Below, piece by piece: positions 1 to 64,000 of a DNA stretch of 64,000 nucleotides (positions within the stretch are counted from its first letter, which is position 1; each line of letters starts with the position of its first letter). Both the position numbers and the translations under genes were made by a program. Source of the stretch: Candidatus Woesearchaeota archaeon UBA489 (GTDB taxonomy: Archaea > Nanobdellota > Nanobdellia > SCGC-AAA011-G17 > UBA489); contig DAVM01000021.1 in the NCBI GenBank assembly GCA_002505585.1, forward strand, positions 11,660 to 75,659, given 5' to 3'. The notes beneath the pieces were generated by a model. It searched no databases and was not told the DNA's origin. It was given only the letters and a program-made list of their open reading frames with translations.

Positions 1-562
1 AAACAAATCAATATTTGGTCTTGACGTTGATACTGTTTGTCCACTAACACCTCTAGAAGAACCAGGAGTATGTATTTTAAAAAATAAAGGAGATTCAATA
101 AACCTTACAACATTTCCAATACAAACAGCAGGATATTATTATCTCTTAACTAAAACAGATAACATAGGACTGCCACTCAATTCTATAACTGAAACACTTA
201 CAGCAACAATAGCAGGTGAAACAGGTACACCACAAGTAAAACCTATAGCCTTACCCTATTACGATCTTACTGATCTCTATGTCTTTGCAGGAGGAACAGG
301 CTCAGATATTCTTCATTATTTTAACGCAGGAGTGAATATAATTACTTTTACCAATAATCATAACGAACCCATTACGCTAGAATGGTTTAAAGTACTAGGT
401 GACGACTCTTACGCACTAGAACATGACATAACCACACCAGACAATAGATTTGTAGGAACAGGAGAAAGAATAGTAGCAGTAGCTAACGGAAACACTTTTC
501 ATGGATTTTATAATGTGAGGTATATGATATGGCTCAAATCAACAATTTCAACTGCAACTTAA
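1..562 (+). CDS. C-terminal part of a secreted/surface protein; the 5' end lies outside the window. The ORF is open in frame 2 from the window edge, and its stop overlaps the next start as TAATG.
   Basis: No stop codons in frame 2 from nt 2 to the TAA at 560-562. G/T/N-rich extracellular-like composition. The listed 76-aa ORF 332..562 is only its last internal Met. Confidence 0.5.
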   Translation, partial: NKSIFGLDVDTVCPLTPLEEPGVCILKNKGDSINLTTFPIQTAGYYYLLTKTDNIGLPLNSITETLTATIAGETGTPQVKPIALPYYDLTDLYVFAGGTGSDILHYFNAGVNIITFTNNHNEPITLEWFKVLGDDSYALEHDITTPDNRFVGTGERIVAVANGNTFHGFYNVRYMIWLKSTISTAT

Positions 563-1584
563 TGCCAAGAAAAACCAAAGGAGTACTTCTCACTTTAGGA
601 ATCACTTTCTTAGCATTAGTAGTACTCACCTTAGCAACACTTATTCTCCGCAATGCAGAAACATCAGAAGAAAGATTAGTAGAACTAGCAGGTATAGATA
701 GACTTTATAACTTAGGAAGCTCCACAGAAAGAAGCTTAGCAGAATCACTCTATCCTTATACAGGAGTTTATTTTAACATAACAAATGACACCATTATAAT
801 AGCAAGACAAATGCATCCATGGCCAGATAATACTCTATGGAGTATAGACTGGAGATTCTTTGATTACAAACTAACACTAATGACTATCTTCCCAAATTAT
901 ATCAACTCAGTAAGTAAAGGAGTTAATAGTCTTAACAAACTAGATGCTGCATTCAATAGAATAATGCTTCTTTTTGAACCAAGCGGTTCAATGTACTGGT
1001 TAAGTACAATTCCTTTTCATGTGGAAGATTATGGTTATCCAAATTTAACAATAAATAATGAAACATTTGAAAATTCAAATGTTTATTCAACATATCAATT
1101 TTTTGTTCCTCCAGCAGTAACAGACCCTACTTATCCAACCTCTTACACTTTTTACTTCAAAAGCACTGACGCAAACCCAATTATTAATTGGAGCAGGAAA
1201 GCAACTGAAGGTAATCCAAAAGTTAATCTAAAAATAATTGTTGAAGGACTTAATGGGTATCATGACGAAGTATCTGCTCTTGTTCCTCTAAATGCAACAG
1301 GAACACTATTTCCTCATGTTATCTATCTAGATAATCTTACAGCAGAAGCGAAATTACCACCACCTTTTAATATTGAAAAAACAGAAAAAAAACCCTCTAT
1401 TAGGTTTTATGAATCAAACAAAACAAATAACCTCTTTGCAATCTTTAATTTTGATGTAGAACTCTACACAGAAGTAATAATAAAACTTAATACAACTTAT
1501 ACAGAAGCATATACTTTACAAGAAATAACCACACAATTACCAGGATTTGGTATGAAACGCACAAGATTAGCTCGTTATGCTTAA
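562..1584 (+). CDS. Putative pilin-like / surface glycoprotein with a class-III-like (prepilin-type) signal peptide, positioned upstream of the pilus assembly genes.
   Basis: N-terminus MPRKTKG followed by a ~22-aa hydrophobic stretch, which is a KG-then-hydrophobic prepilin-like motif. At least 8 N-x-S/T sequons (NITNDT, NLTINNET, NWS, NATG, NLTA, NKTNN, NTTYT). The start ATG at 562 overlaps the upstream stop as TAATG; the alternative upstream ATG at 529 is less likely. Confidence 0.5.
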   Translation: MPRKTKGVLLTLGITFLALVVLTLATLILRNAETSEERLVELAGIDRLYNLGSSTERSLAESLYPYTGVYFNITNDTIIIARQMHPWPDNTLWSIDWRFFDYKLTLMTIFPNYINSVSKGVNSLNKLDAAFNRIMLLFEPSGSMYWLSTIPFHVEDYGYPNLTINNETFENSNVYSTYQFFVPPAVTDPTYPTSYTFYFKSTDANPIINWSRKATEGNPKVNLKIIVEGLNGYHDEVSALVPLNATGTLFPHVIYLDNLTAEAKLPPPFNIEKTEKKPSIRFYESNKTNNLFAIFNFDVELYTEVIIKLNTTYTEAYTLQEITTQLPGFGMKRTRLARYA

Positions 1585-1657
1585 TCACTACGCTAAAAGT
1601 GTAACTATTGATGAAGTAAAACAAGCATTAATAAAGACTTAAAGAGGTATTCAAACT

Positions 1658-3175
1658 ATGTATATGGCAGTTATTTTCAGAGGTATTTTCTGGTTAGGCA
1701 TAATTATATCTCTACTCTCTTTATTTGTCCATATAGATGCATTCTTAGCAGTATTAATCCTAGGAACTCTTTGCATACTCTACTCACTATATGAACAACA
1801 CCGTATCAAATCCATCCAAACAATTTCAACACCACAAACAAAACCAACACTACAACCACAAAAAACAGTAGCAAAAACACTCCGTCTACCAGCAAAAACA
1901 ACACAAAAACCGCTCAAAAAAACTCATGCTTCATTTTTCACAAAAGTTCTACAATTTTTCAAAAGAAAAAAACAACCAAAACAAGAAATGATTAAACATG
2001 ACTTCATAAAACACACACCACAATTTGAAAAAATGAAAAAACTCTTCCAAGAAACAGTAACACCAAATAAACCACTTACAAAAGAAACAAAACAACCTTA
2101 TAACTTAAAACAAATAGTAGCAAAAAAATTCACAAAAACACCTAACCAAAAACAAACACAATTCTTTCCTTGGGAAAAAGAAGAACACTACATTCCAACA
2201 GGAGCAGACCACCTACAACCAATAGACCTAGAGAGAGATGAAATAGCACAACAAAAAGATGAAAGATACACAACAGTTCCAATAGGAACAATACAAAAAA
2301 CAAAAGCAACACCAACAACAGAAAGATTATTGGCAACACCAAAAATAGGACTCTTAAAAAAACTCCTCTCTTCGAAGATAACATCAACAAAACAACCCTT
2401 AATAACACCAAACTTAGGGTCAATTAAAGAAATTACTTTACCAAAAGGAGAACCAACACTACAACCAAAAGCAAAAGTAGCTCCATTACCAAAAGAAGGC
2501 ATACAACAGATAGTACACCAAAAAACAACAACAAAAGAAAAAGACTTAGAACAACTCAAAAAATACATTAGAGAATCACAAAAACAAAACTATCCAATAG
2601 AACACATCAAAGCAGCAGTAACAAAAGCAGGCTGGCCAAAAGAAATGATAACACAAGCATTTAAAGCAGAAACAATAACAACCAAAAAGAAAAAATTCAT
2701 AATCCTAGGAGTCATGTTCCTTGTTCTAATACTACTCTTAATAGTTCTAAACACAATGGACCTCTTACTCTTAGATTATCTCTTTGAAACAATACAACAC
2801 GCAAGCATGGGCTTCTACATAGGAGCTAGTGTAGTATTCTTACTCATTATAGGAATTATAATCTTTAAAACAAAAAATATTCTTCAAGAGAAAAAAACAC
2901 ATCATAAAGAAGAAGAAACAAAACATGTACAAGAAATAAAAACAGAACTAGAAGCAAGCAAAGAAGGATTTGAAACAGACTTTGACAGACTCTACAAACT
3001 CATAGAAGAAAAAAAGAAACTAACATTAAGAGAAATAGCAGCAGGCTTTGGCATAAAAAGAAGCAAAGCAGAAGAATGGGGAAAAATATTAAAAGAACAA
3101 GGACTTATAGAATTAAACTATCCAGCAGTAGGAGAACCAGAATTACAATGGAAAAAATTGATGAGTACAAAATAA
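1658..3175 (+). CDS. Lys/Thr/Gln-rich polytopic membrane protein with low-complexity K-T-P-Q repeats and a C-terminal wHTH-like segment; function unknown.
   Basis: N-terminal TM helices and a second TM cluster near aa 350-400. Long low-complexity KTKPTLQPQKT-type stretch. Lies immediately upstream of, and overlaps, the FlaI-like ATPase gene. Confidence 0.45.
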   Translation: MYMAVIFRGIFWLGIIISLLSLFVHIDAFLAVLILGTLCILYSLYEQHRIKSIQTISTPQTKPTLQPQKTVAKTLRLPAKTTQKPLKKTHASFFTKVLQFFKRKKQPKQEMIKHDFIKHTPQFEKMKKLFQETVTPNKPLTKETKQPYNLKQIVAKKFTKTPNQKQTQFFPWEKEEHYIPTGADHLQPIDLERDEIAQQKDERYTTVPIGTIQKTKATPTTERLLATPKIGLLKKLLSSKITSTKQPLITPNLGSIKEITLPKGEPTLQPKAKVAPLPKEGIQQIVHQKTTTKEKDLEQLKKYIRESQKQNYPIEHIKAAVTKAGWPKEMITQAFKAETITTKKKKFIILGVMFLVLILLLIVLNTMDLLLLDYLFETIQHASMGFYIGASVVFLLIIGIIIFKTKNILQEKKTHHKEEETKHVQEIKTELEASKEGFETDFDRLYKLIEEKKKLTLREIAAGFGIKRSKAEEWGKILKEQGLIELNYPAVGEPELQWKKLMSTK

Positions 3176-4626
3176 AAGCAGACGACTTAATCATTCCAGT
3201 AGCAATACTAGGAGGAAAAGGCATAACAAAACAGTACCACGTCTATATACCAACAATAGCACCAGGAACAAAAGCATTAATGGACTACATAAAACATGGA
3301 CTAGTATCAGAAGTAGCAATAAGCACAAAAGAAATCCTAGACCCAAAAGCAATAAACATACTCAAAGGAAAATTTACTAAAAGAGCAAAAATCTTAATAC
3401 AAGACAAACTACCAAATATTTCACAAGACACAGCAATACTCTTAATAAACATTTTAATGCAAGAAATGTTAGGACTAGGAGACATAGAATACTTATTAGC
3501 AGACGAAAATTTAGAAGAAATAGTAATAACTTCATCAAAGGAACCAATAAGAATCTACCACAAAAAACATGGATGGCTAGAAACAAACATAGCAATAGAA
3601 AACGAAGAAAAAATACTAAATTATGCAAACATCATAGGAAGAAGAGTAGGAAGACAAATCACTACACTAAGTCCACTATTAGATGCACACTTAGTAACAG
3701 GAGACAGAGCAAATGCAGTATTATTTCCCATATGTACAAAAGGACACACCATTACTATCAGAAGATTTGCGAGAGATCCTTGGACTCTAACAGACTTTAT
3801 CAAAAATAAAACAATCAACTCAAAATTATTAGCACTCATATGGCTAGCAATACAATACGAAATGAATGTATTAATAAGTGGAGGAACAGCAAGCGGAAAA
3901 ACAAGTTTCTTGAATATTTGCATGCCCTTTATCCCTAGTAATCACAGAATAGTAAGCATAGAAGATACAAGAGAATTACAACTCCCAAAATACCTCTATT
4001 GGTGCCCACTCACAGTAAGACAACCAAACCCAGAAGGAAAAGGAGAAGTAAACATGCTTGACTTACTCATTAACTCCCTACGTATGAGACCTGACAGGAT
4101 AATATTAGGAGAAATGAGAAGAAAAGACCAAGCAGCAGTACTATTCGAAGCAATGCACACAGGACACTCAGTATGTGCAACAGTACACGCAGACTCAGTA
4201 GCAGAAACCATAGAAAGACTAGTTAATCCACCCATAGAAGTACCAAAAAATCTTCTTTTAGGAGTAAATTTAAATGTAGTAATGTTTAGAGACAGAAGGA
4301 GAGGATTAAGAAGAGTGTTCCAAATAGGAGAATTCTTACCAACAATGGAAGAAGGAACAACCAATATTAAACCACACATCCTTTACAGATGGAAACCAGC
4401 AACAGACGAAATGGTAGAACACTCAACATCAGCAAGACTTTTTGAAGAATTAAGCAGACATACAGGAATGACCTTAAGCCAAATAGAAAAAGATTTGATG
4501 AAGAAAAAAGCTATACTCGATTGGATGGTTAAAAACAACATAAGACATGTTGATCAAGTAGGAGAACTCATCAAGAACTATTACTTAGATCCTGACTCAA
4601 TACTTGAGAAAGTAGGAGGGGTTTAA
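3148..4626 (+). CDS. Type II/IV secretion-system ATPase of the FlaI/TadA/VirB11 superfamily; the pilus or archaellum-type assembly ATPase.
   Basis: Walker A LISGGTASGKTSFLN, Asp box IVSIEDTRELQL, Walker B/His box RPDRIILGEMRRKD...HTGHSVCATVHA. The likely start is MEKIDEYKIK at 3148, internal to listed ORF 3076..4626. Confidence 0.85.
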   Translation: MEKIDEYKIKADDLIIPVAILGGKGITKQYHVYIPTIAPGTKALMDYIKHGLVSEVAISTKEILDPKAINILKGKFTKRAKILIQDKLPNISQDTAILLINILMQEMLGLGDIEYLLADENLEEIVITSSKEPIRIYHKKHGWLETNIAIENEEKILNYANIIGRRVGRQITTLSPLLDAHLVTGDRANAVLFPICTKGHTITIRRFARDPWTLTDFIKNKTINSKLLALIWLAIQYEMNVLISGGTASGKTSFLNICMPFIPSNHRIVSIEDTRELQLPKYLYWCPLTVRQPNPEGKGEVNMLDLLINSLRMRPDRIILGEMRRKDQAAVLFEAMHTGHSVCATVHADSVAETIERLVNPPIEVPKNLLLGVNLNVVMFRDRRRGLRRVFQIGEFLPTMEEGTTNIKPHILYRWKPATDEMVEHSTSARLFEELSRHTGMTLSQIEKDLMKKKAILDWMVKNNIRHVDQVGELIKNYYLDPDSILEKVGGV

Positions 4627-5505
4627 ATGATAAAAATACCATTTGCTTTTCTTCCACCTAAACTTCTTTATAAATATTCTAAACTTTTTTATGGAATAGC
4701 ACAAAGATTAGAAAAAAGATTCAATTTTTTAACATTACACTTAGAACAAACAGAAGCACACATCAAACCAATAGAATACATAAGTATGTGTTTAGCATCA
4801 CTCACCATATTCTTTGTTTTCATGTTATTTGTAGCTTTAATGGTAGCAACATTTGACATACCATTTCTCATAGGACTCTTAGGAGCAATACTAGTAAGTT
4901 TCTTTGTTTTTTTACAACAAATGGCCTACCCAAAACTAGTAGCCTCAAGAAGAATCAAAGGTATAGAGATAAACTTGTTACCAGCACTCCAAGACATGTA
5001 CATACAACTCAACTCAGGAGTACCACTCTTTAACATACTCATGAACATCTCAACTAGCGATTACGGAGGAGTTTCACTAGAATTTAGTAAAGCAGTGAGA
5101 GAAATAAACGCAGGAAGATCAAACCTAGAAGTGTTTGAACTTATGGCAATCAGAAACCCTAGCATACTTTTTAGAAGAGCACTCTGGCAACTTGCAAGTG
5201 GTATGAAAGAAGGATCAGACATTTCCACACTCATTCACGAAGTAATACAATCAATAGCAGACGAACAAGTCATGCAAATACAAAGATATGGTGGACAACT
5301 AAGCCCACTAGCACTCTTTTATATGCTTATAGCAGTAATTGCACCATCACTAGGCATAACCTTCATCATTATCCTATCATCATTTATAGCACTATCAGAA
5401 TTAGCAACAAAAGCAATCTTTTACGGACTCTTAATAGTAACCATATTTTTCCAACTCATGTTCTTAGGAATGATTAAAACAAGAAGACCAACATTAATGA
5501 ACTAA
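4627..5505 (+). CDS. TadC/FlaJ-like polytopic membrane protein (T2SS-F domain), first half of a split pilus platform.
   Basis: T2SSF-like segment LPALQDMYIQLNSGVPLFNILMNIS...AVREINAGRSNLEVFELMA flanked by TM helices. SD-like GGAGGG lies 8 nt upstream. Directly follows the ATPase gene. Confidence 0.75.
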   Translation: MIKIPFAFLPPKLLYKYSKLFYGIAQRLEKRFNFLTLHLEQTEAHIKPIEYISMCLASLTIFFVFMLFVALMVATFDIPFLIGLLGAILVSFFVFLQQMAYPKLVASRRIKGIEINLLPALQDMYIQLNSGVPLFNILMNISTSDYGGVSLEFSKAVREINAGRSNLEVFELMAIRNPSILFRRALWQLASGMKEGSDISTLIHEVIQSIADEQVMQIQRYGGQLSPLALFYMLIAVIAPSLGITFIIILSSFIALSELATKAIFYGLLIVTIFFQLMFLGMIKTRRPTLMN

Positions 5506-5510
5506 AAACA

Positions 5511-6485
5511 ATGTACAAATTTATCTACAAGATTTATCCAAAGAAACTTAAAGAGAACTATCAAAAACTCTTAGATTATTGTACAATAGAAACACCACTC
5601 ATTAACTTCTTAGGACTCCATTTTATAATAGGACTAGTAACAGCAATACTTTTAGCACTTTTCTTAAAAATCTTCATTAATTTTCCCACAACAATCTTAT
5701 TCATTGGCTTTTTCTTCCTCTATCAAGGAATAATTTATGCATGGCTAGTCTTAACAGCAGACTCTAGAGCAAAATTCATAGAAACACTACTACCAGACGC
5801 ACTACAATTAATGGCTTCAAACTTAAGAGCAGGACTCACCATAGACAGAGCACTCCTTCTTTCAGCAAGACCAGAATTTGGAAGATTTAAAGATGAAATT
5901 AATAGAGTAGGAAAAGAACTAGCAACAGGAAAAGAACTAGGTGAAGCTTTAATGACCTTAAGCAGCAGAGTAAAATCAGAGAAATTAAAGAAAACATTTC
6001 AAATTATAGTATCTGCAATGGCATCAGGAGGAGAACTAGCAGATTTACTAGAACAAACAGCAAGCAATTTGAGACAACAAAAATTGATAGAACAAAGAAT
6101 AAGAGCAAGCGTTCTAGTTTATGTAATATTTATTTTTTCAGCAATAGGCTTTGGATCACCAATGCTGTTTGGATTAAGCACCTTCTTAGTAGAAGTCATC
6201 ACAGATGTTTTTAGCAAAGTACAACTTCCACCCGCAAGCACAACAGGAAGCATGCCCATATCATTCTCACAAGTATCCATCTCAGTAGATTTCATTAACA
6301 CCTACACTTTAATTTCATTAGTTTTAACATCAATAATGGGATCATTAATACTAGGACTTATAGCAAAAGGAAAAGAAAAAGAAGGAATAAAATACATGCC
6401 AATACTTATACTCTTAACTATATCACTCTTTTTTATAGTAAAATGGTTAATATCATCACTCTTAGGAGGATTATTTGACTTTTAA
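5511..6485 (+). CDS. TadC/FlaJ-like polytopic membrane protein (T2SS-F domain), second half of a split platform.
   Basis: Segment LPDALQLMASNLRAGLTIDRALLL...KELATGKELGEALMTLSSR flanked by TM helices. The two T2SSF domains are on separate genes. Confidence 0.75.
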   Translation: MYKFIYKIYPKKLKENYQKLLDYCTIETPLINFLGLHFIIGLVTAILLALFLKIFINFPTTILFIGFFFLYQGIIYAWLVLTADSRAKFIETLLPDALQLMASNLRAGLTIDRALLLSARPEFGRFKDEINRVGKELATGKELGEALMTLSSRVKSEKLKKTFQIIVSAMASGGELADLLEQTASNLRQQKLIEQRIRASVLVYVIFIFSAIGFGSPMLFGLSTFLVEVITDVFSKVQLPPASTTGSMPISFSQVSISVDFINTYTLISLVLTSIMGSLILGLIAKGKEKEGIKYMPILILLTISLFFIVKWLISSLLGGLFDF

Positions 6486-7130
6486 TCACTTCCTATAATT
6501 ACGTAATAATTTTCCTTTCTTCTTATTTAAAGAACTCTTCTTTTTCATAACTTTCTTAATCTTCTCAGACTGAGCAGAAAAACCAAACTCTTTCCCTATA
6601 GTATACACCTTATAAGAAGCCAATACAAAAGTAGTATACACAAAAATCATAATAATATAACGGACATATACTAACATTCCTTTTAATCCTAAAAGATTAA
6701 TTGCAGCATCCCAAATCGAAAAAATAAGCACAAAAAGTAAACAAAAAAAGAAACTAGTAGCATACTTCCTCATAGAAGAACCAGGAGACAAAACACTTCT
6801 AGCATTAAGAGTCCAAATAATAGCCCAAACACCAAAAGTTAAAGAAACTAAAGCACTAATTAATTCAATATCTTGCACATACTTAAACAAAGCCCCTAAA
6901 CCAACTAAAATAGCAATAACACTGATTAACTGCTTAAAAAAATGCTTTAAATCATCTTTATGCATAAAGAAAAATAAACAAAGAACTGCAACAATGAGTA
7001 CACCAATAAGAACATTTACTACACTCGAAGAAAAATAAAATTTTACAATAGTCTTACCAACCAACAACAAAACAACAACTAATAACAAACTAAAACACCA
7101 CACACCCAATTTACGATTAGTTTCTTTCAT
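6486..7130 (-). CDS. Polytopic membrane protein with a Lys-rich cytoplasmic tail; unknown function.
   Basis: Five to six predicted TM helices. Coding strand follows the host A-rich bias. Convergent with the pilus genes. Confidence 0.5.
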   Translation of the reverse strand: MKETNRKLGVWCFSLLLVVVLLLVGKTIVKFYFSSSVVNVLIGVLIVAVLCLFFFMHKDDLKHFFKQLISVIAILVGLGALFKYVQDIELISALVSLTFGVWAIIWTLNARSVLSPGSSMRKYATSFFFCLLFVLIFSIWDAAINLLGLKGMLVYVRYIIMIFVYTTFVLASYKVYTIGKEFGFSAQSEKIKKVMKKKSSLNKKKGKLLRNYRK

Positions 7131-7132
7131 TT

Positions 7133-7693
7133 TTATAACTCCAATAAGATATCACAAAACTGACTTAATTCATCCAATAACTCTTTATTTGAATCCTTCT
7201 CAAGAGAAACAATAATTCCCTTCACATTCCAAACACGCATCTTTCCAGATAAAAAATGAATAAACTTAGCAACAGTAGTAGGTTTATTATACACCAACAA
7301 AGTATCTAAACTATCAAAAAAAAGAAACTTTTTATCACCAGGAACAGCACGAACAGCCTGATCCATAGCAAGAGAAATATCGCTCAAATTATCAGGACTA
7401 CCAATAAACAAACACTTCTCAGTTTTTTTAACATCACCACCAGAAGTCTTAGTAACAGCATCAATAAAAATAATCATATCAGTATTAATACCTTTCTTCA
7501 CAAGAAAAGGTTGCATCACAGAAAAAGGCTTGTTTAAAGTAACATACACACCAGGAACCTCATCATCAACAGTCAGATACTTAATCATTTCAAGATTACT
7601 ATCTTGATATTTACTAGCAGTAACTTTAGCTAAAGCAACATAATTCTCGTTACCATTAAGAGACTCTTTTATTTTATTCCTAACCTCTTCCAT
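7133..7693 (-). CDS. Degenerate KaiC/RecA-like domain protein lacking a Walker A motif (DUF835-like).
   Basis: RecA-fold-like strand/helix pattern (MIIFIDAVTK, FLFFDSLDTLLVYN) but no GxxGxGKT. Divergent from the KaiC-like pair and shares an intergenic region containing two opposed TATA boxes. Confidence 0.5.
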   Translation of the reverse strand: MEEVRNKIKESLNGNENYVALAKVTASKYQDSNLEMIKYLTVDDEVPGVYVTLNKPFSVMQPFLVKKGINTDMIIFIDAVTKTSGGDVKKTEKCLFIGSPDNLSDISLAMDQAVRAVPGDKKFLFFDSLDTLLVYNKPTTVAKFIHFLSGKMRVWNVKGIIVSLEKDSNKELLDELSQFCDILLEL

Positions 7694-7750
7694 ACAAAAG
7701 AAAACAACTCCTTCAAACGATATAAACCTTTCGTTCCAATTGTAGAAAGA

Positions 7751-7758
7751 TATTTATA
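7751..7758 (+). promoter_or_regulatory. Archaeal TATA box for the KaiC-like operon; an opposed TATA at 7711-7721 on the minus strand serves the DUF835-like gene.
   Basis: tatttata is centred ~30 nt upstream of the ATG at 7785. cgatataaacc on the minus strand lies ~23 nt upstream of the start at 7693. Confidence 0.4.
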
Positions 7759-7784
7759 CCCCAACATCTAACTAAAAACAAGTT

Positions 7785-8486
7785 ATGGAAAAGATAAAAA
7801 CAGGTGTCCAAGGTCTAGACGAAGTATTAGAAGGAGGTATTCTTTCAACTAGCTCAGTACTCTTAGCAGGAGTACCAGGAACAGGAAAAACCCTCTTTGG
7901 CATGCAATACATCTTACAAGGAGCCTTAGAAGGACAACCAGGACTCTTTATAAGTTATGAAGAACTAGAATCTACTATAGTAAAACATGCACATAATTTT
8001 GGACTAGACTTCACAACACACATAAAAAAAGGACTCATAACAGTAGTAAACCAAGAAATAAGCGGAAAACTCATAAGCTTTAGAGCACTTCTAGACTTAA
8101 TGCAAAAAAGAAACATCAAAAGAGTTTTCTTAGACTCCATAACACTCTTTGAATATATCATCTTTGACAAAAAAGCAGACTTTAGGAAAGAAGTACTAGA
8201 ATTCACAAGAGCACTAAAAAAATTAGGCATAACACTTCTCGCAACATCAGAAAAAAAAGAAACAGACATAGATAATATAGCTTATAACCCCGAAGACTTT
8301 TTATTTGAAGGACTAATACACTTAACAAAAATAAGAAAAGGAGCATCATTCGAAAGATGTCTTTCAGTAGCAAAAATGAGAGGACAATCACATATGATGG
8401 GAATTTATCCCTTCACAATAAATGAAGAAGGAATAATTATTTACCCAAAACAAATACCTTTCTCACTAATAGAAAAAGATTCATGA
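7785..8486 (+). CDS. KaiC/RadB-like RecA-superfamily ATPase.
   Basis: Walker A LLAGVPGTGKTLFGMQYI, then GLFISYEE, and Walker B-like VFLDSI. TATA box at 7751-7758. Confidence 0.75.
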   Translation: MEKIKTGVQGLDEVLEGGILSTSSVLLAGVPGTGKTLFGMQYILQGALEGQPGLFISYEELESTIVKHAHNFGLDFTTHIKKGLITVVNQEISGKLISFRALLDLMQKRNIKRVFLDSITLFEYIIFDKKADFRKEVLEFTRALKKLGITLLATSEKKETDIDNIAYNPEDFLFEGLIHLTKIRKGASFERCLSVAKMRGQSHMMGIYPFTINEEGIIIYPKQIPFSLIEKDS

Positions 8487-9190
8487 CAACAATGGTAGAC
8501 AACACAAGAATAGCATCAGGAATACCAGGACTAGACCCACTAATAGAAGGAGGGTTTAAAACAGGAAGCATAAATTTAGTAGTAGGAACAGCAGGATCAG
8601 GAAAAACAACATTCGCAATGCAATTCTTAATAGATGGACTAGCAAAAGGAGAACCAAGCATCTTTGTAACATTTGAAGAAAAGAAAAAAAAGCTCTACGA
8701 AGACATGAAATCATTCGGATGGGACTTAATTAAATTTGAAGAACAAGGACTCTTTAAATTCTTAGAATACACACCAGAACAAATCAAAAGAGTACTAGTA
8801 GAAGGAGGAGGAACCATAGACTCTTTAATAACAGAAATGAACGTAAAAAGACTAGTAATAGACAGTATAAGCTCATTCGCACTCCTCTTCCAAGATCAAT
8901 TAACCCAAAAAGAATCATCACTAGCACTCTTCGACCTCATCAACAGCTGGGGATGTACAGCAGTACTAACATCACAAGCAGTACAAATAGGGCCAGATGA
9001 TTTAACCTCACAACTCCAATTTGAAGTAGACGCAATAATTTTATTGTATCACTTTAAGAAAAAAGGAATAAGACAAAGAGCATTAGAAGTACTCAAAATG
9101 AGAGGAACACAAACAACAGAAAAAACAGTTAGATTAATCATCAACACTAAAGGTATAAGTGTCAATGCAACAGAGATAGTTAGTCTGTAG
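8483..9190 (+). CDS. KaiC/RadB-like RecA-superfamily ATPase, tandem paralog of the previous gene.
   Basis: Walker A LVVGTAGSGKTTFAMQFL, then SIFVTFEE and LVIDSI. 4-nt ATGA overlap with the upstream gene. Confidence 0.75.
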   Translation: MTTMVDNTRIASGIPGLDPLIEGGFKTGSINLVVGTAGSGKTTFAMQFLIDGLAKGEPSIFVTFEEKKKKLYEDMKSFGWDLIKFEEQGLFKFLEYTPEQIKRVLVEGGGTIDSLITEMNVKRLVIDSISSFALLFQDQLTQKESSLALFDLINSWGCTAVLTSQAVQIGPDDLTSQLQFEVDAIILLYHFKKKGIRQRALEVLKMRGTQTTEKTVRLIINTKGISVNATEIVSL

Positions 9191-10160
9191 TCTGTTTCTT
9201 AATAGCAAGGAAAATATACAAAAGTGTAACAAGAACTAAAATTATTAATACACCTAAAAATAATTTAGGAGCTAAAGAAGATTTTTGCTCACCACACTTT
9301 TTCCAAGAACAAACTAAAGACAAACACTCAAAATCTTCCGCACAAGAAACCTCATCACTCTTCTGAGCTAACCACTCACCTGAAGAAGCAACACAAAACT
9401 TTCCACTATCAATAGTTCCATCAACAACACACTGCTCTTTTAAACTACAACCAACCTCTTTAGAAACACTACAACGTTTAGGTGATCCAGAACAAGTATG
9501 AGTAGTACAAGCATCATTATCTTCACAATCCTTGTTAGTTTGACACTTATCAACAGTTTTACAATCAGCATCTTCTGCAGTATCACAAGCTTCAGGACAA
9601 CAAGCATCACCAGCCTTACACACTGCAATTGCAGTATGCACACACTTACTAGGATAATTAGCATCATCACAAGTATCAATAGTGCAAGAATTATCATCAT
9701 TACAATCTGCAGCAGCATTACATTCATTATTTGCCTGAGAACTAGTAATATTTTCAATACAACGATTTCTTGAACAAGCAAACTTTGAACTCAAACACCC
9801 ACAATCAGTACAACAAACAACTTGATCTTCACCAGCACCACAAACCTTATCACCACAAATAATATTTACAGTAATATCCAAAATTGCTTTAGGAGGAGAA
9901 CGAGAAAAACCAACAACATAAATAAACACACCATTAACCATCTTAGATCTATTATCTTTAATATTTTCAGTTACTCCATCAACATCAACATTTATGCTAT
10001 CCCTTACAATACCAAGAACAGAAATATTTTTTCCACTCAAGACTTTATTACCAGGAATATCTAAAATAACCTTCTCTTGAGCAGCAGAAACAGTTAGAAC
10101 TAAAAAACTTAGACAGCATAAAGCATAAACTATTTGGAGAACTCTTTTACTCATAACCAT
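9180..10160 (-). CDS. Cysteine-rich secreted protein with a signal peptide and a C-terminal TM anchor.
   Basis: N-terminal signal peptide (LQIVYALCCLSFLVLTVSAA) and a C-terminal hydrophobic anchor plus KKQTTD tail. About 50 Cys in 326 aa in CxxDxxC-type repeats. Confidence 0.6.
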   Translation of the reverse strand: MVMSKRVLQIVYALCCLSFLVLTVSAAQEKVILDIPGNKVLSGKNISVLGIVRDSINVDVDGVTENIKDNRSKMVNGVFIYVVGFSRSPPKAILDITVNIICGDKVCGAGEDQVVCCTDCGCLSSKFACSRNRCIENITSSQANNECNAAADCNDDNSCTIDTCDDANYPSKCVHTAIAVCKAGDACCPEACDTAEDADCKTVDKCQTNKDCEDNDACTTHTCSGSPKRCSVSKEVGCSLKEQCVVDGTIDSGKFCVASSGEWLAQKSDEVSCAEDFECLSLVCSWKKCGEQKSSLAPKLFLGVLIILVLVTLLYIFLAIKKQTTD

Positions 10161-11086
10161 TTTTTGTTATTAAAAACTAGGAGCATCACAACAATACAAG
10201 CAATTATAATGCCAAAAACAATCCAAAAAGCTTGTTGATGTTCTTGAAAAGGCAAAACAACATTCATACCATATAAACCTGTAATAAGCATAGGCAACAA
10301 CAATACAGAAGCGATGACTGTAAAGTATTTCATAACAACATTAATCTTATTAGAAATATTACCAGTATTAATCTCCAAAATACTAGTTAAACGTTCACGA
10401 TAAATCTCTAAAGTATCACTAACTTGCATCATTTCAACATTTAATTCAGCAAACAAAGCCTTTTCCTTAATAGCAGGAACATCCTTTATTAAATCATTAA
10501 TAACAGAACGATTTCCAGAAACAGATTTTTTTAAATATAATAATTTGTTTTTCAAAGCAAAAATTCTTTTAACTATATGCTCATGAGCAGCAGATAAAAC
10601 ATCATCTTCAATACTTTCTAGACTATCTTCAATAACTTCTAATAACTTATGTTTTGATTTAATAAGATTATACAAAATACGTAATAAAATAATTTCTGTA
10701 CCATTATGAAACATATGTTTAGTCATATCAGCGTTTAAGTCAAGTTCATCAATAAAAGGCAACTTACTAAGATGAATAGCAATTAAATGTCTTCTAGTGA
10801 AGAAAAAACCAATAGGACCACAACGCTTTAAGTCTTCTTCACAATGAGACTGGCTATAAATTATTAAAGTGTATTCTTTAGTTTGTTTAATCCTAGGACT
10901 TTCGTAATTATCAAGACAAGCATTAATATCAGCAATAGAAATCTTAAATCTCTCATGCAATTGATTAACTTCACTCAAAGAAGGATTAGTAACATCCACT
11001 AAACTAATATTCCGCTTTAAATTTACTTGCTTTAAGTTAGACTCAACAACACGAGCGTGAGCACCAGCAGTTATCACCCTTATCAT
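10151..11086 (-). CDS. corA: CorA-family Mg2+/Co2+ transporter.
   Basis: C-terminal two-TM region with the YGMN signature (LITGLYGMNVVLPF). Typical ~310 aa length. Confidence 0.85.
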   Translation of the reverse strand: MIRVITAGAHARVVESNLKQVNLKRNISLVDVTNPSLSEVNQLHERFKISIADINACLDNYESPRIKQTKEYTLIIYSQSHCEEDLKRCGPIGFFFTRRHLIAIHLSKLPFIDELDLNADMTKHMFHNGTEIILLRILYNLIKSKHKLLEVIEDSLESIEDDVLSAAHEHIVKRIFALKNKLLYLKKSVSGNRSVINDLIKDVPAIKEKALFAELNVEMMQVSDTLEIYRERLTSILEINTGNISNKINVVMKYFTVIASVLLLPMLITGLYGMNVVLPFQEHQQAFWIVFGIIIACIVVMLLVFNNKKWL

Positions 11087-11109
11087 ATACTAAGTAGTCA
11101 TGTATTCTG

Positions 11110-11148
11110 CTATATAAATCTACTGTTGATAGGAAACTATATAAAAAC
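11110..11148. promoter_or_regulatory. Divergent promoter region with two TATA boxes between corA (minus) and the thioredoxin-like gene (plus).
   Basis: ctatataaat at 11110-11119 is ~28 nt upstream of the corA start. actatataaaaa at 11137-11148 is ~25 nt upstream of the ATG at 11167. Confidence 0.4.
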
Positions 11149-11166
11149 CTATTTCTTCAAAAAAAC

Positions 11167-11655
11167 ATGGTGCACATAAAAAAGAGCAGACATAGCATAA
11201 AACAAGCAAAAAGAGAAGCTAGACAAAAACAGCAAGTAGAAGAACAAACACAGAGACATGCTGTGACAAAAAAGAGGAAAATAAAACATTACAGCATATT
11301 TTCAGTCATAGGAATCATAGTACTTATTGCATTATTCTTCCTTTTCTCTTCAATTGAAGACAAACCAGGACCACATGATGCATTTGCCCAATGTTTAACA
11401 GAAGAAGGAGCAACCATGTACGGAGCATTCTGGTGTCCACACTGTGCAGAACAAAAAAAGATGTTTGGTAAATCATTTAAGTATGTGGACTATGTAGAAT
11501 GTGACCCTAAAGGAAAGAATGCAAATCCTGAAAAATGTAATCAAGCAGGAATAACTTCCCATCCAACATGGATAATAAAAGGAGAAAAGTACAATGGACA
11601 ACAACCACTTCCAATATTAGCAGAAGCGACAAGTTGTGAGTTAACAAAAACTTAG
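11167..11655 (+). CDS. Membrane-anchored thioredoxin-fold thiol:disulfide oxidoreductase (DsbA-like, CPHC active site).
   Basis: N-terminal TM helix followed by WCPHC and a thioredoxin-fold pattern (second Cys pair CDP...C). Upstream of VKOR. Confidence 0.7.
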   Translation: MVHIKKSRHSIKQAKREARQKQQVEEQTQRHAVTKKRKIKHYSIFSVIGIIVLIALFFLFSSIEDKPGPHDAFAQCLTEEGATMYGAFWCPHCAEQKKMFGKSFKYVDYVECDPKGKNANPEKCNQAGITSHPTWIIKGEKYNGQQPLPILAEATSCELTKT

Positions 11656-11772
11656 AAAAAGCTTTAAATACTATCATTTATTCTTATTCTTATGCCAGGA
11701 AAAGGAAAAAAAGGGAAACCAACAAAAAAGAAAAAACCTAATATTTGTGACATGTGTTAGGAAGTACTTCTA

Positions 11773-12303
11773 ATGAATGAACACAAGAGGCTATATAAGA
11801 TACAAGTAATTTCTATAATAGCAATACTTATCTCAATATTTTTATCATTTCATTATTATCAACCTCAAACTAGTAATTTTTGTCCTTTTGGAGAATCATT
11901 TAATTGTAATGTAATCAATAAAAGTCCTTATGCAACCATAGATGGTATTTTTTATTTTTTAACAACTGACATGAATCTAGATGTTCCTTTAGTGAAGATA
12001 CCATTACCAAATGCCACAGTAACTCTTGTAATCTTCTTAATCATTTTTGGAGCAGCATATAGTATAGGAAAAAATAAACCATTCTGGGGAATGAAAAGAG
12101 AAAAATTATTACAATTACTAAGAGTGTTGTTATACATAAGCTTAGCATATGCGATTTATTTAGCGTACGTAGAAGCATTTATTCTATTAAATTACTGCAT
12201 TTTCTGTATTTTATTAGACGTTTGTATAATTGCAGCATTATGGTTAGTGATAGGCATAAAGAAGAAAGCGAAGAAAAAAGTAAAGAGAAGAAAAAGACGA
12301 TAA
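11773..12303 (+). CDS. Vitamin K epoxide reductase (VKOR) family membrane protein; a DsbB-analogous disulfide generator.
   Basis: Four to five TM helices. Loop Cys pair FCPFGESFNC with 7-residue spacing as in VKORC1. TM CxxC motif NYCIFC (compare human TCIVC). Confidence 0.7.
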   Translation: MNEHKRLYKIQVISIIAILISIFLSFHYYQPQTSNFCPFGESFNCNVINKSPYATIDGIFYFLTTDMNLDVPLVKIPLPNATVTLVIFLIIFGAAYSIGKNKPFWGMKREKLLQLLRVLLYISLAYAIYLAYVEAFILLNYCIFCILLDVCIIAALWLVIGIKKKAKKKVKRRKRR

Positions 12304-12322
12304 GCTTTCTTATATACCAAAA

Positions 12323-12333
12323 CCTATATAAAG
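12323..12333 (+). promoter_or_regulatory. TATA box for the MNT/HEPN operon.
   Basis: cctatataaag is centred ~27 nt upstream of the ATG at 12355. Confidence 0.4.
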
Positions 12334-12354
12334 ACTGTTTATTTTATTAAACAG

Positions 12355-12948
12355 ATGTTCAAAGAACTAAACATACTCCAACACTTCTTTAAAGAGCCAA
12401 TAAGGCAGTTTAACGTAAGAGAACTAGCAAGAATACTCAAACAAGCGCCGGCAACAGTAAGTAAAGAATTAAAAGCATTAGCAAAGAAAGGAATATTACA
12501 ACAAGAAAAAGAAAGAAGATTTCATCTATATAAGGCAAACATAGACAGTGAATACTACAAAGACCTGAAAGTCTATTATACTATTAGACAAATAAAAGAA
12601 ACAGGGTTACTAGAAGCATTAAATAAATTTTATTGGCATCCAGATATAACTTTATTTGGATCAGCAGCAAGAGGTATGGACACAGAAACAAGTGACATAG
12701 ATCTACTTCTAATTACAGACAAAACCGAATATTGTCACGAATTAAAACAATTTGAGAAAAAATTACACAGAGAAATACAAATCTTTCCGGTTAAACATGT
12801 AAAAAGTATAGGAAATAAACACTTAGTTTCAAATATGATGGATGGCATACCAATCCAAGGACAAATAGAATGGATCTGGACACCTGCTTCAAAAAAGGTC
12901 TCATTAAAAAGACGCTTATCAACAAAAAACTCATCCAAGCATTTATAG
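12355..12948 (+). CDS. Winged-HTH plus minimal nucleotidyltransferase (MNT) domain protein; the antitoxin-like partner of HEPN.
   Basis: N-terminal wHTH (ELARILKQAPATVSKELK). NTase motif GSAARGMDTETSDIDLLLI (GS...DxD). TATA box at 12323-12333. Confidence 0.7.
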   Translation: MFKELNILQHFFKEPIRQFNVRELARILKQAPATVSKELKALAKKGILQQEKERRFHLYKANIDSEYYKDLKVYYTIRQIKETGLLEALNKFYWHPDITLFGSAARGMDTETSDIDLLLITDKTEYCHELKQFEKKLHREIQIFPVKHVKSIGNKHLVSNMMDGIPIQGQIEWIWTPASKKVSLKRRLSTKNSSKHL

Positions 12949-13286
12949 AAATGTCAAACATTAAAGAACAAACAGTAGTAGAAGCATCGATTACAGAATA
13001 CAACATTTCAGCCTATGTTTCACTAGCATATGATGCACTAAGAGAAATACTAGAAGCACTTTGTATGCTCCATGGCTATAAAGTACTATCACATGTTTGT
13101 GTAGGAGAACTATTAAACGAATATTTAGAAGACTTTGACTACCATGGATTCAATAAACTTCGTTGGGTTAGAAATAGCATAAATTATTATGGAGAGAAAG
13201 TACCTTATGACCAAGGAAAACAAGCTATTCAACAAATCTTCACCCTCAAGAAAAGCATAGCAGAAACCTACTTTGACCAAACATAA
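12870..13286 (+). CDS. HEPN-domain protein, partner of the MNT; the true start may be the internal Met at 12951.
   Basis: All-alpha ~115-aa protein immediately after, and overlapping, the MNT gene. Conserved R-x(4-6)-H-like region (RNSINYYGEKV). Assignment is by genomic context. Confidence 0.5.
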   Translation: MDLDTCFKKGLIKKTLINKKLIQAFIEMSNIKEQTVVEASITEYNISAYVSLAYDALREILEALCMLHGYKVLSHVCVGELLNEYLEDFDYHGFNKLRWVRNSINYYGEKVPYDQGKQAIQQIFTLKKSIAETYFDQT

Positions 13287-13725
13287 CTTATATAAACACT
13301 TTTTGTTTAGTAGCTTTATAGACTATGAAGAACAGAAGAGAAGATTAGATGCCCTGCCAAGAGAATTGGTAGTAAATTACCTCAGAAAAGCACGTTTAGC
13401 ATGTGAACATGCAGGATTAGTAGCAGAGAACCCCATTTCATCCTCAGCTCTTAAATTTCTCATTGAGAGAAACAAAAGAGGATTAGCAGAAGCAGAAACA
13501 ACATTAGTGCAAGCTATACGCTGCGAAGAAATTGTTGTTACAGGTCCTGAATTAACTCATTATTTGCTCACTTATGCTAGAGCACTTCACAGAGAACAAC
13601 GAGCAGTAAATGCAGAATACCAAAAAAAAGGAGCACCAGAAGGCTTACGCCAGGTTGGTGAAGAAGAGGAAGAAAGTCTTCAGCTTTTGATTGAACAAGG
13701 CTTAGAACAAAGCTTCCAATCATAA
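13273..13725 (+). CDS. Hypothetical acidic alpha-helical protein with atypical codon usage.
   Basis: Uses CTC/CGC/CGT/GCC codons that are rare elsewhere in the window. E/Q/L-rich. No recognisable motif. Confidence 0.4.
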   Translation: MTKHNLYKHFLFSSFIDYEEQKRRLDALPRELVVNYLRKARLACEHAGLVAENPISSSALKFLIERNKRGLAEAETTLVQAIRCEEIVVTGPELTHYLLTYARALHREQRAVNAEYQKKGAPEGLRQVGEEEEESLQLLIEQGLEQSFQS

Positions 13726-13739
13726 ATTATTTAAACACA
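13725..13739 (+). promoter_or_regulatory. TATA-like box for the P-type ATPase gene.
   Basis: aaattatttaaacac lies ~28 nt upstream of the ATG at 13759. Confidence 0.35.
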
Positions 13740-13758
13740 CTTCCATCCTCTTTTATCC

Positions 13759-16305
13759 ATGGGTTATCATGACACAGAAATAAAAGAGGTATTGGCACAA
13801 AAACGCGCTACTTTTGAAGGATTAACAGGAGCAGAAGCAAAAACAAGACTCCAATCCTTTGGAGAAAACAAATTATCAGAAGAAAAACAAATAACCTTAG
13901 CGAAACTTTTCTTAAGACAATTTAATGATTCAGTAATATACATCTTACTAGCAGCAACACTCATTTCCTTTTTTATTAAAGAATATATAGATGCAATAAT
14001 AATATTAAGTATTTTAATTTTTAATTCATTCTTAGGATTTTCTCAAGAATATAAAGCAGAAAGAGCAGTAGCGTTGTTGAAACAACTAACAACTCTTAAA
14101 ACAAAAGTATTGAGAGATGGAAAAATAATAGAAATAAGTTCAACAGACTTAGTCGTTGGAGATGTAGCACGTTTAGAAGCAGGAGATAAAGTACCAGCAG
14201 ACTTGAGAGTTTTTGAAGCAAATAACTTACTCACAAATGAAGCACCCTTAACAGGAGAAAGTATGCCTTGCAGTAAACAAACTGGAGTACTAAAAAGATT
14301 AACAAATTTAGCAGAAAGAAGCAACATGTTGTATTCAGGAACAATAATAGTAAGAGGAACAGGAAAAGCAATAGTAGTAAATACAGGTATGCAAACAGAG
14401 ATAGGAAAGATAGCAAAAATGGTGCAAGAAGCAGAAGTACGAGAAACACCATTACAAAGGAAATTAAAAGACTTAGGAAAATTCATAGGAGCACTAGTCA
14501 TAGGCGTTTGTGTACTAGTTTTTGTATTAGGATTACTAAGAGATATGACCTTAACAGAAACATTACTTACAGCTATAAGCCTAGCGGTAGCAGCAATACC
14601 AGAAGGATTACCAGCAGTAGTCACTATTTGCTTAGCACTAAGTGTGCAACATATGATCAAGAAAAAAGCGTTGATAAAGAGACTGAAAAGTATAGAAACT
14701 TTGGGAAGTGTAACAGCAATTTGTAGTGATAAAACTGGGACTTTAACAAAAAATGAAATGACAGTGAAGAAGTTGTATGTTAATGATCACATAATAGAAA
14801 TAAGTGGAGAAGGCTATAACGCAGAAGGAACCTTTAGTAGCGAAAATAAAAGAACAGATTCAAGATCACTGAATAGATTACTAACAATAGCAGCAAGTTG
14901 TAACAATGCAACAGAAACAATAGGGGATCCAACAGAGATGGCATTGTTGTATGCAGCAAAAAAAGCAGGAGTAGGAAAAGAAGAAAGAACAGGAGAAATA
15001 CCCTTTGAAACAGAAAAAAGATTCATGGCAACATTCCACAAAGGAATAGATTATTACAAAGGTGCACCAGAAGTAATTTTAGCAATGTGTAGTTACATAG
15101 AAATTAATGGGCAAACAAGAAGGTTAATTGATAGAGATAGAGCAAAAATATTAGAATTAAATGAAAGTTTTGCAAAACAAGCACTAAGAGTTCTAGCAAT
15201 GGCCTACAAAAAACAAGGCAACTATTACTTTGTAGGATTAATGGGAATGATAGACCCACCAAAAGAAGGAGTAAAAGAAGCAATACAACTTTGTAAAGAA
15301 GCAGGCATACAATCCATAATGATAACAGGAGATCATCCACTAACAGCAGCAGCAATAGCACACCAAATAGGGCTCAATGATGCACAAGCAGTAACAGGCA
15401 TGGAAATAGAGAAGATGAGTGACAAACATTTGCAAACAGTAGTAAGAGAACATAGTATTTTTGCAAGAGCAAGCTCAGCACACAAAGTAAAGATTTTGAA
15501 AGCATTACAAGCAAATGGAGAAATAGTAGCAATGACAGGAGATGGCATAAATGATGCACCAGCACTAAAAAATGCAAACGTAGGAGTAGCAATGTCATTG
15601 AAAGGAACAGATGTGAGCAGAGATGCAGCAGATATGGTACTAACAGATGACCATTATGCATCTATAGTAGCAGCAATAGAACAAGGAAGAATAGTTTATG
15701 ACAATATTAAAAGATTTGTAAATTATTTGTTAAGTGCAAATGCAGCAGAAGTAGGAGTAATTCTAGTTGCATTATTGTTCGGACTCCCATTACCCTTATT
15801 ACCAATACATATACTTTGGATTAATCTAATGACAGATAGTTGGCCAGCACTAGCACTAGGAGCAGAAAAAGGCAGTAAAGAAATAATGAAGCGGAAACCA
15901 AGAGATCCAAAAGAAAATTTTATGAAAGGATTAAAAAGTGTAATTTTAATAACAGGAATAGTTGGAACCTTAGTAACATTAGGAATCTTTCAATGGGAAT
16001 TAATGCAAGGAAGTAGTTATATAAAAGCCACAACAATGGCATTAACAACACTAATTATGTTTGAAGTAATGAGAGCCTATAGTTGTAAAAGTAGAAGGCC
16101 ATTTGCTAATTTACTAATGAATAAATGGCTACATATAGCAGTACTAGTAAGTATTATTTTACAATTAGCTATTCTGTATACACCACTTAGTGGAGCATTT
16201 AAAGTAGAACCATTAGCATTAGCAGATTGGGGAAAAGTGTTAATCTTAGCATTTGCAGGCTATATAGTGTTAGAAATTAGTAAACTCTTTAGGAAGAGAA
16301 GTTAA
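13759..16305 (+). CDS. P-type cation-transporting ATPase (P2-type, Ca2+-ATPase-like).
   Basis: Phosphorylation motif [18 protein letters not shown] (TGDN-like). [19 protein letters not shown]. About 10 TM helices. 848 aa. Confidence 0.9.
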
Positions 16306-16341
16306 GAAAGCCTTTAAAACCTTTTAATTCTTACTTATTCT

Positions 16342-17286
16342 ATGAGATATTCAAGACAAGAGCTCTATTTAGGCAAAGAAAGCCAAGAAGTATTAAAGAA
16401 GAAGCATGTAGTACTAGTGGGAGTAGGAGCACTAGGAAGTGTAGCAGCAGAATTACTAACAAGAGCAGGTATAGGAAAATTAACACTTATAGATAGAGAT
16501 GTAGTAGAATTACATAATTTACAAAGACAAAGCTTGTATGAAGAAAAAGATGAAGGAGAAGCAAAAGTACTAGCAGCAAAGAAACATTTAGAAAGAATAA
16601 ATAAAGAAGTACAAATAACAGCAAAAGTAGAAGATATAACACACGAAAATGTAGAATTGTTGAAAAGTGATTTAATCTTAGATGGAACAGACAACCTAGT
16701 AACAAGATTCTTGATCAATGAATACAGTAAGAAAAATAAAATACCCTGGATTTATGCAGCAGCAGTAAGTGACAAAGGCTATGTAAAAATCTACTTACCA
16801 GAAACAGACTGCTTTCAGTGCACTTTTACAGAAACAACAGGACTAGATAGTTGTGATACGGCAGGAGTATTAAACACTTTAACACATACAGTAGCAAGCA
16901 TACAAGTAACAGAAGCATTCAAAGTGTTGTTACAAAAAGTTCAAGAAACACCACTTTTCCATTTAAACATATGGGAAAATAGTTTAACAAGACTAAAAAC
17001 ACAAAGAAAAGAAGGATGTGAAGTATGTAAAGGAAACTATAACTATTTAATGGGGAAGAAAGAAAAAGAAATAATCAAATTCTGTGGATCAGGAAGCTAT
17101 CAAATAAAAGGAAAAGTGAAGTTAGAAGAAATAAAAGAGAAGTTGGAAAAACTAGGAAAAGTAGAATCATTTGAGCATGGCATACAATTTAATCAACTTA
17201 TGATATTCAAAGATGGAAGAGTATTAATAAAAGCAAAAGACGAAAAAGAAGCGAAATCTTTATATGCACAATATATAGGAGAATGA
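16342..17286 (+). CDS. E1-like ThiF/MoeB/UbaA-family adenylyltransferase; a candidate SAMP-activating enzyme.
   Basis: Rossmann GxGxxG (LVGVGALGSVAAELL) with a conserved ...DRD.VE.HNLQRQ block. CxxC pairs CFQC and CEVC, plus a C-terminal extra domain. Confidence 0.8.
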   Translation: MRYSRQELYLGKESQEVLKKKHVVLVGVGALGSVAAELLTRAGIGKLTLIDRDVVELHNLQRQSLYEEKDEGEAKVLAAKKHLERINKEVQITAKVEDITHENVELLKSDLILDGTDNLVTRFLINEYSKKNKIPWIYAAAVSDKGYVKIYLPETDCFQCTFTETTGLDSCDTAGVLNTLTHTVASIQVTEAFKVLLQKVQETPLFHLNIWENSLTRLKTQRKEGCEVCKGNYNYLMGKKEKEIIKFCGSGSYQIKGKVKLEEIKEKLEKLGKVESFEHGIQFNQLMIFKDGRVLIKAKDEKEAKSLYAQYIGE

Positions 17287-17290
17287 GTAG

Positions 17291-17533
17291 ATGGTGAAGT
17301 ACAAAATAATCTTTGATAGAGAAGGGTGTATCGGAGCATTAGCATGCGCAGGAGTAGCAGAAGAATACTGGATACCAGCAGAAGACGGAAAAGTAGACTT
17401 GAAAGGAGCAACCTTTAATGAAGAAACCAAAAAATGGGAATTAATAGTAGGTGAAGAAGCAATAGATGTAAACAAAGTAGCAGTAGATGTCTGCCCAGTA
17501 CAAGTAATAATAATAGAAAAAATAGAAGATTAA
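17291..17533 (+). CDS. Small ferredoxin-like protein (single-cluster ferredoxin type).
   Basis: CIGALAC ... CP arrangement resembling Pyrococcus-type single-cluster ferredoxin. 80 aa. Confidence 0.5.
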   Translation: MVKYKIIFDREGCIGALACAGVAEEYWIPAEDGKVDLKGATFNEETKKWELIVGEEAIDVNKVAVDVCPVQVIIIEKIED

Positions 17534-17770
17534 TTACTCATTCCTTCTACAACCACAACCGCCTTCTCTACCGCAACCGCCCTTCTTTTCAGAAGCAGTG
17601 TTATCCTCAGCATACACATAAGTCTTCTCTTCAACTTCAGCAGCACAAGCACGATGAGAGCCATCACAAAAAGGTTTAGCTTTAGATAAACCACAAGCAC
17701 AAATCCATTTACCAACATCCTCCTCAGTAATCTTAACAGGATGCCTTTCTTTGATTTTAATTAAGCGAGC
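17534..17770 (-). CDS. CDGSH iron-sulfur domain protein (mitoNEET-like).
   Basis: Exact CDGSH signature WICACGLSKAKPFCDGSH. Gly/Cys-rich C-tail. Start chosen at MARLIKIK. Confidence 0.75.
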   Translation of the reverse strand, partial: ARLIKIKERHPVKITEEDVGKWICACGLSKAKPFCDGSHRACAAEVEEKTYVYAEDNTASEKKGGCGREGGCGCRRNE

Positions 17771-17811
17771 CATACACAACACATAAAAAAGAGAACTTCT
17801 TAAGCTTTTCT

Positions 17812-18495
17812 ATGGCACAAAAAGAAAGACCATTTTTGAACTTACTCATAAACATTGTTATACCAGTATTTATTCTCCTTAAGTTAAGTAAAGAACAATA
17901 CTTAGGACCATTCTATGGACTCATAGTTGCGTTAGCATTTCCAATACTTTATGGATTGTATGAAGTAGTGAAAGAAAAAAAATATAACTTTTTATCAATA
18001 CTAGGAGTAGTAAGTATACTTTTAACAGGAGGCATAGGATTGTTGCAACTAAATAATAATTGGTTAGCAGCAAAAGAAGCAGGAGTACCACTATTAATCG
18101 CAATAGCAATATTAGTTTCATTAAAAACAAACTACCCACTAGTAAAAAAATTAATCTACAATGACAGCATCATGAATATAGCAAAGATAGAAGAAGCACT
18201 AGAGGAAAAGAAGAGTAAAGAACAACTAGAAAAACAACTCAAAAAAGCATCTTATTACGTAGCAGGAACATTTGTCTTTTCAGCATTCTTAAACTATATT
18301 CTAGCGAAAATTATAGTGGTAAGTGAACCAGGAAGCGTAGCATACAATACAGAACTAGGAAGAATGACGGCACTAAGTTTTCCAGTCATAGCACTACCAT
18401 CAACAATATTATTAGTCATAGTGATCTTCTCTTTAGTTAAGAAAATAAAGCAATTAACAGGATTAGAAATGGAAGAAGTGTTTAAAGCAAAATAA
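17812..18495 (+). CDS. Polytopic membrane protein of unknown function.
   Basis: Six TM helices with a central amphipathic KEQLEKQLKK segment. TATA box at 17781-17791. Confidence 0.5.
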   Translation: MAQKERPFLNLLINIVIPVFILLKLSKEQYLGPFYGLIVALAFPILYGLYEVVKEKKYNFLSILGVVSILLTGGIGLLQLNNNWLAAKEAGVPLLIAIAILVSLKTNYPLVKKLIYNDSIMNIAKIEEALEEKKSKEQLEKQLKKASYYVAGTFVFSAFLNYILAKIIVVSEPGSVAYNTELGRMTALSFPVIALPSTILLVIVIFSLVKKIKQLTGLEMEEVFKAK

Positions 18496-18855
18496 TTATT
18501 CTTGAGTATATTTTTCATCCAAAGCTAAAGCAAACTCAGCTTTCTTTAATTCTTTTCCTAAATAAGCAGCATGATCAAGACGAGTAAACCAATCCAACTT
18601 ATGTTCTTTAGCATACTCAAAAATAGCATGATACAAATCCTGAGCTCTTTTTCCACGAAACTCTTTCAAAAGAACATGTTCATTAGTACAAATACCCACA
18701 CCAATTTCTTGAGAAGAAGGATACAAACGAATTAAAACATAACACTTATCAGGACGATAATCCTTAATAGCATCACAAGTAGCAACCTGAATAACTTCAA
18801 AATCAGGAGCAGTAGTCTTCTCTTTAATCCAAGCAGGTTTTGGAGATTCCATCAA
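18496..18855 (-). CDS. Hypothetical protein.
   Basis: 119-aa ORF with host-like codon usage and no recognisable motif. Confidence 0.45.
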   Translation of the reverse strand: MMESPKPAWIKEKTTAPDFEVIQVATCDAIKDYRPDKCYVLIRLYPSSQEIGVGICTNEHVLLKEFRGKRAQDLYHAIFEYAKEHKLDWFTRLDHAAYLGKELKKAEFALALDEKYTQE

Positions 18856-18898
18856 TTACCATTACAATTCTCTCTTTAAAAACCTTTCAGTAAATTTT

Positions 18899-19423
18899 TT
18901 AGTTATTTCTACTCCAATGAGCTATATATGAAGTAATACTAGTCCTTGACACTCCAACTAACCTTTTATCTTCATAGATTTCATCATTAGCTACTCCAGC
19001 ATCCTTAGCACCATGAACTATTCCTTTAATCTGATCTTTTGTTAGTTCTGTTGCCTTCTCTACTCTTTGAGGTTTTCCTTCAGTAGCAAATATCTTATCC
19101 AATAAAGTTGTGAACTTAGTTAGTTCTCTTTCATTTAATTTTCCAACTACTTGATCTGTTGGAACAATAACATAGTCACTACCTACATATTGTTCTAACC
19201 CTTTTTCACCTTTAGGATTAGAGTTGCTAGGAGAACTTGCTTTTTGTTCAGCTCGAGTATTATGTGCTTTATATGCACCAACACTAGTAGTGCTTATTTG
19301 CAATCCATAAGCAATTCTTTCAGTGGAAAGCTCTAAACTATCTAATTCTTTCACAATTTGCCTAGTATCCATTCCTCCATCACGTAACTCTTTTACTTTT
19401 ACTCTAGTTTCTTTCTTATTCAT
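18899..19423 (-). CDS. Hypothetical protein with an N-terminal HTH-like segment, in an island of atypical codon usage.
   Basis: T-ending codons are frequent on the coding strand, unlike host genes. 4-nt overlap with the upstream gene. Confidence 0.5.
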   Translation of the reverse strand: MNKKETRVKVKELRDGGMDTRQIVKELDSLELSTERIAYGLQISTTSVGAYKAHNTRAEQKASSPSNSNPKGEKGLEQYVGSDYVIVPTDQVVGKLNERELTKFTTLLDKIFATEGKPQRVEKATELTKDQIKGIVHGAKDAGVANDEIYEDKRLVGVSRTSITSYIAHWSRNN

Positions 19424-19995
19424 TTTTGACCTCCATCCTCTTTTGTTTGTTTTACGAAATAAGCTTGGAAACCCATCCTGTCAGTTCCATCTTGGTAGTC
19501 TTTCCCTCTAGGAAGAATACTTCCATCAAATACATGATCAACTACTTCGAATCCATTATTTCCAAAGATATTCCAAGCATTATAAAAAATAGTGTCAGGA
19601 ATCTCAGCTACTTTTAGTCCTGAACTACGCTGATGATTTACTCTAGAAGCAAGATTAAAAGTTGTAGCAACCATAGCTTGACCATTTAATCTTCGCTTTA
19701 CTAAACTTTCTAAAACCTTTGCTCTCTTCTCAGAAGTTGCACCTAAATAATCTAGGAATACTACATCAAATTTTCCTTCAAATCTATCTTGTACAGTAGT
19801 AAGAAACTCTTCAGATATACTGAACTTTTCTTGTAAGTAAGTTGGAGCATCACTATTTTCTTCAAGTTCATCAAGTAATTTATCATAATCTTTTAAAAGA
19901 ATCTTTTCACCTTTATCATTTCCTTTGTAATTTACTTCAAACTTACCATCTCTTTTTCTTACACTCATTCCAGGATCTTTAACAAAATCTAACAA
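19420..19995 (-). CDS. Hypothetical protein in the atypical codon-usage island.
   Basis: 191-aa ORF. Motif DVVFLDYLGA. No confident family assignment. Confidence 0.5.
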   Translation of the reverse strand: MLDFVKDPGMSVRKRDGKFEVNYKGNDKGEKILLKDYDKLLDELEENSDAPTYLQEKFSISEEFLTTVQDRFEGKFDVVFLDYLGATSEKRAKVLESLVKRRLNGQAMVATTFNLASRVNHQRSSGLKVAEIPDTIFYNAWNIFGNNGFEVVDHVFDGSILPRGKDYQDGTDRMGFQAYFVKQTKEDGGQK

Positions 19996-20005
19996 AATAA
20001 GATCA

Positions 20006-20446
20006 TCAATATCTATTTAAATTACTAGAAAGTCTATCATCTGCACGGAATTCTCCACTTGGAACAAAAACTTTAGGAACAAATTCCAAACCAGCACGTT
20101 GTAATGTTGCTGTTAAAACACCATTTCTTTCTGCATTTAAATTTTTATTATGTTTAGGAGTAAATTTATACAACACTTTAACTTCTTCTCCTCCAGAAAA
20201 TTTTAGAGTTACGTCAGTCATATACCCACCATTATAAATACCAGTCCCTTCTTGTCTTCTTACATCTTCTGTAATTTGAACACAATGACCCTTTATGCCA
20301 TTTTCTTTTTGTATTTCTTTAATAACTGCATTAAAATAATCATCATCCATAGTTCTTGCTATAGAAACTGGATTTGCTCTTAATCTCTCTACAGCTCCTT
20401 CAGCAAAAAACTGATTAACAAAATACTTCATAGCATCAATAACCAT
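20006..20446 (-). CDS. Hypothetical protein in the atypical codon-usage island.
   Basis: 146-aa ORF, first of three co-directional closely spaced genes. 212-nt upstream intergenic region. Confidence 0.5.
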   Translation of the reverse strand: MVIDAMKYFVNQFFAEGAVERLRANPVSIARTMDDDYFNAVIKEIQKENGIKGHCVQITEDVRRQEGTGIYNGGYMTDVTLKFSGGEEVKVLYKFTPKHNKNLNAERNGVLTATLQRAGLEFVPKVFVPSGEFRADDRLSSNLNRY

Positions 20447-20658
20447 ACCTGTACCAAGACTATATCCTCAACTAAAGGCCTTGGTGGAACGTTCTTCATT
20501 TTTTATGGAATGGCTTTTTTACATAAATACACTCTCGCTATTAAGCATATTCTTCTAACTAGAGACCATTTTAACTCATTTTATTTTATTCTGAGACTAT
20601 ATAAAACTTCCTATTGTAGTCACTTATTAGTAATTAAATAAAAGCTATTTCTCTTGTT

Positions 20659-21804
20659 CTACCAATTAACAGCAGATAAATGAACAAATTGCACTAAAAA
20701 AGCAACCACAAACATCCACAATAAACCAGGAATAAACAAAGCTAAAACAAGAATAAGCACTCTACCAAGACCAAGATGCAACTCTCGAAATAAGAAAAAA
20801 CTACCAATTCTCTTAGTTTTTTCAGCATGACCATAAATCAATTTACTCAAAGAAATATTCACCATAGAACTAGTCACAGCACCCAAAAAATTATTAATAA
20901 ACAACCCAACAGGAGATAAAAAAAGTAAACGAATAATCCAAAAAGGAGCATTCAAAAAAACACCTCGCTTCAAAGTTTTCTTAACATTTTTGTCAACTAA
21001 ACCACCAATATATACAATAAAAACAACCAACAATAAAGAAGTCATAGAAACAATAGCACCCAAAGTTACCACATTCTTAACAGCCAAATAAATAAACACA
21101 GGCCAAAAAACACCACCAACCAAATTTAAAACACCCTCAGCCTGATAAATAAACATCCTCTTTTTAGGTTGCGCAGTTAAAACACTCTTAATAGAAATAA
21201 CCTCTTTCTTCATTCTTTTATCAGGAGTAAAAAACAAAGGAAGAATAGCTAAAAACAAAATACCAGCAACAACAAAAAACACAAACTCAAAAGATTGAGA
21301 AGCAATAAAAAAAGAACCAATCAAAGGACCTAACACACCAGCAAGAACAGCAAAAGCACTAAGAATAGAAACTTCCTCACCCTCTTTTTTTTCACAAGCA
21401 GACTTAGCAAACTCAACATGAAAAGCAGCATAATAAAAACCAGTACTAACACCAAACAAAACAGCAAGAGGAACATAAGACAATCCACCACTAATTTGAT
21501 TAACAAAATAGTAAAACACAACCAAAAAAGCAATACCCAAACTCATAGTCTTCTTAATACCAAAATGACTATTACACCACATACCAGGAAACATAAAAAT
21601 GAAAGCAGAAGAAAAATTTATTAAAAAATACAAAGCAATATCAGCAATACTATACCCTAAAGTAAGCAAATAAATAGGGATAAATAAATTAATCATAGAC
21701 AAAGCAAAAGACTTCAAGAAAAAAGAAAGGTAAAGCTCATCCAACTCTTTATTACTGAAATAATGCACTAACAAATCATGAATATGTGGTCTAGTTAGTG
21801 GCAT
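20659..21804 (-). CDS. Major facilitator superfamily transporter.
   Basis: About 12 TM helices across 381 aa. A loop motif with a basic cluster lies between TM6 and TM7. Confidence 0.7.
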   Translation of the reverse strand: MPLTRPHIHDLLVHYFSNKELDELYLSFFLKSFALSMINLFIPIYLLTLGYSIADIALYFLINFSSAFIFMFPGMWCNSHFGIKKTMSLGIAFLVVFYYFVNQISGGLSYVPLAVLFGVSTGFYYAAFHVEFAKSACEKKEGEEVSILSAFAVLAGVLGPLIGSFFIASQSFEFVFFVVAGILFLAILPLFFTPDKRMKKEVISIKSVLTAQPKKRMFIYQAEGVLNLVGGVFWPVFIYLAVKNVVTLGAIVSMTSLLLVVFIVYIGGLVDKNVKKTLKRGVFLNAPFWIIRLLFLSPVGLFINNFLGAVTSSMVNISLSKLIYGHAEKTKRIGSFFLFRELHLGLGRVLILVLALFIPGLLWMFVVAFLVQFVHLSAVNW

Positions 21805-21871
21805 ACAAACACCCCTTGCATATATTTAACCATCTCATAAACTTTAAATACCTTCCTATTAAGGCAGGAAT

Positions 21872-22078
21872 ATGCAAATAACAGCCTATATTGAAAGAGA
21901 AAACAAAGAAAGAATAGTAGAACTAGAAGAGCAAGCAACAGTAGAAAAACTCTTAGAAAAGCTCAAAATTAACCCAGAAACAGTATTAGTAGTAAAAAAT
22001 GAAGAAGTACTCTTAAAAGAAGTAAAATTAGAAGATAAAGATACAATAAAAATTCTCTCAGTAGTCTCAGGAGGGTAA
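21872..22078 (+). CDS. SAMP/ThiS/MoaD-like ubiquitin-fold small protein with a C-terminal GG.
   Basis: 68 aa, ending ...SVVSGG-stop. Beta-grasp-like pattern. Lies immediately upstream of the tRNA thiolase gene. Confidence 0.75.
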   Translation: MQITAYIERENKERIVELEEQATVEKLLEKLKINPETVLVVKNEEVLLKEVKLEDKDTIKILSVVSGG

Positions 22079-22079
22079 A

Positions 22080-22988
22080 ATAGCCTGTAAATCTTGTGAA
22101 AAAAAACCAGTATATGTTAGTCAAGGAGGGACAAAACTCTGCAAAGAAGACTACCTCCACTACTTTGAAAAAAAAGTACTAAAAACCATAAGACAACATA
22201 ACCTCTTAGGAAAGAAAGAAAAAGTAATCTGTGCACTCTCAGGAGGAAAAGATAGCGTAACAGTAGCACATATAGTAAATAAAATACTGAAAGAAAGAAA
22301 AGAAAAATTAACAGCACTCTTAATAGATGAAGGAATACATGGTTATAGAGCTTCAACAATAGAAGATGCTAAAAAGTTTTGCAAAGAAGAAGGAATAGAA
22401 TTAAAAATAATCTCTTTTAAACAACGATTTGGATTTACTTTAGATGAGTTTATAAAAAAACACAAAATAAATCCTTGCTCAGTATGTGGAGTAATAAGAA
22501 GATATTTGATGAACAAAGGAGCAAGAGAAGCAAAAGCAACACTCTTGTTAACAGGACATAACTTAGATGACGAAACACAAAGTTTGTTAATGAATCAATT
22601 TAAAGGAAACATGCAACTTAGTGCAAAATTAGGACCAATATCAGGAGCAGTTAGTCATGAAAAATTTGTGAAGAAAGTAAAACCCTTATATTATATGACA
22701 GAAAAAGAAGTAGCGTTGTATGCATTTTTAAAAAAGTTTCCAGTACAATTTGTAGAATGCCCAAATAGCCCAGGAACATTTAGGCAACAAGTAGGAGAAT
22801 TATTAAATAATTTAGAAAACAGTTATCCAGGGACGAAGCAAGGAATTTTGAAATCCTTTTTAACAATTTTGCCAGACTTAAAAAAACAATATGAGAATCA
22901 AACAATAGCAAATTGTGAACTTTGTGGAGAACCAGCAGCACAAAAACAGTGCAAAGTATGTATCTTATTAGAAAAAGAGAAAAAATAA
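22080..22988 (+). CDS. NcsA/TtuA/Ncs6-family tRNA 2-thiouridine synthase (PP-loop ATPase with Zn fingers). There is no canonical start codon for the N-terminal domain.
   Basis: N-terminal CxxC...C (KIACKSCEKKP...LCKED). PP-loop SGGKDS. Central PCSVCG and C-terminal CELCGEP...CKVC. The frame is open from 22065, just after a TAG, and the first ATG is at 22506, about 140 codons downstream. The 5' end is assigned to the ATA at 22080. Confidence 0.8.
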   Translation: MACKSCEKKPVYVSQGGTKLCKEDYLHYFEKKVLKTIRQHNLLGKKEKVICALSGGKDSVTVAHIVNKILKERKEKLTALLIDEGIHGYRASTIEDAKKFCKEEGIELKIISFKQRFGFTLDEFIKKHKINPCSVCGVIRRYLMNKGAREAKATLLLTGHNLDDETQSLLMNQFKGNMQLSAKLGPISGAVSHEKFVKKVKPLYYMTEKEVALYAFLKKFPVQFVECPNSPGTFRQQVGELLNNLENSYPGTKQGILKSFLTILPDLKKQYENQTIANCELCGEPAAQKQCKVCILLEKEKK

Positions 22989-23072
22989 AGCTATTTCTTT
23001 AAAAAATTTTACCCCTAATGTGGAGTGATAAAAAGCATACTTTTATAAAGAGGAGTTCAAAAGTTTACTCAT

Positions 23073-24404
23073 ATGACAACTACAATTACAGAACCAAAAC
23101 TACTCGAAGAACCACAAGAGAGGCCCCATAGGACGGTTATTCTAGATGGTGAAATGACTCATAAAGATGTTGCAAGAGAACTAAGAAACTCACCAGAACC
23201 AAATACTATAACACACCTTTGGACAAGAGATGAAGTAACACTCCTCAGAGAATTTTCTCCCTCAACCTATCATAAACTAGCACAAGATCCAACATTAGGA
23301 TTAGAATCTTTCACAGACATTGAACATCGCCTTCCACAACTAGCACTTCAATTACAAACAGAAGTAAGCCATAGATCAGCAACAATGGATTGTTATGTTT
23401 TAGGCCCAAAAAAAGGTGATGAGGGTACTTTAAGAAGTAAATTCCATCATCTTAGTAGACTCACAACACTCTTTGACCTTCTAAATATACCACATCCAGG
23501 AGCTTTATCTCCAGATTTATTAGAAGGAACTCCTGATCTTAGAGAATTATTTATTGAAACAAGACTAAGATATGCAGAACTTTTGCAAAACATGCCAGAA
23601 TGGGCAAACCCAGAAATAACAACTTCAACAGAAACAAAAACAGCAAACTTTAGAAAACTCCCAATAGAACAACAAAGAAGATTTGGTTATGTAGATCACA
23701 TTAAAAGATTGGTAGGGGAAAAAAATTTAGTAGCAGTAGCGGTATATGGATCAGCAACACAAACAACAGAGAACGGAGATTATGACAATTATGTAGTTAT
23801 ACAAGATGGAAGCTTGCCCACTGTATGTCATAGACTCCTTGATCAAGACTTTGTTAATCAAGAAGATGGCAAACATGTAGGAATGAACATCTTGCAAGAA
23901 GGAGCGTTTAGTAAATTTATTCGTATGAACCAAGACTCATATGAAAGAAGAGTAACAGGAATTCTGCTTTATGGAAGCCTACAATTTCCAATATTATCTG
24001 ATGAAGAAGATATAGAAAGAGGAATTAGTTCAACAATGTTAAGGAGAAGAACATTAGGAGGGGCAGCAACACATCTTACTCATGATCCAGAAAGATTACT
24101 AGGAAGACCAGATCTCTTTCAATTCTTCCAAAAAACCTTGCGTAGTATGGAAAAAGCTGGATTAAACTTAAGAGAAGGAATATTTTCAAGAAGTAATGCA
24201 ACATTAGATGCAAGACTTGAACAAGATGGTATACATATAAGACCTTACAAAGATGATTTAGCATATCTTCATGATGGTATTTATGATGCACTAGCAGCAG
24301 CAACCCATTTAACACATAAATATTTTGCAGGAACAGAATTTAAAGGAAATTTTTTGGAAGTAACAACACATGATACTCCATCGACTAAACCTTTAGAAGT
24401 TTAA
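23073..24404 (+). CDS. Hypothetical 443-aa protein with a nucleotidyltransferase-like GS...DxD motif and atypical composition.
   Basis: AVAVYGSATQTTENGDYDNYVVI (GS-x9-DxD). Codon usage is richer in G/C- and T-ending codons than host genes. Confidence 0.5.
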   Translation: MTTTITEPKLLEEPQERPHRTVILDGEMTHKDVARELRNSPEPNTITHLWTRDEVTLLREFSPSTYHKLAQDPTLGLESFTDIEHRLPQLALQLQTEVSHRSATMDCYVLGPKKGDEGTLRSKFHHLSRLTTLFDLLNIPHPGALSPDLLEGTPDLRELFIETRLRYAELLQNMPEWANPEITTSTETKTANFRKLPIEQQRRFGYVDHIKRLVGEKNLVAVAVYGSATQTTENGDYDNYVVIQDGSLPTVCHRLLDQDFVNQEDGKHVGMNILQEGAFSKFIRMNQDSYERRVTGILLYGSLQFPILSDEEDIERGISSTMLRRRTLGGAATHLTHDPERLLGRPDLFQFFQKTLRSMEKAGLNLREGIFSRSNATLDARLEQDGIHIRPYKDDLAYLHDGIYDALAAATHLTHKYFAGTEFKGNFLEVTTHDTPSTKPLEV

Positions 24405-24689
24405 TTACCAACCCATTAAAGTTTTAACTTCTTTACTAGGTTCCCAAGGAGGATCAAAAACTAATTCAACTTCAGGATCCTTAAAACCAATTTCAGTTAA
24501 CCCTTTCTTAACTTCCAACATCATGTGTTGAGCCATAGGACAAAAAGGAGTAGTTAAAGTCATCTTAATATGTACTTTATCCTTATCAATAGCAATATCA
24601 TAAATAAAACCCAAAGTCCAAATATCTAAACCAATCTCAGGGTCTTTAATCTTTTGTAAAGCACCAATAGCATCTTCTTTCTTTAACAT
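24405..24689 (-). CDS. DUF59/MIP18-family (SufT-like) Fe-S cluster assembly protein.
   Basis: Conserved ...DPEIGLDIW.LG.IYDI... and TPFCP motif. 94 aa. Confidence 0.75.
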   Translation of the reverse strand: MLKKEDAIGALQKIKDPEIGLDIWTLGFIYDIAIDKDKVHIKMTLTTPFCPMAQHMMLEVKKGLTEIGFKDPEVELVFDPPWEPSKEVKTLMGW

Positions 24690-24694
24690 TTTTA

Positions 24695-26503
24695 TTACCC
24701 AAAATATTTTTCTCTATAAAACCTAATAAGTTCTTCAACAGCAGGAATCACTTCAGGACTACCAATACCAACTTTTAATTTCTTTTGTACTTTTTCCAAA
24801 GTATCAGCACCTTCTAAGACAGCTTCTTCAATATCTTTATCAGTAACTTTAGTAGTTGGATCAACAATTCGAGCAGATTCAACAATAATACGATCAGTTT
24901 GCTCAGATTTACGAAAAAAATCGTTAATAGCAGAACGTAAAGCTTTGTCTCCTAAAACAGAACAATGGAACTTCTTAGCTGGAAGACCACCTAAACGCTC
25001 CATAATATCTTGAGGTTTTAATACTAAAGCATCATTAATCTTCATACCACCATTTTCTGAAATCATAACAGATAACATAGAAGTAGAGCCAATAGCTGAA
25101 GCACAACCAAAAGTTTGCCATTTACATTCTGTAATTCTATCTTGTTCTTTATCAACCTTAATCCACATCTTCATAGCATCACCACAATTATGAAGAGTGA
25201 AAGCATCACTAACATAAGAATGTGTTTTAGCTACTTCTAGATTATGTAAACGTCCACTAAATTGAGATTTTTCAACTTTCCTAATAGGCATATAAAAGTA
25301 GTTTTTGTCAAACCAAGAATGTTTAGCAATCCTTGATACTTTAGGATAAGAAAACTTAACTTTTAGTAGCTTACTCATTTTCTTTAAAGCTTCGTAATCA
25401 CCAACATGAATTCTATAACACTCAGCATGATTTACTCCTTTCACAACTTTAGCTTCTTCAAAATAAATAGAATGTTCAATCTTTTGACGAAGTAATAACA
25501 CTTTTAATTCTTGAGCTAAAATCCAAGAAGCAGTAGCATATTCAGCTCTAGGTTTTTTCTTTTCTAAATCAATATATCCATCACTATGCCAAACACCATA
25601 CAAAAAACTTTTTTGTAACTCAGGTTCTAAAAAAATGATAAATTCTGGGATTTTCTTGTTATAAGAAAGAGTGCCACAATTTTTTCTTAAATATCTAGCA
25701 AGATGAATACTGTTTGTAGTTACATCAATCCTATTTCTATCTTCTCTTTTTTTAACATAAGTATCTAACTTGAATATCTTTTTAAGAAGTTTGATAACGT
25801 CCTCAACAAATTTTTCTTCAGTGATGCCGAAGGTAAAACCAATTTCTCCTTTACGCGTATGTCCTTCGGCAACAAAATAACCAAATAAACGTAAAAGATC
25901 TTTAGTTACTTTAATCTTTGTAGGGATTGTCTTACTTTTATAATCAAAGTTTTTCTTAGTAACAGGAATTTCAATATATTCAACTTCTTTTACTTCTTTA
26001 GGAATAGGATAAGGACAAATATCTCCTTTTTGTAAGTTACCAGCATGCACCCAAGAGACAGGAAGCTTTCTTTTGTATTTATTATGTGCCCAAGAACCTT
26101 TTTCAGGGATTTGCATAGCATAGACTAAATGATCAGGAGTTAGAACAACATCTCCAAATTGGTTTTTTACTTTGACTATTTTTCCATCATACTTGGGATG
26201 ATAGAATTTAGTTATTTTATTATAAGAACCATCATGAGATAATACTTTGTGTCCTTTAGTAAGATTATCCATTTGTTGCACATCAAAATTAACATGAATC
26301 AAAGTTTTTCCTTCAGTACAAGCAGGACTTCCAACCATACCAATACCATCAGCTTTGTAAGTAGCAACTTCTTCTTCAGTTTTGAAAATATTTTTAGGAT
26401 TAAAAAAGTGTTCACGAACTGTTGGAGTGTAGAACCATTTTCTTGCATCTACCATAGACTTTACATCCTCATGAGTTACAGGTTGTATTTTTGGTTTTTC
26501 CAT
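24695..26503 (-). CDS. iscU: IscU/NifU-like Fe-S scaffold interrupted by a 378-aa intein.
   Basis: Exteins carry the IscU motifs (GMVGSPA | CGDAMKMW..., then ...HCSVLGD). The intein starts with Cys and ends TLHN followed by Cys. Confidence 0.85.
   Translation of the reverse strand: MEKPKIQPVTHEDVKSMVDARKWFYTPTVREHFFNPKNIFKTEEEVATYKADGIGMVGSPACTEGKTLIHVNFDVQQMDNLTKGHKVLSHDGSYNKITKFYHPKYDGKIVKVKNQFGDVVLTPDHLVYAMQIPEKGSWAHNKYKRKLPVSWVHAGNLQKGDICPYPIPKEVKEVEYIEIPVTKKNFDYKSKTIPTKIKVTKDLLRLFGYFVAEGHTRKGEIGFTFGITEEKFVEDVIKLLKKIFKLDTYVKKREDRNRIDVTTNSIHLARYLRKNCGTLSYNKKIPEFIIFLEPELQKSFLYGVWHSDGYIDLEKKKPRAEYATASWILAQELKVLLLRQKIEHSIYFEEAKVVKGVNHAECYRIHVGDYEALKKMSKLLKVKFSYPKVSRIAKHSWFDKNYFYMPIRKVEKSQFSGRLHNLEVAKTHSYVSDAFTLHNCGDAMKMWIKVDKEQDRITECKWQTFGCASAIGSTSMLSVMISENGGMKINDALVLKPQDIMERLGGLPAKKFHCSVLGDKALRSAINDFFRKSEQTDRIIVESARIVDPTTKVTDKDIEEAVLEGADTLEKVQKKLKVGIGSPEVIPAVEELIRFYREKYFG
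25187..26320 (-). mobile_element. Intein with a LAGLIDADG homing-endonuclease domain, inserted in iscU immediately before the cluster-ligand Cys of the ACGD motif.
   Basis: Block A CTEGKTLIHVN. Block B TPDHLVY. LAGLIDADG-like LFGYFVAEGH and LYGVWHSDGYID. Blocks F/G ...HSYVSDAFTLHN followed by +1 Cys. Confidence 0.8.
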
Positions 26504-27678
26504 TATGCGTACAACTCCGGTCTAACATTTACAGGTGAAATAGCTCTTAATTTTTTAATAACATCTGGTAAAACTTTTAGTACGTGATCCATACCTTCTT
26601 TAGTAGAAGACTTTCCTAAAGTAAAACGAACACTTCCATGAGCAGTCTCAAAAGGAACACCTAAAGCTAAAATAACATGAGAAGGATCTAAAGTTTTAGA
26701 AGTACAAGCAGAACCTGTTGAAACACAAATACCATATTCATTTAAGTATAAAATTAAAGCTTCACCTTCAATATCCATGAAAGAAATATTAACATTATTA
26801 GGTAAACGTTTAGTTGCATGACCATTTAATCTAGTCTTAGGAATAGTTTTGAGAATGTTAGCAATTAAATAATCACGAAGCCTAGTCAACCTAATATTTT
26901 CAGTTTCTTTCTCTTCTTGAGCAAGTTCTAAAGCTTTAGTCAAACCTCTAATAGCAGGAACATCTTCAGTGCCAGAACGCAAATCCCTCTCTTGTCCACC
27001 ACCATGAATAACAGGCTTTAATTGCGTACCTTGCTTCACAAACAAAGCACCAACACCCTTAGGACCATAGAGTTTACTTCCATTAATAGACAATAAATCA
27101 ACATTTAAATTTTCAACATTAATATCTAAAGCACCAGCAGCCTGACAAGCATCAGAATGAAATAAAACCTTTTTAGCCTTACAAATTTCTCCAATCTCTT
27201 TAATAGGATTAATAGTACCAATTTCATTATTAGCATACATAATAGAAACTAAAATAGTCTTATCAGTAATAGCAGCTTCAACATCTTTAGGATTAACAAT
27301 ACCATCCTTACCAACAGGCAAGAAAGTAACATTATACCCTTCTTTTTGTAAAAATTCACAAGAATGAAGAACAGCATGATGCTCAGCTTTCGTAGTAATA
27401 ATATGATTCCCTTTATGTTTGTAACCTTTAGCAACACCAAGAATAGCTAAGTTAACACTTTCAGTACCAGAACCAGTAAAAATAACTTCCAAAGGTTTGG
27501 AATGAAAAATAGTAGCAACTCTAGCGCGAGCATCTTCAATAGCATCTTTAGCTTCTAAACCAAAAGAATGAAAACTTCCAGGATTACCAAAAACTTCAGA
27601 ATAATATTTATCCATCTCTTGTTTTACTCTAGGATCAACAGGAGTAGTAGCAGCGTGGTCTAAGTAAACAGTTTTCAT
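26503..27678 (-). CDS. iscS: Cysteine desulfurase (IscS/NifS class).
   Basis: TVYLDHAATTPVDPRV N-terminus. PLP-Lys region SINGSKLYGPKGVGALFV. Active-site loop SGSACTS. Start chosen at MKTVYLDH. Confidence 0.85.
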   Translation of the reverse strand: MKTVYLDHAATTPVDPRVKQEMDKYYSEVFGNPGSFHSFGLEAKDAIEDARARVATIFHSKPLEVIFTGSGTESVNLAILGVAKGYKHKGNHIITTKAEHHAVLHSCEFLQKEGYNVTFLPVGKDGIVNPKDVEAAITDKTILVSIMYANNEIGTINPIKEIGEICKAKKVLFHSDACQAAGALDINVENLNVDLLSINGSKLYGPKGVGALFVKQGTQLKPVIHGGGQERDLRSGTEDVPAIRGLTKALELAQEEKETENIRLTRLRDYLIANILKTIPKTRLNGHATKRLPNNVNISFMDIEGEALILYLNEYGICVSTGSACTSKTLDPSHVILALGVPFETAHGSVRFTLGKSSTKEGMDHVLKVLPDVIKKLRAISPVNVRPELYA

Positions 27679-28058
27679 TTTACTACACCACCAAAACAAC
27701 CAATTAAATTAGTATGACACTCATCAGGAATTTGAGAAATTTTTTTATGTACTTCACAAATAACACCAGAAGTTCTAGCCAGATGGATTAACCTTTGTGT
27801 TTCACGTAATAAAGAAATCTTATCATTAATCAAGATAGTAGATTTTTTCACTTCTTTTTTTAACTCTTCAGGAAGAGAAATTTGAGCACCACGTTTTTTA
27901 TTAATATATTGACTAACAGTAGCATCTTCAATATGAAGGATTTGAGCAATCTCCTTTTGCTTTAAACCTTGTTCTTTGAAAGCAAGAGCTAATTGACGCT
28001 TAAGAGCAGGAATAATATAATGTACTTCAATTTCTTGGGGATAAAGCAATTGTTTCAT
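27675..28058 (-). CDS. Small HTH transcription regulator with a C-terminal Cys/His cluster, first gene of the isc-like operon.
   Basis: HTH-like KQKEIAQILHIEDATVSQYINKK. C-terminal CEVHKK...DECHTNLIGC. Overlaps iscS by 4 nt. Start chosen at the internal Met at 28058. Confidence 0.55.
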   Translation of the reverse strand: MKQLLYPQEIEVHYIIPALKRQLALAFKEQGLKQKEIAQILHIEDATVSQYINKKRGAQISLPEELKKEVKKSTILINDKISLLRETQRLIHLARTSGVICEVHKKISQIPDECHTNLIGCFGGVVK

Positions 28059-28142
28059 AGAAAAATTAACAATAGTTAACTTTATAAAAGTTTTGTTTAA
28101 AAAATAATATTTATAAAGAGCAATAACTAAAAGAAGGTTATT

Positions 28143-28460
28143 ATGGGTACTATAATTGATCCTGAAGAATTTAGAAGAAGTAGAGAACAAAGAAGACTAG
28201 ATGATTCAGTACAAAGACCAGAAAATCCATTAGAAGGAAATCTTGCAGATTATCAAGGAGACCCTAACCAACTAGTAGAACAATTAAAAAGAGAAGGATA
28301 TACAAAACAACCACCACCAAGAACACAATACCATTCTAGAAGTACTTTAAGTGATAAAATAAGCCATTTATCCGCAAGCATTACCCCAACTACACTTCTT
28401 GTAGTAGGCACAGTAACTACGCTAACAGCCTATGCAATCTATCATTGGGTAACAAATTAA
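28143..28460 (+). CDS. Hypothetical tail-anchored small protein.
   Basis: Hydrophilic N-terminal part with a single C-terminal TM helix. Codon usage deviates from the host. Confidence 0.4.
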   Translation: MGTIIDPEEFRRSREQRRLDDSVQRPENPLEGNLADYQGDPNQLVEQLKREGYTKQPPPRTQYHSRSTLSDKISHLSASITPTTLLVVGTVTTLTAYAIYHWVTN

Positions 28461-28540
28461 AACAAAGAGCTCAACTCTATAAAGAAGTATTAAATGCAAG
28501 GACAGCACCTTTAAATACTTTCTAACCCACCTAATTTTTT

Positions 28541-29020
28541 ATGGGATATTATAGTGGAATAGCAGAAGGCTATGATCAACTACACGAAGAAGAACAATTA
28601 AAGAAAATAAAAATATTAGAAAAAGAAGCAGACATTAAAGGATTAATTCTAGATGTAGGAGCAGGAACCTGCATAGTAGCAAAATATTTTCATAAGAAAG
28701 GGAAGCAAGTCATATCCTTAGATCCAAGCCAAAAATTATTAGACCAAGGAGAAGGAGCAGCAATACTAGGAAAAGCAGAAAAATTACCCTTCAAAGACGA
28801 AACATTTGACACAGTATTATCAGTAACAGCACTCCATCATTGTAACATAGAAAAAGCATTGAAAGAAATTAAAAGAGTAGCTAAACAAAAAGCAACCATA
28901 GCAATAAGTTTTTTAAAAAAATCATCAAAGTTAAAAGAATTTGAAAAAATGTTTAAGAAAGTATTTGGTGAAGGGAAAAGAATAGATGAAGGAAAAGATA
29001 TAATTCATGTTAAGAATTAA
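28541..29020 (+). CDS. Class I SAM-dependent methyltransferase (type-11-like).
   Basis: Motif I ILDVGAGTCIV. Motif post-I ISLDPS. LPFKDETFDTVLS. Confidence 0.7.
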   Translation: MGYYSGIAEGYDQLHEEEQLKKIKILEKEADIKGLILDVGAGTCIVAKYFHKKGKQVISLDPSQKLLDQGEGAAILGKAEKLPFKDETFDTVLSVTALHHCNIEKALKEIKRVAKQKATIAISFLKKSSKLKEFEKMFKKVFGEGKRIDEGKDIIHVKN

Positions 29021-29409
29021 AGATAGTCCCAATTTACCATTGAATAACCACGACCTTCTTCAAAAAATCGTTTAACTCCTTTTTGACCTTCAATGACTGA
29101 TCTTACATTTGCTTCTTCACCTGAAACAACAAAACCAACTATATGTGATCTTGTTCTTTCCCCAGGAGTTCTATTAACTGGAGTTGAGTTTTGTTGATGC
29201 TCTACTGTTAAAGTATTATCTGCATTAGCATAGTGTCTTAAAGATGCGAAACCCATGTTTCTTATTCCTTCAGCCATTACTAAACCATGTTGTCTTAACA
29301 AACTGGTTAAACTTTGTTCATCAAGGTCTAAATCTGCCATACCTTTATCTTCTATAAAATCAAGAGGGACAATTTTAGATGCTGCGTAAATACCTGTTAT
29401 TCTTGCCAT
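29017..29409 (-). CDS. Hypothetical protein with non-host codon usage.
   Basis: 130-aa ORF whose coding strand is T-rich, unlike host genes. No motif recognised. Confidence 0.45.
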   Translation of the reverse strand: MARITGIYAASKIVPLDFIEDKGMADLDLDEQSLTSLLRQHGLVMAEGIRNMGFASLRHYANADNTLTVEHQQNSTPVNRTPGERTRSHIVGFVVSGEEANVRSVIEGQKGVKRFFEEGRGYSMVNWDYL

Positions 29410-29487
29410 TTTCTTTAATATTGTAACTATTATAGAGTAATAGTATTTAAAAGTATCTATTCTTTAAAAAAAAGACTAAAAACCCCT

Positions 29488-29679
29488 TTAACGCTCTAAA
29501 GGAACAATAATCCAAGCAATAATATAAGCCAAAAGACCAGCACCACTAAATAATAGAAGAATACAAATTAAACGAATTAACACAGGATCAACACTAAAAT
29601 AAGCAGCAATACCACCACAAACACCACCTAAAATCTTATCAGAACGAGAGCGAAACAAACGCTTAACATTACTCCTCAT
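29488..29679 (-). CDS. PspC-domain small membrane protein.
   Basis: LGGVCGGIAAYFSVDPVLIRL matches the PspC consensus, followed by a TM helix. Start ATG overlaps the upstream gene's stop (ATGA). Confidence 0.7.
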   Translation of the reverse strand: MRSNVKRLFRSRSDKILGGVCGGIAAYFSVDPVLIRLICILLLFSGAGLLAYIIAWIIVPLER

Positions 29680-29944
29680 ACTTCATCCTCCAACAACTTA
29701 TCCAATTCACCTTTCTCATCCAACTCAGCCAAATCATCATACCCACCAACAAACTTCTTATTAATAAAAACATAGGAGCAGTAGACCAATTATCAGTCTT
29801 TTCAGACACCTTTGCCAACTCATCAGGAGACAAATTATAATAATCTACAGTTTTGTACTTAACACCCTTCTTAACAAACAAATCCTCAGCAGCAGCACAA
29901 AAAGGACAACCAACTTTAATATACATTAGAATATCAAGTTTCAT
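29676..29944 (-). pseudogene. Glutaredoxin-like (CPFC) gene with a -1 frameshift in an A5/T5 homopolymer; possibly a sequencing artefact or a slippage site.
   Basis: N-terminal part YIKVGCPFCAAAEDLFVKKGVKYKTVDY is in one frame. The canonical C-terminus INKKFVGGYDDLAELDEKGELDKLLEDEV is in the -1 frame. The junction is the A-run at plus 29766-29770 (T TTT TTA on the coding strand). Confidence 0.6.
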
Positions 29945-29950
29945 AATAAA

Positions 29951-31882
29951 TCACCAATCAAACATGTTAAATAAACCTTTCTTTTTTTCAGGAACATCTT
30001 TTTCTTCCTCGCCCTTAAAAGGATCAACCTTCTCAGACTCATTAGGCTCAGGGTCTTTCCAAACAGGCTCACGAGAATCATTAAATTTCTCAACCTCTCT
30101 AGGCATAGTATAGCTACTCTTAACTTTTTTCTTAGGAAGCTCCATAATAAACTCATCATCACGCTTCTTAAAATTAAAATGTAAAGGAGTCTTTAATTTA
30201 TCAACACGTTCAGAAATATCTTGACGAAACTTTTGCACATGATCACTATCAGAGCGATGACGCTTATGTTGCTTTTGATGAGTTCGATGCCTTCTCCTAC
30301 GAGAAGAACCTTTTCTCTTAAACAAAAACCAGAGAACAACTATAACAATAATACCAACAAAAATACCATTCCAAGGAATCACAAAAGAAGACTTAGACTT
30401 AACAATAGAAACACCCTCAAAAGATCTCCCACCAACACTAACAGTATAAACACCAGGATTTGTACCACGAGCTAAATCAACAGAAACACTTTTACCAGGG
30501 CGTAACTTAACTTCCTTAACCATTTCACGATTATTCAATTCATTAGAAGAAGCAAAAGTAATAACAAAAGACTCTTCTAAAACAACATTACCCTTATTAG
30601 CAATAGTTAACACTTCACCATCAACAACAAAAGAAGTACTCCCACGCTCTAAAACCGAAAGAACCTTTTCATTAGTAACATCCAAACCTTGCACAACAAG
30701 CTTCCAAGAACCAGGAATAGCATCTTCAGGAAGAGTCAAAGCAGTCTGTTCATTACTCTTAACAACCTCCTCAAAAACAATTACTTTATCAGCATCAAAC
30801 AAAACAACCTCTAAATCAGCAACAAGAAGATCACCAGCTTGATCAACTAAAGAAGGATGAATAGTTAATTGAGAAGTAGGCTCAAGAGCATCACTATTAG
30901 TAACAACTTTTATTTCAGTAGGAACAGGAATAATAGAAACTTCTAAAACAACCTCTTTTCTATTACCAAAAGAATCCTCAGCAAGGATATTTATATTATG
31001 AGCACCGCTCTTAATAGTTTTAGCAATAGGAACAGTAAACTTAAAATTTCCACGACTAATCTTAGCTTCAAACTCTTCTTCATTAAACAACAAAGAAACA
31101 ACACCTTCTTTCACTTTAACATCACCAGCTAAAGCAGTACCAGAAATCTTCATAGACTCTTCAGGAAGGAACTCAGTTTTAGAAATTTCAGCAGTCAAAG
31201 TAATAGCACCCAAAATAGTAAAATCTTCAACAACAAAAACTTGTTTATTATTATAAGCATCAGCAACTTCAATCTCAACCTTATAAGTGCCAGCAGGATT
31301 ATCCTTAGTGTCATAAGAGTAAGAAAACTTTCCTTTAGTTACAGGAACAACTTGCTGTAAAAAAACAATATCATCTTTTTTGAAAATAATCTTAGCAGAA
31401 CCACTCACTTTAGAACTATCAGGACGAGAAATAACACCAGCAATAGTAATCTCTTCACCCAATTGAACAGAAGTTTTATCCAAAGAAATTTCTCCAAGCA
31501 ACTCACGAGTTAAAGCAAAAGGAGAAGACTGAGCAGACTCAACTTTAGCACTATTCACTTCTAAAAAAGCTTCAACAACACAAGAACCTTCCAAAAATTC
31601 ATTCATAGCAATAGACTCAGAAAACTCTTTTTGAACAGAAGCTTTTAAACTAATAGATTTAATTAAAACAGTTTCTCTCTCATTACACACTAACTCAAAT
31701 TTGAATAATCCAAACATATCAGAAGACTGCAAAACATAACCAGACAATTGAATATCTTCACCTAAACTTACCTTAGTCTTCCCAGGACCATTTACATTAA
31801 TTTCTGCAGAGATAGAAGGAATAAATACTAAAAAAAGTAAGCTCCACAACAAAAACACCTTCTTTTTCATGGTAGAATTCAA
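29951..31882 (-). CDS. Large secreted surface protein with a signal peptide, beta-rich repeats, a C-terminal TM anchor and a long basic cytoplasmic tail.
   Basis: Signal peptide MKKKVFLLWSLLFLVFIPSISA. TM IFVGIIVIVVLWFLF followed by RRRRHRTHQKQHKRHR and a ~120-aa charged tail. Confidence 0.6.
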   Translation of the reverse strand: MNSTMKKKVFLLWSLLFLVFIPSISAEINVNGPGKTKVSLGEDIQLSGYVLQSSDMFGLFKFELVCNERETVLIKSISLKASVQKEFSESIAMNEFLEGSCVVEAFLEVNSAKVESAQSSPFALTRELLGEISLDKTSVQLGEEITIAGVISRPDSSKVSGSAKIIFKKDDIVFLQQVVPVTKGKFSYSYDTKDNPAGTYKVEIEVADAYNNKQVFVVEDFTILGAITLTAEISKTEFLPEESMKISGTALAGDVKVKEGVVSLLFNEEEFEAKISRGNFKFTVPIAKTIKSGAHNINILAEDSFGNRKEVVLEVSIIPVPTEIKVVTNSDALEPTSQLTIHPSLVDQAGDLLVADLEVVLFDADKVIVFEEVVKSNEQTALTLPEDAIPGSWKLVVQGLDVTNEKVLSVLERGSTSFVVDGEVLTIANKGNVVLEESFVITFASSNELNNREMVKEVKLRPGKSVSVDLARGTNPGVYTVSVGGRSFEGVSIVKSKSSFVIPWNGIFVGIIVIVVLWFLFKRKGSSRRRRHRTHQKQHKRHRSDSDHVQKFRQDISERVDKLKTPLHFNFKKRDDEFIMELPKKKVKSSYTMPREVEKFNDSREPVWKDPEPNESEKVDPFKGEEEKDVPEKKKGLFNMFDW

Positions 31883-31912
31883 ATAACAGAGATTTATATC
31901 CTTTTCGTTACA

Positions 31913-32830
31913 TTATGCTTGTAATAATTTAGCATTTACAATGCTTAAAGACTGATTAGCCATCTTAGAAACCAACATTCCAACAGCTTGATCACTAGAT
32001 TTTGGCAAAGAAAAAAGCTTTTTACGAAGAAATCTGCGTTGTTCCTCAAACTCCATTAATACTTCCTTAGAAGGAGAATAATAAAACTTTTCAACCAAAG
32101 CAAAGACAGTTTTTAAAGCAAGTAAAACTTCAACTATTTCCTTAGTAGCTTTTTGTTTTGTTAAGTTAGCAGCAATATATTTCAAAGCATCACCCATTTC
32201 CTCTAGTTGGATAATGACAGTATACAGAGTTTGGTGTAAATTAGTTGTTTTAGAAATAATACGAATACAATAATCAGCAAATTTATTGATGTTAGTATCA
32301 CTATGCTCAAAAATATGTTGTAATGCTTTTTGGTCATTCTTGTTACTAGCACTTAAAATATCATCAAACATATTAGTAATAGAAAAGAAAATTCTGCGTT
32401 GCATAATGTTAAATTCACTTTCTTTTAAAGAAGAAATTTCACGAACAAAATACTGAGTGTTAGTATTTCGAACAATTTCCATACCAATAAAAGAATCAAC
32501 AACAGATTTTAAGAAATCAAACATGTTTAAAGTTTTTCCTTGAGTAGCATCTTCAATAACATCTTTAGAAAAATGAATACTTATTTCTTCAGCACCAGAA
32601 CGATAAGCAGCAGTTAAATAATACCAAGCTAAAGAAGTATTGAAATTATCTAAGTGCACAGCAGTTTTTTCAATAACTCTGACAACAGATTTATTAGAAA
32701 TAACTAAACTCTGCTCTTTCTCTACAACTTCCAACTCATCACCTTTCTTGATTTGGTGTTCCTTCACCCATCTGCTTGGCAGAGAAACCATCAAAGTACT
32801 AGGTCCAATCAAAGCAACCTTGCGCCCCAT
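31913..32830 (-). CDS. AbrB/SpoVT-type N-terminal domain fused to a PhoU-like domain; an archaeal PhoU-family regulator.
   Basis: Swapped-hairpin motif VSLPSRWVKEHQIKKGDELEV. C-terminal helical PhoU-like repeats. Confidence 0.7.
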   Translation of the reverse strand: MGRKVALIGPSTLMVSLPSRWVKEHQIKKGDELEVVEKEQSLVISNKSVVRVIEKTAVHLDNFNTSLAWYYLTAAYRSGAEEISIHFSKDVIEDATQGKTLNMFDFLKSVVDSFIGMEIVRNTNTQYFVREISSLKESEFNIMQRRIFFSITNMFDDILSASNKNDQKALQHIFEHSDTNINKFADYCIRIISKTTNLHQTLYTVIIQLEEMGDALKYIAANLTKQKATKEIVEVLLALKTVFALVEKFYYSPSKEVLMEFEEQRRFLRKKLFSLPKSSDQAVGMLVSKMANQSLSIVNAKLLQA

Positions 32831-32996
32831 ACAAAATAGAAAAGTTAAGGAAGTATATAAACTTTTGTCAACATTATAATGTTATAATAGATCATTATAA
32901 TATAAGGACAAAATATAAACAATTCTCCGAGAATACAACAATATCTTCGGAAAAAATAAAATAAAAACAAAAAAACCGAAGAAAAGAGGTAAAAAA

Positions 32997-33473
32997 ATGC
33001 ATAAACATACAAAAAAAGAATTATTAATCTTAACCTACCTACGACAAAACTCAAGACTAAAACTAACAAAACTCTCAAAACTAACAGGAATACCCATAAG
33101 CACCATATTCGACAGAATTAAAACAGGAAGCAGACTCATACAAAAACACACAACACTCATCAACTTCCAAGAACTAGGATACACAACAAGAGCAACCATA
33201 ACCATAAAAACAAAAAAAGAACAAAGACAAGACCTACAAAAACACTTAATAAACCACTCACAAATTAACTCAACATATAGAATAAATAATGGCTATGACT
33301 TTCTAATAGAAGGAATTTTTAGACATATCAAAGAACTAGAAGATTTCTTAGAAACACTAGAAGAGAAGTTTGTAATAAAAGCAAAACAAGTCTATTACAT
33401 CATAGAAGACTTGAAAAGAGAAGCGTTTATGAGTAGACCAGAAAATGTGCAGATGATTATGGAAGAAGACTAA
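32997..33473 (+). CDS. Lrp/AsnC-family transcription regulator.
   Basis: HTH KLSKLTGIPISTIFDRIK plus a C-terminal RAM-like domain (YDFLIEGIFRHIKELEDFL). Confidence 0.8.
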   Translation: MHKHTKKELLILTYLRQNSRLKLTKLSKLTGIPISTIFDRIKTGSRLIQKHTTLINFQELGYTTRATITIKTKKEQRQDLQKHLINHSQINSTYRINNGYDFLIEGIFRHIKELEDFLETLEEKFVIKAKQVYYIIEDLKREAFMSRPENVQMIMEED

Positions 33474-33814
33474 GCTTCTGTTCTAAACAACTCACCTTCT
33501 GTAATAGAACCAGGCTTAGCTTTAGGATTTTCTTTAGCATAATCAGCAATTAATTCACGCTCTGCATCTAAAGTTAACAAATGTACAATTGTAGTTAAAC
33601 CAGAAAAAGCTAATTCAGTATGACCATCCCCTCTTCGATTAACAGCAGCAAGATTAAACAAATTCTGTTCTTCAGATTCTCTAGGAATACGAGTATCATA
33701 CACAAAAAAATATCTAGCAAAATCCTTTTCAGAAGGAGCATACCTCATTCTTCTCATGGAATGATTAACATGAACTCCAAATAACTCTGAAGATGGACTA
33801 AATTGAAATTGCAT
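33470..33814 (-). CDS. Hypothetical protein with atypical codon usage.
   Basis: 114-aa ORF with no motif. Convergent with lrp. Confidence 0.4.
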   Translation of the reverse strand: MQFQFSPSSELFGVHVNHSMRRMRYAPSEKDFARYFFVYDTRIPRESEEQNLFNLAAVNRRGDGHTELAFSGLTTIVHLLTLDAERELIADYAKENPKAKPGSITEGELFRTEA

Positions 33815-33876
33815 AAAAAAACCAACAATAATTAGCTTATAAACCTTTTTAAACTACAACAACCCCAAATTCTTTT

Positions 33877-34665
33877 ATGACCTTCCTCGAACCCATTATC
33901 TTAGGTATTATTCAAGGCATTACAGAATGGTTGCCAATTAGTAGCGAAGGAATAACATCATTAATTATGCTAAAATTTTTTAACAAAACACTAAGTGAAG
34001 CAGTAATCTACTCCATTTGGTTACACTTAGGAACAGTACTAGCAGCAATCATTTATTTTAGAAAAGATTTAAAACAAATATTAAAAACACTCCCAAGTTA
34101 TATTAAAAATCCAAAGAAGAAAGAGTATAAATTAACAAACTTTTTAGTCCTAACAACAATCATAACAGGAATCATAGGAACACCATTACTTCTTTATTCC
34201 TTAGATAAACTCCCATTTACTAGAGGAATAGCAATAGCACTCATAGGACTTTTTTTAGTGTTAACAGGAATCTTACAACTTTTTGCAAAAAAAGAATCAC
34301 AACTACAAAAAGAACCAACAACAGTAATTGCAATCATAACAGGAATAGTACAAGCATTTGCAGCACTACCAGGATTAAGTAGATCAGGATTAACAACAGC
34401 AACACTCTTATTTGCAAAGTACGATGCAAAACAAGCACTAAAACTAAGTTTTTTAATGAGCATACCAATCATCTTAGTAGCACAAATAGGACTAGGACTC
34501 CTAGGAGAAATAACTTTTGACTTTGCTTCCTTAATAGCAATACTTTTTTCTTTTACCTTTGGATTAGGAACACTAAAACTTTTCTTAAGAATAGCAGAAA
34601 AAATAAACTTCGGATGGTTCTGTATAGGACTAGGAATACTCAGTATGTTACAATTATTCTTCTAA
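33877..34665 (+). CDS. uppP: Undecaprenyl-diphosphate phosphatase (UppP/BacA).
   Basis: N-terminal IQGITEWLPISSEG motif. Central SRSG block (PGLSRSGLTTAT). Eight TM helices. Confidence 0.85.
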   Translation: MTFLEPIILGIIQGITEWLPISSEGITSLIMLKFFNKTLSEAVIYSIWLHLGTVLAAIIYFRKDLKQILKTLPSYIKNPKKKEYKLTNFLVLTTIITGIIGTPLLLYSLDKLPFTRGIAIALIGLFLVLTGILQLFAKKESQLQKEPTTVIAIITGIVQAFAALPGLSRSGLTTATLLFAKYDAKQALKLSFLMSIPIILVAQIGLGLLGEITFDFASLIAILFSFTFGLGTLKLFLRIAEKINFGWFCIGLGILSMLQLFF

Positions 34666-34702
34666 CCAAACATTTTTATAGCTCTAAAAATACTAAATAA
34701 CC

Positions 34703-34915
34703 ATGTTAAAGAAAGTATCCAAGATGCAAGGAGCACAACAAATACTTTTTGCCATAATTATAGGAGTTGCAGTAATCTCATTCTGGAGAGGAATATGGGG
34801 ATTAATGGACGAATACCTATTTCCAAACAATTTAGAAATAAGTTATACAATTTCAGTACTCATAGGCATACTCATACTTTATATAACTCATTACATAGTT
34901 AGAGAACTTACTTGA
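34703..34915 (+). CDS. Small two-TM membrane protein.
   Basis: 70-aa ORF with two hydrophobic helices. Confidence 0.35.
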   Translation: MLKKVSKMQGAQQILFAIIIGVAVISFWRGIWGLMDEYLFPNNLEISYTISVLIGILILYITHYIVRELT

Positions 34916-34974
34916 TTATACTTCTTTTCTAACCACTAAATATTTATAAATCAAAAAAATACTCAAAATTAGTT

Positions 34975-35397
34975 ATGGGAATACCAACAGTTGACGTTAA
35001 TTTAGTTGCAGTCGTAGTAACAGCAATAATAGTAATGGTTATAGGAGCATTATGGTACTCACCACTCTTTTTTGGAAAAACATGGGCGAAACATAGTGGT
35101 ATGACAAAAAAAGACATAGCAAAAACAAAGAAAAAAAGCATGAATAAACAATACTTTTTAGGCTTTGTAACAACACTAATCATGACCTATGTACTAGCAT
35201 ACTTTTTAGCAATACTCAACATAACAACAGCAAGAGAAGGAATGCAAATAGCATTCTGGATATGGATAGGATTCTTTGCAACAACACAATTTGGCACAGT
35301 ACTTTGGGAAGGAAAATCAGCACAGTTGTATTACTTGAATGCAACACACTATTTAGTAAGCTTATTAATAATGGGATTACTATTAACAGTTTGGTGA
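34975..35397 (+). CDS. DUF1761-like membrane protein.
   Basis: WYSPLFFGKTW motif and four TM helices. Confidence 0.5.
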   Translation: MGIPTVDVNLVAVVVTAIIVMVIGALWYSPLFFGKTWAKHSGMTKKDIAKTKKKSMNKQYFLGFVTTLIMTYVLAYFLAILNITTAREGMQIAFWIWIGFFATTQFGTVLWEGKSAQLYYLNATHYLVSLLIMGLLLTVW

Positions 35398-35438
35398 AAG
35401 ATACCTTTTTAAATAAAGAATAAACTTTTTTCTTACAG

Positions 35439-35891
35439 ATGGCACAAATACAAATAACTTTTCCAGACCTTGTAGCAAAAATAATGCATGGACTAAAACA
35501 AGACATAGGAAAAAGAGAAGAAGGACTAGTACACATATTTGGACCAGAAAGTTACACAACAATAGACACAAGAAGAGAACCAGTAAAAAGCGTTGATTTT
35601 AAGACAAGAAAACCAACAATAAGTTGTCTTAGTCTCTGGCAAGGACTTCCTTATGGAACAAATCCAATTGCAACAATTGATGCATTATTATTAAATAAAA
35701 CAACCACAGGATTTACTTTAATGGATCAAAGAATAGCAGCCTACATAGAAAGAACAGGACTCTTAAATCTAGATGCCCAAAATAGACCACTCACTTATCA
35801 TAGAGGAAAAAGAGAATATACCATCTTCACAGGAGCACCACTAAGCACTGAAGGAATCCTAATGGCAAGAGAAATGCCACAAGCTTTATAA
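35439..35891 (+). CDS. Hypothetical protein immediately upstream of rtcB.
   Basis: 150-aa ORF with no recognised motif. The rtcB TATA box lies inside its 3' end. Confidence 0.45.
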   Translation: MAQIQITFPDLVAKIMHGLKQDIGKREEGLVHIFGPESYTTIDTRREPVKSVDFKTRKPTISCLSLWQGLPYGTNPIATIDALLLNKTTTGFTLMDQRIAAYIERTGLLNLDAQNRPLTYHRGKREYTIFTGAPLSTEGILMAREMPQAL

Positions 35892-35893
35892 GA
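35884..35893 (+). promoter_or_regulatory. TATA box for rtcB.
   Basis: ctttataaga is centred ~27 nt upstream of the ATG at 35916. Confidence 0.4.
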
Positions 35894-35915
35894 ATACTTT
35901 AATCTCAAAAAAGAG

Positions 35916-37442
35916 ATGTCAACCATTCCAAAAGAATTACAAAAAGTAACAGATACAGTATGGGAACTACCAACTTCTTATAAACAAGGAATGAACGTTC
36001 CTGCAAGAATTATAGCAACAAAAAAACTCTTAGATGGAATGGATGCAGGAGTCTTTGATCAAGTAACCAACGTAGCATGTATGCCAGGAATATTGAAGTA
36101 TTCTTATTGTATGCCAGATGCACATTATGGTTATGGAATGCCAGTAGGAGGAGTAGCAGCATTCGACGCAGAAACAGGAATTATTTCACCAGGAGCAGTA
36201 GGCTTTGACATCAATTGTGGTATGAGATTATGTACAACAAACTTAACTTATAAAGAAGTACAACCAAAGTTGAAAGAATTAATCAATACTTTTTTCAAAA
36301 CAGTACCAGCAGGAGTAGGATGTAAAGGATTCTTGAAAGTAAATAATCAACAATTTGATGACATTATAGAAACAGGAGTAAAATGGTGTGTAGACAATGG
36401 ATATGCATGGGAAGATGACTTAAAAAAATGCGAAGGAAAAGGGAAAATAGACTGGGCAGAAGCAGGAAGCATAAGTGACAAAGCAAGGAAAAGAGGAATA
36501 AACCAACTAGGAACCTTAGGATCAGGAAATCATTATTTAGAAGTACAAGTAGCAAAAAAAGAAAATATCTTTGATGCAAAACTAGCAAAACAATTAGGTA
36601 TAGTACTAGATGATCAAGTAGTAGTCATGCTCCACTGTGGAAGCAGAGGATTTGGTCATCAAGTAGCAACAGACTACCTAAAAACCTTCAATGAAGTCAT
36701 GCCCAAATACAACATACAAATAAAAGACAAAGAACTAGCATGCGCACCATTCCAATCAAAAGAAGGACAACATTATTACAAAGCAATGGCATGCGCAGCA
36801 AACATGGCATTCGCAAATAGACAAGTGATATTGCATAGAATAAGAGAAGGATTTAGTAAAGTCTTCGGACAAAGCGCAGAAGACTTAGGAATAAACTTAG
36901 TATATGACGTAGCACATAATGTAGCAAAAGTAGAAGAACACAAAATAGATGGACACAAAAAGAAAGTAGTAGTACACAGAAAAGGAAGCACTAGAGCATT
37001 CCCACCAGGACACCCAGAGTTGATTCCGAAGTATCAAGAAACAGGACAACCAATAATAGTAGGAGGAAGCATGGAAACTGGCAGTGCACTATTAGTAGGG
37101 ACACAAAAAGCAATGGACGAAACCTTTGGAAGCACTTGTCACGGCAGTGGCAGAGTCATGTCCAGAACAAGAGCAAAAAAAGAATTTAGAGGAGAACAAC
37201 TACAAAAAAATATGGAGAAAAAAGGCATTTATGTGAAAGCAGTATCCATGCAAGGACTAGCAGAAGAAGCAGGAGGAGCCTATAAAGAAATAGGAGATGT
37301 ACTAGACGCAGTAGAAAAAGCAGGTATATCAAAACCAGTGACACTACTTCGTCCGATAGGAAATGTGAAAGGTACTGCTAGTATAATGCTAAACTTTCTT
37401 TTAGCAACACTGATTCTTTTATTCTCATTTTTAGTGTTTTAA
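35916..37442 (+). CDS. rtcB: RtcB RNA-splicing ligase (tRNA ligase) with an unusual 22-aa hydrophobic C-terminal extension.
   Basis: Motifs GSGNHYLEVQ, STCHGSGR and FDINCGMR. Ends ...RPIGNVKG followed by TASIMLNFLLATLILLFSFLVF. Confidence 0.9.
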   Translation: MSTIPKELQKVTDTVWELPTSYKQGMNVPARIIATKKLLDGMDAGVFDQVTNVACMPGILKYSYCMPDAHYGYGMPVGGVAAFDAETGIISPGAVGFDINCGMRLCTTNLTYKEVQPKLKELINTFFKTVPAGVGCKGFLKVNNQQFDDIIETGVKWCVDNGYAWEDDLKKCEGKGKIDWAEAGSISDKARKRGINQLGTLGSGNHYLEVQVAKKENIFDAKLAKQLGIVLDDQVVVMLHCGSRGFGHQVATDYLKTFNEVMPKYNIQIKDKELACAPFQSKEGQHYYKAMACAANMAFANRQVILHRIREGFSKVFGQSAEDLGINLVYDVAHNVAKVEEHKIDGHKKKVVVHRKGSTRAFPPGHPELIPKYQETGQPIIVGGSMETGSALLVGTQKAMDETFGSTCHGSGRVMSRTRAKKEFRGEQLQKNMEKKGIYVKAVSMQGLAEEAGGAYKEIGDVLDAVEKAGISKPVTLLRPIGNVKGTASIMLNFLLATLILLFSFLVF

Positions 37443-37465
37443 CTTCTCTTAAAAAATTTAAAGAA

Positions 37466-38113
37466 TTATTTTTTATCAATCTGTTTCTTCACTAACTTAA
37501 AGAGTAGATTTAACTTCTCTTTAGGTATATCGAGTTTCATTTTATATTTTAAATGTTCTAAGAAACAACCTAGTTCAAAAAAAGCAGATTCCTTGCCTAA
37601 TTTAAATTGATTTCTAGCTTCTTCAATAATTAAGTCCCAATCTACTCCTTTTAATTCCATTATCCTTCTCACATCATCTTTATCTTTCTGCCTATCAGTA
37701 GCACATTTCATTAAAATGATATCATTATGGTTAGCAACTTTTACAATTAATTTATCTTCAAAGTCTAAAGTTATTTCTGTTCTTCTCTTCATTTCTTTTG
37801 AGAAAATAAAATGTATTACTTCATCAAGGAATAAATCAAATCTTTCATCTTTTAACTTTAACATCTCTGGTTGATTTCTTTTAGTTCCATATACTTGCAC
37901 TGAGTCTATTTTACGATACCCTATATCTTCTGCAGCTTCTTTGAAAATAGCTCTCTCTTCTTTATTTCCAAAAACTAAGTCAATATCTAGAGTAGCATCT
38001 TTAACTCCAAGAAACATCATAGCAGTTCCTCCAATTGCATACACTGTAATTCTTTTTTTTAATCTTCTAGCAATGTTAGCTAATAATAGTTCTTGGTCCT
38101 TTACTGAAATCAT
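37466..38113 (-). CDS. Nucleotidyltransferase-fold protein (AbiEii / DUF1814-like toxin candidate).
   Basis: AIGGTAMMFLGVKDATLDIDLV (GG...DxD). 4-nt ATGA overlap with the upstream wHTH gene. Non-host codon usage. Confidence 0.6.
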   Translation of the reverse strand: MISVKDQELLLANIARRLKKRITVYAIGGTAMMFLGVKDATLDIDLVFGNKEERAIFKEAAEDIGYRKIDSVQVYGTKRNQPEMLKLKDERFDLFLDEVIHFIFSKEMKRRTEITLDFEDKLIVKVANHNDIILMKCATDRQKDKDDVRRIMELKGVDWDLIIEEARNQFKLGKESAFFELGCFLEHLKYKMKLDIPKEKLNLLFKLVKKQIDKK

Positions 38114-38730
38114 TTATAGTCCTCTAAATCTTTATAATTGAAAGGTAGATAAATTCTCCATTTAGTCTCGATAGATTTAAAATCTTTAGATTTCAGTTTA
38201 GGGATAATATAATTAAACTTATACTTTTTTTTAGGCAAAGCTTTGTTTATAAAATGCTTATCTATTCTTCTAGTCTTCATAATTTTCCTTGCTACTTCAT
38301 ACAAAGCACCAACTTGTCTTTCTACATGATTATCTTTAGCTAATTGGTAGAGTAATTTCCAATTGTCTATTTTCTTAAATAAACTTAGTGCAGCAAAAAT
38401 TGTTCTAAAGCTTTTTGTTTTTATGGCGTAAACAAAAGTTTCCTCTAAAGATGGGTTTTTTCTATAAATATAATAATTTTTTGGTATGACTATTTTAGTT
38501 GGAGCATATGTGTTAATTATTTCTTCATATTTAATGCCACCTAACTTATTATCTAAAGAAATATAATAGACTCTCTTGTTATCATTTAATCGTTTAGTTT
38601 TAACATATCCTTTCTTTCTTAATTTGTAGACTTGAAAAATAGCTTTCTTTTTTGGTAGCTTTAATAGAGACATAATAGAATCTATAGTATGGACTCCTTC
38701 AACCTTTTTTAGTAACTCTATTAGTTTCAT
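38110..38730 (-). CDS. Winged-HTH protein (AbiEi-like antitoxin/regulator candidate).
   Basis: N-terminal wHTH-like segment. Paired with the downstream NTase. Duplicated promoter upstream. Confidence 0.5.
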   Translation of the reverse strand: MKLIELLKKVEGVHTIDSIMSLLKLPKKKAIFQVYKLRKKGYVKTKRLNDNKRVYYISLDNKLGGIKYEEIINTYAPTKIVIPKNYYIYRKNPSLEETFVYAIKTKSFRTIFAALSLFKKIDNWKLLYQLAKDNHVERQVGALYEVARKIMKTRRIDKHFINKALPKKKYKFNYIIPKLKSKDFKSIETKWRIYLPFNYKDLEDYK

Positions 38731-38733
38731 TTT

Positions 38734-38837
38734 TAAATGTAGACTTTATATTATATAAACTTTTCTATTTTTTGAGTGAATAATTTAAATGTAGACCTTA
38801 TATTATATAAAACTTTCTATTTTCTGCCAAAACATTT
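38734..38837. repeat. Tandem direct repeat of ~52 bp (two copies, 2 mismatches in the 38-nt core), containing a TATA-like box, upstream of the wHTH-NTase operon.
   Basis: Copy 1 is 38734-38772 taaatgtagactttatattatataaacttttctatttt. Copy 2 is 38786-38823 taaatgtagaccttatattatataaaactttctatttt. Confidence 0.6.
38746..38759 (-). promoter_or_regulatory. TATA box (within copy 1 of the tandem repeat) for the wHTH-NTase operon.
   Basis: ttatattatataaa lies 16-29 nt upstream of the minus-strand start at 38730. Duplicated at 38798-38811. Confidence 0.4.
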
Positions 38838-38927
38838 ATAAACACTCTACCTTTAAATAGAAGTCCAAATACTGAACTAATTAGTCCACAAAGCGGAGAA
38901 AACCCAACAAAAGAGACAATCTAAACA

Positions 38928-39356
38928 ATGAAAAAATACAAATTCTTACCAGACATCGCAGTAGCAGACATAGCATTTGAAGCATACGGCAAAACACTAC
39001 CAGAACTCTTTGTGCATTGTGCAGAAGCAATATTTGTAGAAATGGTAGACTTTACAACAGTAGAAGCAAAAGAAATGAAAGAATTTAGTGTAGAAGGAGA
39101 CACCATAGAACAAGCATTGTATAACTTTTTAGAAGAACTCATTTATTTGAAAGACGTAGAAGTGATGGTGTTTAAAGAATTCAAAGTACAAATAGTAGAA
39201 GGAAAACCAATAAGAGTACATGCAGAAGTTAAAGGAGAAGAAATAAATCAAAAAAAACATAAATTAGGCAACGATGTGAAAGCAGTGACCATGCACCAAT
39301 TTGAAGTGAAAAAAGAAAAAAGGCAATGGGTTGCTAGAATAATAATAGATATATAA
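38928..39356 (+). CDS. Archease (RtcB cofactor).
   Basis: N-terminal FLPDIAVADIAFEAYGKTLPELF and C-terminal KAVTMHQFEV. 142 aa. Confidence 0.8.
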   Translation: MKKYKFLPDIAVADIAFEAYGKTLPELFVHCAEAIFVEMVDFTTVEAKEMKEFSVEGDTIEQALYNFLEELIYLKDVEVMVFKEFKVQIVEGKPIRVHAEVKGEEINQKKHKLGNDVKAVTMHQFEVKKEKRQWVARIIIDI

Positions 39357-39488
39357 GAATTCTAAAGAAAATTAACAAAAGATTTATATAGTGCTTGAAA
39401 GTAAAAAAACACTCCGAAGAGGTTCTTGAGTACATAAATTAGATGAATACAACATAAAATATAGTTCTATTCTTCTAGAGACTGGACA

Positions 39489-40685
39489 ATGACGCAAAGA
39501 GAAGTATCTTATGAACAAATACATCAAAAATTTGTAGATAATGTAATAATTCCTAATAATCAATCAATAACTCCAGTAAGTGCCATTATTCCTACATATA
39601 ATCGTGCACCTCAACCTTTAGGATTAGACGCTAACCCACTAGCTTGGTGTTTAGAATCCTTATTAGCACAAGAAAATGCAAATCTTGCAGAAATTATAGT
39701 AGTAGATGATTGTTCAACAGATAATACTGAAGCAGTTTTTGAATTCTACGCAGCAGAAGCAGAAAGAAGAAGAATTAAACCAAAACTAATAAGAAATAAC
39801 AAAAATAGAGGCTCAGCTATTAGTAGAAATAAAGGAGTTCTTGCTAGTGAAAGCCCATTTATATTCTTTGGAGATGATGATTGTGTTTTTGATCCACGCA
39901 TGATTGCCGGAGCAACAATTACTTTAGAAAAATTAACAGAAGCAGCAGCAGTACTTCACCTACCTATTTATCATAGAACATCTAAACCTGAACTTGTAGA
40001 TTTAAAAAATATAGGAATGCTTGATTTAGCAAACGGAATTATGACAGGAAATTATGGAGGATTTCCAAGAGAATACTTAACAGACCCAGAAAGTTTCTTA
40101 TTAGATCCTGAATTAAAACTTTTTAGACCAATCGAGATCCAAAATTTAGGAGGAGTCTCTTTAACAAAAAAAGATGCTTTCCTTAGAGTAGGATTATTCC
40201 CAGAAAGTTTTACTTGGAGAAACTCTTATCGTGAAGAAACTTATTTATCAATGCGTTTCACAACTCAAGGATATAAATTATTCTTTACTCCTGACCCAAA
40301 ATTAGCTTCTATACATTTTAAATATGGAGCACAAGAAGAAACAGATACTATAGGGTTAGATAAAACTTTAGCTTATCGTATTAAAGAGAGTAGTATTGGA
40401 ACAGTTGACACAGGAAATAGAGTGACTTCAGAAGAATGGTTCCATAATGTTCTTCTAAGCACTTTTGTAACAATTCATAGAGAAAGTCCAGTAGCAGCAG
40501 AAAATTATGCACAAAGAATGCACAGAAAATTTGTAGTAGCAAATAACTTTGAAGTAACAGGTGTAGGTACAAAAATTGAAGATATGCCAAAGCGTAATGA
40601 AATCTATGAAAGAGCAATGTCTGATGCAAGAACTTTTGTTAAAAATGGGCATCCTATTGAAGTTTCAACACCTATTCACCAGTAA
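39489..40685 (+). CDS. Family-2 glycosyltransferase.
   Basis: AIIPTYNR ... IIVVDDCSTDNT ... FFGDDDC (DxD). Confidence 0.75.
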   Translation: MTQREVSYEQIHQKFVDNVIIPNNQSITPVSAIIPTYNRAPQPLGLDANPLAWCLESLLAQENANLAEIIVVDDCSTDNTEAVFEFYAAEAERRRIKPKLIRNNKNRGSAISRNKGVLASESPFIFFGDDDCVFDPRMIAGATITLEKLTEAAAVLHLPIYHRTSKPELVDLKNIGMLDLANGIMTGNYGGFPREYLTDPESFLLDPELKLFRPIEIQNLGGVSLTKKDAFLRVGLFPESFTWRNSYREETYLSMRFTTQGYKLFFTPDPKLASIHFKYGAQEETDTIGLDKTLAYRIKESSIGTVDTGNRVTSEEWFHNVLLSTFVTIHRESPVAAENYAQRMHRKFVVANNFEVTGVGTKIEDMPKRNEIYERAMSDARTFVKNGHPIEVSTPIHQ

Positions 40686-40738
40686 CGAAATGCTTAAAAA
40701 CAAAGTGAATCGTTAAAAAGAAAGAGGTTGAAAACTAT

Positions 40739-41371
40739 ATGATACGTTTTATCAAAGACTTTATCAAACGCATGATTACTAATATATTCAAGCAGAAAAA
40801 ACACCTTAAACTAGGATTATACGGTCCTCCAAATGCAGGAAAAACAACCCTAGCAAACAAAATTTGTAAAGACTGGCTAGGAGAAAAAATGGGAACTGTT
40901 TCTAATGTAGCTCATGAGACAAGAGAAGTACAAGTAAAAGAACAAGTACATATTAAACACAAAAATAAAGAAATGAGTTTTAACCTAGTAGACACACCAG
41001 GCATAGCAACAAAAATAGACTATGAAGATTTTATGAAACACAAAATGACTCAGAAAGTGGCGAAGCAAAGAGCAAAAGAAGCAACAAAAGGAGTTATAGA
41101 CGCAATAAGATGGTTAGATGACATGGATTGTGTTATGGTAGTATTAGACGCAACACAAAACCCTTACTCACAAGTCAACGTAACAATCATAGGAAACTTA
41201 GCAGCAAGAGACATACCAGTATTAATAGTAGGAAATAAAGTAGATAAGAAAAAAGCAAACATTAAAAAAATAGAAAGTGCATTTCCTCAATACGAAGTTG
41301 TACCAGTATCAGCAACAAAAGGGAAAAATATGGAGGAACTATACGAGTCACTCATTGGATTAATGAAATAA
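40739..41371 (+). CDS. Small P-loop GTPase (TRAFAC class).
   Basis: G1 GPPNAGKTT. G3 DTPG. G4 NKVD. G5 SATKG. Confidence 0.75.
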   Translation: MIRFIKDFIKRMITNIFKQKKHLKLGLYGPPNAGKTTLANKICKDWLGEKMGTVSNVAHETREVQVKEQVHIKHKNKEMSFNLVDTPGIATKIDYEDFMKHKMTQKVAKQRAKEATKGVIDAIRWLDDMDCVMVVLDATQNPYSQVNVTIIGNLAARDIPVLIVGNKVDKKKANIKKIESAFPQYEVVPVSATKGKNMEELYESLIGLMK

Positions 41372-41386
41372 AGAGGTGGAAAGAAC

Positions 41387-41836
41387 ATGTTAACATTACA
41401 ATTTGTGCCATACGGAGAAATAGAACACTTAAACATAGGGGAAAGAATAGATAAATTATTAGAGATAGTAAAAAAAGATAGAGTAGTCTTAATGCAAGGA
41501 AGACTCCACCCCGAAGAAGAAACACAATTAATCCAAGAAACTATGACACAAATCCATGAAGGATTTAAAGGCATAGAAATTTGCACCATCTTTCCAGAAG
41601 AAAAAGACTTACAACTCTTTAAAAGACTAAAAAAAGAAATGATGAAAGCAATAGTTGGCAATAGAGATGGCATGACCATTATAGGACCAGCAACCATAGT
41701 AAAAGAAATTAAAAGAGATCCAAACAAAATCATGTTGTTAACAAACACAAGAACACCAATTAAAAGTACTAAAAGTAGAAGTACTGCAAGAAGAAGAACA
41801 AAAAGAAAACCAGCGAGAAGACAACGGAGAAGATAA
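41387..41836 (+). CDS. DUF2073-like protein with an Arg-rich tail, GTPase-associated.
   Basis: Conserved position after the small GTPase. Basic tail RRRTKRKPARRQRRR. Assignment is from gene order. Confidence 0.45.
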   Translation: MLTLQFVPYGEIEHLNIGERIDKLLEIVKKDRVVLMQGRLHPEEETQLIQETMTQIHEGFKGIEICTIFPEEKDLQLFKRLKKEMMKAIVGNRDGMTIIGPATIVKEIKRDPNKIMLLTNTRTPIKSTKSRSTARRRTKRKPARRQRRR

Positions 41837-42211
41837 ATGCCGCACCAATGCGTAAGATGTTCAAGTATGTATGAAGATGGAGCAACAGAATTACTCCAAG
41901 GTTGTAAGTGTGGCGGAAAATTCTTTTTCTACATGAAAAAACAAGACATAAAAACTGTACAAGAAATGACAGTAAAATTAACAAAAGAAGATAAACAACA
42001 AATGGAGTCAGACGCACTGGACTTAGTTGGAGAAAAAAAACCCAGCATGCCAGTAGTATTAGACTTAGAATCCATAAGGGTATTAAAACCTGGCAAATTT
42101 GAAATAGACCTAGTAGACTTGTTTAAAGGAAAGCCGTTAGTATACAAATTAGAAGATGGTAAATACATCATAGATATTGTTTCTACCTTTAATAGCACAA
42201 AAGACAATTAG
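41837..42211 (+). CDS. Zn-ribbon protein (DUF2072-like).
   Basis: CVRCSSMY...GCKCGG Zn-ribbon at the N-terminus. Third gene of the GTPase triad. Confidence 0.55.
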   Translation: MPHQCVRCSSMYEDGATELLQGCKCGGKFFFYMKKQDIKTVQEMTVKLTKEDKQQMESDALDLVGEKKPSMPVVLDLESIRVLKPGKFEIDLVDLFKGKPLVYKLEDGKYIIDIVSTFNSTKDN

Positions 42212-42251
42212 AAATCTTTATAATGCTCTAAGAATTCTCAAAATACCTCTA

Positions 42252-42339
42252 AGGGGTCATAGCATAATCCGGTTAGTGTTGCCGGCTCCAAAAAATTTAG
42301 GAGTCACCGGTAGATCCAGGTTCGAATCCTGGTGACCCC
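42252..42339 (+). tRNA. tRNA-Trp (anticodon CCA) with a ~14-nt intron at the canonical 37/38 position.
   Basis: Acceptor GGGGTCA / TGACCCC with discriminator A. T-arm CCAGG-TTCGAAT-CCTGG. Anticodon stem GCCGG / CCGGT. Loop CTCCAAA. Intron at 42291-42304. Confidence 0.8.
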
Positions 42340-42391
42340 ATATAATCCTTCTAGAAATATTTATAAACCTACACTATTCCTTAGTAGTCCT

Positions 42392-42979
42392 ATGAAACTT
42401 ATTTGGGGGCTTATGAATTTAACTATTCTTTTAGCCCTAGCTGTACAAGCAGAACCTTTAACTTCAAAACCCATCTACAAAGTTGAGGTAAAAGAACTCT
42501 TGATAAACCACTATGATTTACAGTGTAAAGAGAGTATTACTTCAATAATCAATCTCCATAATAGAGGTAATTTAGATGCAACAGTATCAGTAGAACTAGT
42601 CAATAGTAAGCTTGGAGTAGCAGAAGTCTCTCCTAGTATTAGAATTCAAGCAGGAAGACAACAAGGCATAATTGTACCTTTCAAAATAGCAAAAGATGTA
42701 TATGGAGCTTATGAATTTGAGATTAGACTCTATACAGAAGAAGGGATCAAAAGATTGTTTCAAACTGTCCATTTTCAAGAGTGTGATAAACCAAAAATCA
42801 CTTCTTTGATTAGAGATAGTAAACCATTACAACAAACTCAACAAGAGGAAGAAGAGAAACAATCTCCTCCATTACCTTTCCATTTCTTAATAGGGATAGG
42901 TCTTTTAGGAGTGCTAGCACTACTTTCAGCACTCTTTATCATCCATTCTTCACTTCAAAAAACACAACCAGAAACATGA
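42392..42979 (+). CDS. Secreted protein with a signal peptide and a C-terminal TM anchor.
   Basis: The listed start at 42332 lies inside the tRNA, so the start is assigned to MKLIWGLMNLTILLALAVQA. C-terminal helix IGIGLLGVLALLSALFII. Confidence 0.5.
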   Translation: MKLIWGLMNLTILLALAVQAEPLTSKPIYKVEVKELLINHYDLQCKESITSIINLHNRGNLDATVSVELVNSKLGVAEVSPSIRIQAGRQQGIIVPFKIAKDVYGAYEFEIRLYTEEGIKRLFQTVHFQECDKPKITSLIRDSKPLQQTQQEEEEKQSPPLPFHFLIGIGLLGVLALLSALFIIHSSLQKTQPET

Positions 42980-43084
42980 AAACGTTACTACCGAAAGGTT
43001 TATATAGAGGTCATAACTCTTTGATAACAACAATCTTTAAATAGAAAATAAAATATATATGTTACATGGGGGCTCGAAATAACA

Positions 43085-44389
43085 ATGAAATATAAAACGT
43101 CAGGAACACTCTTATTATTCTTAATAGCATTACTAACTTTTACTGGCATTGCACAAGCAGCACCAGAATATGAAATTAAAAAAGTACTTGTAGACAATTT
43201 AGACATCACAGGTAGCTCATTCGATGTAAAAAGAGACAGTGATGTACTCATAGAAGTATGGATAGAAGGAACTGGAAACGAAACAATACCTGACGTAAGA
43301 GCAGAAGCAAAAGTATTAGGTTATGAATTTGGAGTAATTTCAGACTTAACAAACATCTTTGCAATAGAAGGTGGAAGATTATATAAAAAAACATTAAGAT
43401 TACACATACCAAAAGACATCGATGCATCTGAAGAATACACACTAAGAATCGAAGTATCAGATAAAAAAGAAGAAATTAAAAAAGAACTTAACTTCCACAT
43501 CGATGAACAAAGACACAGCTTGAACATTTTTGACATAGTACTAAACCCAAGTTCAAGAATACAAGCAGGACAAGCATTGTTCCCATCAGTAGTAGTTGAA
43601 AACTTAGGGGCAATGAAAGAAGAAAACATCAAAGTAACTGTAAGCGTTCCAGAACTAGGAATAACAGCAGTAAACTACTTAGATGAACTTATTACTCAAA
43701 GACAAGAAGAAAGAAGAACATTCAACTTAAGAGAAGAAAGCTCAGAAAGAATAGACTTCTTGCTAAGAGTACCTGAAGATACAAAAACTGGAGAATACAC
43801 ACTCAAAATAGAAGTACTCTACAACAGAGGACATAGTGTATTAAGCTCAACAAGAACCTTTGCAGTACAAGGTGTAGAAACAAAAGAAGTAGATACAGTC
43901 ATTAACATAGACAGCACTTCAAAAAGTACAGAAGCAGGAAAAGAAGTAATCTACAAAGTAATGTTTGCTAACTTAGGAACAGAAAGAGGCATATACTCAG
44001 TACAAGTGGACGGCGTAAGCTGGGCACAACACAGAGTAGAACCTGGATTTGTAACAGTAGCACCTGATGCAACAGCAGAAGCATTAATCTACATAACACC
44101 AAACAGTAATGTAGAAGCTAAAAACTATGTATCAGTAGTACGAGTAATGTTAGGAAGAGAAATCATAAACGAATTCACTCTAAACACAAACGTACAAAGT
44201 GCAACTGAAGAACAAGCAACAACAAGTGCATTAAAAACAACACTAGCAGTAGTATTTAGTGTGTTAGTAATAGCACTAATCATTTTGGGATTAGTTATAG
44301 CGTTCAGAAAAATCGGAAAATCTGATGAAGATGAACCAGTAACAAACATTCCAGAAGGACAAACATACTATTACCATCCTAGAAGGTAA
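43085..44389 (+). CDS. Cell-surface protein with a signal peptide, beta-rich ectodomain and a C-terminal TM anchor.
   Basis: Signal peptide LLLFLIALLTFTGIAQA. C-terminal LAVVFSVLVIALIILGLVIAF followed by an acidic tail. Confidence 0.6.
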   Translation: MKYKTSGTLLLFLIALLTFTGIAQAAPEYEIKKVLVDNLDITGSSFDVKRDSDVLIEVWIEGTGNETIPDVRAEAKVLGYEFGVISDLTNIFAIEGGRLYKKTLRLHIPKDIDASEEYTLRIEVSDKKEEIKKELNFHIDEQRHSLNIFDIVLNPSSRIQAGQALFPSVVVENLGAMKEENIKVTVSVPELGITAVNYLDELITQRQEERRTFNLREESSERIDFLLRVPEDTKTGEYTLKIEVLYNRGHSVLSSTRTFAVQGVETKEVDTVINIDSTSKSTEAGKEVIYKVMFANLGTERGIYSVQVDGVSWAQHRVEPGFVTVAPDATAEALIYITPNSNVEAKNYVSVVRVMLGREIINEFTLNTNVQSATEEQATTSALKTTLAVVFSVLVIALIILGLVIAFRKIGKSDEDEPVTNIPEGQTYYYHPRR

Positions 44390-44569
44390 TAGAACCCACT
44401 TTTCTTCTTATTTTCTTATTTTTTAATCCGCAATCTTTTCAGAGAATTCTGAGATAGCTTTATAAATAAGCAAGCCTTATAGCTTTTATAAGTTATTTGG
44501 GGGAATACTTACCTAGAATGAGTGCACAAACAAAACACATTAAATATTGAGAAAATAAGAAGTAAAACA

Positions 44570-44983
44570 ATGAAAAAAAGAACAATTATAGGAATTATAG
44601 CAGTTTTTGTACTTCTTTTGCTTAGTACAAGCCTTGCACAAGAAGATCTGTTACCTATGATGATTGAAGAGGAAGTACTAGAAGATAATACTAATATTCA
44701 GGAAGAACTTATTGAAGAACCAGTAGAAGAACTACAAGAACTTATTGTAGAAGAAGAGCTTCCAGAGACTAAAAAAGAAGAACCAATACAAATAGCTCCA
44801 ATTCCAATTATAACAGGAAAAGTAGTCCAACCAGAACCAAAAAATGCTGAAGAAGTATTCCTAGCAGCAATTTTAGAGCAACTAACACCAGCAGAACAAG
44901 AGAAAGTTAAAGCAAGATTAAAGCATTTTGAGAAGAGAAATCCATTAGAATATATGATGGAAATGGCATTACAAGTAAATTAA
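44570..44983 (+). CDS. Secreted acidic (Glu-rich) protein.
   Basis: Signal peptide, then a region of more than 30% Glu (EEEVLEDNTNIQEELIEEPVEELQELIVEEELPE). Confidence 0.45.
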   Translation: MKKRTIIGIIAVFVLLLLSTSLAQEDLLPMMIEEEVLEDNTNIQEELIEEPVEELQELIVEEELPETKKEEPIQIAPIPIITGKVVQPEPKNAEEVFLAAILEQLTPAEQEKVKARLKHFEKRNPLEYMMEMALQVN

Positions 44984-45113
44984 CTTACCAAAAACTTCTT
45001 TTTTTGAACCATAATATTTATAAAGTGTAGTGCAACCTTTAATGTAACTAAAAGGGGTAATTCTTACTAACAATAGTGAGAAAAAAATTAGATAAAAAGG
45101 GGTTAGAAGCTCA

Positions 45114-45287
45114 TTGTATAAAAAATACATTCTAAAAAGAGGAAAGAGAATAGGACCATATTTCTACACTAGTGCTCGCTTAAAAGATGGCAGAGTAAAA
45201 ACAGTCTACTTAGGTAGTAATGAAAAACTTGCACGTCAGAAAGAAAGAACACAACAACTCATTAAGGTGGTGAAAAGGAAAGGATGA
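45114..45287 (+). CDS. Putative small basic protein (TTG start) translationally coupled to the giant gene by an ATGA overlap.
   Basis: 57 codons, K/R-rich (LYKKYILKRGKRIGPYFY...). The stop TGA overlaps the ATG of the 2355-aa ORF. Confidence 0.3.
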   Translation: MYKKYILKRGKRIGPYFYTSARLKDGRVKTVYLGSNEKLARQKERTQQLIKVVKRKG

Positions 45288-48200
45288 AACACCAACTTAC
45301 ACTTATTGATAAAGAAAGAGAATTACGAAGCCTTATCTTACAAGCAGAAACACACAAAAAACAAATAAGAAGAGTAATCAGACAAATAACAGAACACTAT
45401 AAACACGGAAAAATAACACATGAAGAATACAAAACAAGAATACAAGAAGCATTTGGTCAACAAACACCAACAGCACTCATAAAACATTATGATACTTGTA
45501 TAAAACAATACCAACAAGAACTAAAACAAAACAAACAACTAACAACCCAACAAAAAACAAATACACCACTTTACTTAATTGCTTTCCTCTTACTCATAGG
45601 AGGAATAGTTTTCTCCAACACAGACTTCACAGGATTCTTCATAGCAGAAGGAACACCACACAAAACAACAGTAAACCTGATAACAAACGAAGACATAACA
45701 TACACCTTACCTCAACCAATAGAAGGAAAAATTACAGCATTAGCAATTAGTGGAACAATAGAAGGAGATGGAGAAGTACAAATTTATTTAGAAAATATAG
45801 ACAACCTCCTTTATGACAGTACAAAAAAAGAAGCAAAAAAAGGACTCTTTGGCAAACTCACAGGATTAGTAACTGCACCAACAAACCAAACACCCCAAAA
45901 TAAACTACAACTCTATGACGAAGATAGAAATATTCTAGAAGCAGAAGAAACAACCACAAAAACAAGCTTAGTAACAAAACCAACAACCATACTACAAATA
46001 CAAAAAATAACATTCCAAAACTTAAAAGGGAAAAAACTAGGCATTAGCACCAAAGCAAGAGGAATAGTAGCACCACAAGGAAAGAAATTCAACACTATTT
46101 ATTCCTTTGACACAACAGAACTCACCTTTGACGAAGCAACAGCACAAATTACAGCAACAGGCAACGAACTCTACAAATGTAATATCTGGGACTTTAGTCT
46201 AAGCATATGTTTAAGCACATGGGAACAATTTACAACAATTGAACAAACAAAAGCATATAAAATCACCTTACCAAAAGGAACAATAGCATTCGCAGAAGCA
46301 AATACCATAAATACAACAACTAGCAAAAAACCACAAACATTCCCACTCCAACCACTAACAGTAGCAGTTAAACAATTCAACCTAGGAGAAATAGCAAAAT
46401 TTGACATACTAGTCAAAAACACACAAAAGACCACTACACCTGCACAAGCACAAATACAATTAACAAACAACAAAACAACCATTGCAAACTTCAACAGCAC
46501 CAAAGAAAACATAACACAAAACCAACCAAAAGCACTATTAGCGTATTGGGACACAACAAACACAGAATCAGGAACTTATGAAGGAACACTTAAACTAATA
46601 GCAAATAAAGAAACTAAAGAATATCCAATCAAAGTAATAGTAACAGAAAAAACAATACACACAGAAATCATAGGCATAACAGGAAAAGTAGTTACTAAAA
46701 CACAAGAACAACCAAAGAAAAACCAAAAAAAGAAAACATTTATAGCAGAATGCAAAGATGCATGCACACTTGAAGGACTTAACAAAACACCACACAAACT
46801 TATAATTATTATCAAAGATGCACTACTCAACCTTACTAATATAGATTACACTATAAAAACAAATGGAACAAATATAACAATAAACAAAACAAAAATAAAA
46901 TTCCAATTAGACCAAAAACAACACAAGAAAAAAATAAAAAAACTCAAAATAGACAAAACAAAAATAACTCACAGAGATGAAAAGAAGAAAATACACAAAA
47001 TCCAAAGACATGCATCAAAAAACATTACAGATGGAGGCCTTGGTTGGGAAAGAGAATGCATTGATAGCATTTGCAAACACACCATCTATCAGAATGTTGA
47101 ACATTATCATAAAGAAGACAGTAATTTTGGCGCAATAAAAAACGCATTAACAGATCAAAATTGTGCAATAGACGAAGAATTATGTATTAAGAGCAAAAAA
47201 CACAAAATAAGCTTCAAAGAAAAAGCAACACAAGAAGCAACAATTAACCTAACAATAAACAATGCCACCATCTCCTTTACACCACTACAACTAAGACACA
47301 GTATGGGAGAAGAACAAACAATCCTAAGTAGTGCAAATCCAGTCACAGGAGAAGGAACAGACAATATCTTCACCTATAATAATATTTTCGGCCAAGGAAT
47401 CAATATGAAACTAACTTATTTAGCAGACCAAATAAAAGAAGAAATTATACTTACAGACAATAGTTTCCTAGGAAATATACCCCTAACAAATACAACTAAC
47501 ACAACAATAACTATAGACTATATAGTAACAAAATCACCAGAACTACAATGGAAAATAGGAAATGTAATACAAACACCACTTGCAATAGATGAACAAATAC
47601 AAACACCACAAGCACTACAACTTCAAGACACAAAAGGAACAAAATTTATCCTTCCAAAACCAATAGCATATAGTGGAAAAGAAACACAACCACTTAGTTA
47701 TAGTCTTACACAAACAGACAAACAAGAAATACTAAGTATAGAAATACCACTCACTTACTTACAAACAACACCTTATCCAATAATCATAGATCCAACAATA
47801 GTACTTGATTATGCTAGTGTTCTCTTTGACGGTTATGTAACATCTGGTATCTCAGGTGGAAGTTACACAAGAGCAAGTAGTCCGGACCCAGTCTTTGTAG
47901 GCCAAACAGATCAAGGAGGTCCATTTGATACTTACAGAGCAGACATAGACTGGGATATCTCATCAGTACCAACAAACGCATTTGTTACACAACTCACATT
48001 AGACCTCTACGTAAAACAAATAGGTAACCCAGATACCACAATTTATGTAAACCAAATGAGTGGCAACAGCACAACCTATCCAGATGATGATTCAGGAAAC
48101 ACTGATTTTTATACTGATATGCAAGACACCAATTATGCTTCTATAATGTTAGGTGGTGCACAAGCATATGAAGCAATAGATTTCACAGCAGACCAATCAT

Positions 48201-51200
48201 TATTAGATTTTCACAACCAACTCGAAAACAAATCAACATGGTTCTCAGTTGGACTAAGCACTGATGAAAGTGGAAGTGGAGGAGCAACACCCAGCAAATT
48301 TACAGGAGCAACTAGTGGTAACCCAGATGAAATACCACAATTGACAATAGTATATGATTTACCACCACCAACAATAACACTCAACGCACCAGCAAACAAC
48401 TCCTATTATAGTGCCTTTATCAACGAAACATTAAACGCAACAATCAAAGACAACGAACCAACAATACAAGAAGTAATCTATTACGGAGGAACAACACTAC
48501 CACCAAGAGCAGAAGACATACTATTCATCCAATACAATGTAACCAACGGAACACAATTAGCAGTTAATTGGACAACAGAAGTATATAAAGCAGACGGAGA
48601 CACACAACTCCTACTACACTTCGACAACAGAAGTGAATTTGGAGAAAACGACACAATAGTTTTCGACTTTTCTAACCAAACAAATAATGGAACTATAACA
48701 GATGCAGGAGGACTACTAAATCTTCAGGAAACAGACGGAAAACTAGGAGGAGCAGTCAATTTCCAACCAATCCCAGGAGATGGAGGAAAAAGCAACATAA
48801 CCTTTGGAGATCAAGATGAACTCATAGGAGCAAATCATACTTACATGATGTGGCTTAAAATAAAAAACCAAGCAGAAGCAGCAACAATATTTACTAAATA
48901 CAATGCAGATGAAAACGAAGGAATGAAAGTTAATTATAGCAACGCTGGAGCAACATTAGGCATTACAACAGACACAAAAATGGTAGAAATAAAAAATTTC
49001 TTTGACATAGACCAATATACACATTTAGCAATAACAATAGATACAGTAGGAGAAATGAAAGTATACAAAAATGGCATCTTCAATAGCTCAACAACAGGAC
49101 ATGAAATAACACCAAATACCATACCATTTGATATAGTTTTTACAGACGAAAGCACACCAATACCAATAGATGTAGCAGACTTAGATGAATTTGTCATCCT
49201 TAACAGAACACTCAGTGCATGGGAAATATTAGATGCATACAGATTGAAAGGAGGAGTCTACTATTGGTATGTAAATGCAACAGACGCAAGCGGTAAACCA
49301 ACTGGTATGAATATGTCAGAAATAAGAAAGCTAACAATAAACCATCCACCAGAAATAACCCTAAACTTACCCTTAAACAACACACTCTTTGCAGGAGTAG
49401 GAGCAATCATTCTTAACAGCACAATTATTGAAAGAGAATTGGACACAGTAATAGTAGAAATTTTTGGAGGAAATACAACAACACCTGACATGGAAGACCT
49501 TTTGTATAAAAATATAAGTGTAGCAAATGGTACAACAATACTCTATAATTGGACAGCACCAATACTAAAAGCCTTACCAGAAACAGCACTCCTTTACCAC
49601 TTTGATAACAGGAGTGAATTCGGAGAACACGCAACATCCATCTATGACTTTACAGGACTAGGCCACACAGGAACAATACAAGGAGATGGACTCATAAATT
49701 TATCCAATGAAATCTTTGCAGGACACTTAGAACTAGACGGAACAGGTGACAGAGTATTAGTATCTAATTGCGGTTATGAATGCATACAACTCAGAGATGC
49801 AACATTCATCATGTGGTTAAACCCTAATGATGAATCAACTATAGGAGGGCTTACAGGATCTTTAGCTACAGTTGCATCACTAGGGTTTGGAATATACAAA
49901 AATACTGATGATCTAGCAGTAGTAGGAGATGGGAATGTAGGAGTAGCAGATGTAGACTTCTTTACAGGAGAAACAGGAAATTGGATACACCTAGCAGCAA
50001 CAACCCTAGCCAATGGCACCTCAAAAATCTACAAAAACGGAGTACTACAAGAAACAGGAGTAATAAATGCTATTTTTAACGTATTCATCTTTGGGTGGAG
50101 TTATTGGGTAGGAGAAGTAGACGCAGTACAAGCAAGTTTTCTCTTTGATGGGTCAATAGATGAATTTACTATAATCAACAGAACATTAAGTGACGCAGAG
50201 ATACAAGAACGTTACCAATTAGGTAATGGAACTTATTATTGGTTTGTCAATGCAACAGATAACTTTAGTATTGGTCACAATACACAATCACAAACAAGAC
50301 AATTCGTCATTTCAGACACAGTAAGAATAACAGCAGCAGAAATTAACGAAAGTACACCGGTAGAATCAAATACTTTTGTTAAAGTAAATGCAAGTATAGA
50401 ATCAGAAGTAAACACTCTGAACACAACTTATGTTACAGCAACACCACCACTCTCTAACGAATTTAATATAACACTACACCAAAACGGCAATGAACACTTT
50501 AATGTAACAGTAAAACTCAACGAATCAGGAAACTGGACATTCACCTTCCACGCAAATGATAGCGAAGGAAATGAAGCAACAGCAGTAAAAGCAATAGAAC
50601 AAAGTGCTACTGGATACCCATACATTACAGTAGCATGGAATGGAAGTGATAGCTTTGGCTATAGAGGAAAAGATATACACGCAATAAGCGGACCAAGTTA
50701 CTTTTATACAAACATAAGCAGACCAGAAATAGCACTAGGACTATCAGATGATGGCCTATCAGTAGCCACCCCAATAGGATTTGATTTTAAATTTTATAAT
50801 AACCTCTCAGCAACACATATAAGAATTTGTAATAACGGATTTATTAGTTTTGATGTCTCTATTGACAGCTGTCCTTTTAATAATGTAGCACTAGGTACAG
50901 ATGGAGATCCAGAAGAAATTGCAGCAGTATTCTGGGGTGACCTTGCAGAAGGAGGAGATTTATACAATGAAACAAGAGGAACAGCACCAAACAGAATATT
51001 TATTGTACAATGGGATAGAAACTTCTTCGGAGGAGGATCAACTGACCGTATTGATGCACAAATAGTTCTTTACGAAAACTCAAGTGATATACAATTTAAT
51101 TATTTAGATACAGTCTCAAGCACAGGTGGTTCTTTAGGTGCTGGAGCATCAATAGGAATAGAAAATAGAGGGTCAGACTTCTTCATACAAAGATCCTTAA

Positions 51201-52351
51201 ATCAAGCAATACTTTATAACAGCTATGCATTGAGATTTTATTATCCAAACTTAGCCAACACAACAGCAGTAGTAACAACACCAAACCCAGCAAACACAAC
51301 AGACACACTCAACTGTACTTTTACAGTAACAGACATAGACACAGAAGAAGGACTGTCAGCAAACATAACATTCTACAACAGAAGCACAGACGGCATACAC
51401 TTTACAGTTTATGAAAGCTATAACATCTCAGTAACAAACGGAACAGAATTCACTCAAGATATGACAGCAACATCACAAGTCAAAAATGAAGTGTGGAAAT
51501 GTGGCATAGTACCTTTTGATGGAATTAAAGACGGAACACCAAGAAACTCTTCAACAGTTACTATAGTTAACAGTGTACCAGGAACACCAACACTAGGAGG
51601 ACCAGTAGATAATTATCAAACAACAGAGTTAGCACTAAACTTTAATTGGACTAACATTACAGATGCAGATGGGGATCCAGTAAACTACACTTTTAACTTA
51701 ACTTGTTATTCAACAGCAGGAGGAGGCTGTACAGCACCAGGAGATGATAGAATCTTTAATATAACAACAAATAGCACATCATCAGATGGAGATTTAAACT
51801 TCAGAATTGATGACGGATTTTATTATAACTGGACAGTTCTAGCACATGATGGAACAAACCAAAGCACTTATGCACAAGCAAGAACCTTTAATATAAGTGT
51901 CTTAGTAGCCATATCTTTCATTAGCGGAAGTAATGTAGACTTCCACACTTTAGGATTAGGACTAAGTAATCGAACTATAGAATCAGTAGAAGATTCAGGA
52001 CCAAACGCATTTGAATTACAGAATGATGGAAATAGTTTCATAGAAGTAAACATAACAGCAATAGGCAGTGATCTTTTTTCAGCATCACCAATACCATCAG
52101 ATGCATTCCTTTTCAAAGGAACTGTACCAATAGCAGCACCAATACCAACCCCAATTAACCAAACAAGATCAATTTCAAGTTATACTAATGTAACTAGAAC
52201 AAACCAAACAGTACTAGCAGGATTCAATTACTCTGATGCAACAGACGAAGCACTCGTTCACGTTAAAATCACAGTACCATTAGATGAACCAAGTGGCACT
52301 AAAGGAGCAACATTAGTACTAACAGGATATTACTTTGGAGGAAGAACTTAA
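45284..52351 (+). CDS. Giant (2355 aa) N-terminally anchored surface protein with two LamG-like (concanavalin-type) domains, internal repeats and very many N-glycosylation sequons.
   Basis: Cytoplasmic N-terminal ~95 aa then TM PLYLIAFLLLIGGIVF. Two LamG_3-like segments (LLLHFDNRSEFGEN... and ALLYHFDNRSEFGEH...IMWLNPND). Repeated YYW[YF]VNATD. Dozens of N-x-S/T sites. Confidence 0.8.
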   Translation: MKHQLTLIDKERELRSLILQAETHKKQIRRVIRQITEHYKHGKITHEEYKTRIQEAFGQQTPTALIKHYDTCIKQYQQELKQNKQLTTQQKTNTPLYLIAFLLLIGGIVFSNTDFTGFFIAEGTPHKTTVNLITNEDITYTLPQPIEGKITALAISGTIEGDGEVQIYLENIDNLLYDSTKKEAKKGLFGKLTGLVTAPTNQTPQNKLQLYDEDRNILEAEETTTKTSLVTKPTTILQIQKITFQNLKGKKLGISTKARGIVAPQGKKFNTIYSFDTTELTFDEATAQITATGNELYKCNIWDFSLSICLSTWEQFTTIEQTKAYKITLPKGTIAFAEANTINTTTSKKPQTFPLQPLTVAVKQFNLGEIAKFDILVKNTQKTTTPAQAQIQLTNNKTTIANFNSTKENITQNQPKALLAYWDTTNTESGTYEGTLKLIANKETKEYPIKVIVTEKTIHTEIIGITGKVVTKTQEQPKKNQKKKTFIAECKDACTLEGLNKTPHKLIIIIKDALLNLTNIDYTIKTNGTNITINKTKIKFQLDQKQHKKKIKKLKIDKTKITHRDEKKKIHKIQRHASKNITDGGLGWERECIDSICKHTIYQNVEHYHKEDSNFGAIKNALTDQNCAIDEELCIKSKKHKISFKEKATQEATINLTINNATISFTPLQLRHSMGEEQTILSSANPVTGEGTDNIFTYNNIFGQGINMKLTYLADQIKEEIILTDNSFLGNIPLTNTTNTTITIDYIVTKSPELQWKIGNVIQTPLAIDEQIQTPQALQLQDTKGTKFILPKPIAYSGKETQPLSYSLTQTDKQEILSIEIPLTYLQTTPYPIIIDPTIVLDYASVLFDGYVTSGISGGSYTRASSPDPVFVGQTDQGGPFDTYRADIDWDISSVPTNAFVTQLTLDLYVKQIGNPDTTIYVNQMSGNSTTYPDDDSGNTDFYTDMQDTNYASIMLGGAQAYEAIDFTADQSLLDFHNQLENKSTWFSVGLSTDESGSGGATPSKFTGATSGNPDEIPQLTIVYDLPPPTITLNAPANNSYYSAFINETLNATIKDNEPTIQEVIYYGGTTLPPRAEDILFIQYNVTNGTQLAVNWTTEVYKADGDTQLLLHFDNRSEFGENDTIVFDFSNQTNNGTITDAGGLLNLQETDGKLGGAVNFQPIPGDGGKSNITFGDQDELIGANHTYMMWLKIKNQAEAATIFTKYNADENEGMKVNYSNAGATLGITTDTKMVEIKNFFDIDQYTHLAITIDTVGEMKVYKNGIFNSSTTGHEITPNTIPFDIVFTDESTPIPIDVADLDEFVILNRTLSAWEILDAYRLKGGVYYWYVNATDASGKPTGMNMSEIRKLTINHPPEITLNLPLNNTLFAGVGAIILNSTIIERELDTVIVEIFGGNTTTPDMEDLLYKNISVANGTTILYNWTAPILKALPETALLYHFDNRSEFGEHATSIYDFTGLGHTGTIQGDGLINLSNEIFAGHLELDGTGDRVLVSNCGYECIQLRDATFIMWLNPNDESTIGGLTGSLATVASLGFGIYKNTDDLAVVGDGNVGVADVDFFTGETGNWIHLAATTLANGTSKIYKNGVLQETGVINAIFNVFIFGWSYWVGEVDAVQASFLFDGSIDEFTIINRTLSDAEIQERYQLGNGTYYWFVNATDNFSIGHNTQSQTRQFVISDTVRITAAEINESTPVESNTFVKVNASIESEVNTLNTTYVTATPPLSNEFNITLHQNGNEHFNVTVKLNESGNWTFTFHANDSEGNEATAVKAIEQSATGYPYITVAWNGSDSFGYRGKDIHAISGPSYFYTNISRPEIALGLSDDGLSVATPIGFDFKFYNNLSATHIRICNNGFISFDVSIDSCPFNNVALGTDGDPEEIAAVFWGDLAEGGDLYNETRGTAPNRIFIVQWDRNFFGGGSTDRIDAQIVLYENSSDIQFNYLDTVSSTGGSLGAGASIGIENRGSDFFIQRSLNQAILYNSYALRFYYPNLANTTAVVTTPNPANTTDTLNCTFTVTDIDTEEGLSANITFYNRSTDGIHFTVYESYNISVTNGTEFTQDMTATSQVKNEVWKCGIVPFDGIKDGTPRNSSTVTIVNSVPGTPTLGGPVDNYQTTELALNFNWTNITDADGDPVNYTFNLTCYSTAGGGCTAPGDDRIFNITTNSTSSDGDLNFRIDDGFYYNWTVLAHDGTNQSTYAQARTFNISVLVAISFISGSNVDFHTLGLGLSNRTIESVEDSGPNAFELQNDGNSFIEVNITAIGSDLFSASPIPSDAFLFKGTVPIAAPIPTPINQTRSISSYTNVTRTNQTVLAGFNYSDATDEALVHVKITVPLDEPSGTKGATLVLTGYYFGGRT

Positions 52352-52831
52352 ATGAAAGATCATCACAAAATAAAAGGATTCTGGATATTAGTAGCACTAA
52401 CTTTAGTAAGCCTCCTCTTCACCAATGTACCACTAACGCCAAAATATGGAATGGAAACAACAAACACAAAAATAACTTTTAGAAGTATAGGAACAGCACA
52501 AAACATACTTTTAGATGACAACCCAAGCTTCACAACACCAACATTACTTCCACTAAGAGAACCAATACCATTAGAACCAGGAACTTATTATTGGAAAACA
52601 ACAGGTATGAGTTTAGTTACAACATTCACCATACTTTCACACACAGCACTAACAATAGAACAAAAAGAAGACAACTATGAAGTTAGCAACAAAGGAAATG
52701 TTCCTCTAGATATAGAAACAAAACAAGAAGGATTACTTACAGGATCATTTGTAATAAACACAAAAGGAAAACTACAACTACAACTAGACAAAGAAACAGA
52801 AATAAAAGGAGTGCAAAGAAATGAAAAATAA
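52352..52831 (+). CDS. Membrane-anchored small protein.
   Basis: N-terminal TM GFWILVALTLVSLLF. Beta-rich. Confidence 0.45.
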   Translation: MKDHHKIKGFWILVALTLVSLLFTNVPLTPKYGMETTNTKITFRSIGTAQNILLDDNPSFTTPTLLPLREPIPLEPGTYYWKTTGMSLVTTFTILSHTALTIEQKEDNYEVSNKGNVPLDIETKQEGLLTGSFVINTKGKLQLQLDKETEIKGVQRNEK

Positions 52832-54062
52832 ACAATTCTTACAACTCCTAACACTCTTCTTAACACTACTTTTAGTGACAACAACAGTAACAGCACTAGG
52901 AATTAGTCCAGGAAGAATACAAGCAGACTTTACACCAGGATTAGAAGTAACCAAGAAACTAACAATTTATAATACAGAACACAAAGATAAAGACATTATT
53001 CTTTATGCAGAAGGAGACTTAGGAGAATACATCAAACTCTCAGAAACACAATTCCACTTCACAGCAGAAGAAAGTGAAAAAGAAATAACTTATACAGTAA
53101 GACTACCAAACCACTTAGGAGCACCAGGAACACATAGAGGAAGAATAGTAGCAAGAGAATTAGGAACCAAACAAGAAGGAGAAATAGTAGTCCAAGCACT
53201 AGTCGCTGTAGCATCAGCATTTGACGTGCAAGTACCTTACCCAGGAAAATATTTAACAACACAATTCTATGTAGCAACAACAAAAGCACAAGAACCAATA
53301 CCACTCTTAGTGCAAGCACATAACTTAGGAACACAAGACATCATACATGCAAAAACAATCATAACAATCACAGATAATAAAGAAAAAATTGTAACAACAA
53401 TAGAAAGCGATGAAACACTAATCAAAGCACGAAAAAGAGTAGAACTACTAAGTTATTGGGAAACAAATTTGAGTTATGGACAATACACAGCACACGCAAC
53501 AACACACTATGACGGAGCAAAAACAGAAACAACAAAACAAAGATTCCAAATAGGAGAATTTATACTAGAACCAATAGACATCTCAGTAAAAAACTTCAAA
53601 CTAGGAGAAGTAGCAAAATTCAACATCTTAGTAAAAAATAAAGCAGAACAAAAAATTGAAAAAGCACTAGCACAAATACTTTTCCATGACAAAGAAGAGA
53701 AAAATATAGCAGACTTTACAAGTGCAGACACAACAATCAACACACTAGCAACAAAAGCACTCTTAGCTTACTGGGATACAGAAAACATAGAACAAGGAAC
53801 TTACGAAGGAAAACTCATCTTAAGAGCAGATGAAGCAACATCAGAAAATAGGTTAAGAACGACAATAACAGAAGAAGAGATAATAACAGAACTCTTAGAC
53901 ATCACAGGGAAGAGCATATCCACACAAATAACAAGCGCAAAAGTCCTTAGTAAACAAGCCTCAATAGCTTTATTAACTATAGTTATTATTTTAGGAAATG
54001 TCATAGGATGGTTTGTGTACTTTAAACGAAAAGACAAGGGAAAAATCATGGATAATTTTTAA
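52821..54062 (+). CDS. Surface protein paralog with a signal peptide and a C-terminal anchor; it shares a ~110-aa module with the giant protein.
   Basis: Signal peptide LLTLFLTLLLVTTTVTA. C-terminal ALLTIVIILGNVIGWFVYF. Shared module VKNFKLGEVAKFNILVKN...KALLAYWDTENIEQGTYEGKL. Confidence 0.6.
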   Translation: MKNKQFLQLLTLFLTLLLVTTTVTALGISPGRIQADFTPGLEVTKKLTIYNTEHKDKDIILYAEGDLGEYIKLSETQFHFTAEESEKEITYTVRLPNHLGAPGTHRGRIVARELGTKQEGEIVVQALVAVASAFDVQVPYPGKYLTTQFYVATTKAQEPIPLLVQAHNLGTQDIIHAKTIITITDNKEKIVTTIESDETLIKARKRVELLSYWETNLSYGQYTAHATTHYDGAKTETTKQRFQIGEFILEPIDISVKNFKLGEVAKFNILVKNKAEQKIEKALAQILFHDKEEKNIADFTSADTTINTLATKALLAYWDTENIEQGTYEGKLILRADEATSENRLRTTITEEEIITELLDITGKSISTQITSAKVLSKQASIALLTIVIILGNVIGWFVYFKRKDKGKIMDNF

Positions 54063-54148
54063 ACAAAAGCATAATCTGAAAAAGCAAAAAGCTTAAAAAA
54101 GAATAAAATGATACATATACACAAATTAAAAGGTATTAAGGGATCTTT

Positions 54149-54382
54149 GTGAAAAAACTTATGAGCACAGAAAAAGAAATAAAAAAAGAAGTGTTTGCCA
54201 TTACCCTTATTGTAATTATATTTATCTCCCTCATAGGGACTTTCACTATCTTAAGCGTTACAGAAAAATTCAAACCAAAAACTACAGAAAAAGTAACTAG
54301 TTCTCCAGGAGTATCACTGACAATCTTAGAAGAACCAAAAACTGAACAAAAAGAAGGTGAGACAACAAGTGGAGATAAGTGA
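54149..54382 (+). CDS. Small N-anchored protein.
   Basis: 77-aa ORF with TM VFAITLIVIIFISLIGTFTIL. Confidence 0.3.
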   Translation: MKKLMSTEKEIKKEVFAITLIVIIFISLIGTFTILSVTEKFKPKTTEKVTSSPGVSLTILEEPKTEQKEGETTSGDK

Positions 54383-55004
54383 CCAAACACTAGTAATACT
54401 TACAGTCATAGCACTCATAACAACAATAGGAGGAACAGTTTTAATTCTCCAAAAATTAGGACCTGATATACCAGCACTCACAGGATTAGCATCCGCAGTA
54501 ACAGGAACAGTAAATGTAAGCATAGATTCAACAGTGAGCATAATTTTAAACGTAGACCACATAAACTTTAGTGGAGGATCAGTAGTATCAGGATTATCAA
54601 TCACAGAATTAAACACAACAGGAGCAGATGGAGGAGGATCAAATCCCTCAACATTTGCAGATCCAGGAGACTTCTTAATAGAGAATAATGGAAATGTAGA
54701 TGTTAATTTAACTATCAATGGTACACCAGCAGCAAACTGGATAGGAGGAACAAGTCCAACTTATAGATTTTCCCATAATGCACCAGGCACAGATGATGGA
54801 TGTGCCAACAACAGAACAAATACAGCACCAACAACTTTAAATGCAGATCTGCTAGAATTTTGTATAAATTTAACATTCACAGATGCAGCAGACACAACAA
54901 ATATTAGTATCTACTTAGGAATCCCATCAGATATACCAGCAGGATCCATAACAGATCCAGCAGTACTGATTACAGCAGCACAAGCCACAAATTTTGTAGG
55001 CTAG
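54357..55004 (+). CDS. N-anchored Gly/Thr/Asn-rich extracellular protein; candidate pilin-like or adhesin subunit.
   Basis: GTG start. TM TLVILTVIALITTIGGTVLIL. G/T/N/S/D-rich ectodomain with NxS/T sequons. Confidence 0.4.
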   Translation: MRQQVEISDQTLVILTVIALITTIGGTVLILQKLGPDIPALTGLASAVTGTVNVSIDSTVSIILNVDHINFSGGSVVSGLSITELNTTGADGGGSNPSTFADPGDFLIENNGNVDVNLTINGTPAANWIGGTSPTYRFSHNAPGTDDGCANNRTNTAPTTLNADLLEFCINLTFTDAADTTNISIYLGIPSDIPAGSITDPAVLITAAQATNFVG

Positions 55005-55066
55005 TCTTTTAAACTCTCTATTTTTTAAAGAAATTAGTAAAAAAGCTTAAATACCTAAAAAGAGTT

Positions 55067-56215
55067 ATGAATTCCATGGGAAAAAGGTGGTTATGGTTAG
55101 TATTTCTTCTACTTCTACCACTTAGTGTGCAAGCAATAAGCTTATCACCAGCACAACAAGAAATTAATTTTCAACCAAACCTAGAAGAAAATCATATAAT
55201 AAAAGTAGGTAATCCTGGAAAAAGAGAAAGCAAAATTATTTTAGGATTTGAAGGAGAATTAGCACAATATATAGAATTTAAAGAATCAGCAGTAATCCTT
55301 CCTCCAAATGGAGCACACCAATTCACTTTTACTCTTAAATTTCCAGAGAACATAGCAAAACCAGGAAGACAATTAGTTAAGATTCATGCGACAGAAGAAC
55401 CATTCGGCATTAGCGAAGGCATACTTCCAAGAACAAGTGTTACAGCACTTTTATGGATTAATGTACCTTATACTGGAAAGTATGCAGAACTAACTGTAAC
55501 TACAAAAAATGTTAATACAGGAGAACCAGTACCCTTTACTATATTAATGGAAAACTTAGGAATAGAAGCCATAACAAATGCAATTACAACACTTAACATC
55601 TATAATATTCATGAAATACTTGTTGAAACACTTACAACTACACCAAGTGCTATAAAAGGATTATCATCACAAGAAAAACTATTACACTTTCCAACAGAAG
55701 ACCAAGAACCAGGAGATTACAAAGTTATAGCAGTACTAGATTATGACGGAAAATTAAGCAAAGCACAAGAGTTAGAGTTTCTCATTGGCACACTCTATGT
55801 GGATATAAGAAATTATACAAAATATTTTAAAACAGATACAGTAAATCAATTTGATATAGAAGTAACAAGCAGATGGAATTCACCAGTGCAACACCTACAT
55901 GGAGAAATACAGATTCATCAAAAGGGGAAACCAATAAGTGGTTTATTAAAAACACCCTCAGTAGCTTTACAACCATGGGAAACAAAAACTTTAACCACCT
56001 TTTGGGACACACAAGGACTAGAACCAGGAGACTACACAGCAACCATCACACTTCATTACCAAGACAAAACAACCACAAAAACAGTAGAAGTAACAATTGC
56101 TAAAACATTCGAATTGAACACAACAATTATTTTAACAACAATCATTATCCTCATACTCCTCATAGACTTCACCATATGGCTAGTACACAAAAGGAGAACA
56201 GATGAAGAAGACTAA
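55067..56215 (+). CDS. Surface protein paralog with a signal peptide and a C-terminal anchor.
   Basis: Signal peptide WLWLVFLLLLPLSVQA. N-terminal half is homologous to the 413-aa protein. C-terminal TM IILTTIIILILLIDFTIWL. Confidence 0.6.
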   Translation: MNSMGKRWLWLVFLLLLPLSVQAISLSPAQQEINFQPNLEENHIIKVGNPGKRESKIILGFEGELAQYIEFKESAVILPPNGAHQFTFTLKFPENIAKPGRQLVKIHATEEPFGISEGILPRTSVTALLWINVPYTGKYAELTVTTKNVNTGEPVPFTILMENLGIEAITNAITTLNIYNIHEILVETLTTTPSAIKGLSSQEKLLHFPTEDQEPGDYKVIAVLDYDGKLSKAQELEFLIGTLYVDIRNYTKYFKTDTVNQFDIEVTSRWNSPVQHLHGEIQIHQKGKPISGLLKTPSVALQPWETKTLTTFWDTQGLEPGDYTATITLHYQDKTTTKTVEVTIAKTFELNTTIILTTIIILILLIDFTIWLVHKRRTDEED

Positions 56216-56603
56216 TATTATTTTATTAAACATAGTTATTTTTCTCTTTATTATTTTAGTTATTAGCCTCCTCTTTCAAATCATCAACCCCTACACTATA
56301 AAAAAAGTCCCTATATTTCTAGAAGTAGGAAGTACTGTAGGCATAGATGTTAATACAACTGCAATCACTTTTAGTGTAGTAAGACCAGGAGCAAGAGCAG
56401 AAAGAACTTTAGTTTTCAGATCAAATGTTACAGAAACCATCACGCTTTATGTAAAAGACATACCTTTTGTTTCTGTAGCAAATGAAGAATTTATTGTCAG
56501 ACCTAATGAAACTGTAATAAATGTGATTATAGCAGCACCACCAAAAAATACTCCAAGCGGAAACTATACAGGAACACTTCTCATAGTAAGCAAAGAACAA
56601 TGA
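56202..56603 (+). CDS. Small N-anchored beta-rich protein.
   Basis: TM IILLNIVIFLFIILVISLLF followed by a beta-rich domain. Confidence 0.4.
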   Translation: MKKTNIILLNIVIFLFIILVISLLFQIINPYTIKKVPIFLEVGSTVGIDVNTTAITFSVVRPGARAERTLVFRSNVTETITLYVKDIPFVSVANEEFIVRPNETVINVIIAAPPKNTPSGNYTGTLLIVSKEQ

Positions 56604-57577
56604 ACAAAAGAAAAAACTACGCATTAGCTGTACTTCTCTTAACCTTTATCTTAGTAGGATTGTTTGGTTTTGATTATGTAATTACACAAATAATCATGAC
56701 AACAGGACAAGCATCAAATGATCCAGGAACAGTAAGCTTAACAATTCTAGGAGCAAACGAAACAACAAATGACACACCAACACCAACTCCAGGACCACAA
56801 AAGAGTGGCAGAGGAATAAGAAAAGAAGTATCAGTAAGCATAAGCACGATTGACAAAATAAATATTCAATCATTACACATCAAAGCAAATGCCAAAGAAG
56901 AAAAACAAGTAACACTAAAACTCAAAAATACTGGAAGCATAACATTAAACCTAAAATTAAAAAATACCATCCCCATACTTTCCTTGAATAAAAAAACCAT
57001 AACACTTCGTCCAGAAGAAGAAACAATACTTATTTTAACCATCTACACAGAAAACATAGACACTTATACAGGACTCCTCACCTTTGAAGATGACTATTTA
57101 CAAACCCAACTACCCACAATCATAATAGTAAATCCAAAAGAAATAAACTACTTAGTTGCTGTTACCATCCCACCACCATTTAAGACAGTACAACCAGGAA
57201 AAGAAGTATTTGCAAAAATCAGAGTAACCAAACTCACAAGAGGATCACTAGTCCTTCATTACTTATTAAAAGACATGCGAGATAGAATCATACACGAAGA
57301 ATATGAAAGAATAGGAGTTAAAAACGAACTAGCAATAGATAAAACCATTAAACTACCAGACAACACAGAACTAGGAGAACATGCATTTATAGCAACAGTA
57401 GACTACCAAGGAACAAGTCTCTCAGACGCAGACACTTTTGTTGTAGCACAAGAAACACCATTACAAAAAGAACAACCACAACAAACAAAAAAAGACAACA
57501 AAATCATACTCTTACTCTTATTAATATTCCTTATTTTAATAGCACAATTATTATTACACAAAATAAGAAAAAACTAA
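56600..57577 (+). CDS. Secreted protein with an N-terminal TM/signal and a C-terminal anchor.
   Basis: N-terminal LAVLLLTFILVGLFGF. C-terminal IILLLLLIFLILIAQLLL followed by KIRKN. Confidence 0.5.
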   Translation: MNKRKNYALAVLLLTFILVGLFGFDYVITQIIMTTGQASNDPGTVSLTILGANETTNDTPTPTPGPQKSGRGIRKEVSVSISTIDKINIQSLHIKANAKEEKQVTLKLKNTGSITLNLKLKNTIPILSLNKKTITLRPEEETILILTIYTENIDTYTGLLTFEDDYLQTQLPTIIIVNPKEINYLVAVTIPPPFKTVQPGKEVFAKIRVTKLTRGSLVLHYLLKDMRDRIIHEEYERIGVKNELAIDKTIKLPDNTELGEHAFIATVDYQGTSLSDADTFVVAQETPLQKEQPQQTKKDNKIILLLLLIFLILIAQLLLHKIRKN

Positions 57578-60500
57578 ATCTTCAAACTAACAACCTTACT
57601 CATACCAGTCTGCTGCATAGAAACACCATAAATTTGTTCAGCCTCAGAAATAACAGCATCATTATGAGAAATCAAAATATACTGAGCACGGTTAGCATAC
57701 CTAGCAACTAACTTAGACAACAACTCAGAATTCTTCTTATCCAAAGCAGCATCAACCTCATCAAGAATATAAAAAGAACCAGGCTTACATTCCTGAATAG
57801 CAAAAATAAAAGCCAAAGCAGTCATAGTCTTCTCACCACCAGACAAAGACTTAATATCAAGAAACTTATTTCCAAGTAAACGAACACGAATATCAACACC
57901 AGCAGACAAAGGATCATCTTTATCCTCTAAAAGCAACATAGCATCACCCTTAGCAGACAAAGAAGAAAAAATATTAGCAAAATTCTTAGCAATCTCCTTA
58001 AAAGTAGTTAAGAACAAATCCTTCTTCTTACCCTCAATCTCATCAATCATCTCCAAAACATCATCCTTCTCACTCTTCAACTTATCAGCCTTACCTAACA
58101 AAGACTCATACTCTTTAAGAATATCCTCATACACCTCTAAAGCACGTAAATTTACATTCCCAATCTTTTGGATTAATACTTCAAACTTCTTAATATCATC
58201 CTTTAACTTCTCAGCAGAAATCTGTCTTCGTAAAGGAACACCCTTAAACTCTTCAAACTCTTTTTCTAAACCCTCAAGCTCACCAACAATCTTCGCACGA
58301 GCAATAGATTTCTCATTCATACGATTAGCAATCTCCTTAATCTTCATATCCTCAATACTAATACTAGACTCACGCTTTTGTGTTTCTTCATTTAATTTAT
58401 TCCTTCTAACAAACAAATCTTTGTATTCCTTTTTGAATTTTTCAGACTTAGACTCTTTTTCCTTCAAAATCTTACTATGATCCTTCACTAACCCTTCCAA
58501 CTTTTTAGCTTCCTCAACAAAAGAAGTAACCTCTTTATCATGCTGTTTAATAATTTGCAAAGTTTTTTCTTTCTCAGGAAGATAAATATTAGTAATCTGC
58601 GTATCAATATTTTTCATCTCAGTATTTAATTGCACAATTTCTTCACGAGACTTTTGTCTTTTTAATTCCAACTTATCCAAAGTAGCAGCAATTTCAGGAT
58701 GACGAAGATCTTTCATAGAAGCACGCATCTTCTCCTTATCCTTTTTAGCAGTAATTAATTGCAAAGACACAGCAGCAAGATTACTCTCAATATTCTTTAA
58801 ATCATGGAATACTTCATCTTGTACTAAAACATCACGCTCTTGTTTCAAAGCACGAATATCAACAGAACCAATACTCTTCTCAGCCTTAATTAAATCCCCT
58901 TCCAAAACACTTTTCTCTTGACGGAAACGATCAATATCTTGGTGATTTTCAGCTCTTCGCTTTTCCAAAGCAGCCTTTACTTTTTCTAATTTACTAATAG
59001 AAAGTTCCAAATCAGAAGAAGACCCAGCAACAGACTTTTCTTGGAAACCAACACCACGAGACTTATGACGAAAACCACCAATCATAGCACCGGACATCTC
59101 AGTTAAATCACCCTCCAAAGTAACCATACGAGCCTTCCCAACACCAATACGACGAGCAGTATCCAAAGAATCAACAACAACAGCATTACCCAAAGCAAAA
59201 GAAAAAACATTCTTGAACTTAGAATCAAAAGAAACCAAATCAAGAGCATTACCAATAACACCAGAACCACGAACATTAGAAGTTATACGAGCTTTCAATT
59301 TATTAATAGGAAGGAAAGTAGCAGTACCTAATCTTTCTTTTTTGAGAAGCTTAATACACTCAGCAGCAATCTTCTCATCATGCACAACAACATTATTCAT
59401 CCGAGAACCAGCAGCAACTTCTAAAGCTAAAGCATACTTTTTATCAACCTTACCTAGTTGCGAAACAGTACCAAAAATACCAGGATTCTTCAAAGAAAGA
59501 ATTTTCTTCAAAGCAGCATTATTCATCAAAGAACTTTTCCTACCAGCATCTTGCGCTTGGAGAACAAACAACTGCTCTTCCTTCTTCATCAACTCATCCT
59601 TCACTTCACCCAACTGAGAAGCAAAAAAACTATCTTCGTTTAAACATTTTCTTAAAGACTTATCCAAAGAATCAACAGTCTTTTGTAGTTTATCAATACT
59701 CATACCCTTAGTTAAACTTTGCAACCCCTTAATCTTCTCATCCAACTGAGTGATTTGAGCCTCAATCTGGAATTTTCTTTGCAACAACTCTTGCTGCTCA
59801 ACCTGAATTTCTTGCACATTCTTAGATAAATTCTCAACCTCTTTCTCAACATTATCAAAATCACTAGCAGAATCAGCAACACCATGCTTCAACTTGAAAG
59901 CTTTAACCTCCTTAGTATCCTTAGTTTCTTTAGTAGTTAAGACTCTAATTCTTTCATCCAAATCATTCTTAGACTTCTTTAAATCAGTAATAGTATTCTC
60001 AACATCACTCACAGTCTCTTGCAACTGCTTCTTTCTTTCTTGCACCTTAGAAATCTCATTCTTACAAGTGTTTAAACGCTCAGACTGCTTCACCATATCA
60101 GTCTTAATATTCTCTAAATCCTTTTGTAAGAGAACAGACTCTTTCTCGCCCTTCTCTTCAATAGTATGAGCAACATTCTCTAACTCATCCTTCTTTTTTT
60201 GAATAACAACTTTAGTCTCTTTAATCTTAGCATTAATCTTTTCAATATCAACCTCATGCTTTTTAATTTTTGATTCAATCTCTTCTTTCTTTTTAACTTT
60301 CTCAACAATTTGTAAATGCAAAAAAGTAGCTTTATTACTCTTGACATTCTTTTCTAAATCTCTATATTTTACAGCCTGATCACGTTCTTTTTTTAATTCA
60401 CGCAAATAAGATTCACGCTCAGTCAAAATAATAGTAGCCTCATTTAAACGACCATCAACTTTAGTTAATTCACTCATAGCCTTAATCTTACGATCTTCAT

Positions 60501-61011
60501 ACATACTAATACCAGCAATCTCCTCAATCATCTCACGACGATCATCAGTCTTCATCTCCATAAAACGAACAATGTCACCCTGCAAAATAATATTATGACC
60601 ATTAGGATCAACCTTAGCAGAAGACAACACTTCAACCACTTGTTGACGAGTACGTTGCTCACCATTAATCTTGTACACGGACTGACCAGGTTGTTTCAAA
60701 ATACGAGAAATCTTAATCTCTTTATCATCCAAAGGAAACTCTTTTTGATCATTATCAAAAAATATAGAAACTTCAGCTTCCTTCATAGCATTCCCTTTTT
60801 TTCCACCATTCCAAATTAAATTAGCAGACTTTTCAGCACGCATAGACTTAGCAGAAATTTTTCCAAGAACAAAACAGAGAGCATCCATAATGTTAGATTT
60901 ACCAGAACCATTAGGCCCAATAATAGTAGAAAAGCCCTTACTAAACTCCATATCTAAAGGCTTAGCGAAGCTTTTAAAGCCCTTTAAATGCATCTTTTTA
61001 ATCCAAGTCAT
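57574..61011 (-). CDS. smc: SMC chromosome segregation ATPase.
   Basis: N-terminal Walker A IIGPNGSGKSN. Long coiled coils with a hinge. C-terminal signature LSGGEKTMTALAFIFAIQ and Walker B FYILDEVDAALD. Confidence 0.9.
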   Translation of the reverse strand: MTWIKKMHLKGFKSFAKPLDMEFSKGFSTIIGPNGSGKSNIMDALCFVLGKISAKSMRAEKSANLIWNGGKKGNAMKEAEVSIFFDNDQKEFPLDDKEIKISRILKQPGQSVYKINGEQRTRQQVVEVLSSAKVDPNGHNIILQGDIVRFMEMKTDDRREMIEEIAGISMYEDRKIKAMSELTKVDGRLNEATIILTERESYLRELKKERDQAVKYRDLEKNVKSNKATFLHLQIVEKVKKKEEIESKIKKHEVDIEKINAKIKETKVVIQKKKDELENVAHTIEEKGEKESVLLQKDLENIKTDMVKQSERLNTCKNEISKVQERKKQLQETVSDVENTITDLKKSKNDLDERIRVLTTKETKDTKEVKAFKLKHGVADSASDFDNVEKEVENLSKNVQEIQVEQQELLQRKFQIEAQITQLDEKIKGLQSLTKGMSIDKLQKTVDSLDKSLRKCLNEDSFFASQLGEVKDELMKKEEQLFVLQAQDAGRKSSLMNNAALKKILSLKNPGIFGTVSQLGKVDKKYALALEVAAGSRMNNVVVHDEKIAAECIKLLKKERLGTATFLPINKLKARITSNVRGSGVIGNALDLVSFDSKFKNVFSFALGNAVVVDSLDTARRIGVGKARMVTLEGDLTEMSGAMIGGFRHKSRGVGFQEKSVAGSSSDLELSISKLEKVKAALEKRRAENHQDIDRFRQEKSVLEGDLIKAEKSIGSVDIRALKQERDVLVQDEVFHDLKNIESNLAAVSLQLITAKKDKEKMRASMKDLRHPEIAATLDKLELKRQKSREEIVQLNTEMKNIDTQITNIYLPEKEKTLQIIKQHDKEVTSFVEEAKKLEGLVKDHSKILKEKESKSEKFKKEYKDLFVRRNKLNEETQKRESSISIEDMKIKEIANRMNEKSIARAKIVGELEGLEKEFEEFKGVPLRRQISAEKLKDDIKKFEVLIQKIGNVNLRALEVYEDILKEYESLLGKADKLKSEKDDVLEMIDEIEGKKKDLFLTTFKEIAKNFANIFSSLSAKGDAMLLLEDKDDPLSAGVDIRVRLLGNKFLDIKSLSGGEKTMTALAFIFAIQECKPGSFYILDEVDAALDKKNSELLSKLVARYANRAQYILISHNDAVISEAEQIYGVSMQQTGMSKVVSLKI

Positions 61012-61079
61012 TTCCCTTAGAATTGGCAGTTTTGAGCTTTATAAAGGTTACGAGGTAATTTGAGAACAACAAAAATTAG

Positions 61080-61730
61080 TCAAAATTCGTCCAAACCTTT
61101 TTGTTTTTTAGCGTTAGAAAATTTCTTCCAAGAAGCCCAAGACTTACGAAACAAACCAGAATGTTTATCCCAATTATCTCTTAAAAATTGTTGCGTAGTA
61201 GGATCAGAAGGATAACCAGAACCAATGTTGCCAAACTTTTCTTTTAATTTTGTAACAACTTCTTCTCTTAGACATTTAGCCAAAATAGAAGCAGCAGCAC
61301 AAGCAACATAATTTAAGTCAGCTTTGTGTTCAACAATTAACTTAATATCTTTATCAATATGAGGACGAACATAATCTTCATACTTTTTAGGAACAGTAGA
61401 AGGACAATCAAGAATAACAACATCAGGATCAAGTTTTTTAATAATCTCAATAGACTTATCAGCTTCAAGCCAATTCAAATTAGTAGAAGTAGAATCAACA
61501 GCAGCATCAATCTCATCAACAGGAACAGTAATGACGAAGTAATCATCAGCCTCACGTTTAATGAAGTTAGCTAATTTAACACGTTGAGGTTGAGTCAATA
61601 ACTTACTATCTTTAACACCTGCTTCACGGAAGGAATCTTCCTTAGATTTATTTAATAAGACGCCAGCTATGATTAAGGGGCCGATTACTGGGCCACGTGC
61701 AGACTCATCAATACCACAAATTAAAGTCAT
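61080..61730 (-). CDS. rnhB: Ribonuclease HII.
   Basis: N-terminal ICGIDESARGPVIGPL motif. 216 aa. Confidence 0.9.
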   Translation of the reverse strand: MTLICGIDESARGPVIGPLIIAGVLLNKSKEDSFREAGVKDSKLLTQPQRVKLANFIKREADDYFVITVPVDEIDAAVDSTSTNLNWLEADKSIEIIKKLDPDVVILDCPSTVPKKYEDYVRPHIDKDIKLIVEHKADLNYVACAAASILAKCLREEVVTKLKEKFGNIGSGYPSDPTTQQFLRDNWDKHSGLFRKSWASWKKFSNAKKQKGLDEF

Positions 61731-61769
61731 AATTATTATTAGTTCTTTAGTAATTTATAAACATATGGC

Positions 61770-62696
61770 CTATTTTTCTTTAAATTCTTGCAAAAGTTGT
61801 TCCATAGCCTCCTTAGAAGCAGCCTTAGTAAGCTTATCTCTTAAGCTAGGAGAGCCAGGAATACCCTTAGTGAAATGCTGAGCAACCATTTTCCACTTAG
61901 GCAAGCTACCAGAAGGATCCAAAGAGAAGTATTCGAAAATCAAACCAATCTTCTCCTCCTTAGAAGTCTCGATAATCTTCCCAGTCTTGAAAAAATGGAG
62001 AATATCACGAAAAATAAGAGGATTATTCATAGCAGCACGACCAATCATAATAAAATCACAACCAGTAGAATCCAACAACTCTTTAGCAGACTCAGGAGAA
62101 GTAACATCACCATTCCCAATAATAGGAATTGAAACAACATCTTTAGCTTCTTTAATAATACCCCAATCAGCCTTACCAGAATATTTCTGAGCTTGAGTAC
62201 GAGCGTGGAGAGTAATAGCAGCAGCACCAGCATCCTCCATAACTTTGACTAACTTAACAGCCTCAACTTGTTTAAACCCAGAACGCATTTTGACAGTAAT
62301 AGGTTTGTTACAATGTTTAACTAAAACAGCAATAATTTTATGAATACGATCTTTCTCTTTCAACAAAGCAGAACCATACCCTTGAGCAACAACCTTCTTA
62401 GAAGGACACCCAAAATTCAAATCAATAACATCAAAATTAGCACCAACTTTTTTAGCAGCCTCAACCAAAACATCAGGATTACGACCAAACAACTGCAACC
62501 CAACAGGACAATCTTTAGGAGAAGTTACAGCAAAAGACAAACTCTTAAGATTATTTCTTATTAAAGCAACAGCAGAAATTTGTTGAGTGTAAGCCATGGC
62601 AGCACCATACTTCTTACAAAGTAAACGAAAAGGAAGATTAGAAACATCCTCCATAGGAGCTAAGATTAATTTATTTTTGAGTTTAGGGAAATTCAT
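61770..62696 (-). CDS. tRNA-dihydrouridine synthase (Dus family).
   Basis: LAPMEDVSNLPFRLL, DLNFGCPSKKV and the TIM-barrel FMN-binding pattern. Confidence 0.85.
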   Translation of the reverse strand: MNFPKLKNKLILAPMEDVSNLPFRLLCKKYGAAMAYTQQISAVALIRNNLKSLSFAVTSPKDCPVGLQLFGRNPDVLVEAAKKVGANFDVIDLNFGCPSKKVVAQGYGSALLKEKDRIHKIIAVLVKHCNKPITVKMRSGFKQVEAVKLVKVMEDAGAAAITLHARTQAQKYSGKADWGIIKEAKDVVSIPIIGNGDVTSPESAKELLDSTGCDFIMIGRAAMNNPLIFRDILHFFKTGKIIETSKEEKIGLIFEYFSLDPSGSLPKWKMVAQHFTKGIPGSPSLRDKLTKAASKEAMEQLLQEFKEK

Positions 62697-62716
62697 TTTA
62701 GTAAATTAGCTCTTTT

Positions 62717-62902
62717 CTATAGTAAGAAAAGAATATGCTCACCATGTTTTTTAAGACTAACTATATATCTTTGTATTGCATCTTTAATATTTGCAAGAGC
62801 TTCCTCCTTAGTTTTTCCTTCAGAAATACAACCAAGAAAATTTGGGCATTCAACTATGTAAAAATTATCCTCATCTCTTTCCATGATAATCCTATATTTC
62901 AT
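62717..62902 (-). CDS. HicB-family antitoxin-like protein (UPF0150); appears orphaned.
   Basis: YRIIMERDEDNFYIVECPNFLGCISEGKTKEEALANIKDAI matches the HicB N-domain. No intact HicA was found upstream. Confidence 0.7.
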   Translation of the reverse strand: MKYRIIMERDEDNFYIVECPNFLGCISEGKTKEEALANIKDAIQRYIVSLKKHGEHILFLL

Positions 62903-63078
62903 AATCTTTATTTGATTTTTTCTGATTTATATATTCTATGTAAACCTCTGTAAACCTTTCGAAAAGCCCCGGAAATTTTCTGGGAAAAGGTGAAGAAGGC
63001 ATATAAAAACAATACACTTCTTTAGAGAATACCAAAAACTTATAAAGGAATTAATATCATAAAATATTAAATAATAGT

Positions 63079-63309
63079 ATGGATGTTTCAAAATATGAAG
63101 TTAGAATAACCAAACATGCATTTGATTAAGCACTAAAAAGAGGCATACATCTAGACATGATTGAAGAAACACTCTTAAAAGGACAACTGAAAAAATATGG
63201 GAAGTAAGGAGTGAAACTTGTCAAAAAAGGAACGAAGAAAACAATAATTTGTGTTGGAACAATCATAGGAACAACAATAAAAATATTTACTATAGAAGAA
63301 GGCAACTAA
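63079..63309 (+). pseudogene. DUF4258-like toxin-family gene disrupted by two in-frame TAA stops.
   Basis: A single frame gives MDVSKYEVRITKHAFD, stop, ALKRGIHLDMIEETLLKGQLKKYGK, stop, GVKLVKKGTKKTIICVGTIIGTTIKIFTIEEGN. The stops are at 63127-63129 and 63205-63207. Confidence 0.5.
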
Positions 63310-63311
63310 CA

Positions 63312-63614
63312 ATGAAAAACTGTACACAATGTGAAGGGAAGATGAAAGAACACACAGCAAAAACACCAGAGAACATCTCATATAACTATTATAAATGCCA
63401 AAAATGTGGAGAAGAAATAGTAGCAATGAACCAACTTCATAAAGTAGCAGATAAATACAGAACACTAAAAAGATATCAGGTAAAACTTTCAAAATGGGGG
63501 TTAAGCTTAGGGCTAAGAATACCAAAAGAATTAGTGGAATACTACAAATTAAAAGAAGAGAAAAAAGTTGTGATACTACCAGAAAAGAAAGGAATCAAGA
63601 TTATAACAGAATAA
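63312..63614 (+). CDS. Zn-ribbon plus AbrB/SpoVT-like small protein; antitoxin-like partner of the decayed toxin.
   Basis: CTQCEGKM...CQKCGE Zn-ribbon. C-terminal LSKWGLSLGLRIPKELVEYYKLKEEKKVVIL swapped-hairpin-like. Start lies 3 nt after the pseudogene stop. Confidence 0.5.
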   Translation: MKNCTQCEGKMKEHTAKTPENISYNYYKCQKCGEEIVAMNQLHKVADKYRTLKRYQVKLSKWGLSLGLRIPKELVEYYKLKEEKKVVILPEKKGIKIITE

Positions 63615-63684
63615 AAAAATAGCGCGGGAAGGATTTGAACCTTCGACCTCCGGGTTATGAGCCCGACGGACACTCCTGACTGTC
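63610..63684 (-). tRNA. tRNA-Met (anticodon CAT), initiator-like.
   Basis: On the minus strand: acceptor AGCGCGG / CCGCGCT with A1:U72, D-stem GGAC / GTCC, anticodon stem with three G:C pairs, loop CTCATAA, and T-arm GAAGG-TTCAAAT-CCTTC. Confidence 0.85.
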
Positions 63685-63832
63685 CTACCGCGCTAAGCAA
63701 AATAACACAGTAAGACGTTTTTAAAGGTTTGCAAAAAGAGAAAAACTATCATAACTCAAGAATAGTATACACTTACCAAAACATTTATATGGGGGAAAAC
63801 ACCAAAGAAACTTCAAAGGAGGTGTATGGATT

Positions 63833-64000
63833 ATGGCAGGATCACTCGTCTATTTTGTTATAGGACTTATAATTGGGTACTTAGTAGGGAAATCAGGTTC
63901 TAAAAAATCATCAGCTGCAAGATCATCTTCAGCTCCAGTAGCAAGAGCAGCTCCGAAAAGAAGAGCAGCTCCAAAGAGAAGAGCAGCTAAAAGAAGACCA
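63833..64000 (+). CDS. Partial CDS (3' end outside the window): a small membrane protein with a basic AAPKRR-repeat tail.
   Basis: SD-like GGAGGTG lies 8 nt upstream. N-terminal TM LVYFVIGLIIGYLVG followed by RAAPKRRAAPKRRAAKRR repeats. Confidence 0.4.
   Translation, partial: MAGSLVYFVIGLIIGYLVGKSGSKKSSAARSSSAPVARAAPKRRAAPKRRAAKRRP

Follow-up and report, generated by a model that had tools for sequence, protein, structure and literature searches.

The question raised by this locus is what interrupts the IscU-like protein encoded in it, and whether an iron-sulfur cluster scaffold would be restored once the interruption is removed. In the window, i.e., the whole stretch of 64,000 nucleotides that was analysed, an intact open reading frame of 1809 nt encodes a precursor in which the two parts of an IscU domain are separated by 378 residues, with the reading frame kept across both junctions. 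Profile matches, catalytic residues and the modelled fold all agree with the proposal of the initial annotation that the inserted element is a LAGLIDADG intein, and make it very probable that iscU carries, in frame, a canonical class-1 intein that includes a homing endonuclease and is capable of splicing. The coordinates proposed for it, 25187-26320, are exact to the base, and all the motifs named at that stage are present, i.e., CTEGKTLIHVN (block A), TPDHLVY (block B), TLHN followed by CGDAMKMW, and two LAGLIDADG motifs, which read LFGYFVAEG and LYGVWHSDG. The precursor gene consists of the following parts.

24695-26503, minus strand: iscU/nifU-like precursor gene (602 aa and stop; matches to Pfam NifU_N, LAGLIDADG_3 and Intein_splicing).
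26321-26503, minus strand: N-extein, 61 aa, ending in ...GMVGSPA (aligns to the pre-ACGD residues of IscU).
25187-26320, minus strand: intein, 378 aa, from Cys1 to His-Asn378 (precursor residues 62-439).
25934-26320, minus strand: N-terminal Hint lobe with block A (Cys62) and block B (residues 62-190; rich in beta-strands in the AF2 model).
26129-26140, minus strand: block B, T-P-D-H, residues 122-125 (from conservation in the family alignment).
25349-25918, minus strand: LAGLIDADG homing endonuclease domain, residues 196-385 (Pfam LAGLIDADG_3 and Hom_end).
25862-25891, minus strand: LAGLIDADG motif 1, RLFGYFVAEG, with acidic E213 (from conservation among 73 homologues).
25577-25606, minus strand: LAGLIDADG motif 2, FLYGVWHSDG, with acidic D308 (from conservation among the same 73).
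25187-25315, minus strand: C-terminal Hint lobe, residues 397-439, with block F (HNLEVAKTHSY) and block G (TLHN); the TIGR01443 match lies here.
25184-25186, minus strand: Cys+1 codon (C440), the predicted splicing nucleophile, which is also the first of the cluster-ligating cysteines of IscU (ACGD motif).
24698-25186, minus strand: C-extein, 163 aa, with the remaining IscU domain (C467, H513, C514) and a Cys-less BFD-like tail.

The joined exteins match the Pfam profile NifU_N over positions 2-125 of 127 with an E-value of 3.4e-37 (127.9 bits against the Pfam cutoff of 22) and align to IscU from A. fulgidus (4e-29) without a gap at the junction. The alignment to solved IscU structures runs through GSPA/CGDAM (here and below, the slash marks the insertion point), where CGD aligns to the CGD of 4eb5_C and 9wfy_D, and the Asp column is occupied by Ala in 2z7e. 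A Foldseek search matches the C-extein to IscU (2z7e and 4eb5). The cluster-site residues C440, D442, C467, H513 and C514 are invariant in an alignment of 73 full-length homologues of the intein-bearing IscU (alignment A1); they correspond to C37, D39, C63, H105 and C106 of E. coli IscU, the Cys of the ACGD motif being Cys37, a ligand of the [2Fe-2S] cluster. Aligned in this way, the exteins reconstitute a contiguous IscU with a precise insertion at ACGD, and the location directly before the Cys of this motif, as originally claimed, is borne out by the invariance of C440 and the gapless junction. The unspliced precursor scores 89 against a cutoff of 192 with the equivalog profile TIGR01999 (IscU), 104 against 188 with TIGR03419 (NifU_clost) and 122 against 273 with TIGR02000 (NifU proper); because it falls well below all three cutoffs, the protein appears to be a scaffold of the NifU-N type that belongs to an uncurated subfamily. 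The database label of the proteins of this family is iron-sulfur cluster assembly scaffold protein. A search of the 64-kb window for a second iscU or a further intein found none.

In the splicing (Hint) domain, the first intein residue, Cys62 of block A, is invariant (73/73), as are H125 of block B, H438 and N439 of block G, the nucleophile C440 and the G441 and D442 that follow it; T122 is Thr in 68 of the 73 sequences. At the position that seems to correspond to the block-F Asp of many inteins, an equivalence judged by eye against the RecA intein motif, all 73 homologues have Asn (N421); this departure counts against the reading as a canonical intein, though the invariance within the family suggests that Asn is tolerated. 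The block-F His, H428, is present in 64/73, and 16/73 carry a Cys three residues before the C-terminus of the intein (AFCLHN). The NCBIfam profile TIGR01443 (intein_Cterm) matches the full 602-aa precursor above its cutoff, at residues 421-440, and Pfam Intein_splicing matches the intein with an E-value of 1.6e-5, below the gathering score (25 against 35.8 bits). By sequence, the intein alone has a sole match in the PDB, PI-PkoII (1e-9). The AF2 model has a pLDDT of 88.9, and the best 16 matches in a Foldseek search started with this model are all intein structures, among them the endonuclease-containing inteins TliVMA (7qsu, 6.7e-22), PhoVMA, PI-SceI, PI-PkoII and PI-PfuI. The complete family members that were found all share the boundaries G[SN]Px/C...HN/CGD.

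The endonuclease domain is likewise conserved. Pfam LAGLIDADG_3 matches the intein alone with an E-value of 6e-15, residues 196-385 form a repeated alpha-beta-beta-alpha-beta-beta-alpha fold in the model, and Foldseek matches of this region include I-DmoI, I-Tsp061I, I-SceI and PI-SceI. In motif 1, G208 and G214 are invariant and position 213 is Glu in 71 sequences and Asp in the other two; in motif 2, D308 is Asp in 71/73 and G309 is invariant; K283 is invariant as well. Mean pairwise identity is 46% in the endonuclease domain versus 42-48% in the Hint lobes, so that, by this measure, the endonuclease is conserved as much as the splicing domain and is not decaying. The window copy differs in having S307 beside the second catalytic Asp, where the other 72 of the 73 sequences have Gly, and its endonuclease might be weakened.

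The mechanism that these features suggest is the standard one for class-1 inteins. In the host, a marine, ultrasmall DPANN (Woesearchaeota-like) archaeon, the 602-aa precursor would be made with the IscU fold split between Ala61 and Cys440. The Hint domain would carry out an N-S acyl shift at Ala61-Cys62, the thiol of Cys440 would attack the thioester, cyclisation of Asn439 would release the intein, and an S-N shift would yield a normal peptide bond. The predicted product is a 224-aa IscU reading ...VGSPACGDAM..., in which the nucleophile thiol of Cys440 would become one of three cluster-ligating cysteines. Because the splicing nucleophile is itself a cluster ligand, the IscU scaffold of the window could not work before splicing. 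The original suggestion that splicing is a precondition of Fe-S biogenesis is well founded for this scaffold and less secure for the organism, in which a second scaffold (e.g., SufBC) might be encoded outside the visible 64 kb. Once released, the 378-aa intein is expected to cleave DNA at a specific site: it would cut intein-free iscU across the junction between GGTATGGTTGGATCTCCNGCN and TGTGGNGATGCTATG, whereupon repair would copy the intein into the empty allele. Homing of this kind would lead to a patchy distribution of the intein across lineages, and such a distribution, together with the conservation of the endonuclease residues, suggests that the enzyme is active.

The genomic context is that of Fe-S cluster assembly and includes the following genes.

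27675-28058, minus strand: small HTH protein, 127 aa counted from Met45 of the listed ORF (weak matches to HTH_3/HTH_23).
26503-27678, minus strand: NifS-type cysteine desulfurase, 391 aa from ATG (TIGR03402, 5.9e-161).
24405-24689, minus strand: DUF59/SufT-like FeS_assembly_P protein, 94 aa (Pfam PF01883, 2e-16).

The nifS gene lies immediately upstream of iscU, and its TAA stop codon shares one base with the iscU ATG (cgcaTAATGgaa); the DUF59 gene starts 5 nt past the iscU stop. The nifS-iscU-DUF59 operon is conserved, and iscU is translationally coupled in it. The HTH gene overlaps the nifS start by 4 nt and occupies the same position in three other loci (L001, L002 and L083), in one of which (L083) the desulfurase is also called as 391 aa; the HTH protein is a putative regulator of the operon. 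The tight HTH-nifS-iscU-DUF59 order agrees with the operon described initially, except that the desulfurase, with 535.5 bits against the TIGR03402 cutoff of 530.75, is of the NifS type rather than IscS proper. Elsewhere in the window, a PP-loop gene that looks truncated at 22506-22988 was considered as a pseudogene and rejected as such: its frame is open from 22080 onwards, where ATA takes the place of the start codon.

More than 120 protein clusters, and about 76 GTDB species-level genomes, have this intein at an identical position in iscU, the carriers including DPANN, Thermoplasmata, Asgard, CPR/Patescibacteria and Omnitrophota. Between Woesearchaeota and Patescibacteria MAGs, identity reaches 73% for the intein and is 68-78% for the exteins; because the taxa are those given to metagenome bins, some of which were made automatically, mis-binning is here inseparable from real cross-domain transfer. 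A survey for intein-free alleles, as had been recommended, located them in the closest relatives: in L001 and L002, with extein identities of 89% and 88%, the site is precisely empty, the surrounding HTH-nifS-iscU-DUF59 order is the same and the DNA is 80-82% identical. The candidate target of the endonuclease can be read from both, and the empty site of L001 reads GGTATGGTTGGATCTCCAGCA followed directly by TGTGGTGATGCTATG. The best intein-bearing relative of the exteins is only 77% identical, the closest intein (68%) sits in an extein that is only 59% identical, and intein and extein identities are only loosely correlated across genomes (r=0.35). Judged by these identities, the intein and extein histories are incongruent. 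GC content is 29.8% in the intein, 33.8% in the exteins and 33.0% in the window; with the intein this near to the exteins, there is no sign of recent arrival, and so slight a difference counts neither for nor against recent transfer.

An extension of this basic explanation is that the intein is kept as a conditional switch, with Cys1 and Cys+1 sensing redox state or metals (through a disulfide or Zn/Fe binding), so that Fe-S biogenesis would be throttled post-translationally via maturation of the scaffold. Both cysteines are invariant, the additional Cys of AFCLHN occurs in 16 of the 73 members, and the intein persists intact across very distant lineages; furthermore, the SufB intein of M. tuberculosis, judging by the title of a paper, reportedly senses oxidative and nitrosative stress. 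Yet Cys1/Cys+1 is the commonest intein configuration, and the IscU intein showed no regulation-specific sequence feature. The patchy distribution, with the closest relatives lacking the intein, the conservation of the endonuclease residues and the incongruent histories also stand against the switch, and are as a purely selfish homing element predicts. It is unlikely, on present evidence, that the intein is more than a parasite and gates Fe-S biogenesis in the ultrasmall archaea and bacteria that depend on hosts. If it were such a gate, with Cys+1 serving both as nucleophile and as cluster or metal ligand, oxidation, Zn/Fe binding or persulfidation at Cys1/Cys+1 would stall splicing, the supply of scaffold would be adjusted to the redox and metal status, and retention for this reason would help to explain why one intact intein lineage is present in IscU of DPANN, Asgard, Thermoplasmata, CPR and Omnitrophota.

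Still less probable is that the element is a dead remnant, with a precursor that does not splice, an iscU copy that is a pseudogene and another system, e.g., SufBC, supplying the clusters. The visible 64 kb leave room for another scaffold elsewhere in the genome, the intein is broken by an in-frame stop or a frameshift in a few relatives (L004, L062), and the window copy has the unique G to S replacement in LAGLIDADG motif 2. However, the reading frame is intact, all splicing residues are present and invariant across the family, the exteins keep every ligand residue of IscU, iscU is translationally coupled in its conserved operon, and independent assemblies contain the identical sequence. The idea that misassembly or a chimera joined an intein fragment to iscU, in favour of which nothing was found, is refuted by the occurrence of the same protein (cluster P0001, 100% identical) on 11 contigs from separate assemblies and of the same architecture and junctions in more than 120 distinct clusters, and by the frame maintained at both junctions.

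With the canonical homing intein as the preferred reading, IscU joins the list of intein hosts, with the predicted splicing nucleophile at the insertion site being a metal-cluster ligand. Family proteins of 500-650 aa would be precursors of scaffolds of 130-230 aa, which matters for metabolic reconstructions, and the family lends itself to studying the movement of mobile elements among ultrasmall symbionts. A mesophilic Cys1/Cys+1 intein predicted to tolerate an A/CGD junction is also of use in protein engineering, and splicing that is conditional on redox state or metals might be examined with it. The understanding of how inteins work is unchanged. Literature searches combining inteins with IscU, NifU, DPANN, CPR and Fe-S assembly found no description of an IscU intein, and the main text of a large intein survey (PMC4760082) does not mention IscU or NifU. 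Neither the host nor the site was thus found described; the type of intein itself appears canonical.

Compared with intein-free IscU/NifU-N scaffolds (A. fulgidus 4eb5, Aquifex 2z7e, and the E. coli and human ISCU proteins), the predicted spliced product aligns end to end with E-values from 1e-22 to 4e-29 and has the full Cys, Asp, Cys, His-Cys ligand set. Unlike these proteins, the protein of the window carries an intein, along with an N-terminal extension of about 24 residues and the BFD-like tail of about 65 residues. Among intein-bearing proteins of Fe-S assembly, the precedent is SufB of M. tuberculosis (Pps1) and Ferroplasma, an essential protein in which cluster biogenesis requires splicing (PMC8891592). 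The SufB intein is also of class 1 (Cys1, block-B His, His-Asn and Cys+1) with an intact endonuclease domain (PMC8891592), and its splicing has been shown experimentally, whereas the IscU intein is known here from sequence and model. SufB belongs to the SUF system and differs from the IscU/NifU scaffold both as a host and in its insertion site, and no specific sequence relationship is seen between the two inteins. Given this precedent (PMC8891592), the more than 120 clusters and the occurrence of relatives mostly in metabolic enzymes, the initial emphasis on an unusual host was overstated.

The solved endonuclease-containing inteins TliVMA/PhoVMA (7qsu, 7qss, 7qst), PI-SceI (1vde, 1ef0), PI-PkoII (2cw7) and PI-PfuI (1dq3) have the same Hint plus LAGLIDADG architecture (Foldseek E-values from 6.7e-22 to 7e-14) at a sequence identity of only 12-18%, and reside in V-ATPase, DNA polymerase and ribonucleotide reductase. 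The best intein-related NCBIfam match of the precursor (9e-21) is NF045703, the intein-bearing tetraether lipid synthase Tes, and spans the endonuclease and the C-terminal splicing region; Tes is a radical-SAM enzyme, and the score lies far below the NF045703 cutoff, such that the likeness is at the level of the intein only. Mini-inteins of about 159 aa at the same IscU site (P0148, P0179) were considered as deletion derivatives and rejected; with BLASTP E-values above 0.05, i.e., no significant similarity, they are treated as a separate lineage.

The nearest relatives of the IscU intein are found in the beta subunit of 2-oxoacid:ferredoxin oxidoreductase (OFOR), UDP-glucose dehydrogenase and a thioredoxin-reductase-like protein. 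In a rough neighbour-joining tree, the OFOR beta inteins (L073, L080 from ARMAN-5, L081, P0254, P0274 and P0286), for which a literature search found no description, form the sister clade. They are 33-40% identical to the IscU inteins and have the same Cys1...HN/CGD ends, in a host that, unlike IscU, is a TPP-binding enzyme (PF02775, PF12367). The insertion sites, WCPG/CGD in OFOR beta and SPA/CGD in IscU, have P-x/C-G-D in common; the OFOR beta site reads TGGTGTCCAGGA followed by TGTGGTGAC, and a count by hand over 21 core nucleotides gives 14 that match between the two. With a large cross-domain family and a sister lineage at a look-alike P-x/CGD site in another Fe-S enzyme, these inteins are well suited to studying how homing endonucleases come to attack new targets.

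The 602-aa precursor of the IscU/NifU-N scaffold consists of two extein segments separated by a predicted intein. Residue numbers below are those of this precursor, and slashes mark splice junctions.

24695..26503, minus strand: iscU precursor ORF, 602 aa (from the ORF list)
residues 1-61, minus strand: N-extein, ending in ...ADGIGMVGSPA (from the sequence)
25187..26320, minus strand: intein, 378 residues, CTEGKTLIHVN ... SDAFTLHN (from the sequence)
residues 440-602, minus strand: C-extein, starting with CGDAMKMWIKV (from the sequence)

The initial annotation had called a LAGLIDADG intein in IscU with exactly these boundaries, and the call is real, precisely placed and correctly interpreted. 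In a Pfam search, the NifU_N match of the unspliced protein is confined to three quarters of the profile, at the C-terminal end, and there are also matches to LAGLIDADG_3, Intein_splicing, Hom_end and Hint; among NCBIfam models, intein_Cterm scores above the cutoff, with partial matches to the models of intein-containing Tes, GyrA, RNR, DnaB and RecA. The spliced extein (residues 1-61 joined to 440-602, 224 aa) matches NifU_N better, with 127.9 bits (3.4e-37) over profile positions 2-125 of 127 (Pfam). As the initial annotation anticipated, the exteins reconstitute IscU, with gap-free alignments across the junction to the solved structures from A. fulgidus (4eb5_C, 4e-29, ...GTVGNPVCGDLM...) and Aquifex (2z7e/9wfy, ...GNPACGDAM...). 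Therefore, the first residue after the intein is the conserved ACGD-motif Cys, which in E. coli IscU is Cys37 and serves as one of three cysteines that ligate the assembling cluster; the Asp two residues downstream is Asp39. The remaining ligand residues, C467, H513 and C514, are located in the C-extein, and all cluster ligands are invariant across 73 aligned full-length relatives. The C-terminal ~65 residues of IscU (24698-24890) weakly match a BFD-like [2Fe-2S] domain (24.4 bits, just below the cutoff); this tail has no cysteines and thus could not bind a cluster, if that fold is present.

In the same alignment, Cys62 (intein Cys1), His125 (block B), His438, Asn439 and Cys440 are invariant, and position 122 of the block B motif T-x-x-H is Thr in 68 of the 73 sequences. 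Both LAGLIDADG helices are present; the first acidic residue is E213 in 71 sequences (Asp in the other two), the second is D308 (71 of 73), and neither the flanking glycines nor Lys283 vary. All features of class-1 LAGLIDADG inteins that were tested in sequence and structure were found, the block-F Asp alone being atypical: where many studied inteins carry Asp, all 73 sequences have Asn (N421). Mean pairwise identity across the family is 46% in the endonuclease domain vs 42% and 48% in the splicing lobes; conservation of the endonuclease domain to the same extent as the splicing lobes argues for continuing selection on the endonuclease. The window copy alone carries Ser307 (intein S246; codon 25583-25585) in LAGLIDADG motif 2, directly preceding the second catalytic Asp, D308; the other 72 of 73 sequences have Gly. 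A Foldseek search with the AlphaFold2 model of the whole precursor (mean pLDDT 88.9, pTM 0.77) identifies as the best PDB matches endonuclease-containing inteins, namely TliVMA (7qsu, 6.7e-22), PhoVMA, PI-SceI, PI-PkoII and PI-PfuI, followed by IscU structures (C-extein) and free-standing LAGLIDADG enzymes (middle domain); by sequence, PI-PkoII (1e-9) is the sole PDB match of the intein. Sequence and model together indicate a complete class-1 intein that carries a LAGLIDADG homing endonuclease.

Anatomy, catalytic residues, fold, exact insertion, empty alleles and distribution are seen directly; for splicing and homing, we infer a course from the established class-1 intein pathway. Splicing would start with an N-S acyl shift at Ala61-Cys62, followed by trans-thioesterification by Cys440, cyclisation of Asn439 and an S-N shift, to yield a mature IscU reading GSPACGDAM. 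Because 378 residues part the N-terminal 61 from the first ligand Cys, which itself serves as the nucleophile, the scaffold would be non-functional before splicing, in line, as far as this scaffold is concerned, with the earlier proposal that Fe-S biogenesis depends on splicing. Once freed, the intein would cut iscU alleles that lack it and be copied in by repair of the break (homing). Redox- or metal-conditional splicing as regulation of IscU is speculative, and no feature specifically supporting it was found in the sequence.

Intein-free alleles, which the initial annotation proposed to look for, are the closest relatives of the spliced extein: the protein clusters P0125 (225 aa) and P0126 (224 aa) are 89% and 88% identical to it, respectively. 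Both loci, L002 and L001 (a contig of 909 kb in the case of L001), show the same gene arrangement as the window, that is, a small HTH protein, NifS, IscU and DUF59; L001 additionally shares with the window a surface protein, glutaredoxin, methyltransferase, a conserved protein of ~440 aa, PP-loop ATPase and ThiS. The extein DNA is 80-82% identical between the window and these loci, and the site is precisely vacant (GGTATGGTTGGATCTCCNGCN followed directly by TGTGGNGATGCTATG). In the window, the operon is tightly packed: the HTH gene and the start of nifS overlap, the iscU ATG overlaps the nifS TAA stop by one base, and DUF59 starts 5 nt past the iscU stop; the desulfurase scores above the NifS equivalog cutoff (NCBIfam). 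A search of the 64-kb window detected no second iscU or second intein. The same 602-aa sequence recurs without change on 11 contigs of independent assemblies, among them Tara Oceans material of a 0.1-0.22 um fraction. Among named relatives, Woesearchaeota are the nearest; together with a tRNA-Gly gene that looks intron-bearing (below), this makes a marine DPANN archaeon the most likely source of the window.

Several other features of the window deserve mention. The 127-aa HTH protein (27675-28058, minus strand), which heads the nifS-iscU-DUF59 operon also in L001, L002 and L083, has, in its C-terminal part, a 21-residue stretch with three cysteines and two histidines (CEVHKKISQIPDECHTNLIGC); it does not match the IscR and SufR models and may act as a regulator that senses metals or clusters. 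The PP-loop ATPase gene (22080-22988, plus strand), next to a ThiS/SAMP-like gene, is intact, with ATA where the L001 homologue has ATG, and therefore the mechanical ORF list includes only its last 160 aa. A 443-aa protein (23073-24404, plus strand) without a Pfam match keeps its operon-side position in L001 (438 aa) and L083. The 88-nt tRNA-Gly(GCC) gene (42253-42340, plus strand) has extra sequence past the anticodon region, probably an archaeal-type intron. A giant ORF of 2355 aa (45284-52351, plus strand), with Laminin_G_3 domains as the sole Pfam match, probably encodes a surface protein of a kind common in DPANN genomes.

A search with the intein alone matched 131 clusters; among the 120 matches listed, 119 combine NifU_N with LAGLIDADG_3, and the remaining one, P0053, is a 385-aa fragment without NifU_N. 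Every complete sequence has the junctions G[SN]Px/C...HN/CGD. A GTDB scan (one genome per species, intein-only alignment as the query) yielded 92 relatives, and of the 80 retrieved, ~76 are in IscU at the identical site. The carriers are labelled as DPANN (Woese-, Pace-, Nano- and Iainarchaeota/Diapherotrites, Micrarchaeota, Altiarchaeota), other archaea (Thermoplasmata/Methanomassiliicoccus; the Asgard Sifarchaeum, Borrarchaeum and Atabeyarchaeia; Methanomethylicota), Patescibacteria/CPR (Sungii-, Nealson- and Gribaldobacteria, Parcubacteria), Omnitrophota and Elusimicrobia. They account for a small minority of IscU genes (~130 intein clusters vs at least 7,900 IscU clusters). The nearest intein, 68% identical, resides in an extein that is just 59% identical; intein-bearing exteins reach 77% identity to the window extein vs 89% for empty alleles, and intein and extein identities across labelled genomes correlate with r=0.35. 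Mismatched histories of this kind are what a homing element would leave behind as it is gained and lost.

Two copies are disrupted: L004:4001-5146 (Woesearchaeota RIFCSPHIGHO2_02_FULL_29_10) has an in-frame stop in the intein, with the gene call P0040 restarting within it, and L062 has a frameshift close to the C-terminal junction. Either both copies are decaying, which would leave IscU inactive, or the sequencing is in error. The copy in L013 (Woesearchaeota) is 68-73% (intein) and 67-78% (extein) identical to those in L012, L014 and L015 (Parcubacteria, Nealsonbacteria, Patescibacteria), and the window extein is ~70% identical to intein-free IscU of CPR bacteria; either ultrasmall organisms have exchanged these genes across domains, or the bins are in error.

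Searched exhaustively, 1.84 billion representatives include 5,503 sequences related to the intein, and 114 of them match at E<=1e-30. Once the IscU group is set aside, the closest hosts are enzymes of metabolism and not replication proteins:

OFOR beta (2-oxoacid:ferredoxin oxidoreductase beta subunit), junction WCPG/C...HN/CGD: loci L073:3947-5890, L080:2788-4809 (ARMAN-5) and L081; P0254, P0274, P0286
UDP-glucose dehydrogenase, junction GGS/C...HN/CLPKD: P0259, P0271
thioredoxin-reductase-like flavoprotein (pyridine-nucleotide disulfide oxidoreductase), one example inside a C-A-T/C motif: P0266, P0275, P0285, P0292
UDP-GlcNAc 2-epimerase: P0281, P0290

The insertion sites in the last three of these enzyme groups are presumably functional cysteines. 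The initial view of an Fe-S scaffold as an unusual host, inteins being typical of replication and repair proteins, goes too far in view of these hosts and the earlier SufB inteins. A rough neighbour-joining tree, which carries no support values, groups the IscU inteins in one clade and places the OFOR beta inteins, 33-40% identical to them, as its sister. The two target sites have P-x/C-G-D in common and match at 14 of 21 core nucleotides (hand count), which would fit a jump, some time in the past, from one look-alike site to the other. No paper describing the OFOR beta inteins was found. The identical IscU site is also occupied in the Woesearchaeota-like alleles P0148 and P0179 by mini-inteins of ~159 aa (residues about 64-222; GSPA/C...VVKN/CGD) that end in Lys-Asn instead of His-Asn, lack an endonuclease and show no significant similarity to the LAGLIDADG intein. 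Thus, judging from the sequences, this site seems to have been invaded twice, by two separate intein lineages.

No mention of an intein in IscU or NifU was found in the papers searched; the main text of a large intein survey (PMC4760082) does not mention one. In public databases, Pfam hits have been assigned to these proteins automatically, and the names encountered there (for example "iron-sulfur cluster assembly scaffold protein" or "NifU-like protein") are silent on the intein. The IscU intein represents a new host and a new site, whereas the intein type itself is thoroughly known and the mechanism is ordinary. Its modest interest lies in a host site where the splicing nucleophile doubles as a cluster ligand, in its breadth across uncultivated lineages, and in a sister lineage that occupies a similar motif of a different Fe-S enzyme. 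The precedent for inteins in Fe-S assembly is set by the well-studied SufB inteins of M. tuberculosis and Ferroplasma, which, like the IscU intein, reside in an Fe-S assembly protein (PMC8891592).

Follow-up and report, generated by a model that had tools for sequence, protein, structure and literature searches.

A two-gene wHTH-nucleotidyltransferase operon of toxin-antitoxin-like design between rtcB and archease in a Woesearchaeota genome, with relatives across DPANN archaea

Introduction

In the 64,000-nt stretch of DNA from Candidatus Woesearchaeota archaeon UBA489 analysed here, hereafter the window, the genes rtcB and archease are separated by two genes read from the minus strand, and the question is what this cassette encodes and how it came to lie there. 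From the sequence of the locus, the original prediction was an AbiEi/AbiEii-like pair of a wHTH protein and a nucleotidyltransferase (NTase), that is a mobile defence or addiction cassette landed inside a conserved RNA-repair gene pair. The cassette looks like a new relative, in archaea, of the toxin-antitoxin systems MenT and AbiE that modify tRNA, and is a member of neither family; its position beside rtcB looks incidental and its unusually high conservation makes a domesticated role conceivable.

The locus and its two genes

The two-gene arrangement on the minus strand was confirmed, both for the open reading frames (ORFs) and for the Pfam matches of the flanking genes, as follows:

38110-38730, minus strand: gene 1, wHTH partner, ORF of 206 aa, predicted antitoxin and autorepressor
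37466-38113, minus strand: gene 2, DUF6036 NTase, ORF of 215 aa, predicted toxin
38110-38113, minus strand: ATGA start/stop overlap of the partner and NTase genes (TCAT on the plus strand)
35916-37442, plus strand: rtcB (context), Pfam RtcB PF01139, E 5e-170, convergent with the NTase gene
38928-39356, plus strand: archease (context), Pfam Archease PF01951, E 6e-39, divergent from the cassette

The spacer between rtcB and the NTase gene measures 23 nt and, on the other side, the 110 nt beyond the partner gene, up to 38840, contain a 43-nt direct repeat. An Rfam search of the window returned two tRNAs as its sole matches. Judging from hundreds of homologues, with E-values of 1e-70 to 1e-100, both cassette genes are real. 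The same pair was found on hundreds of DPANN contigs, with the partner gene followed by the NTase gene in every locus reaching the junction and the ATGA overlap, which couples the translation of the two genes, present at 64 of the 69 distinct loci compared. Across DPANN, protein lengths are fixed and identities range from 56 to 78%. Such features support an autonomous two-gene wHTH and NTase operon, toxin-antitoxin-like in design.

A duplicated promoter with paired boxes

The upstream direct repeat consists of two copies, 38732-38774 and 38784-38826, which are 91% identical. Each copy carries the elements of a putative archaeal promoter and operator:

38731-38769, minus strand: proximal promoter/operator copy, with BRE-like AATAGAAAAG (38760-38769), TATA box TTTATATA (38752-38759) and box TCTACATTTAAA (38732-43)
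38783-38821, minus strand: distal promoter/operator copy, with box (38784-38795), TATA box (38804-38811) and BRE-like element (38812-38821)

The proximal box abuts the ATG, which implies a leaderless mRNA, and the TATA box starts 29-31 nt ahead of the ATG in 65 of the 69 loci. The distal copy, 52 nt further upstream, is predicted to act both as a second binding site and as a second promoter. The boxes, situated between TATA box and start codon, follow the consensus aCTA[C/G]ATT[A/T]AAc, with the core CTA[C/G]ATT[T/A]AA. A distal box scored above the 99th percentile of shuffles in 44 of 68 distinct loci, where it stands 53 nt from the proximal box in 40 cases, the remaining four having a spacing of 52 or 54 nt. 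Besides, the two boxes of one locus are more alike than boxes of different loci, the observed value being reached in 11 of 5000 permutations. The partner-first bicistronic order, the ATGA overlap and the paired direct-repeat boxes over the promoters are features of the DNA itself, the role of the boxes as operator being putative. At this level, the comparison of loci shows a conserved arrangement in which a duplicated archaeal promoter, with one box per copy, would drive the operon, and the two-box element appears to be a new cis-element.

The DUF6036 nucleotidyltransferase

The NTase belongs to Pfam DUF6036 (PF19502), with 25.3 bits for a gathering threshold of 23.6; this model was matched by all 29 aligned homologues (E up to 1, best E 6.7e-9) and PF19502 is among the sequence databases' own labels for NTase homologues. 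The GG...DxD signature read from the sequence at the outset holds, as G28-G29 and D43-x-D45 are invariant in the 29 homologues. The full set of motifs comprises G28-G29, K38-x-x-T41-x-D43-I-D45 (T41-L-D43-I-D45 in the window protein), R91-x-D93 and K136-x-A-x-x-R141-x-x-D144-x-x-D147; of these, GG, T41-x-D43-x-D45, D93, K136, R141 and D144/D147 are invariant in the DPANN NTases and kept in haloarchaeal DUF6036 proteins too. No publication on DUF6036 was found, including toxicity, binding or enzyme data for any protein of the family.

In a Foldseek search of the PDB with the AlphaFold2 (AF2) model of the NTase (pLDDT 93), the closest solved structures were those of the MenT1 toxin (8an5/8an4/8rr5), followed by ANT(2'')-Ia, JHP933 and TM1012. 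Matches to MenT1 (8an4/8an5) had a probability of 1.00, E-values of 9e-6 to 4e-4 and TM scores of 0.47-0.63 (E 9e-6 for chain 8an5_B, TM 0.58/0.63 for chain 8an5_A), and those to ANT(2'')-Ia (4wqk, 5cfu, 5cfs) had E-values of 6e-5 to 2e-4 and TM scores of 0.45-0.56. The model has a MenT1-like fold; the similarity is moderate, and that to the non-toxin ANT(2'')-Ia is almost as high. At the sequence level, a profile search of the PDB with the NTase gave no match. As functional marks of an AbiE/MenAT toxin, NTase motifs I-IV and a Thr phospho-acceptor position two residues before the DxD were both found. Taken with the modelled fold, these catalytic motifs support a resemblance of the NTase to the AbiEii/MenT toxins (PMC11375011).

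The wHTH partner

In the partner (AF2 model, pLDDT 85.5), residues 1-60 or so form an N-terminal wHTH, and a linker modelled with low confidence leads to an entirely helical C-terminal domain that spans residues 95-206 approximately. Its 455 homologues are mostly exactly 206 aa long and about 60-65% identical, and the family is small, with only 129 cluster representatives in 1.84 billion proteins. Profile searches against the PDB returned MarR-type wHTH matches only, HMM searches assigned the protein to no family, and no relatives of the C-terminal domain were detectable beyond its own small family. Neither profile nor structure searches brought up any similarity to AbiEi, HEPN or HVO_2833_C.

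Comparison with known systems

The resemblance to AbiEi/AbiEii first proposed stands for layout, fold and catalytic motifs and falls for family membership, whether judged by HMMs, PADLOC or structures. The HMM search for DUF1814/AbiEii and AbiEi assigned neither protein: PF08843 (DUF1814/AbiEii) had no match in the window NTase and matched a single one of 29 family members, below threshold (E 0.0045), and neither the AbiEi models (COG5340; AbiEi_1/3/4) nor the AbiEi structures (6Y8Q, 1ZEL) matched the partner. PADLOC run on the cassette detected no AbiE or other defence model, and NCBIfam and PHROGs models assigned neither protein. DPANN genomes are reportedly enriched in AbiE-type systems (PMC12988326). 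In AbiE of S. agalactiae and L. lactis (COG5340/COG2253) and in archaeal COG2253 systems, e.g. PygAT, an antitoxin of about 200 aa with a wHTH and a C-terminal domain precedes the NTase toxin in an overlapping operon, just as in the cassette; the partner is laid out like AbiEi/MenA3, i.e. a wHTH and a separate C-terminal domain, and repeated operator sequences in the AbiE promoter recall the boxes described above. The AbiEi operators, however, are inverted repeats, whereas the boxes of the cassette are direct repeats, spaced by 52-54 nt and overlying the two promoter copies, and AbiEi gave no fold match to the C-terminal domain of the partner.

The best solved-structure match of the NTase comes from MenAT1 of M. 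tuberculosis (MenT1/Rv0078A and MenA1), where the toxin is of similar size (about 190-215 aa) and, as for the partner gene here, the antitoxin gene lies upstream. MenT1 has in common with the NTase the GG, the Lys of motif III, acidic C-terminal residues and a [T/S]-x-D-x-D in which Thr occupies the phospho-acceptor position (PMC11375011); T41 stands two residues before D43-x-D45 like T39 in MenT1 (T39-R-D41-x-D43), an equivalence set by motif position and not by residue-level structural superposition. In MenT1, T39, D41xD43, K137 and D152 are required for activity or auto-phosphorylation (PMC11375011), and the phospho-acceptor equivalent of AbiEii is T65 (bioRxiv 10.64898/2026.01.19.700257). 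Differences lie in the absence of homology at the sequence level (PDB profile search), in the family (DUF1814 against Pfam DUF6036 here), in the antitoxin (68 aa for MenA1 against a 206-aa wHTH protein) and in the host, bacterial for MenAT1 and archaeal here. MenT toxins are known to pair with antitoxins of unrelated families (PMC10435456, PMC11375011).

Within DUF6036, the haloarchaeal systems combining a two-wHTH protein with HVO_2833_C (PF24271) and a DUF6036 NTase resemble the cassette in the family and invariant residues of the NTase, in the upstream wHTH partner and in a 4-nt overlap, and this arrangement was found on 79 plasmid records. There, the NTase is 25-28% identical to that of the window over the full alignment, about 55 aa longer and sometimes extended by an additional C-terminal wHTH, and the partner has 308 aa with two wHTH domains, against 206 aa here, many copies being on plasmids. 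Homology of the DPANN partner with the haloarchaeal HVO_2833_C partner was considered and rejected, as only the wHTH aligned and the C-terminal probability in hhalign was 0.9%. Regarding ANT(2'')-Ia, the two-domain fold and size are similar, but it has no partner protein, acts on a small-molecule substrate and shows no sequence similarity to the NTase.

Genomic context and composition

The neighbourhoods of the pair differ in essentially every locus and no neighbour family is common to more than 5 of 48 loci, so that there is no conserved third gene. Most neighbours are housekeeping genes (eIF5A, FtsZ, PheRS, NDK, SepF); in the clustered or Pfam-labelled set no mobility gene was noted, and viral contigs, phage records and PHROGs yielded no relatives of the cassette. 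Its closest relative, 78%/76% identical, is flanked by neither rtcB nor archease. A second 206-aa ORF in another locus (L180) turned out to be unrelated.

The spacing of rtcB and archease was compared in related loci, and the cassette was absent from between the two genes in all those showing both, which supports its occurrence at this site in the present lineage only, as far as these sequences go. That the two genes are normally adjacent is right for bacteria and a few DPANN relatives, but most Woesearchaeota-like loci have other genes between them, frequently one for a ZIP transporter and in some cases a different cassette. The idea of a conserved RNA-repair gene pair at the landing site is not supported, the interval being a variable slot in these archaea and not a tight conserved pair. 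Among the matches listed, all contig variants of the marine population with this exact archease allele that reach the site carry the cassette, and no empty site was seen among them. Alignment of the spacers with the closest relative with adjacent genes (171-nt spacer) gave nothing meaningful in this AT-rich DNA. Around the cassette, neither a target-site duplication nor flanking repeats standing out from chance were found; a 30-nt inverted pair (37456-37485 / 38829-38858, 70% complementary) is one of 94 in 1.9 kb and was treated as chance. The identity of the cassette to relatives, about 60%, is between that of RtcB (64-75%) and that of archease (40-68%), so that a long vertical residence is conceivable.

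The codon usage had been described as richer in T-ending codons than that of the host genes. This is true against the plus-strand neighbours (0.34-0.37 for the cassette, about 0.15-0.2 for the neighbours) but the remaining minus-strand genes reach far higher values (about 0.5-0.65), and the mean of the window (0.33) is near that of the cassette. In fact, wobble positions in the window differ strongly between the two strands, and against this asymmetry the cassette is an outlier: on the plus strand, the AT3 skew is -0.14 and -0.06 for its two genes, compared with 0.43 +/- 0.19 over the 59 remaining genes. The composition is atypical, otherwise than first described. GC3 is ordinary, the low GC content (0.26-0.28) being due to codon positions 1 and 2.

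Proposed mechanism and alternative explanations

On balance, and reasoning by analogy, we lean towards a toxin-antitoxin module resembling MenAT/AbiE, built from different families, whose antitoxin would be an autorepressor. The wHTH of the partner would bind the two boxes, about five helical turns apart, and repress its own operon, while its helical C-terminal domain would bind the NTase and keep it inactive, by occlusion of the active site, by induced auto-phosphorylation of the invariant T41 or by both. Upon loss or titration of the partner, the free NTase would attach nucleotides to the 3' ends of RNA, with the acceptor ends of tRNAs as the likeliest targets, and so block aminoacylation and arrest growth. 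The insertion into the variable rtcB-archease slot would then be an accident devoid of functional link. The differing contexts, the absence from related rtcB-archease intervals, the atypical wobble composition and the haloarchaeal plasmids point to a mobility-like behaviour. Against the toxin-antitoxin reading stand the HMM and PADLOC searches that did not place the NTase with DUF1814/AbiEii or any defence model, the moderate fold similarity to MenT1, the direct orientation of the boxes and the lack of relatives in the viral and phage sets. Moreover, conservation is unusually high for such a system and the surroundings are housekeeping.

These last points feed the most serious alternative, namely a domesticated or housekeeping DPANN module performing a regulated, non-lethal nucleotidylation of RNA, protein or a small molecule, where the wHTH protein would be a dedicated transcription factor or regulatory subunit, inheritance mainly vertical and the shifting neighbours a mere reflection of poor DPANN synteny. 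We hold it doubtful, albeit with a sizeable chance of being right. Mean column identity is indeed as high as 76% for the NTase and 66% for the partner, both of fixed length, core genes diverge to a similar degree, and this reading can also claim the mostly housekeeping neighbours, the presence of the pair in all listed variants of the marine population reaching the site, the lack of noticed mobility genes nearby and of viral copies in the searched sets; another TA-like NTase module, unusually conserved and in housekeeping context in DPANN, was moreover reported by Makarova et al. (PMC6393860). Such a module fits poorly with the total lack of a conserved gene neighbourhood, the absence of the pair here in all related rtcB-archease loci, the atypical wobble composition, the frequency of haloarchaeal NTase homologues on plasmids and the retention of a full toxin-type catalytic residue set with its phospho-acceptor Thr. 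Reversed roles, in which the NTase would be the antitoxin nucleotidylating a partner with a toxic C-terminal domain, have a precedent in HEPN-MNT modules, where minimal NTases serve as antitoxins (PMC6393860 and references therein), and the C-terminal domain of the partner, all-helical in the model, has no assigned function; this is nevertheless very unlikely, as the partner alignments contain no conserved Rx4-6H motif and no HEPN fold match was obtained, the wHTH-bearing protein is encoded first, as usual for antitoxins and regulators, and the NTase, with 215 aa and two domains, is MenT1/ANT-like and not minimal. Least probable of all is an antibiotic-type NTase acting on a small molecule like ANT(2'')-Ia and encoded with its own repressor: the Foldseek matches nearly as good as those to MenT1 speak for it, but translational coupling to a conserved partner in 64/69 loci and the lack of any sequence-level match to ANT families speak against it. 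Aminoglycoside resistance would have no obvious value for DPANN archaea. The conserved Thr phospho-acceptor and motif III lysine, typical of MenT/AbiEii, also argue against it (PMC11375011).

If the toxin-antitoxin reading is true, DUF6036 proteins and their wHTH partners would form a third, archaea-centred branch of NTase toxins beside DUF1814/AbiEii-MenT and MNT-HEPN, with two or more antitoxin designs, those of DPANN and haloarchaea being unrelated, and would provide a test of whether antitoxin-induced auto-phosphorylation of the Thr near the DxD reaches beyond DUF1814. DPANN genomes, in which few known systems are otherwise present, would also gain a module overlooked by present defence/TA finders, and the conserved two-box operator over the duplicated promoter would be part of a putative, directly testable archaeal repressor-operator pair. 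More speculatively, and rather improbably in our estimate, the cassette may be a DPANN-wide retained growth switch instead of a selfish addiction cassette, i.e. a repressor-controlled, phosphorylation-gated tRNA-end NTase throttling translation in these host-dependent archaea, for instance when the cell is detached from its host, the conservation then reflecting a physiological role. In a still weaker variant, the proximity to archease and to RtcB, a tRNA ligase, would be functionally meaningful in this lineage. That the cassette sits between rtcB and archease matters little in itself, the main lesson being the variability of this slot in Woesearchaeota.

Gene organization and composition

Between rtcB and archease lies a pair of minus-strand genes, encoding a wHTH protein (the partner) and a nucleotidyltransferase (NTase), hereafter the cassette:

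35916-37442, plus strand: rtcB, flanking the cassette
37466-38113, minus strand: NTase gene, 215-aa ORF
38110-38730, minus strand: partner gene, 206-aa ORF
38928-39356, plus strand: archease, flanking the cassette

The plus strand reads TCAT at 38110-38113; on the coding strand, the start codon of the NTase gene thus shares ATGA with the stop codon of the partner gene. As an observation, the original prediction is largely right. Both genes are real; each has hundreds of homologues (E 1e-70 to 1e-100) of nearly constant length, i.e. 206 aa for the partner and about 218 aa for the NTase, and the labelled ones all belong to DPANN archaea, namely Woesearchaeota, Nanoarchaeota and Aenigmarchaeota. 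Besides, a 137-kb Tara Oceans contig matches the window.

At third codon positions, the plus strand of the window is A-rich and C-rich irrespective of gene direction (AT3 skew of 0.47 for plus-strand and 0.36 for minus-strand genes), with A3 near 0.6 and T3 near 0.17 in plus-strand genes and T3 near 0.55-0.65 in minus-strand genes. This strikingly strong asymmetry shows no switch anywhere within the 64 kb. The plus-strand AT3 skews of the cassette genes, -0.14 and -0.06, rank first and third from the bottom among 61 genes, and a few other genes of the window come near them. The excess of T-ending codons originally ascribed to the cassette holds against its plus-strand neighbours but not against the resident minus-strand genes, compared with which it has far fewer. 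Its GC3 is normal and its low GC results from amino-acid composition. The pattern would suit a recently inserted or inverted segment that has yet to adapt to the strand bias around it, a reading that is suggestive but not decisive.

The rtcB-archease interval

When rtcB-archease spacing was compared among relatives, as had been proposed, the pair was absent from this position in all 80 RtcB loci of species-representative genomes. The supposed normal adjacency of the two genes is true of only a handful of the Woesearchaeota-like loci examined; across this set they lie 0 to about 5.1 kb apart. In 22 Woesearchaeota-like loci, within L005-L054, the gap contains a ZIP-family metal transporter gene (roughly 249 aa) absent from the window; in others it contains a LAGLIDADG-like ORF, DUF167, YdjM, a phosphorylase or a small pair of MazE/AbrB type. 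This slot is variable in content, and here it is filled by the cassette.

Several features of these loci can be added. The LAGLIDADG-like ORF lies on the minus strand immediately after rtcB in four of them (L010, L035, L041 and L050). RtcB matches are interrupted by about 1.4-1.7 kb in L035, L043, L046 and L047, which suggests inteins or other insertions within rtcB of several DPANN genomes; smaller breaks are present in L034, L036, L038, L044 and L049. While RtcB of most relatives ends at KG, that of the window runs 22 aa beyond the canonical GNVKG end (37377-37442) into a tail, TASIMLNFLLATLILLFSFLVF, that is hydrophobic and transmembrane-like; RtcB has a tail of this kind (T-x-NLNII-LF...LFVLFL) in L006, L010, L015, L035, L036, L041, L050 and L052 too, and such proteins may form a tail-anchored subgroup in Woesearchaeota. 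The tail is older than the cassette. As for archease, the sequence ahead of it (38830-38927) has no TATA-like element within about 30 nt of the ATG; the nearest one upstream, TTTATAAA at 38835-38842, is about 86 nt away. In L038, such an element is located about 25 nt ahead of the archease start. Archease expression may here depend on a long leader made or left by the cassette.

The nucleotidyltransferase and its partner

The sole Pfam family matched by the NTase is DUF6036 (PF19502; 25.3 bits, cut-off 23.6), which is matched by 29/29 aligned homologues, only one of these also giving a sub-threshold AbiEii match (E 0.0045). PADLOC, NCBIfam and PHROGs models returned nothing meaningful for the cassette, and a full-text literature search found no DUF6036 papers. 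As a family assignment, the AbiE label originally proposed is wrong; as an analogy, it is right. The closest solved structure to the AF2 model (pLDDT 93) is the Mycobacterium tuberculosis toxin MenT1 (8an5, 8an4, 8rr5; probability 1.0, E down to 9e-6, TM up to 0.58/0.63), followed by ANT(2'')-Ia, JHP933 and TM1012. Invariant in the aligned homologues are G28-G29, K38, T41-x-D43-I-D45, R91, D93, K136, R141, D144 and D147, which are also kept in haloarchaeal DUF6036 proteins of only 25-28% identity. MenT1 auto-phosphorylates at T39, binds the metal through D41xD43 and requires K137 and D152 for activity (PMC11375011), the equivalent of T39 in AbiEii being T65 (bioRxiv 10.64898/2026.01.19.700257). 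The NTase likewise has a threonine two residues ahead of DxD and a lysine at almost the same position, so that its motifs, matched by position, fit a MenT/AbiEii-like active site.

An exhaustive profile search among 1.84 billion cluster representatives returned only 129 relatives of the partner, many fragmentary; the partner forms a small self-contained family rather than a branch of AbiEi.

Promoter architecture

Within the extra 110 nt included in the original prediction, a 43-nt stretch is directly repeated at 38732-38774 and 38784-38826 with 91% identity, the proximal copy reaching to the ATG. On the coding strand, each copy has a BRE-like AGAAA followed by TTTATATA and, after 8 nt, by TCTACATTTAAA. 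In 65/69 distinct homologous loci, the TATA box begins 29-31 nt ahead of the ATG; given what is known of archaeal promoter geometry, this spacing points to a leaderless transcript. Between TATA and ATG lies a box of consensus CTA[C/G]ATT[A/T]AA. A second, distal box exceeds the 99th percentile of shuffled controls in 44/68 loci; it is spaced 53 nt from the first in 40 of these 44, with 52 or 54 nt in the remaining four, and is preceded by a TATA-like element in 34/44. Boxes of the same locus are slightly more alike than boxes of different loci (observed value reached in 11/5000 permutations). In the simplest reading, the boxes would be a two-site operator for the wHTH partner, at a position from which a repressor in archaea would obstruct TBP/TFB or RNA polymerase.

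Distribution and haloarchaeal counterparts

The NTase gene lies directly 3' of the partner gene in the four genome or run loci first looked up (4/4) and, among 80 metagenome loci, in every one that extends to the junction, the junction being ATGA in 64/69 distinct loci. The neighbouring genes change at almost every locus. Clustering the flanking ORFs of 48 loci gave no neighbour family in more than five loci, several of which are duplicates, and further loci showed yet other contexts, mainly housekeeping genes. The closest relative of the pair (L173, 78%/76% identity) has neither rtcB nor archease alongside. All listed contig variants with this exact archease allele that reach the site carry the cassette, with no empty site found among them; the cassette is thus fixed in this marine population.

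A tblastn search of plasmids with the NTase matched 79 records, nearly all haloarchaeal. In the three plasmids examined (L175-L177), a DUF6036 NTase of 270-278 aa is encoded after a wHTH protein, the two genes overlapping by 4 nt; this operon is conserved and found on both plasmids and chromosomes, its partner family being typically of 308 aa with two wHTH and Pfam HVO_2833_C (proteins P0370-P0469). Homology of HVO_2833_C to the C-terminal domain of the DPANN partner was rejected upon profile-profile comparison; DUF6036 NTases therefore recur with wHTH partners differing in their second domain. MenT toxins similarly pair with unrelated antitoxins (PMC10435456). A literature search on HVO_2833 found nothing. 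Some haloarchaeal DUF6036 NTases bear an extra C-terminal wHTH (L176).

Functional interpretation

The best-supported model, to which we give slightly better than even chances, is a MenAT/AbiE-like toxin-antitoxin (TA) module, in which the wHTH partner would be autorepressor and neutraliser and the DUF6036 NTase a toxin on RNA 3' ends, probably of tRNA, possibly gated by T41 phosphorylation. The module combines an as yet uncharacterised family of NTases, a novel family of partners and a putative operator of conserved layout. A functional tie to rtcB and archease is tempting, given that tRNA ends are what MenT-type toxins damage and that RtcB is an RNA-repair enzyme, but it is not favoured because the pair adjoins rtcB in this lineage only.

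The main rival to the TA model, a domesticated or housekeeping role, is rather improbable, at about half the weight; it draws on a conservation far above that of typical TA systems, a location among core genes, no mobility genes noticed beside the pair, no viral copies found and a divergence from relatives (about 60%) falling between those of RtcB and archease, and a comparable case in DPANN is a TA-like NTase module of unusual conservation (Makarova et al., PMC6393860). Little weight goes to reversed roles, as in HEPN-MNT systems, or to a small-molecule enzyme like ANT.

Other TA-like genes

Elsewhere in the window, features around a tRNA-Met gene (63619-63695) suggest a small cluster of TA remnants:

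62717-62902, minus strand: putative HicB-type antitoxin-like ORF, 61 aa, judged by eye
63079-63614: small TA-like pair next to tRNA-Met
63079-63309: first gene of the pair, 76 aa, probably a pseudogene because of two in-frame stop codons
63312-63614: second gene, 100 aa, MazE/AbrB-like, intact, with a Zn-ribbon-like N-terminus

In L015, L023 and L036, undamaged copies of this pair occupy the rtcB-archease interval. In the woesearchaeotal B3_Woes (L001, 4123-5158), the wHTH-DUF6036 pair has directly upstream of it a minimal NTase gene of Polbeta type (PF18765) and an overlapping gene for 155 aa, which together could represent a further TA module built on an NTase.

What the first reader, a model, noticed from the sequence alone, without database searches (positions are those of the whole stretch)
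42392..57577. 15-kb same-strand surface-protein island: a giant LamG-containing N-anchored protein plus paralogous anchored proteins sharing a private module
Twelve consecutive plus-strand genes (42392-57577) encode only secreted or membrane-anchored proteins. The centrepiece is a 2355-aa protein (45284-52351) with a cytoplasmic N-tail, one TM helix, two LamG_3-like lectin-type domains (…LLYHFDNRSEFGE…IMWLNPND…), repeated YYW[YF]VNATD blocks and dozens of N-x-S/T sequons. Two downstream proteins (52821-54062 and 55067-56215) carry a ~110-aa module that also occurs near residues 350-460 of the giant protein (VK.F.LGE.AKF.ILVKN … KALLAYWDT.N.E.GTYEG.L.L). They are also paralogous to each other in their N-terminal halves. 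Small N-anchored G/T/N-rich proteins that could be pilin-like subunits are interleaved. This looks like a dedicated, possibly co-assembling surface or attachment apparatus, as expected for a host-associated small-genome archaeon, rather than scattered surface genes. A small basic ORF is ATGA-coupled to the giant gene.
Basis: partly seen in the sequence, partly recalled or inferred. Interest (0 to 1): 0.75.

Follow-up and report, generated by a model that had tools for sequence, protein, structure and literature searches.

The report
Conserved DPANN surface adhesin operon
The giant lectin-bearing protein and the seven genes after it form an operon conserved across many Woese-/Pacearchaeota-type (DPANN) archaea; it most likely builds a membrane-anchored attachment structure with an exchangeable "head", and its last four genes occur as two very different alleles in the same ocean population.

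Summary
There are twelve consecutive + strand genes at 42392-57577. The 2355-aa N-anchored protein has two LamG_3 domains and 83 N-glycosylation sequons against about 32 expected. A module is shared with 52821-54062 and, more weakly, 55067-56215.

The module is not private. Gene g07 (52821-54062) belongs to a family with more than 2,000 50%-identity clusters, and the module is its third Ig domain (CARDB/WxLIP_HBD-like).

New findings:
- Genes g04 to g11 (45114-57577) keep the same order in dozens of species-level Nanoarchaeota MAGs: [variable head, 308 to over 3100 aa] - g06 - g07 - g07b - g08 - g09 - g10 - g11.
- Every head ends in a domain homologous to the small protein g08.
- g07b is only a TM helix plus the N-terminal strand of g08.
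- g07 and g09 are three-Ig, C-terminally anchored proteins of PapD/ASH/WxLIP type.
- The small basic ORF g04 is a split-off cytoplasmic N-domain of the head.
- Positions 54474-57542 (g08 to g11) exist as two haplotypes only 78% identical, between identical flanks.

Best reading (inferred, not shown): an usher-free adhesin complex or fibre assembled by beta-strand complementation. It is analogous to bacterial WxL clusters and CPR Pam pili. I found no paper that describes it.

The parts
42392..42979 (+). g01: 195-aa protein with a signal peptide, one Ig-like domain and a C-terminal TM. It is a neighbour, not part of the conserved operon.
   Evidence: Hydrophobic segments at 1-21 and 166-184. Weak Cep192_D3 (PapD-like) hit, E 0.005. 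No homologue in 83 related loci.
43085..44389 (+). g02: 434-aa protein with a signal peptide, several CARDB/NPCBM_assoc-type Ig domains and a C-terminal TM. It is S-layer-like and a neighbour, not part of the core.
   Evidence: NCBIfam PACE-CTERM-PROT 'putative S-layer protein', E 3.5e-18, 65.6 bits, below the cut-off of 110. NPCBM_assoc 31.6 bits. Only one homologue in the related loci, in L022.
44570..44983 (+). g03: 137-aa N-anchored acidic protein. Its C-terminal motif is shared with the gene upstream of the giant in the closest relative, L007.
   Evidence: Gene call in L001. TM at 21-39 of the longer ORF. L007 'up128' matches the C-terminus at E 7e-4.
45114..45287 (+). g04: 57-aa basic cytoplasmic protein, ATGA-coupled to the giant gene. 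It is a split-off N-terminal domain of head proteins.
   Evidence: tblastn finds 70% identity directly upstream of the L007 giant, with 17 hits in related loci. The same sequence ('VYKKYI.R.GKKFGPYYFKS.R..DG.V.SVYLG') is fused in front of the TM of the head proteins in L016, L030, L049, L061, L064, L065, L070 and L082.
45284..52351 (+). g05, the giant 'head' protein, 2355 aa. It has a cytoplasmic tail (1-91), a TM (92-110) and a large glycosylated ectodomain.
   Evidence: Its orthologue in L007 is 38% identical over 1745 aa.
46337..46723 (+). The shared module in the giant (residues 352-480). It corresponds to Ig domain 3 plus the juxtamembrane linker of the g07/g09 family.
   Evidence: g07-family HMM E 1.7e-32. 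blastp E 8e-25. It maps to Ig3 (249-359) of the AF2 model of g07.
48311..50398 (+). Tandem duplicated unit [Big_7-type Ig + LamG_3] x2 (residues 1010-1705). This is the predicted lectin, or ligand-binding, part.
   Evidence: Internal repeat 1010-1376 against 1340-1705, E 1e-12 to 1e-14. LamG_3 in 2 stretches, the best at 1486-1641. Big_7 25.6 bits on the isolated segment.
51320..52333 (+). Conserved head C-terminal region (residues 2013-2350). It is an FN3-like domain (paralogous to g06) followed by a g08-like domain (2204-2348, nt 51893-52327).
   Evidence: headC HMM E 6.8e-92; g08 HMM against giant 2204-2348 E 4.3e-18. hhalign headC~g08 99.7%, E 1.9e-26; headC~g06 97.8%, E 8e-13. Alignment A1.
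52352..52831 (+). g06: 159 aa, with an N-terminal TM, an FN3-like domain ('PGTYYWK') and a small beta domain.
   Evidence: Orthologues in L008 and L009. Found in 42 of 58 loci. hhalign to the penultimate domain of the head.
52821..54062 (+). g07: 413 aa, with a signal peptide, three Ig-like sandwiches, a disordered linker and a C-terminal TM helix. It is the candidate membrane-tethered holder or chaperone.
   Evidence: AF2 pLDDT 90. Foldseek finds ASH/hydin-type domains at E 7e-11 and WxLIP 9i1y_A at 1.3e-8. The family has 2210 representatives.
54161..54382 (+). g07b: 73 aa, consisting of an N-terminal TM, a variable linker and one conserved beta-strand ('G.VSL.I').
   Evidence: Consensus of 51 orthologues. 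hhalign to the N-terminal 59 residues of g08, 97.3%, E 2e-11. The g07b-g08 pair is tandemly duplicated in 8 loci.
54369..55004 (+). g08: about 211 aa, with an N-terminal TM, an 'LTG' motif, an N-terminal strand 'TGTVNVSI' and an Ig-like body. It is the small subunit whose body equals the C-terminal domain of the head.
   Evidence: Alignment A1. AF2 pLDDT 77. Weak matches to CU pilins, TasA-like proteins, DUF1102, CsuA/B and ASH domains. 8 sequons against 3.8 expected.
55067..56215 (+). g09: 382 aa, a paralogue of g07 (three Ig domains plus a C-terminal TM).
   Evidence: blastp E 1e-31. hhalign 100%. PF11797 WxLIP_HBD E 6.5e-4 at 294-347.
56202..56603 (+). g10: 133 aa, with an N-terminal TM and one PapD/ASH-like Ig domain.
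   Evidence: Weak PG_0320-like_C and Cep192_D4 hits. hhalign to Ig1 of g07/g09 at 92% and to g11 at 97%.
56600..57577 (+). g11: 325 aa, with an N-terminal TM, a g08-type strand ('PGTVSLTI'), a Pro/Thr linker, two Ig domains and a C-terminal TM.
   Evidence: Cep192_D3 E 1.1e-5. hhalign of the N-terminus to g07b/g08 at 94%, and of the body to g07/g09 at 95-97.5%.
54474..57542 (.). Dimorphic allelic cassette. It covers the extracellular part of g08 plus g09, g10 and g11.
   Evidence: Two haplotypes are about 78% identical in nucleotides, with no intermediates among 10 contigs. Flanks are about 100% identical. dS 0.45-0.86 and dN/dS 0.23-0.32 inside, against dS 0 in the giant and g07.

Best explanation
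Genes g04 to g11 (45114-57577) are one conserved operon of Woese-/Pacearchaeota-type DPANN archaea. I propose that it builds a membrane-anchored adhesion structure held together by beta-strand (donor-strand) complementation, with no usher and no ATPase.

Proposed roles, all inferred:
- The giant is the exchangeable 'head'. Its two Ig+LamG units bind a glycan or surface ligand on a partner cell. It joins the rest of the structure through its C-terminal g08-like domain.
- g08 is the small repeating or bridging subunit. Its N-terminal strand (G-T-V-x-L-T-I, hydrophobic at alternate positions) is offered to the Ig-like body of the next g08-type domain.
- g07 and g09 are two paralogous, C-terminally anchored three-Ig proteins of PapD/ASH/WxLIP type. 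They hold or chaperone these domains at the membrane.
- g07b (TM plus the strand alone) and g11 (strand + two Ig + C-terminal TM) prime and anchor the assembly.
- g04 and the giant's N-tail form a cytoplasmic part.

What is shown: the conserved gene order, the domain-sharing network, the folds, the LamG domains, the sequon enrichment and the allelic cassette. What is inferred: physical assembly, strand insertion, cleavage at the [IL]TG site, and host binding. I put about 0.75 on 'a dedicated co-assembling surface apparatus with a variable head' and about 0.4 on the strand-complementation mechanism as described.
For: Synteny:
- The same order of orthologues occurs in L007, L008 and L009, where g07 is 35-47% identical.
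- In 80 species-level loci, 53 of 58 have a gene ending in the g08-like domain directly upstream of g06/g07. Of 57 loci with enough downstream sequence, g08 is present in 43 and g09 in 41.
- Gene junctions overlap or abut: g04/giant by 4 nt, giant/g06 with no gap, g06/g07 by 11 nt, g07b/g08 by 14 nt, g09/g10 by 14 nt, g10/g11 by 4 nt.

Module sharing:
- headC~g08 99.7%, headC~g06 97.8%, g07b~g08 N-terminus 97.3%, g11 N-terminus~g07b/g08 94%, g07/g09~g11 95-97.5%.

Folds:
- g07 is three Ig sandwiches plus a TM (pLDDT 90). It matches ASH/PapD-like repeats and WxLIP, including the WxLIP:WxL complex 9i25.
- 31 of 79 family members hit PF11797.
- The best structural neighbours of g08, all weak, are largely donor-strand filament subunits: CS20, FimG, PapA, FimA, CsuA/B, TasA-like, DUF1102 tube, CanX, Saci_0406 thread and ABP pilin.
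- The g08 N-terminal strand is not packed into the monomer model.

Heads:
- Head proteins vary from 308 to over 3100 aa. They carry LamG, beta-helix, FG-GAP or S8 peptidase domains but keep the same C-terminal domain.

Precedents with the same parts list:
- WxL clusters have a small domain-only protein, a large protein with the same C-terminal domain, and an Ig-Ig-TM partner that inserts a strand (PMC10599100).
- CPR Pam pili have two TM-anchored PapD-like chaperones, a tip pilin, and an anchor made of an N-terminal strand, two FnIII domains and a TM, with no usher (preprint 10.64898/2026.03.03.709456).
- The TapA strand nucleates TasA (PMC10151520).
Against: - No complex was modelled or observed.
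- There is no sequence-level link to any solved pilin, WxL or WxLIP chain.
- The giant here has its own N-terminal TM anchor and a 91-aa cytoplasmic tail. That fits poorly with a distal tip unless it is cleaved or the structure is a loop or complex rather than a fibre.
- All the 'strand donors' carry an N-terminal TM whose removal is unproven.
- hhalign scores between short TM-containing segments (g07b, g08, g11 N-termini) may be inflated by the TM helices.
- My family HMMs were built from few seeds, so the synteny counts are lower bounds and g11 is poorly detected (9 of 57).
Confidence: 0.4

Rival explanations
1. A static WxL/Csc-type surface complex rather than a fibre. g07 and g09 (WxLIP-like, Ig domains plus a C-terminal TM) each clamp one g08-type domain, either free g08 or the C-terminus of the giant. 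This displays the lectin head on the membrane without any polymerisation.
For: The cluster logic is the same as in Firmicute WxL loci: a small domain-only protein, a large protein with the same C-terminal domain and N-terminal binding domains, and an Ig-Ig-TM partner (PMC10599100). PF11797 is hit in 31 of 79 g07-family members. Foldseek matches WxLIP 9i1y and 9i25. Some genomes hold several loci with different heads (L032 and L078 come from one MAG). The giant's own N-anchor is compatible with a compact complex.
Against: g08 and the head C-terminus have no W-x-L motif and no PF13731 hit, and no WxL chain appears among the structural neighbours. DUF916/PF06030 is not detected in g07 or g09. This model does not explain the strand-only protein g07b or the conserved N-terminal strands.
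Confidence: 0.25
2. S-layer or envelope scaffold of the SlaA/SlaB type. The large glycosylated protein forms the outer canopy, and g07, g09 and g11 are membrane-anchored Ig-rich stalks.
For: The arrangement resembles SlaA/SlaB: a large, heavily N-glycosylated protein (83 sequons) with roughly 400-aa Ig-rich proteins carrying a C-terminal TM. SlaA/SlaB and DPANN S-layer candidates are described in these terms (10.1101/2023.10.27.564410). An S-layer-like gene, g02, lies next door.
Against: Head size ranges from 308 to over 3100 aa, with unrelated domain content (LamG, beta-helix, FG-GAP, S8 peptidase) between species. One genome can hold more than one locus. The head here has its own TM anchor. 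g02, not the giant, is the protein that matches an S-layer model. The sequons are on the giant, g08 and g10 but not on g07, g09 or g11.
Confidence: 0.12
3. There is no physical assembly. The genes encode independently acting surface proteins that arose by local duplication and domain shuffling, and they stay together only for co-regulation.
For: All members are built from a few Ig-type modules, as repeated local duplication would produce. No direct interaction evidence exists.
Against: Order and orthology of seven or eight different families are kept across genomes in which the proteins are only 25-45% identical. The g07/g09 duplication predates these species. The g07b-g08 pair is duplicated as a pair. 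The g04/head relationship shows fission in some genomes and fusion in others. The cassette g08 to g11 is exchanged as a block.
Confidence: 0.1
4. The small N-anchored proteins are type IV pilin-like subunits, assembled by the type IV filament machinery encoded elsewhere in the window.
For: They have N-terminal hydrophobic segments. A T2SSE/PilB-type ATPase gene lies at 3076-4626. g06 in this window begins 'KIKG|FWILVAL'.
Against: The family consensus sequences of g06, g07b, g08 and g10 have no conserved [KR]-[GA] cleavage site before the hydrophobic stretch. There is no ATPase, platform or prepilin peptidase gene in any of the 80 or more clusters. The g08 model is a TM helix, then a linker, then a separate Ig sandwich, and its conserved Gly lies after the TM, not before it.
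Confidence: 0.03

Closest known systems
WxL / Csc cell-surface clusters of Firmicutes (small WxL protein, large WxL protein, WxLIP = DUF916-DUF3324-TM)
   Same: The cluster logic is the same: a small protein that is essentially one domain, a large protein with variable N-terminal binding domains ending in that same domain, and a signal-peptide + Ig + Ig + C-terminal-TM partner reported to insert a strand into it. The membrane-proximal Ig of g07/g09 hits PF11797 in 31 of 79 members. Foldseek matches 9i1y and 9i25. Multiple loci with different heads occur.
   Different: There is no W-x-L motif or PF13731 domain, and no DUF916. g07 has three Ig domains, not two. Archaea have no peptidoglycan to bind. 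This operon has extra members (g04, g06, g07b, g10, g11). The head here has its own N-terminal TM. The organisms are archaeal.
Pam pili of CPR bacteria (preprint 10.64898/2026.03.03.709456) and chaperone-usher pili in general
   Same: The parts list matches: two paralogous PapD-like Ig proteins with a C-terminal TM (PamC/PamD against g07/g09); Ig-like subunits with an extra strand (g08); a tip protein carrying only the acceptor domain (the head C-terminus); an anchor made of an N-terminal strand, two Ig/FnIII domains and a C-terminal TM (PamR against g11); no usher and no ATPase; an ultra-small episymbiont host. In CU pili the adhesin is a lectin domain plus a pilin domain homologous to the rod subunit.
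Giant LamG/ConA-like, heavily N-glycosylated surface proteins of other DPANN (Nanohaloarchaeota, Micrarchaeota Mia14; SPEARE proteins)
   Same: These are large, strain- or organism-specific, lectin-domain proteins with many N-glycosylation sites, proposed to mediate host attachment (PMC7443923; PMC5498576).
   Different: Those reports describe individual proteins, some near type IV pilus loci or on genomic islands. Here the head sits in a fixed operon with seven conserved accessory genes and a conserved C-terminal docking domain. The phylum is different.
TasA/TapA fibres, archaeal bundling pili, Sulfolobus threads (Saci_0406), Pyrodictium cannulae, DUF1102 tubes
Sulfolobales S-layer SlaA/SlaB
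   Same: A large glycosylated outer protein plus a roughly 400-aa Ig-rich stalk with a C-terminal TM, encoded side by side.
   Different: Head length and domain content are highly variable, lectin domains are present, there are many more components, and a genome can carry more than one locus.

Membership tests
Laminin_G_3 / ConA-like lectin superfamily (PF13385), for the giant | Match to the Pfam model above its gathering score | tested here: met
   66 bits against a cut-off of 27.6, E 5.4e-18, two stretches, the best at 1486-1641 covering profile positions 2-151 of 151. The second copy is supported by the internal repeat.
WxLIP (WxL-interacting protein), for g07/g09 | C-terminal HBD domain (DUF3324, PF11797) directly before a C-terminal TM helix | tested here: inconclusive
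   31 of 79 family members hit PF11797 at E<=0.01, the best at 2.7e-7. g09 scores 20.1 bits, below the cut-off of 28.9, and g07 has no hit. The position before the TM is as in WxLIP.
WxLIP (WxL-interacting protein), for g07/g09 | N-terminal PGBD domain (DUF916, PF06030) with the NQIDKxxxYFDLK motif | tested here: not met
   No PF06030 hit in any of the 79 members. The N-terminal motif is 'LGISPGR', not NQIDK.
WxLIP (WxL-interacting protein), for g07/g09 | Encoded next to at least two WxL-domain proteins | tested here: not met
   No WxL domain is present in the operon.
WxL domain (PF13731), for g08 and the head C-terminus | [quoted passage not shown] | tested here: not met
Donor-strand-complemented pilins (chaperone-usher, Pam, TasA-like, threads), for g08 | An Ig-like subunit with an N-terminal extension of alternating hydrophobic residues | tested here: met
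   The conserved strand 'tGtvNlTI' follows the TM in 72 orthologues, and the body is an Ig-like sandwich.
Donor-strand-complemented pilins (chaperone-usher, Pam, TasA-like, threads), for g08 | An incomplete fold completed in trans by the strand of a neighbouring subunit | not testable with these tools
   No multimer prediction was available. In the monomer model, residues 30-57 are not in a sheet, which is compatible but not decisive.
Donor-strand-complemented pilins (chaperone-usher, Pam, TasA-like, threads), for g08 | Significant structural similarity to known pilin subunits | tested here: inconclusive
PapD-like/ASH Ig superfamily, for g07, g09, g10, g11 | A beta-sandwich of PapD/MSP/ASH type | tested here: met
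   The top Foldseek hits of g07 are hydin/CFAP ASH-domain arrays, E 7e-11 to 1e-8. Cep192_D3 scores E 1.1e-5 for g11, with weak Cep192_D3/D4 hits for g01 and g10.
Archaeal type IV pilins, for g06, g07b, g08, g10 | A class III signal peptide (basic residues, then a Gly/Ala cleavage site before the hydrophobic helix) and linkage to an ATPase, platform protein and prepilin peptidase | tested here: not met
   The family consensus sequences lack the site. No such genes occur in the cluster in any locus. The only T2SSE ATPase in the window is about 40 kb away.
PACE-CTERM-PROT putative S-layer protein (NF033506), for g02 | Score above the NCBIfam cut-off | tested here: not met
   65.6 bits against a cut-off of 110 (E 3.5e-18, profile 246-623 of 627). 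It is a relative, not a member.
Makarova arCOG01314-associated predicted secretion system | DUF4350 anchor protein, MoxR ATPase, vWA protein and DUF1616 membrane proteins | tested here: not met
   None of these domains is found in the island proteins. The system is described in PMC5898192.

The most novel reading that the evidence does not exclude
DPANN archaea of the Woese-/Pacearchaeota radiation have their own usher-free, ATPase-free, donor-strand-assembled adhesive fibre. It would be an archaeal counterpart of the Pam pili just described in CPR bacteria. Its parts would be an exchangeable lectin or enzyme 'tip' docked by a pilin-like C-terminal domain, two membrane-tethered PapD-like chaperones, a strand-only primer and a strand-plus-TM anchor. 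Its shaft and anchor genes would be kept as deeply diverged alleles within one population by frequency-dependent selection from viruses or hosts.
Probability: 0.3. Interest if true: 0.85.

Novelty: new variant of a known kind. Interest (0 to 1): 0.68.

Why it matters
No Woese- or Pacearchaeote has been cultured, and how these very common ultra-small archaea hold on to partners is unknown. A single, widely conserved operon with a plug-in head gives a concrete, testable candidate for the attachment organelle.
- The head domains (LamG, beta-helix, FG-GAP, peptidase) could be used to predict what each lineage binds.
- The conserved C-terminal docking domain and the g07 family can serve as markers to find the locus in any MAG.
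- The two-allele cassette gives a population-genetic handle on which parts are exposed to selection.
- If the strand-complementation mechanism holds, episymbionts of both domains (CPR and DPANN) would have arrived at the same minimal way of building adhesive structures on a single membrane.

Tried and rejected
- A word-index homology search with the whole giant returned only itself. Orthologues were found through synteny instead.
- phmmer of the giant, and profiles of the g07 and g08 families, against PDB sequences found nothing meaningful.
- The AFDB50 Foldseek library was not available, so WxL or Pam-type predicted structures could not be compared.
- Type IV pilin reading: rejected.
- WxL membership: rejected.
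- The Makarova arCOG01314 secretion system has a different parts list.
- Mobile island inserted at tRNA-Gly: rejected. The operon keeps the same downstream neighbours (SMC, RNase HII, Dus) in L007, a relative whose g07 is 47% identical, and the composition is unremarkable.
- Pfam on ten sub-segments of the giant added only Big_7. About 60% of the ectodomain stays unassigned.
- The bacterial promoter/terminator scan was uninformative, with fewer sites than in shuffles.
- An exact-match scan of JGI metagenome contigs for the cassette's left flank found nothing. Alleles were recovered through an exact-protein look-up instead.
- The giant's own post-TM segment ('TTVNLIT') looks like the g08 strand by eye, but no HMM detects it, so I do not count it.

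Full report
**1. What is in the sequence**

Between tRNA-Gly (42253-42340) and a convergent SMC gene (57574-61011) lie twelve consecutive + strand ORFs. I label them g01 (42392-42979), g02 (43085-44389), g03 (44570-44983), g04 (45114-45287), the giant g05 (45284-52351), g06 (52352-52831), g07 (52821-54062), g07b (54161-54382), g08 (54369-55004), g09 (55067-56215), g10 (56202-56603) and g11 (56600-57577).

A hydrophobicity scan finds an N-terminal hydrophobic segment in every product except g04. It finds an additional C-terminal TM helix in g01, g02, g07, g09 and g11.

The window comes from a marine (TARA Oceans) DPANN population. The same locus is in MAG GCA_002506165.1 and in several ENA and Logan assemblies. 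Upstream are a GT2 glycosyltransferase and the archaeal OapA-like GTPase, OapB and OapC trio.

**2.

- The giant has one TM (residues 92-110) after a 91-residue helical N-tail.
- Pfam Laminin_G_3 is clearly met: 66 bits against a cut-off of 27.6, in two stretches.
- The two LamG domains sit in a tandem duplication, 1010-1376 against 1340-1705, each preceded by a Big_7-type Ig domain.
- The giant has 83 N-x-S/T sequons against 31.7 +/- 4.9 in shuffles (z = 10.4). g08 and g10 are mildly enriched. g02, g07, g09 and g11 are not.
- The shared module is real. Giant 309-488 matches g07 209-383 at 40% identity, E 8e-25. A family HMM gives E 1.7e-32 for giant 352-480.
- g07 and g09 are full-length paralogues (E 1e-31).
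- The direct match between g09 and the giant is weak (E 0.003). It rests mainly on the paralogy with g07.

**3. The module is not private**

A full phmmer scan of 1.84 billion cluster representatives with g07 gives 2210 hits at E<=1e-3 and 378 at E<=1e-30. Nearly all are about 400 aa and full length.

Named members are 'hypothetical protein' from Nanoarchaeota, Woesearchaeota or Pacearchaeota MAGs.

An AF2 model built on 79 family members (pLDDT 90) shows a signal peptide, three Ig-like sandwiches (26-138, 145-244, 249-359), a disordered linker and a TM helix. The module equals the third, membrane-proximal Ig domain plus the linker.

Thirty-one of 79 members hit PF11797 (WxLIP_HBD) and 13 hit CARDB.

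Foldseek against the PDB finds arrays of ASH/PapD-like domains (hydin and related proteins, E 7e-11). It also finds WxLIP of Enterococcus faecium, including the WxLIP:WxL complex (9i1y and 9i25, about E 1e-8).

**4. The conserved operon**

Look-ups of three distant g07 homologues (35-47% identity) returned the same gene order. A large LamG-containing protein (1173, 2061 and over 3995 aa) is followed by genes of about 160, 400, 70, 200, 380, 140 and 330 aa. blastp shows each position is orthologous.

A scan of one genome per GTDB species found 272 confirmed g07 relatives. The 80 best loci are almost all labelled Woese-, Pace-, Nano- or Aenigmatarchaeota.

Using HMMs built from the first orthologues:
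- 53 of 58 loci with enough upstream DNA have, directly before g06/g07, a gene ending in the same C-terminal domain as the giant.
- g06 is detected in 42 of 58.
- Of 57 loci with enough downstream DNA, g08 is found in 43, g09 in 41, g07b in 31 and g10 in 31.
- g11 is detected in only 9 of the 57 loci (divergent family, small seed alignment).
- These counts are lower bounds.

Head proteins that are complete range from 308 to 3104 aa. A Pfam sample shows LamG_3 in four of nine, plus beta-helix/NosD, FG-GAP, DUF2341 and cadherin-like domains. The L008 head also carries an S8 peptidase.

g01, g02 and g03 are not conserved with the unit. In the nearest relative, L007, the operon keeps the same downstream neighbours (SMC, RNase HII, Dus). 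It is therefore a stable chromosomal feature and not an island inserted at the tRNA.

**5. The domain-sharing network**

Profile-profile comparison of family alignments and HMM searches in the window show the following.
- The last roughly 145 residues of every head (giant 2204-2348) are homologous to the body of g08 (99.7%, E 1.9e-26).
- The head domain before that is homologous to g06 (97.8%).
- g07b is homologous to the first roughly 60 residues of g08 (97.3%). This is a TM helix, a linker and one conserved strand. The consensus of 51 orthologues keeps only 'G.VsL.I' outside the membrane.
- g11 begins with the same segment (94%) and continues as a g07/g09-like pair of Ig domains with a C-terminal TM (95-97.5%).
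- g10 is a TM plus one such Ig domain (92%).
- These scores for short TM-bearing segments may be somewhat inflated by the TM helices.

The g07b-g08 pair is tandemly duplicated as a pair in eight loci.

The small basic ORF g04 is conserved (70% identity in L007). In at least eight other genomes it is fused in frame to the N-terminus of the head, in front of its TM. The ATGA-coupled ORF is therefore a split-off cytoplasmic domain of the giant.

**6. g08**

An AF2 model from 25 homologues (pLDDT 77) shows a TM helix, a low-confidence linker and an Ig-like sandwich. The conserved strand 'TGTVNVSI' is not packed into a sheet.

Foldseek finds nothing below E 1e-3. The best weak hits are chaperone-usher pilins and cannula subunits.

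There is no WxL motif, WxL Pfam hit or WxL structural neighbour. There is no class III signal peptide in the family consensus.

**7. A two-allele cassette**

Comparing the window with other assemblies of the same population gives a sharp contrast.
- 42821-54473 has 8 SNPs and 57600-64000 has none.
- 54474-57542 is only about 78% identical.
- Ten contigs fall into two haplotypes with no intermediates. Both haplotypes occur in run ERR594290.
- Several contigs break exactly at the boundary.
- The left boundary lies in g08 just after its TM, at the 'LTG' motif. The right boundary is at the end of g11.
- Protein identities between haplotypes are g08 84%, g09 69%, g10 65% and g11 76%.
- dS is 0.45-0.86 and dN/dS is 0.23-0.32 inside the cassette. 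The giant and g07 have dS = 0, and the giant has 4 nonsynonymous and 0 synonymous differences.

This is an old, functional, divergent allele block moved by recombination or kept by balancing selection. That pattern is typical of exposed surface structures. Further g08 variants at 95, 74 and 70% identity exist on short contigs.

**8. How it most likely works**

Shown:
- a conserved operon of membrane or secreted Ig-domain proteins;
- a variable head with lectin domains;
- a docking-type C-terminal domain shared between the head and a small subunit;
- two paralogous C-terminally anchored PapD/ASH/WxLIP-like proteins;
- a strand-only protein;
- a protein made of a strand, two Ig domains and a TM.

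Inferred: these parts assemble by beta-strand complementation into a membrane-anchored adhesive complex or short fibre.

Three precedents have matching parts lists.
- Firmicute WxL clusters have a small WxL protein, a large WxL protein and WxLIP, which inserts a hairpin into WxL (PMC10599100).
- The Pam pili of CPR bacteria have two TM-anchored PapD-like chaperones, a tip pilin, and PamR, an anchor made of an N-terminal strand, two FnIII domains and a TM. They have no usher (preprint 10.64898/2026.03.03.709456).
- The N-terminal strand of TapA nucleates TasA (PMC10151520).

I put about 0.75 on 'a dedicated co-assembling surface apparatus with an exchangeable head'. I put about 0.4 on the donor-strand fibre or complex as described, about 0.25 on a static WxL-like clamp, about 0.12 on an S-layer-type scaffold and about 0.1 on no assembly at all.

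Main difficulties:
- The giant (like the heads of L007, L016, L030 and others) has its own N-terminal anchor and cytoplasmic domain. A distal tip would not need these.
- Cleavage of the N-terminal TM segments at the nearly invariant [IL]TG site is untested.

**9. Comparison with what is known, and novelty**

Large, strain-specific, heavily glycosylated LamG/ConA-like proteins have been proposed as host-attachment factors in Nanohaloarchaeota and Micrarchaeota (PMC7443923 and PMC5498576).

Castelle et al. noted 51 Woese/Pace-specific families of unknown function, many membrane-bound or extracellular (PMC8204110).

I found no paper describing this operon, its docking domain or its allelic cassette in five full-text searches that bear on this. 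The library is incomplete, so this is absence of evidence only.

The system fails the tested defining features of WxL and WxLIP membership (no WxL domain, no DUF916). It also fails those of type IV pili. It resembles WxL, Pam and CU systems in logic, not in sequence. I therefore rate it a new variant of a known kind. It would move higher if the donor-strand fibre is confirmed in archaea of this group.

Noticed in passing
window 54474-57542: The extracellular part of g08 plus g09, g10 and g11 exists as two haplotypes about 78% identical in nucleotides. They sit between flanks that are about 100% identical, and both occur in the same sequencing run. dS is 0.45-0.86 and dN/dS is about 0.25-0.3. 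Contigs often break at the boundary.
   Followed up: yes
window 45284-52351 compared with L003: Between the two haplotype backgrounds the giant differs by 4 nonsynonymous and 0 synonymous substitutions in 2355 codons. The numbers are small, but this may indicate selection linked to the cassette.
   Followed up: partly
window 40739-42211: An OapA-like GTPase, OapB (PF09846) and OapC (PF09845), the 'origin-associated proteins', lie directly upstream of the tRNA-Gly. A replication origin may be nearby.
   Followed up: no
window 42253-42340: The tRNA-Gly(GCC) is 88 nt long, longer than a standard tRNA, which suggests an archaeal intron. The longest ORF for g01 (GTG at 42332) would overlap it, so the ATG at 42392 is the likelier start.
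   Followed up: partly
window 24695-26503 (-): A NifU-like Fe-S scaffold gene is interrupted by an intein with a LAGLIDADG homing endonuclease domain.
   Followed up: no
window 529-6485: A separate gene run includes a T2SSE/PilB-type ATPase at 3076-4626 and may be a type IV filament locus. It is about 40 kb from the island and not linked to it in related genomes.
   Followed up: no
window 29951-31882 (-): Another 643-aa Ig-domain protein (weak MG2 and Big_13 hits). It does not match any of the operon family HMMs.
   Followed up: partly
g08 residue about 39; g11 about 35; giant about 114 and about 476; g07 about 365; head proteins of L011, L031, L069, L082 and others: A recurrent juxtamembrane motif [IL]-T-G followed by an aromatic or aliphatic residue. 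It occurs after N-terminal TM helices, before the C-terminal TM of g07, and inside the giant after the g07-like module. It could be a processing site or a structural motif.
   Followed up: partly
L008 14586-15692; L074: Downstream of the operon in one Woesearchaeote lies a 368-aa LamG protein with a typical class III (type IV pilin-like) signal peptide ('KRGLSGVVVTLLMITLSIAAI'). Lectin domains are therefore also mounted on true pilin-type anchors in these genomes.
   Followed up: no
L031, L050, L051 (about 15950-16110); L082 (16554-16667): Further copies of the g04-type basic domain lie downstream of the operon in several genomes. They probably head additional large anchored proteins.
   Followed up: no
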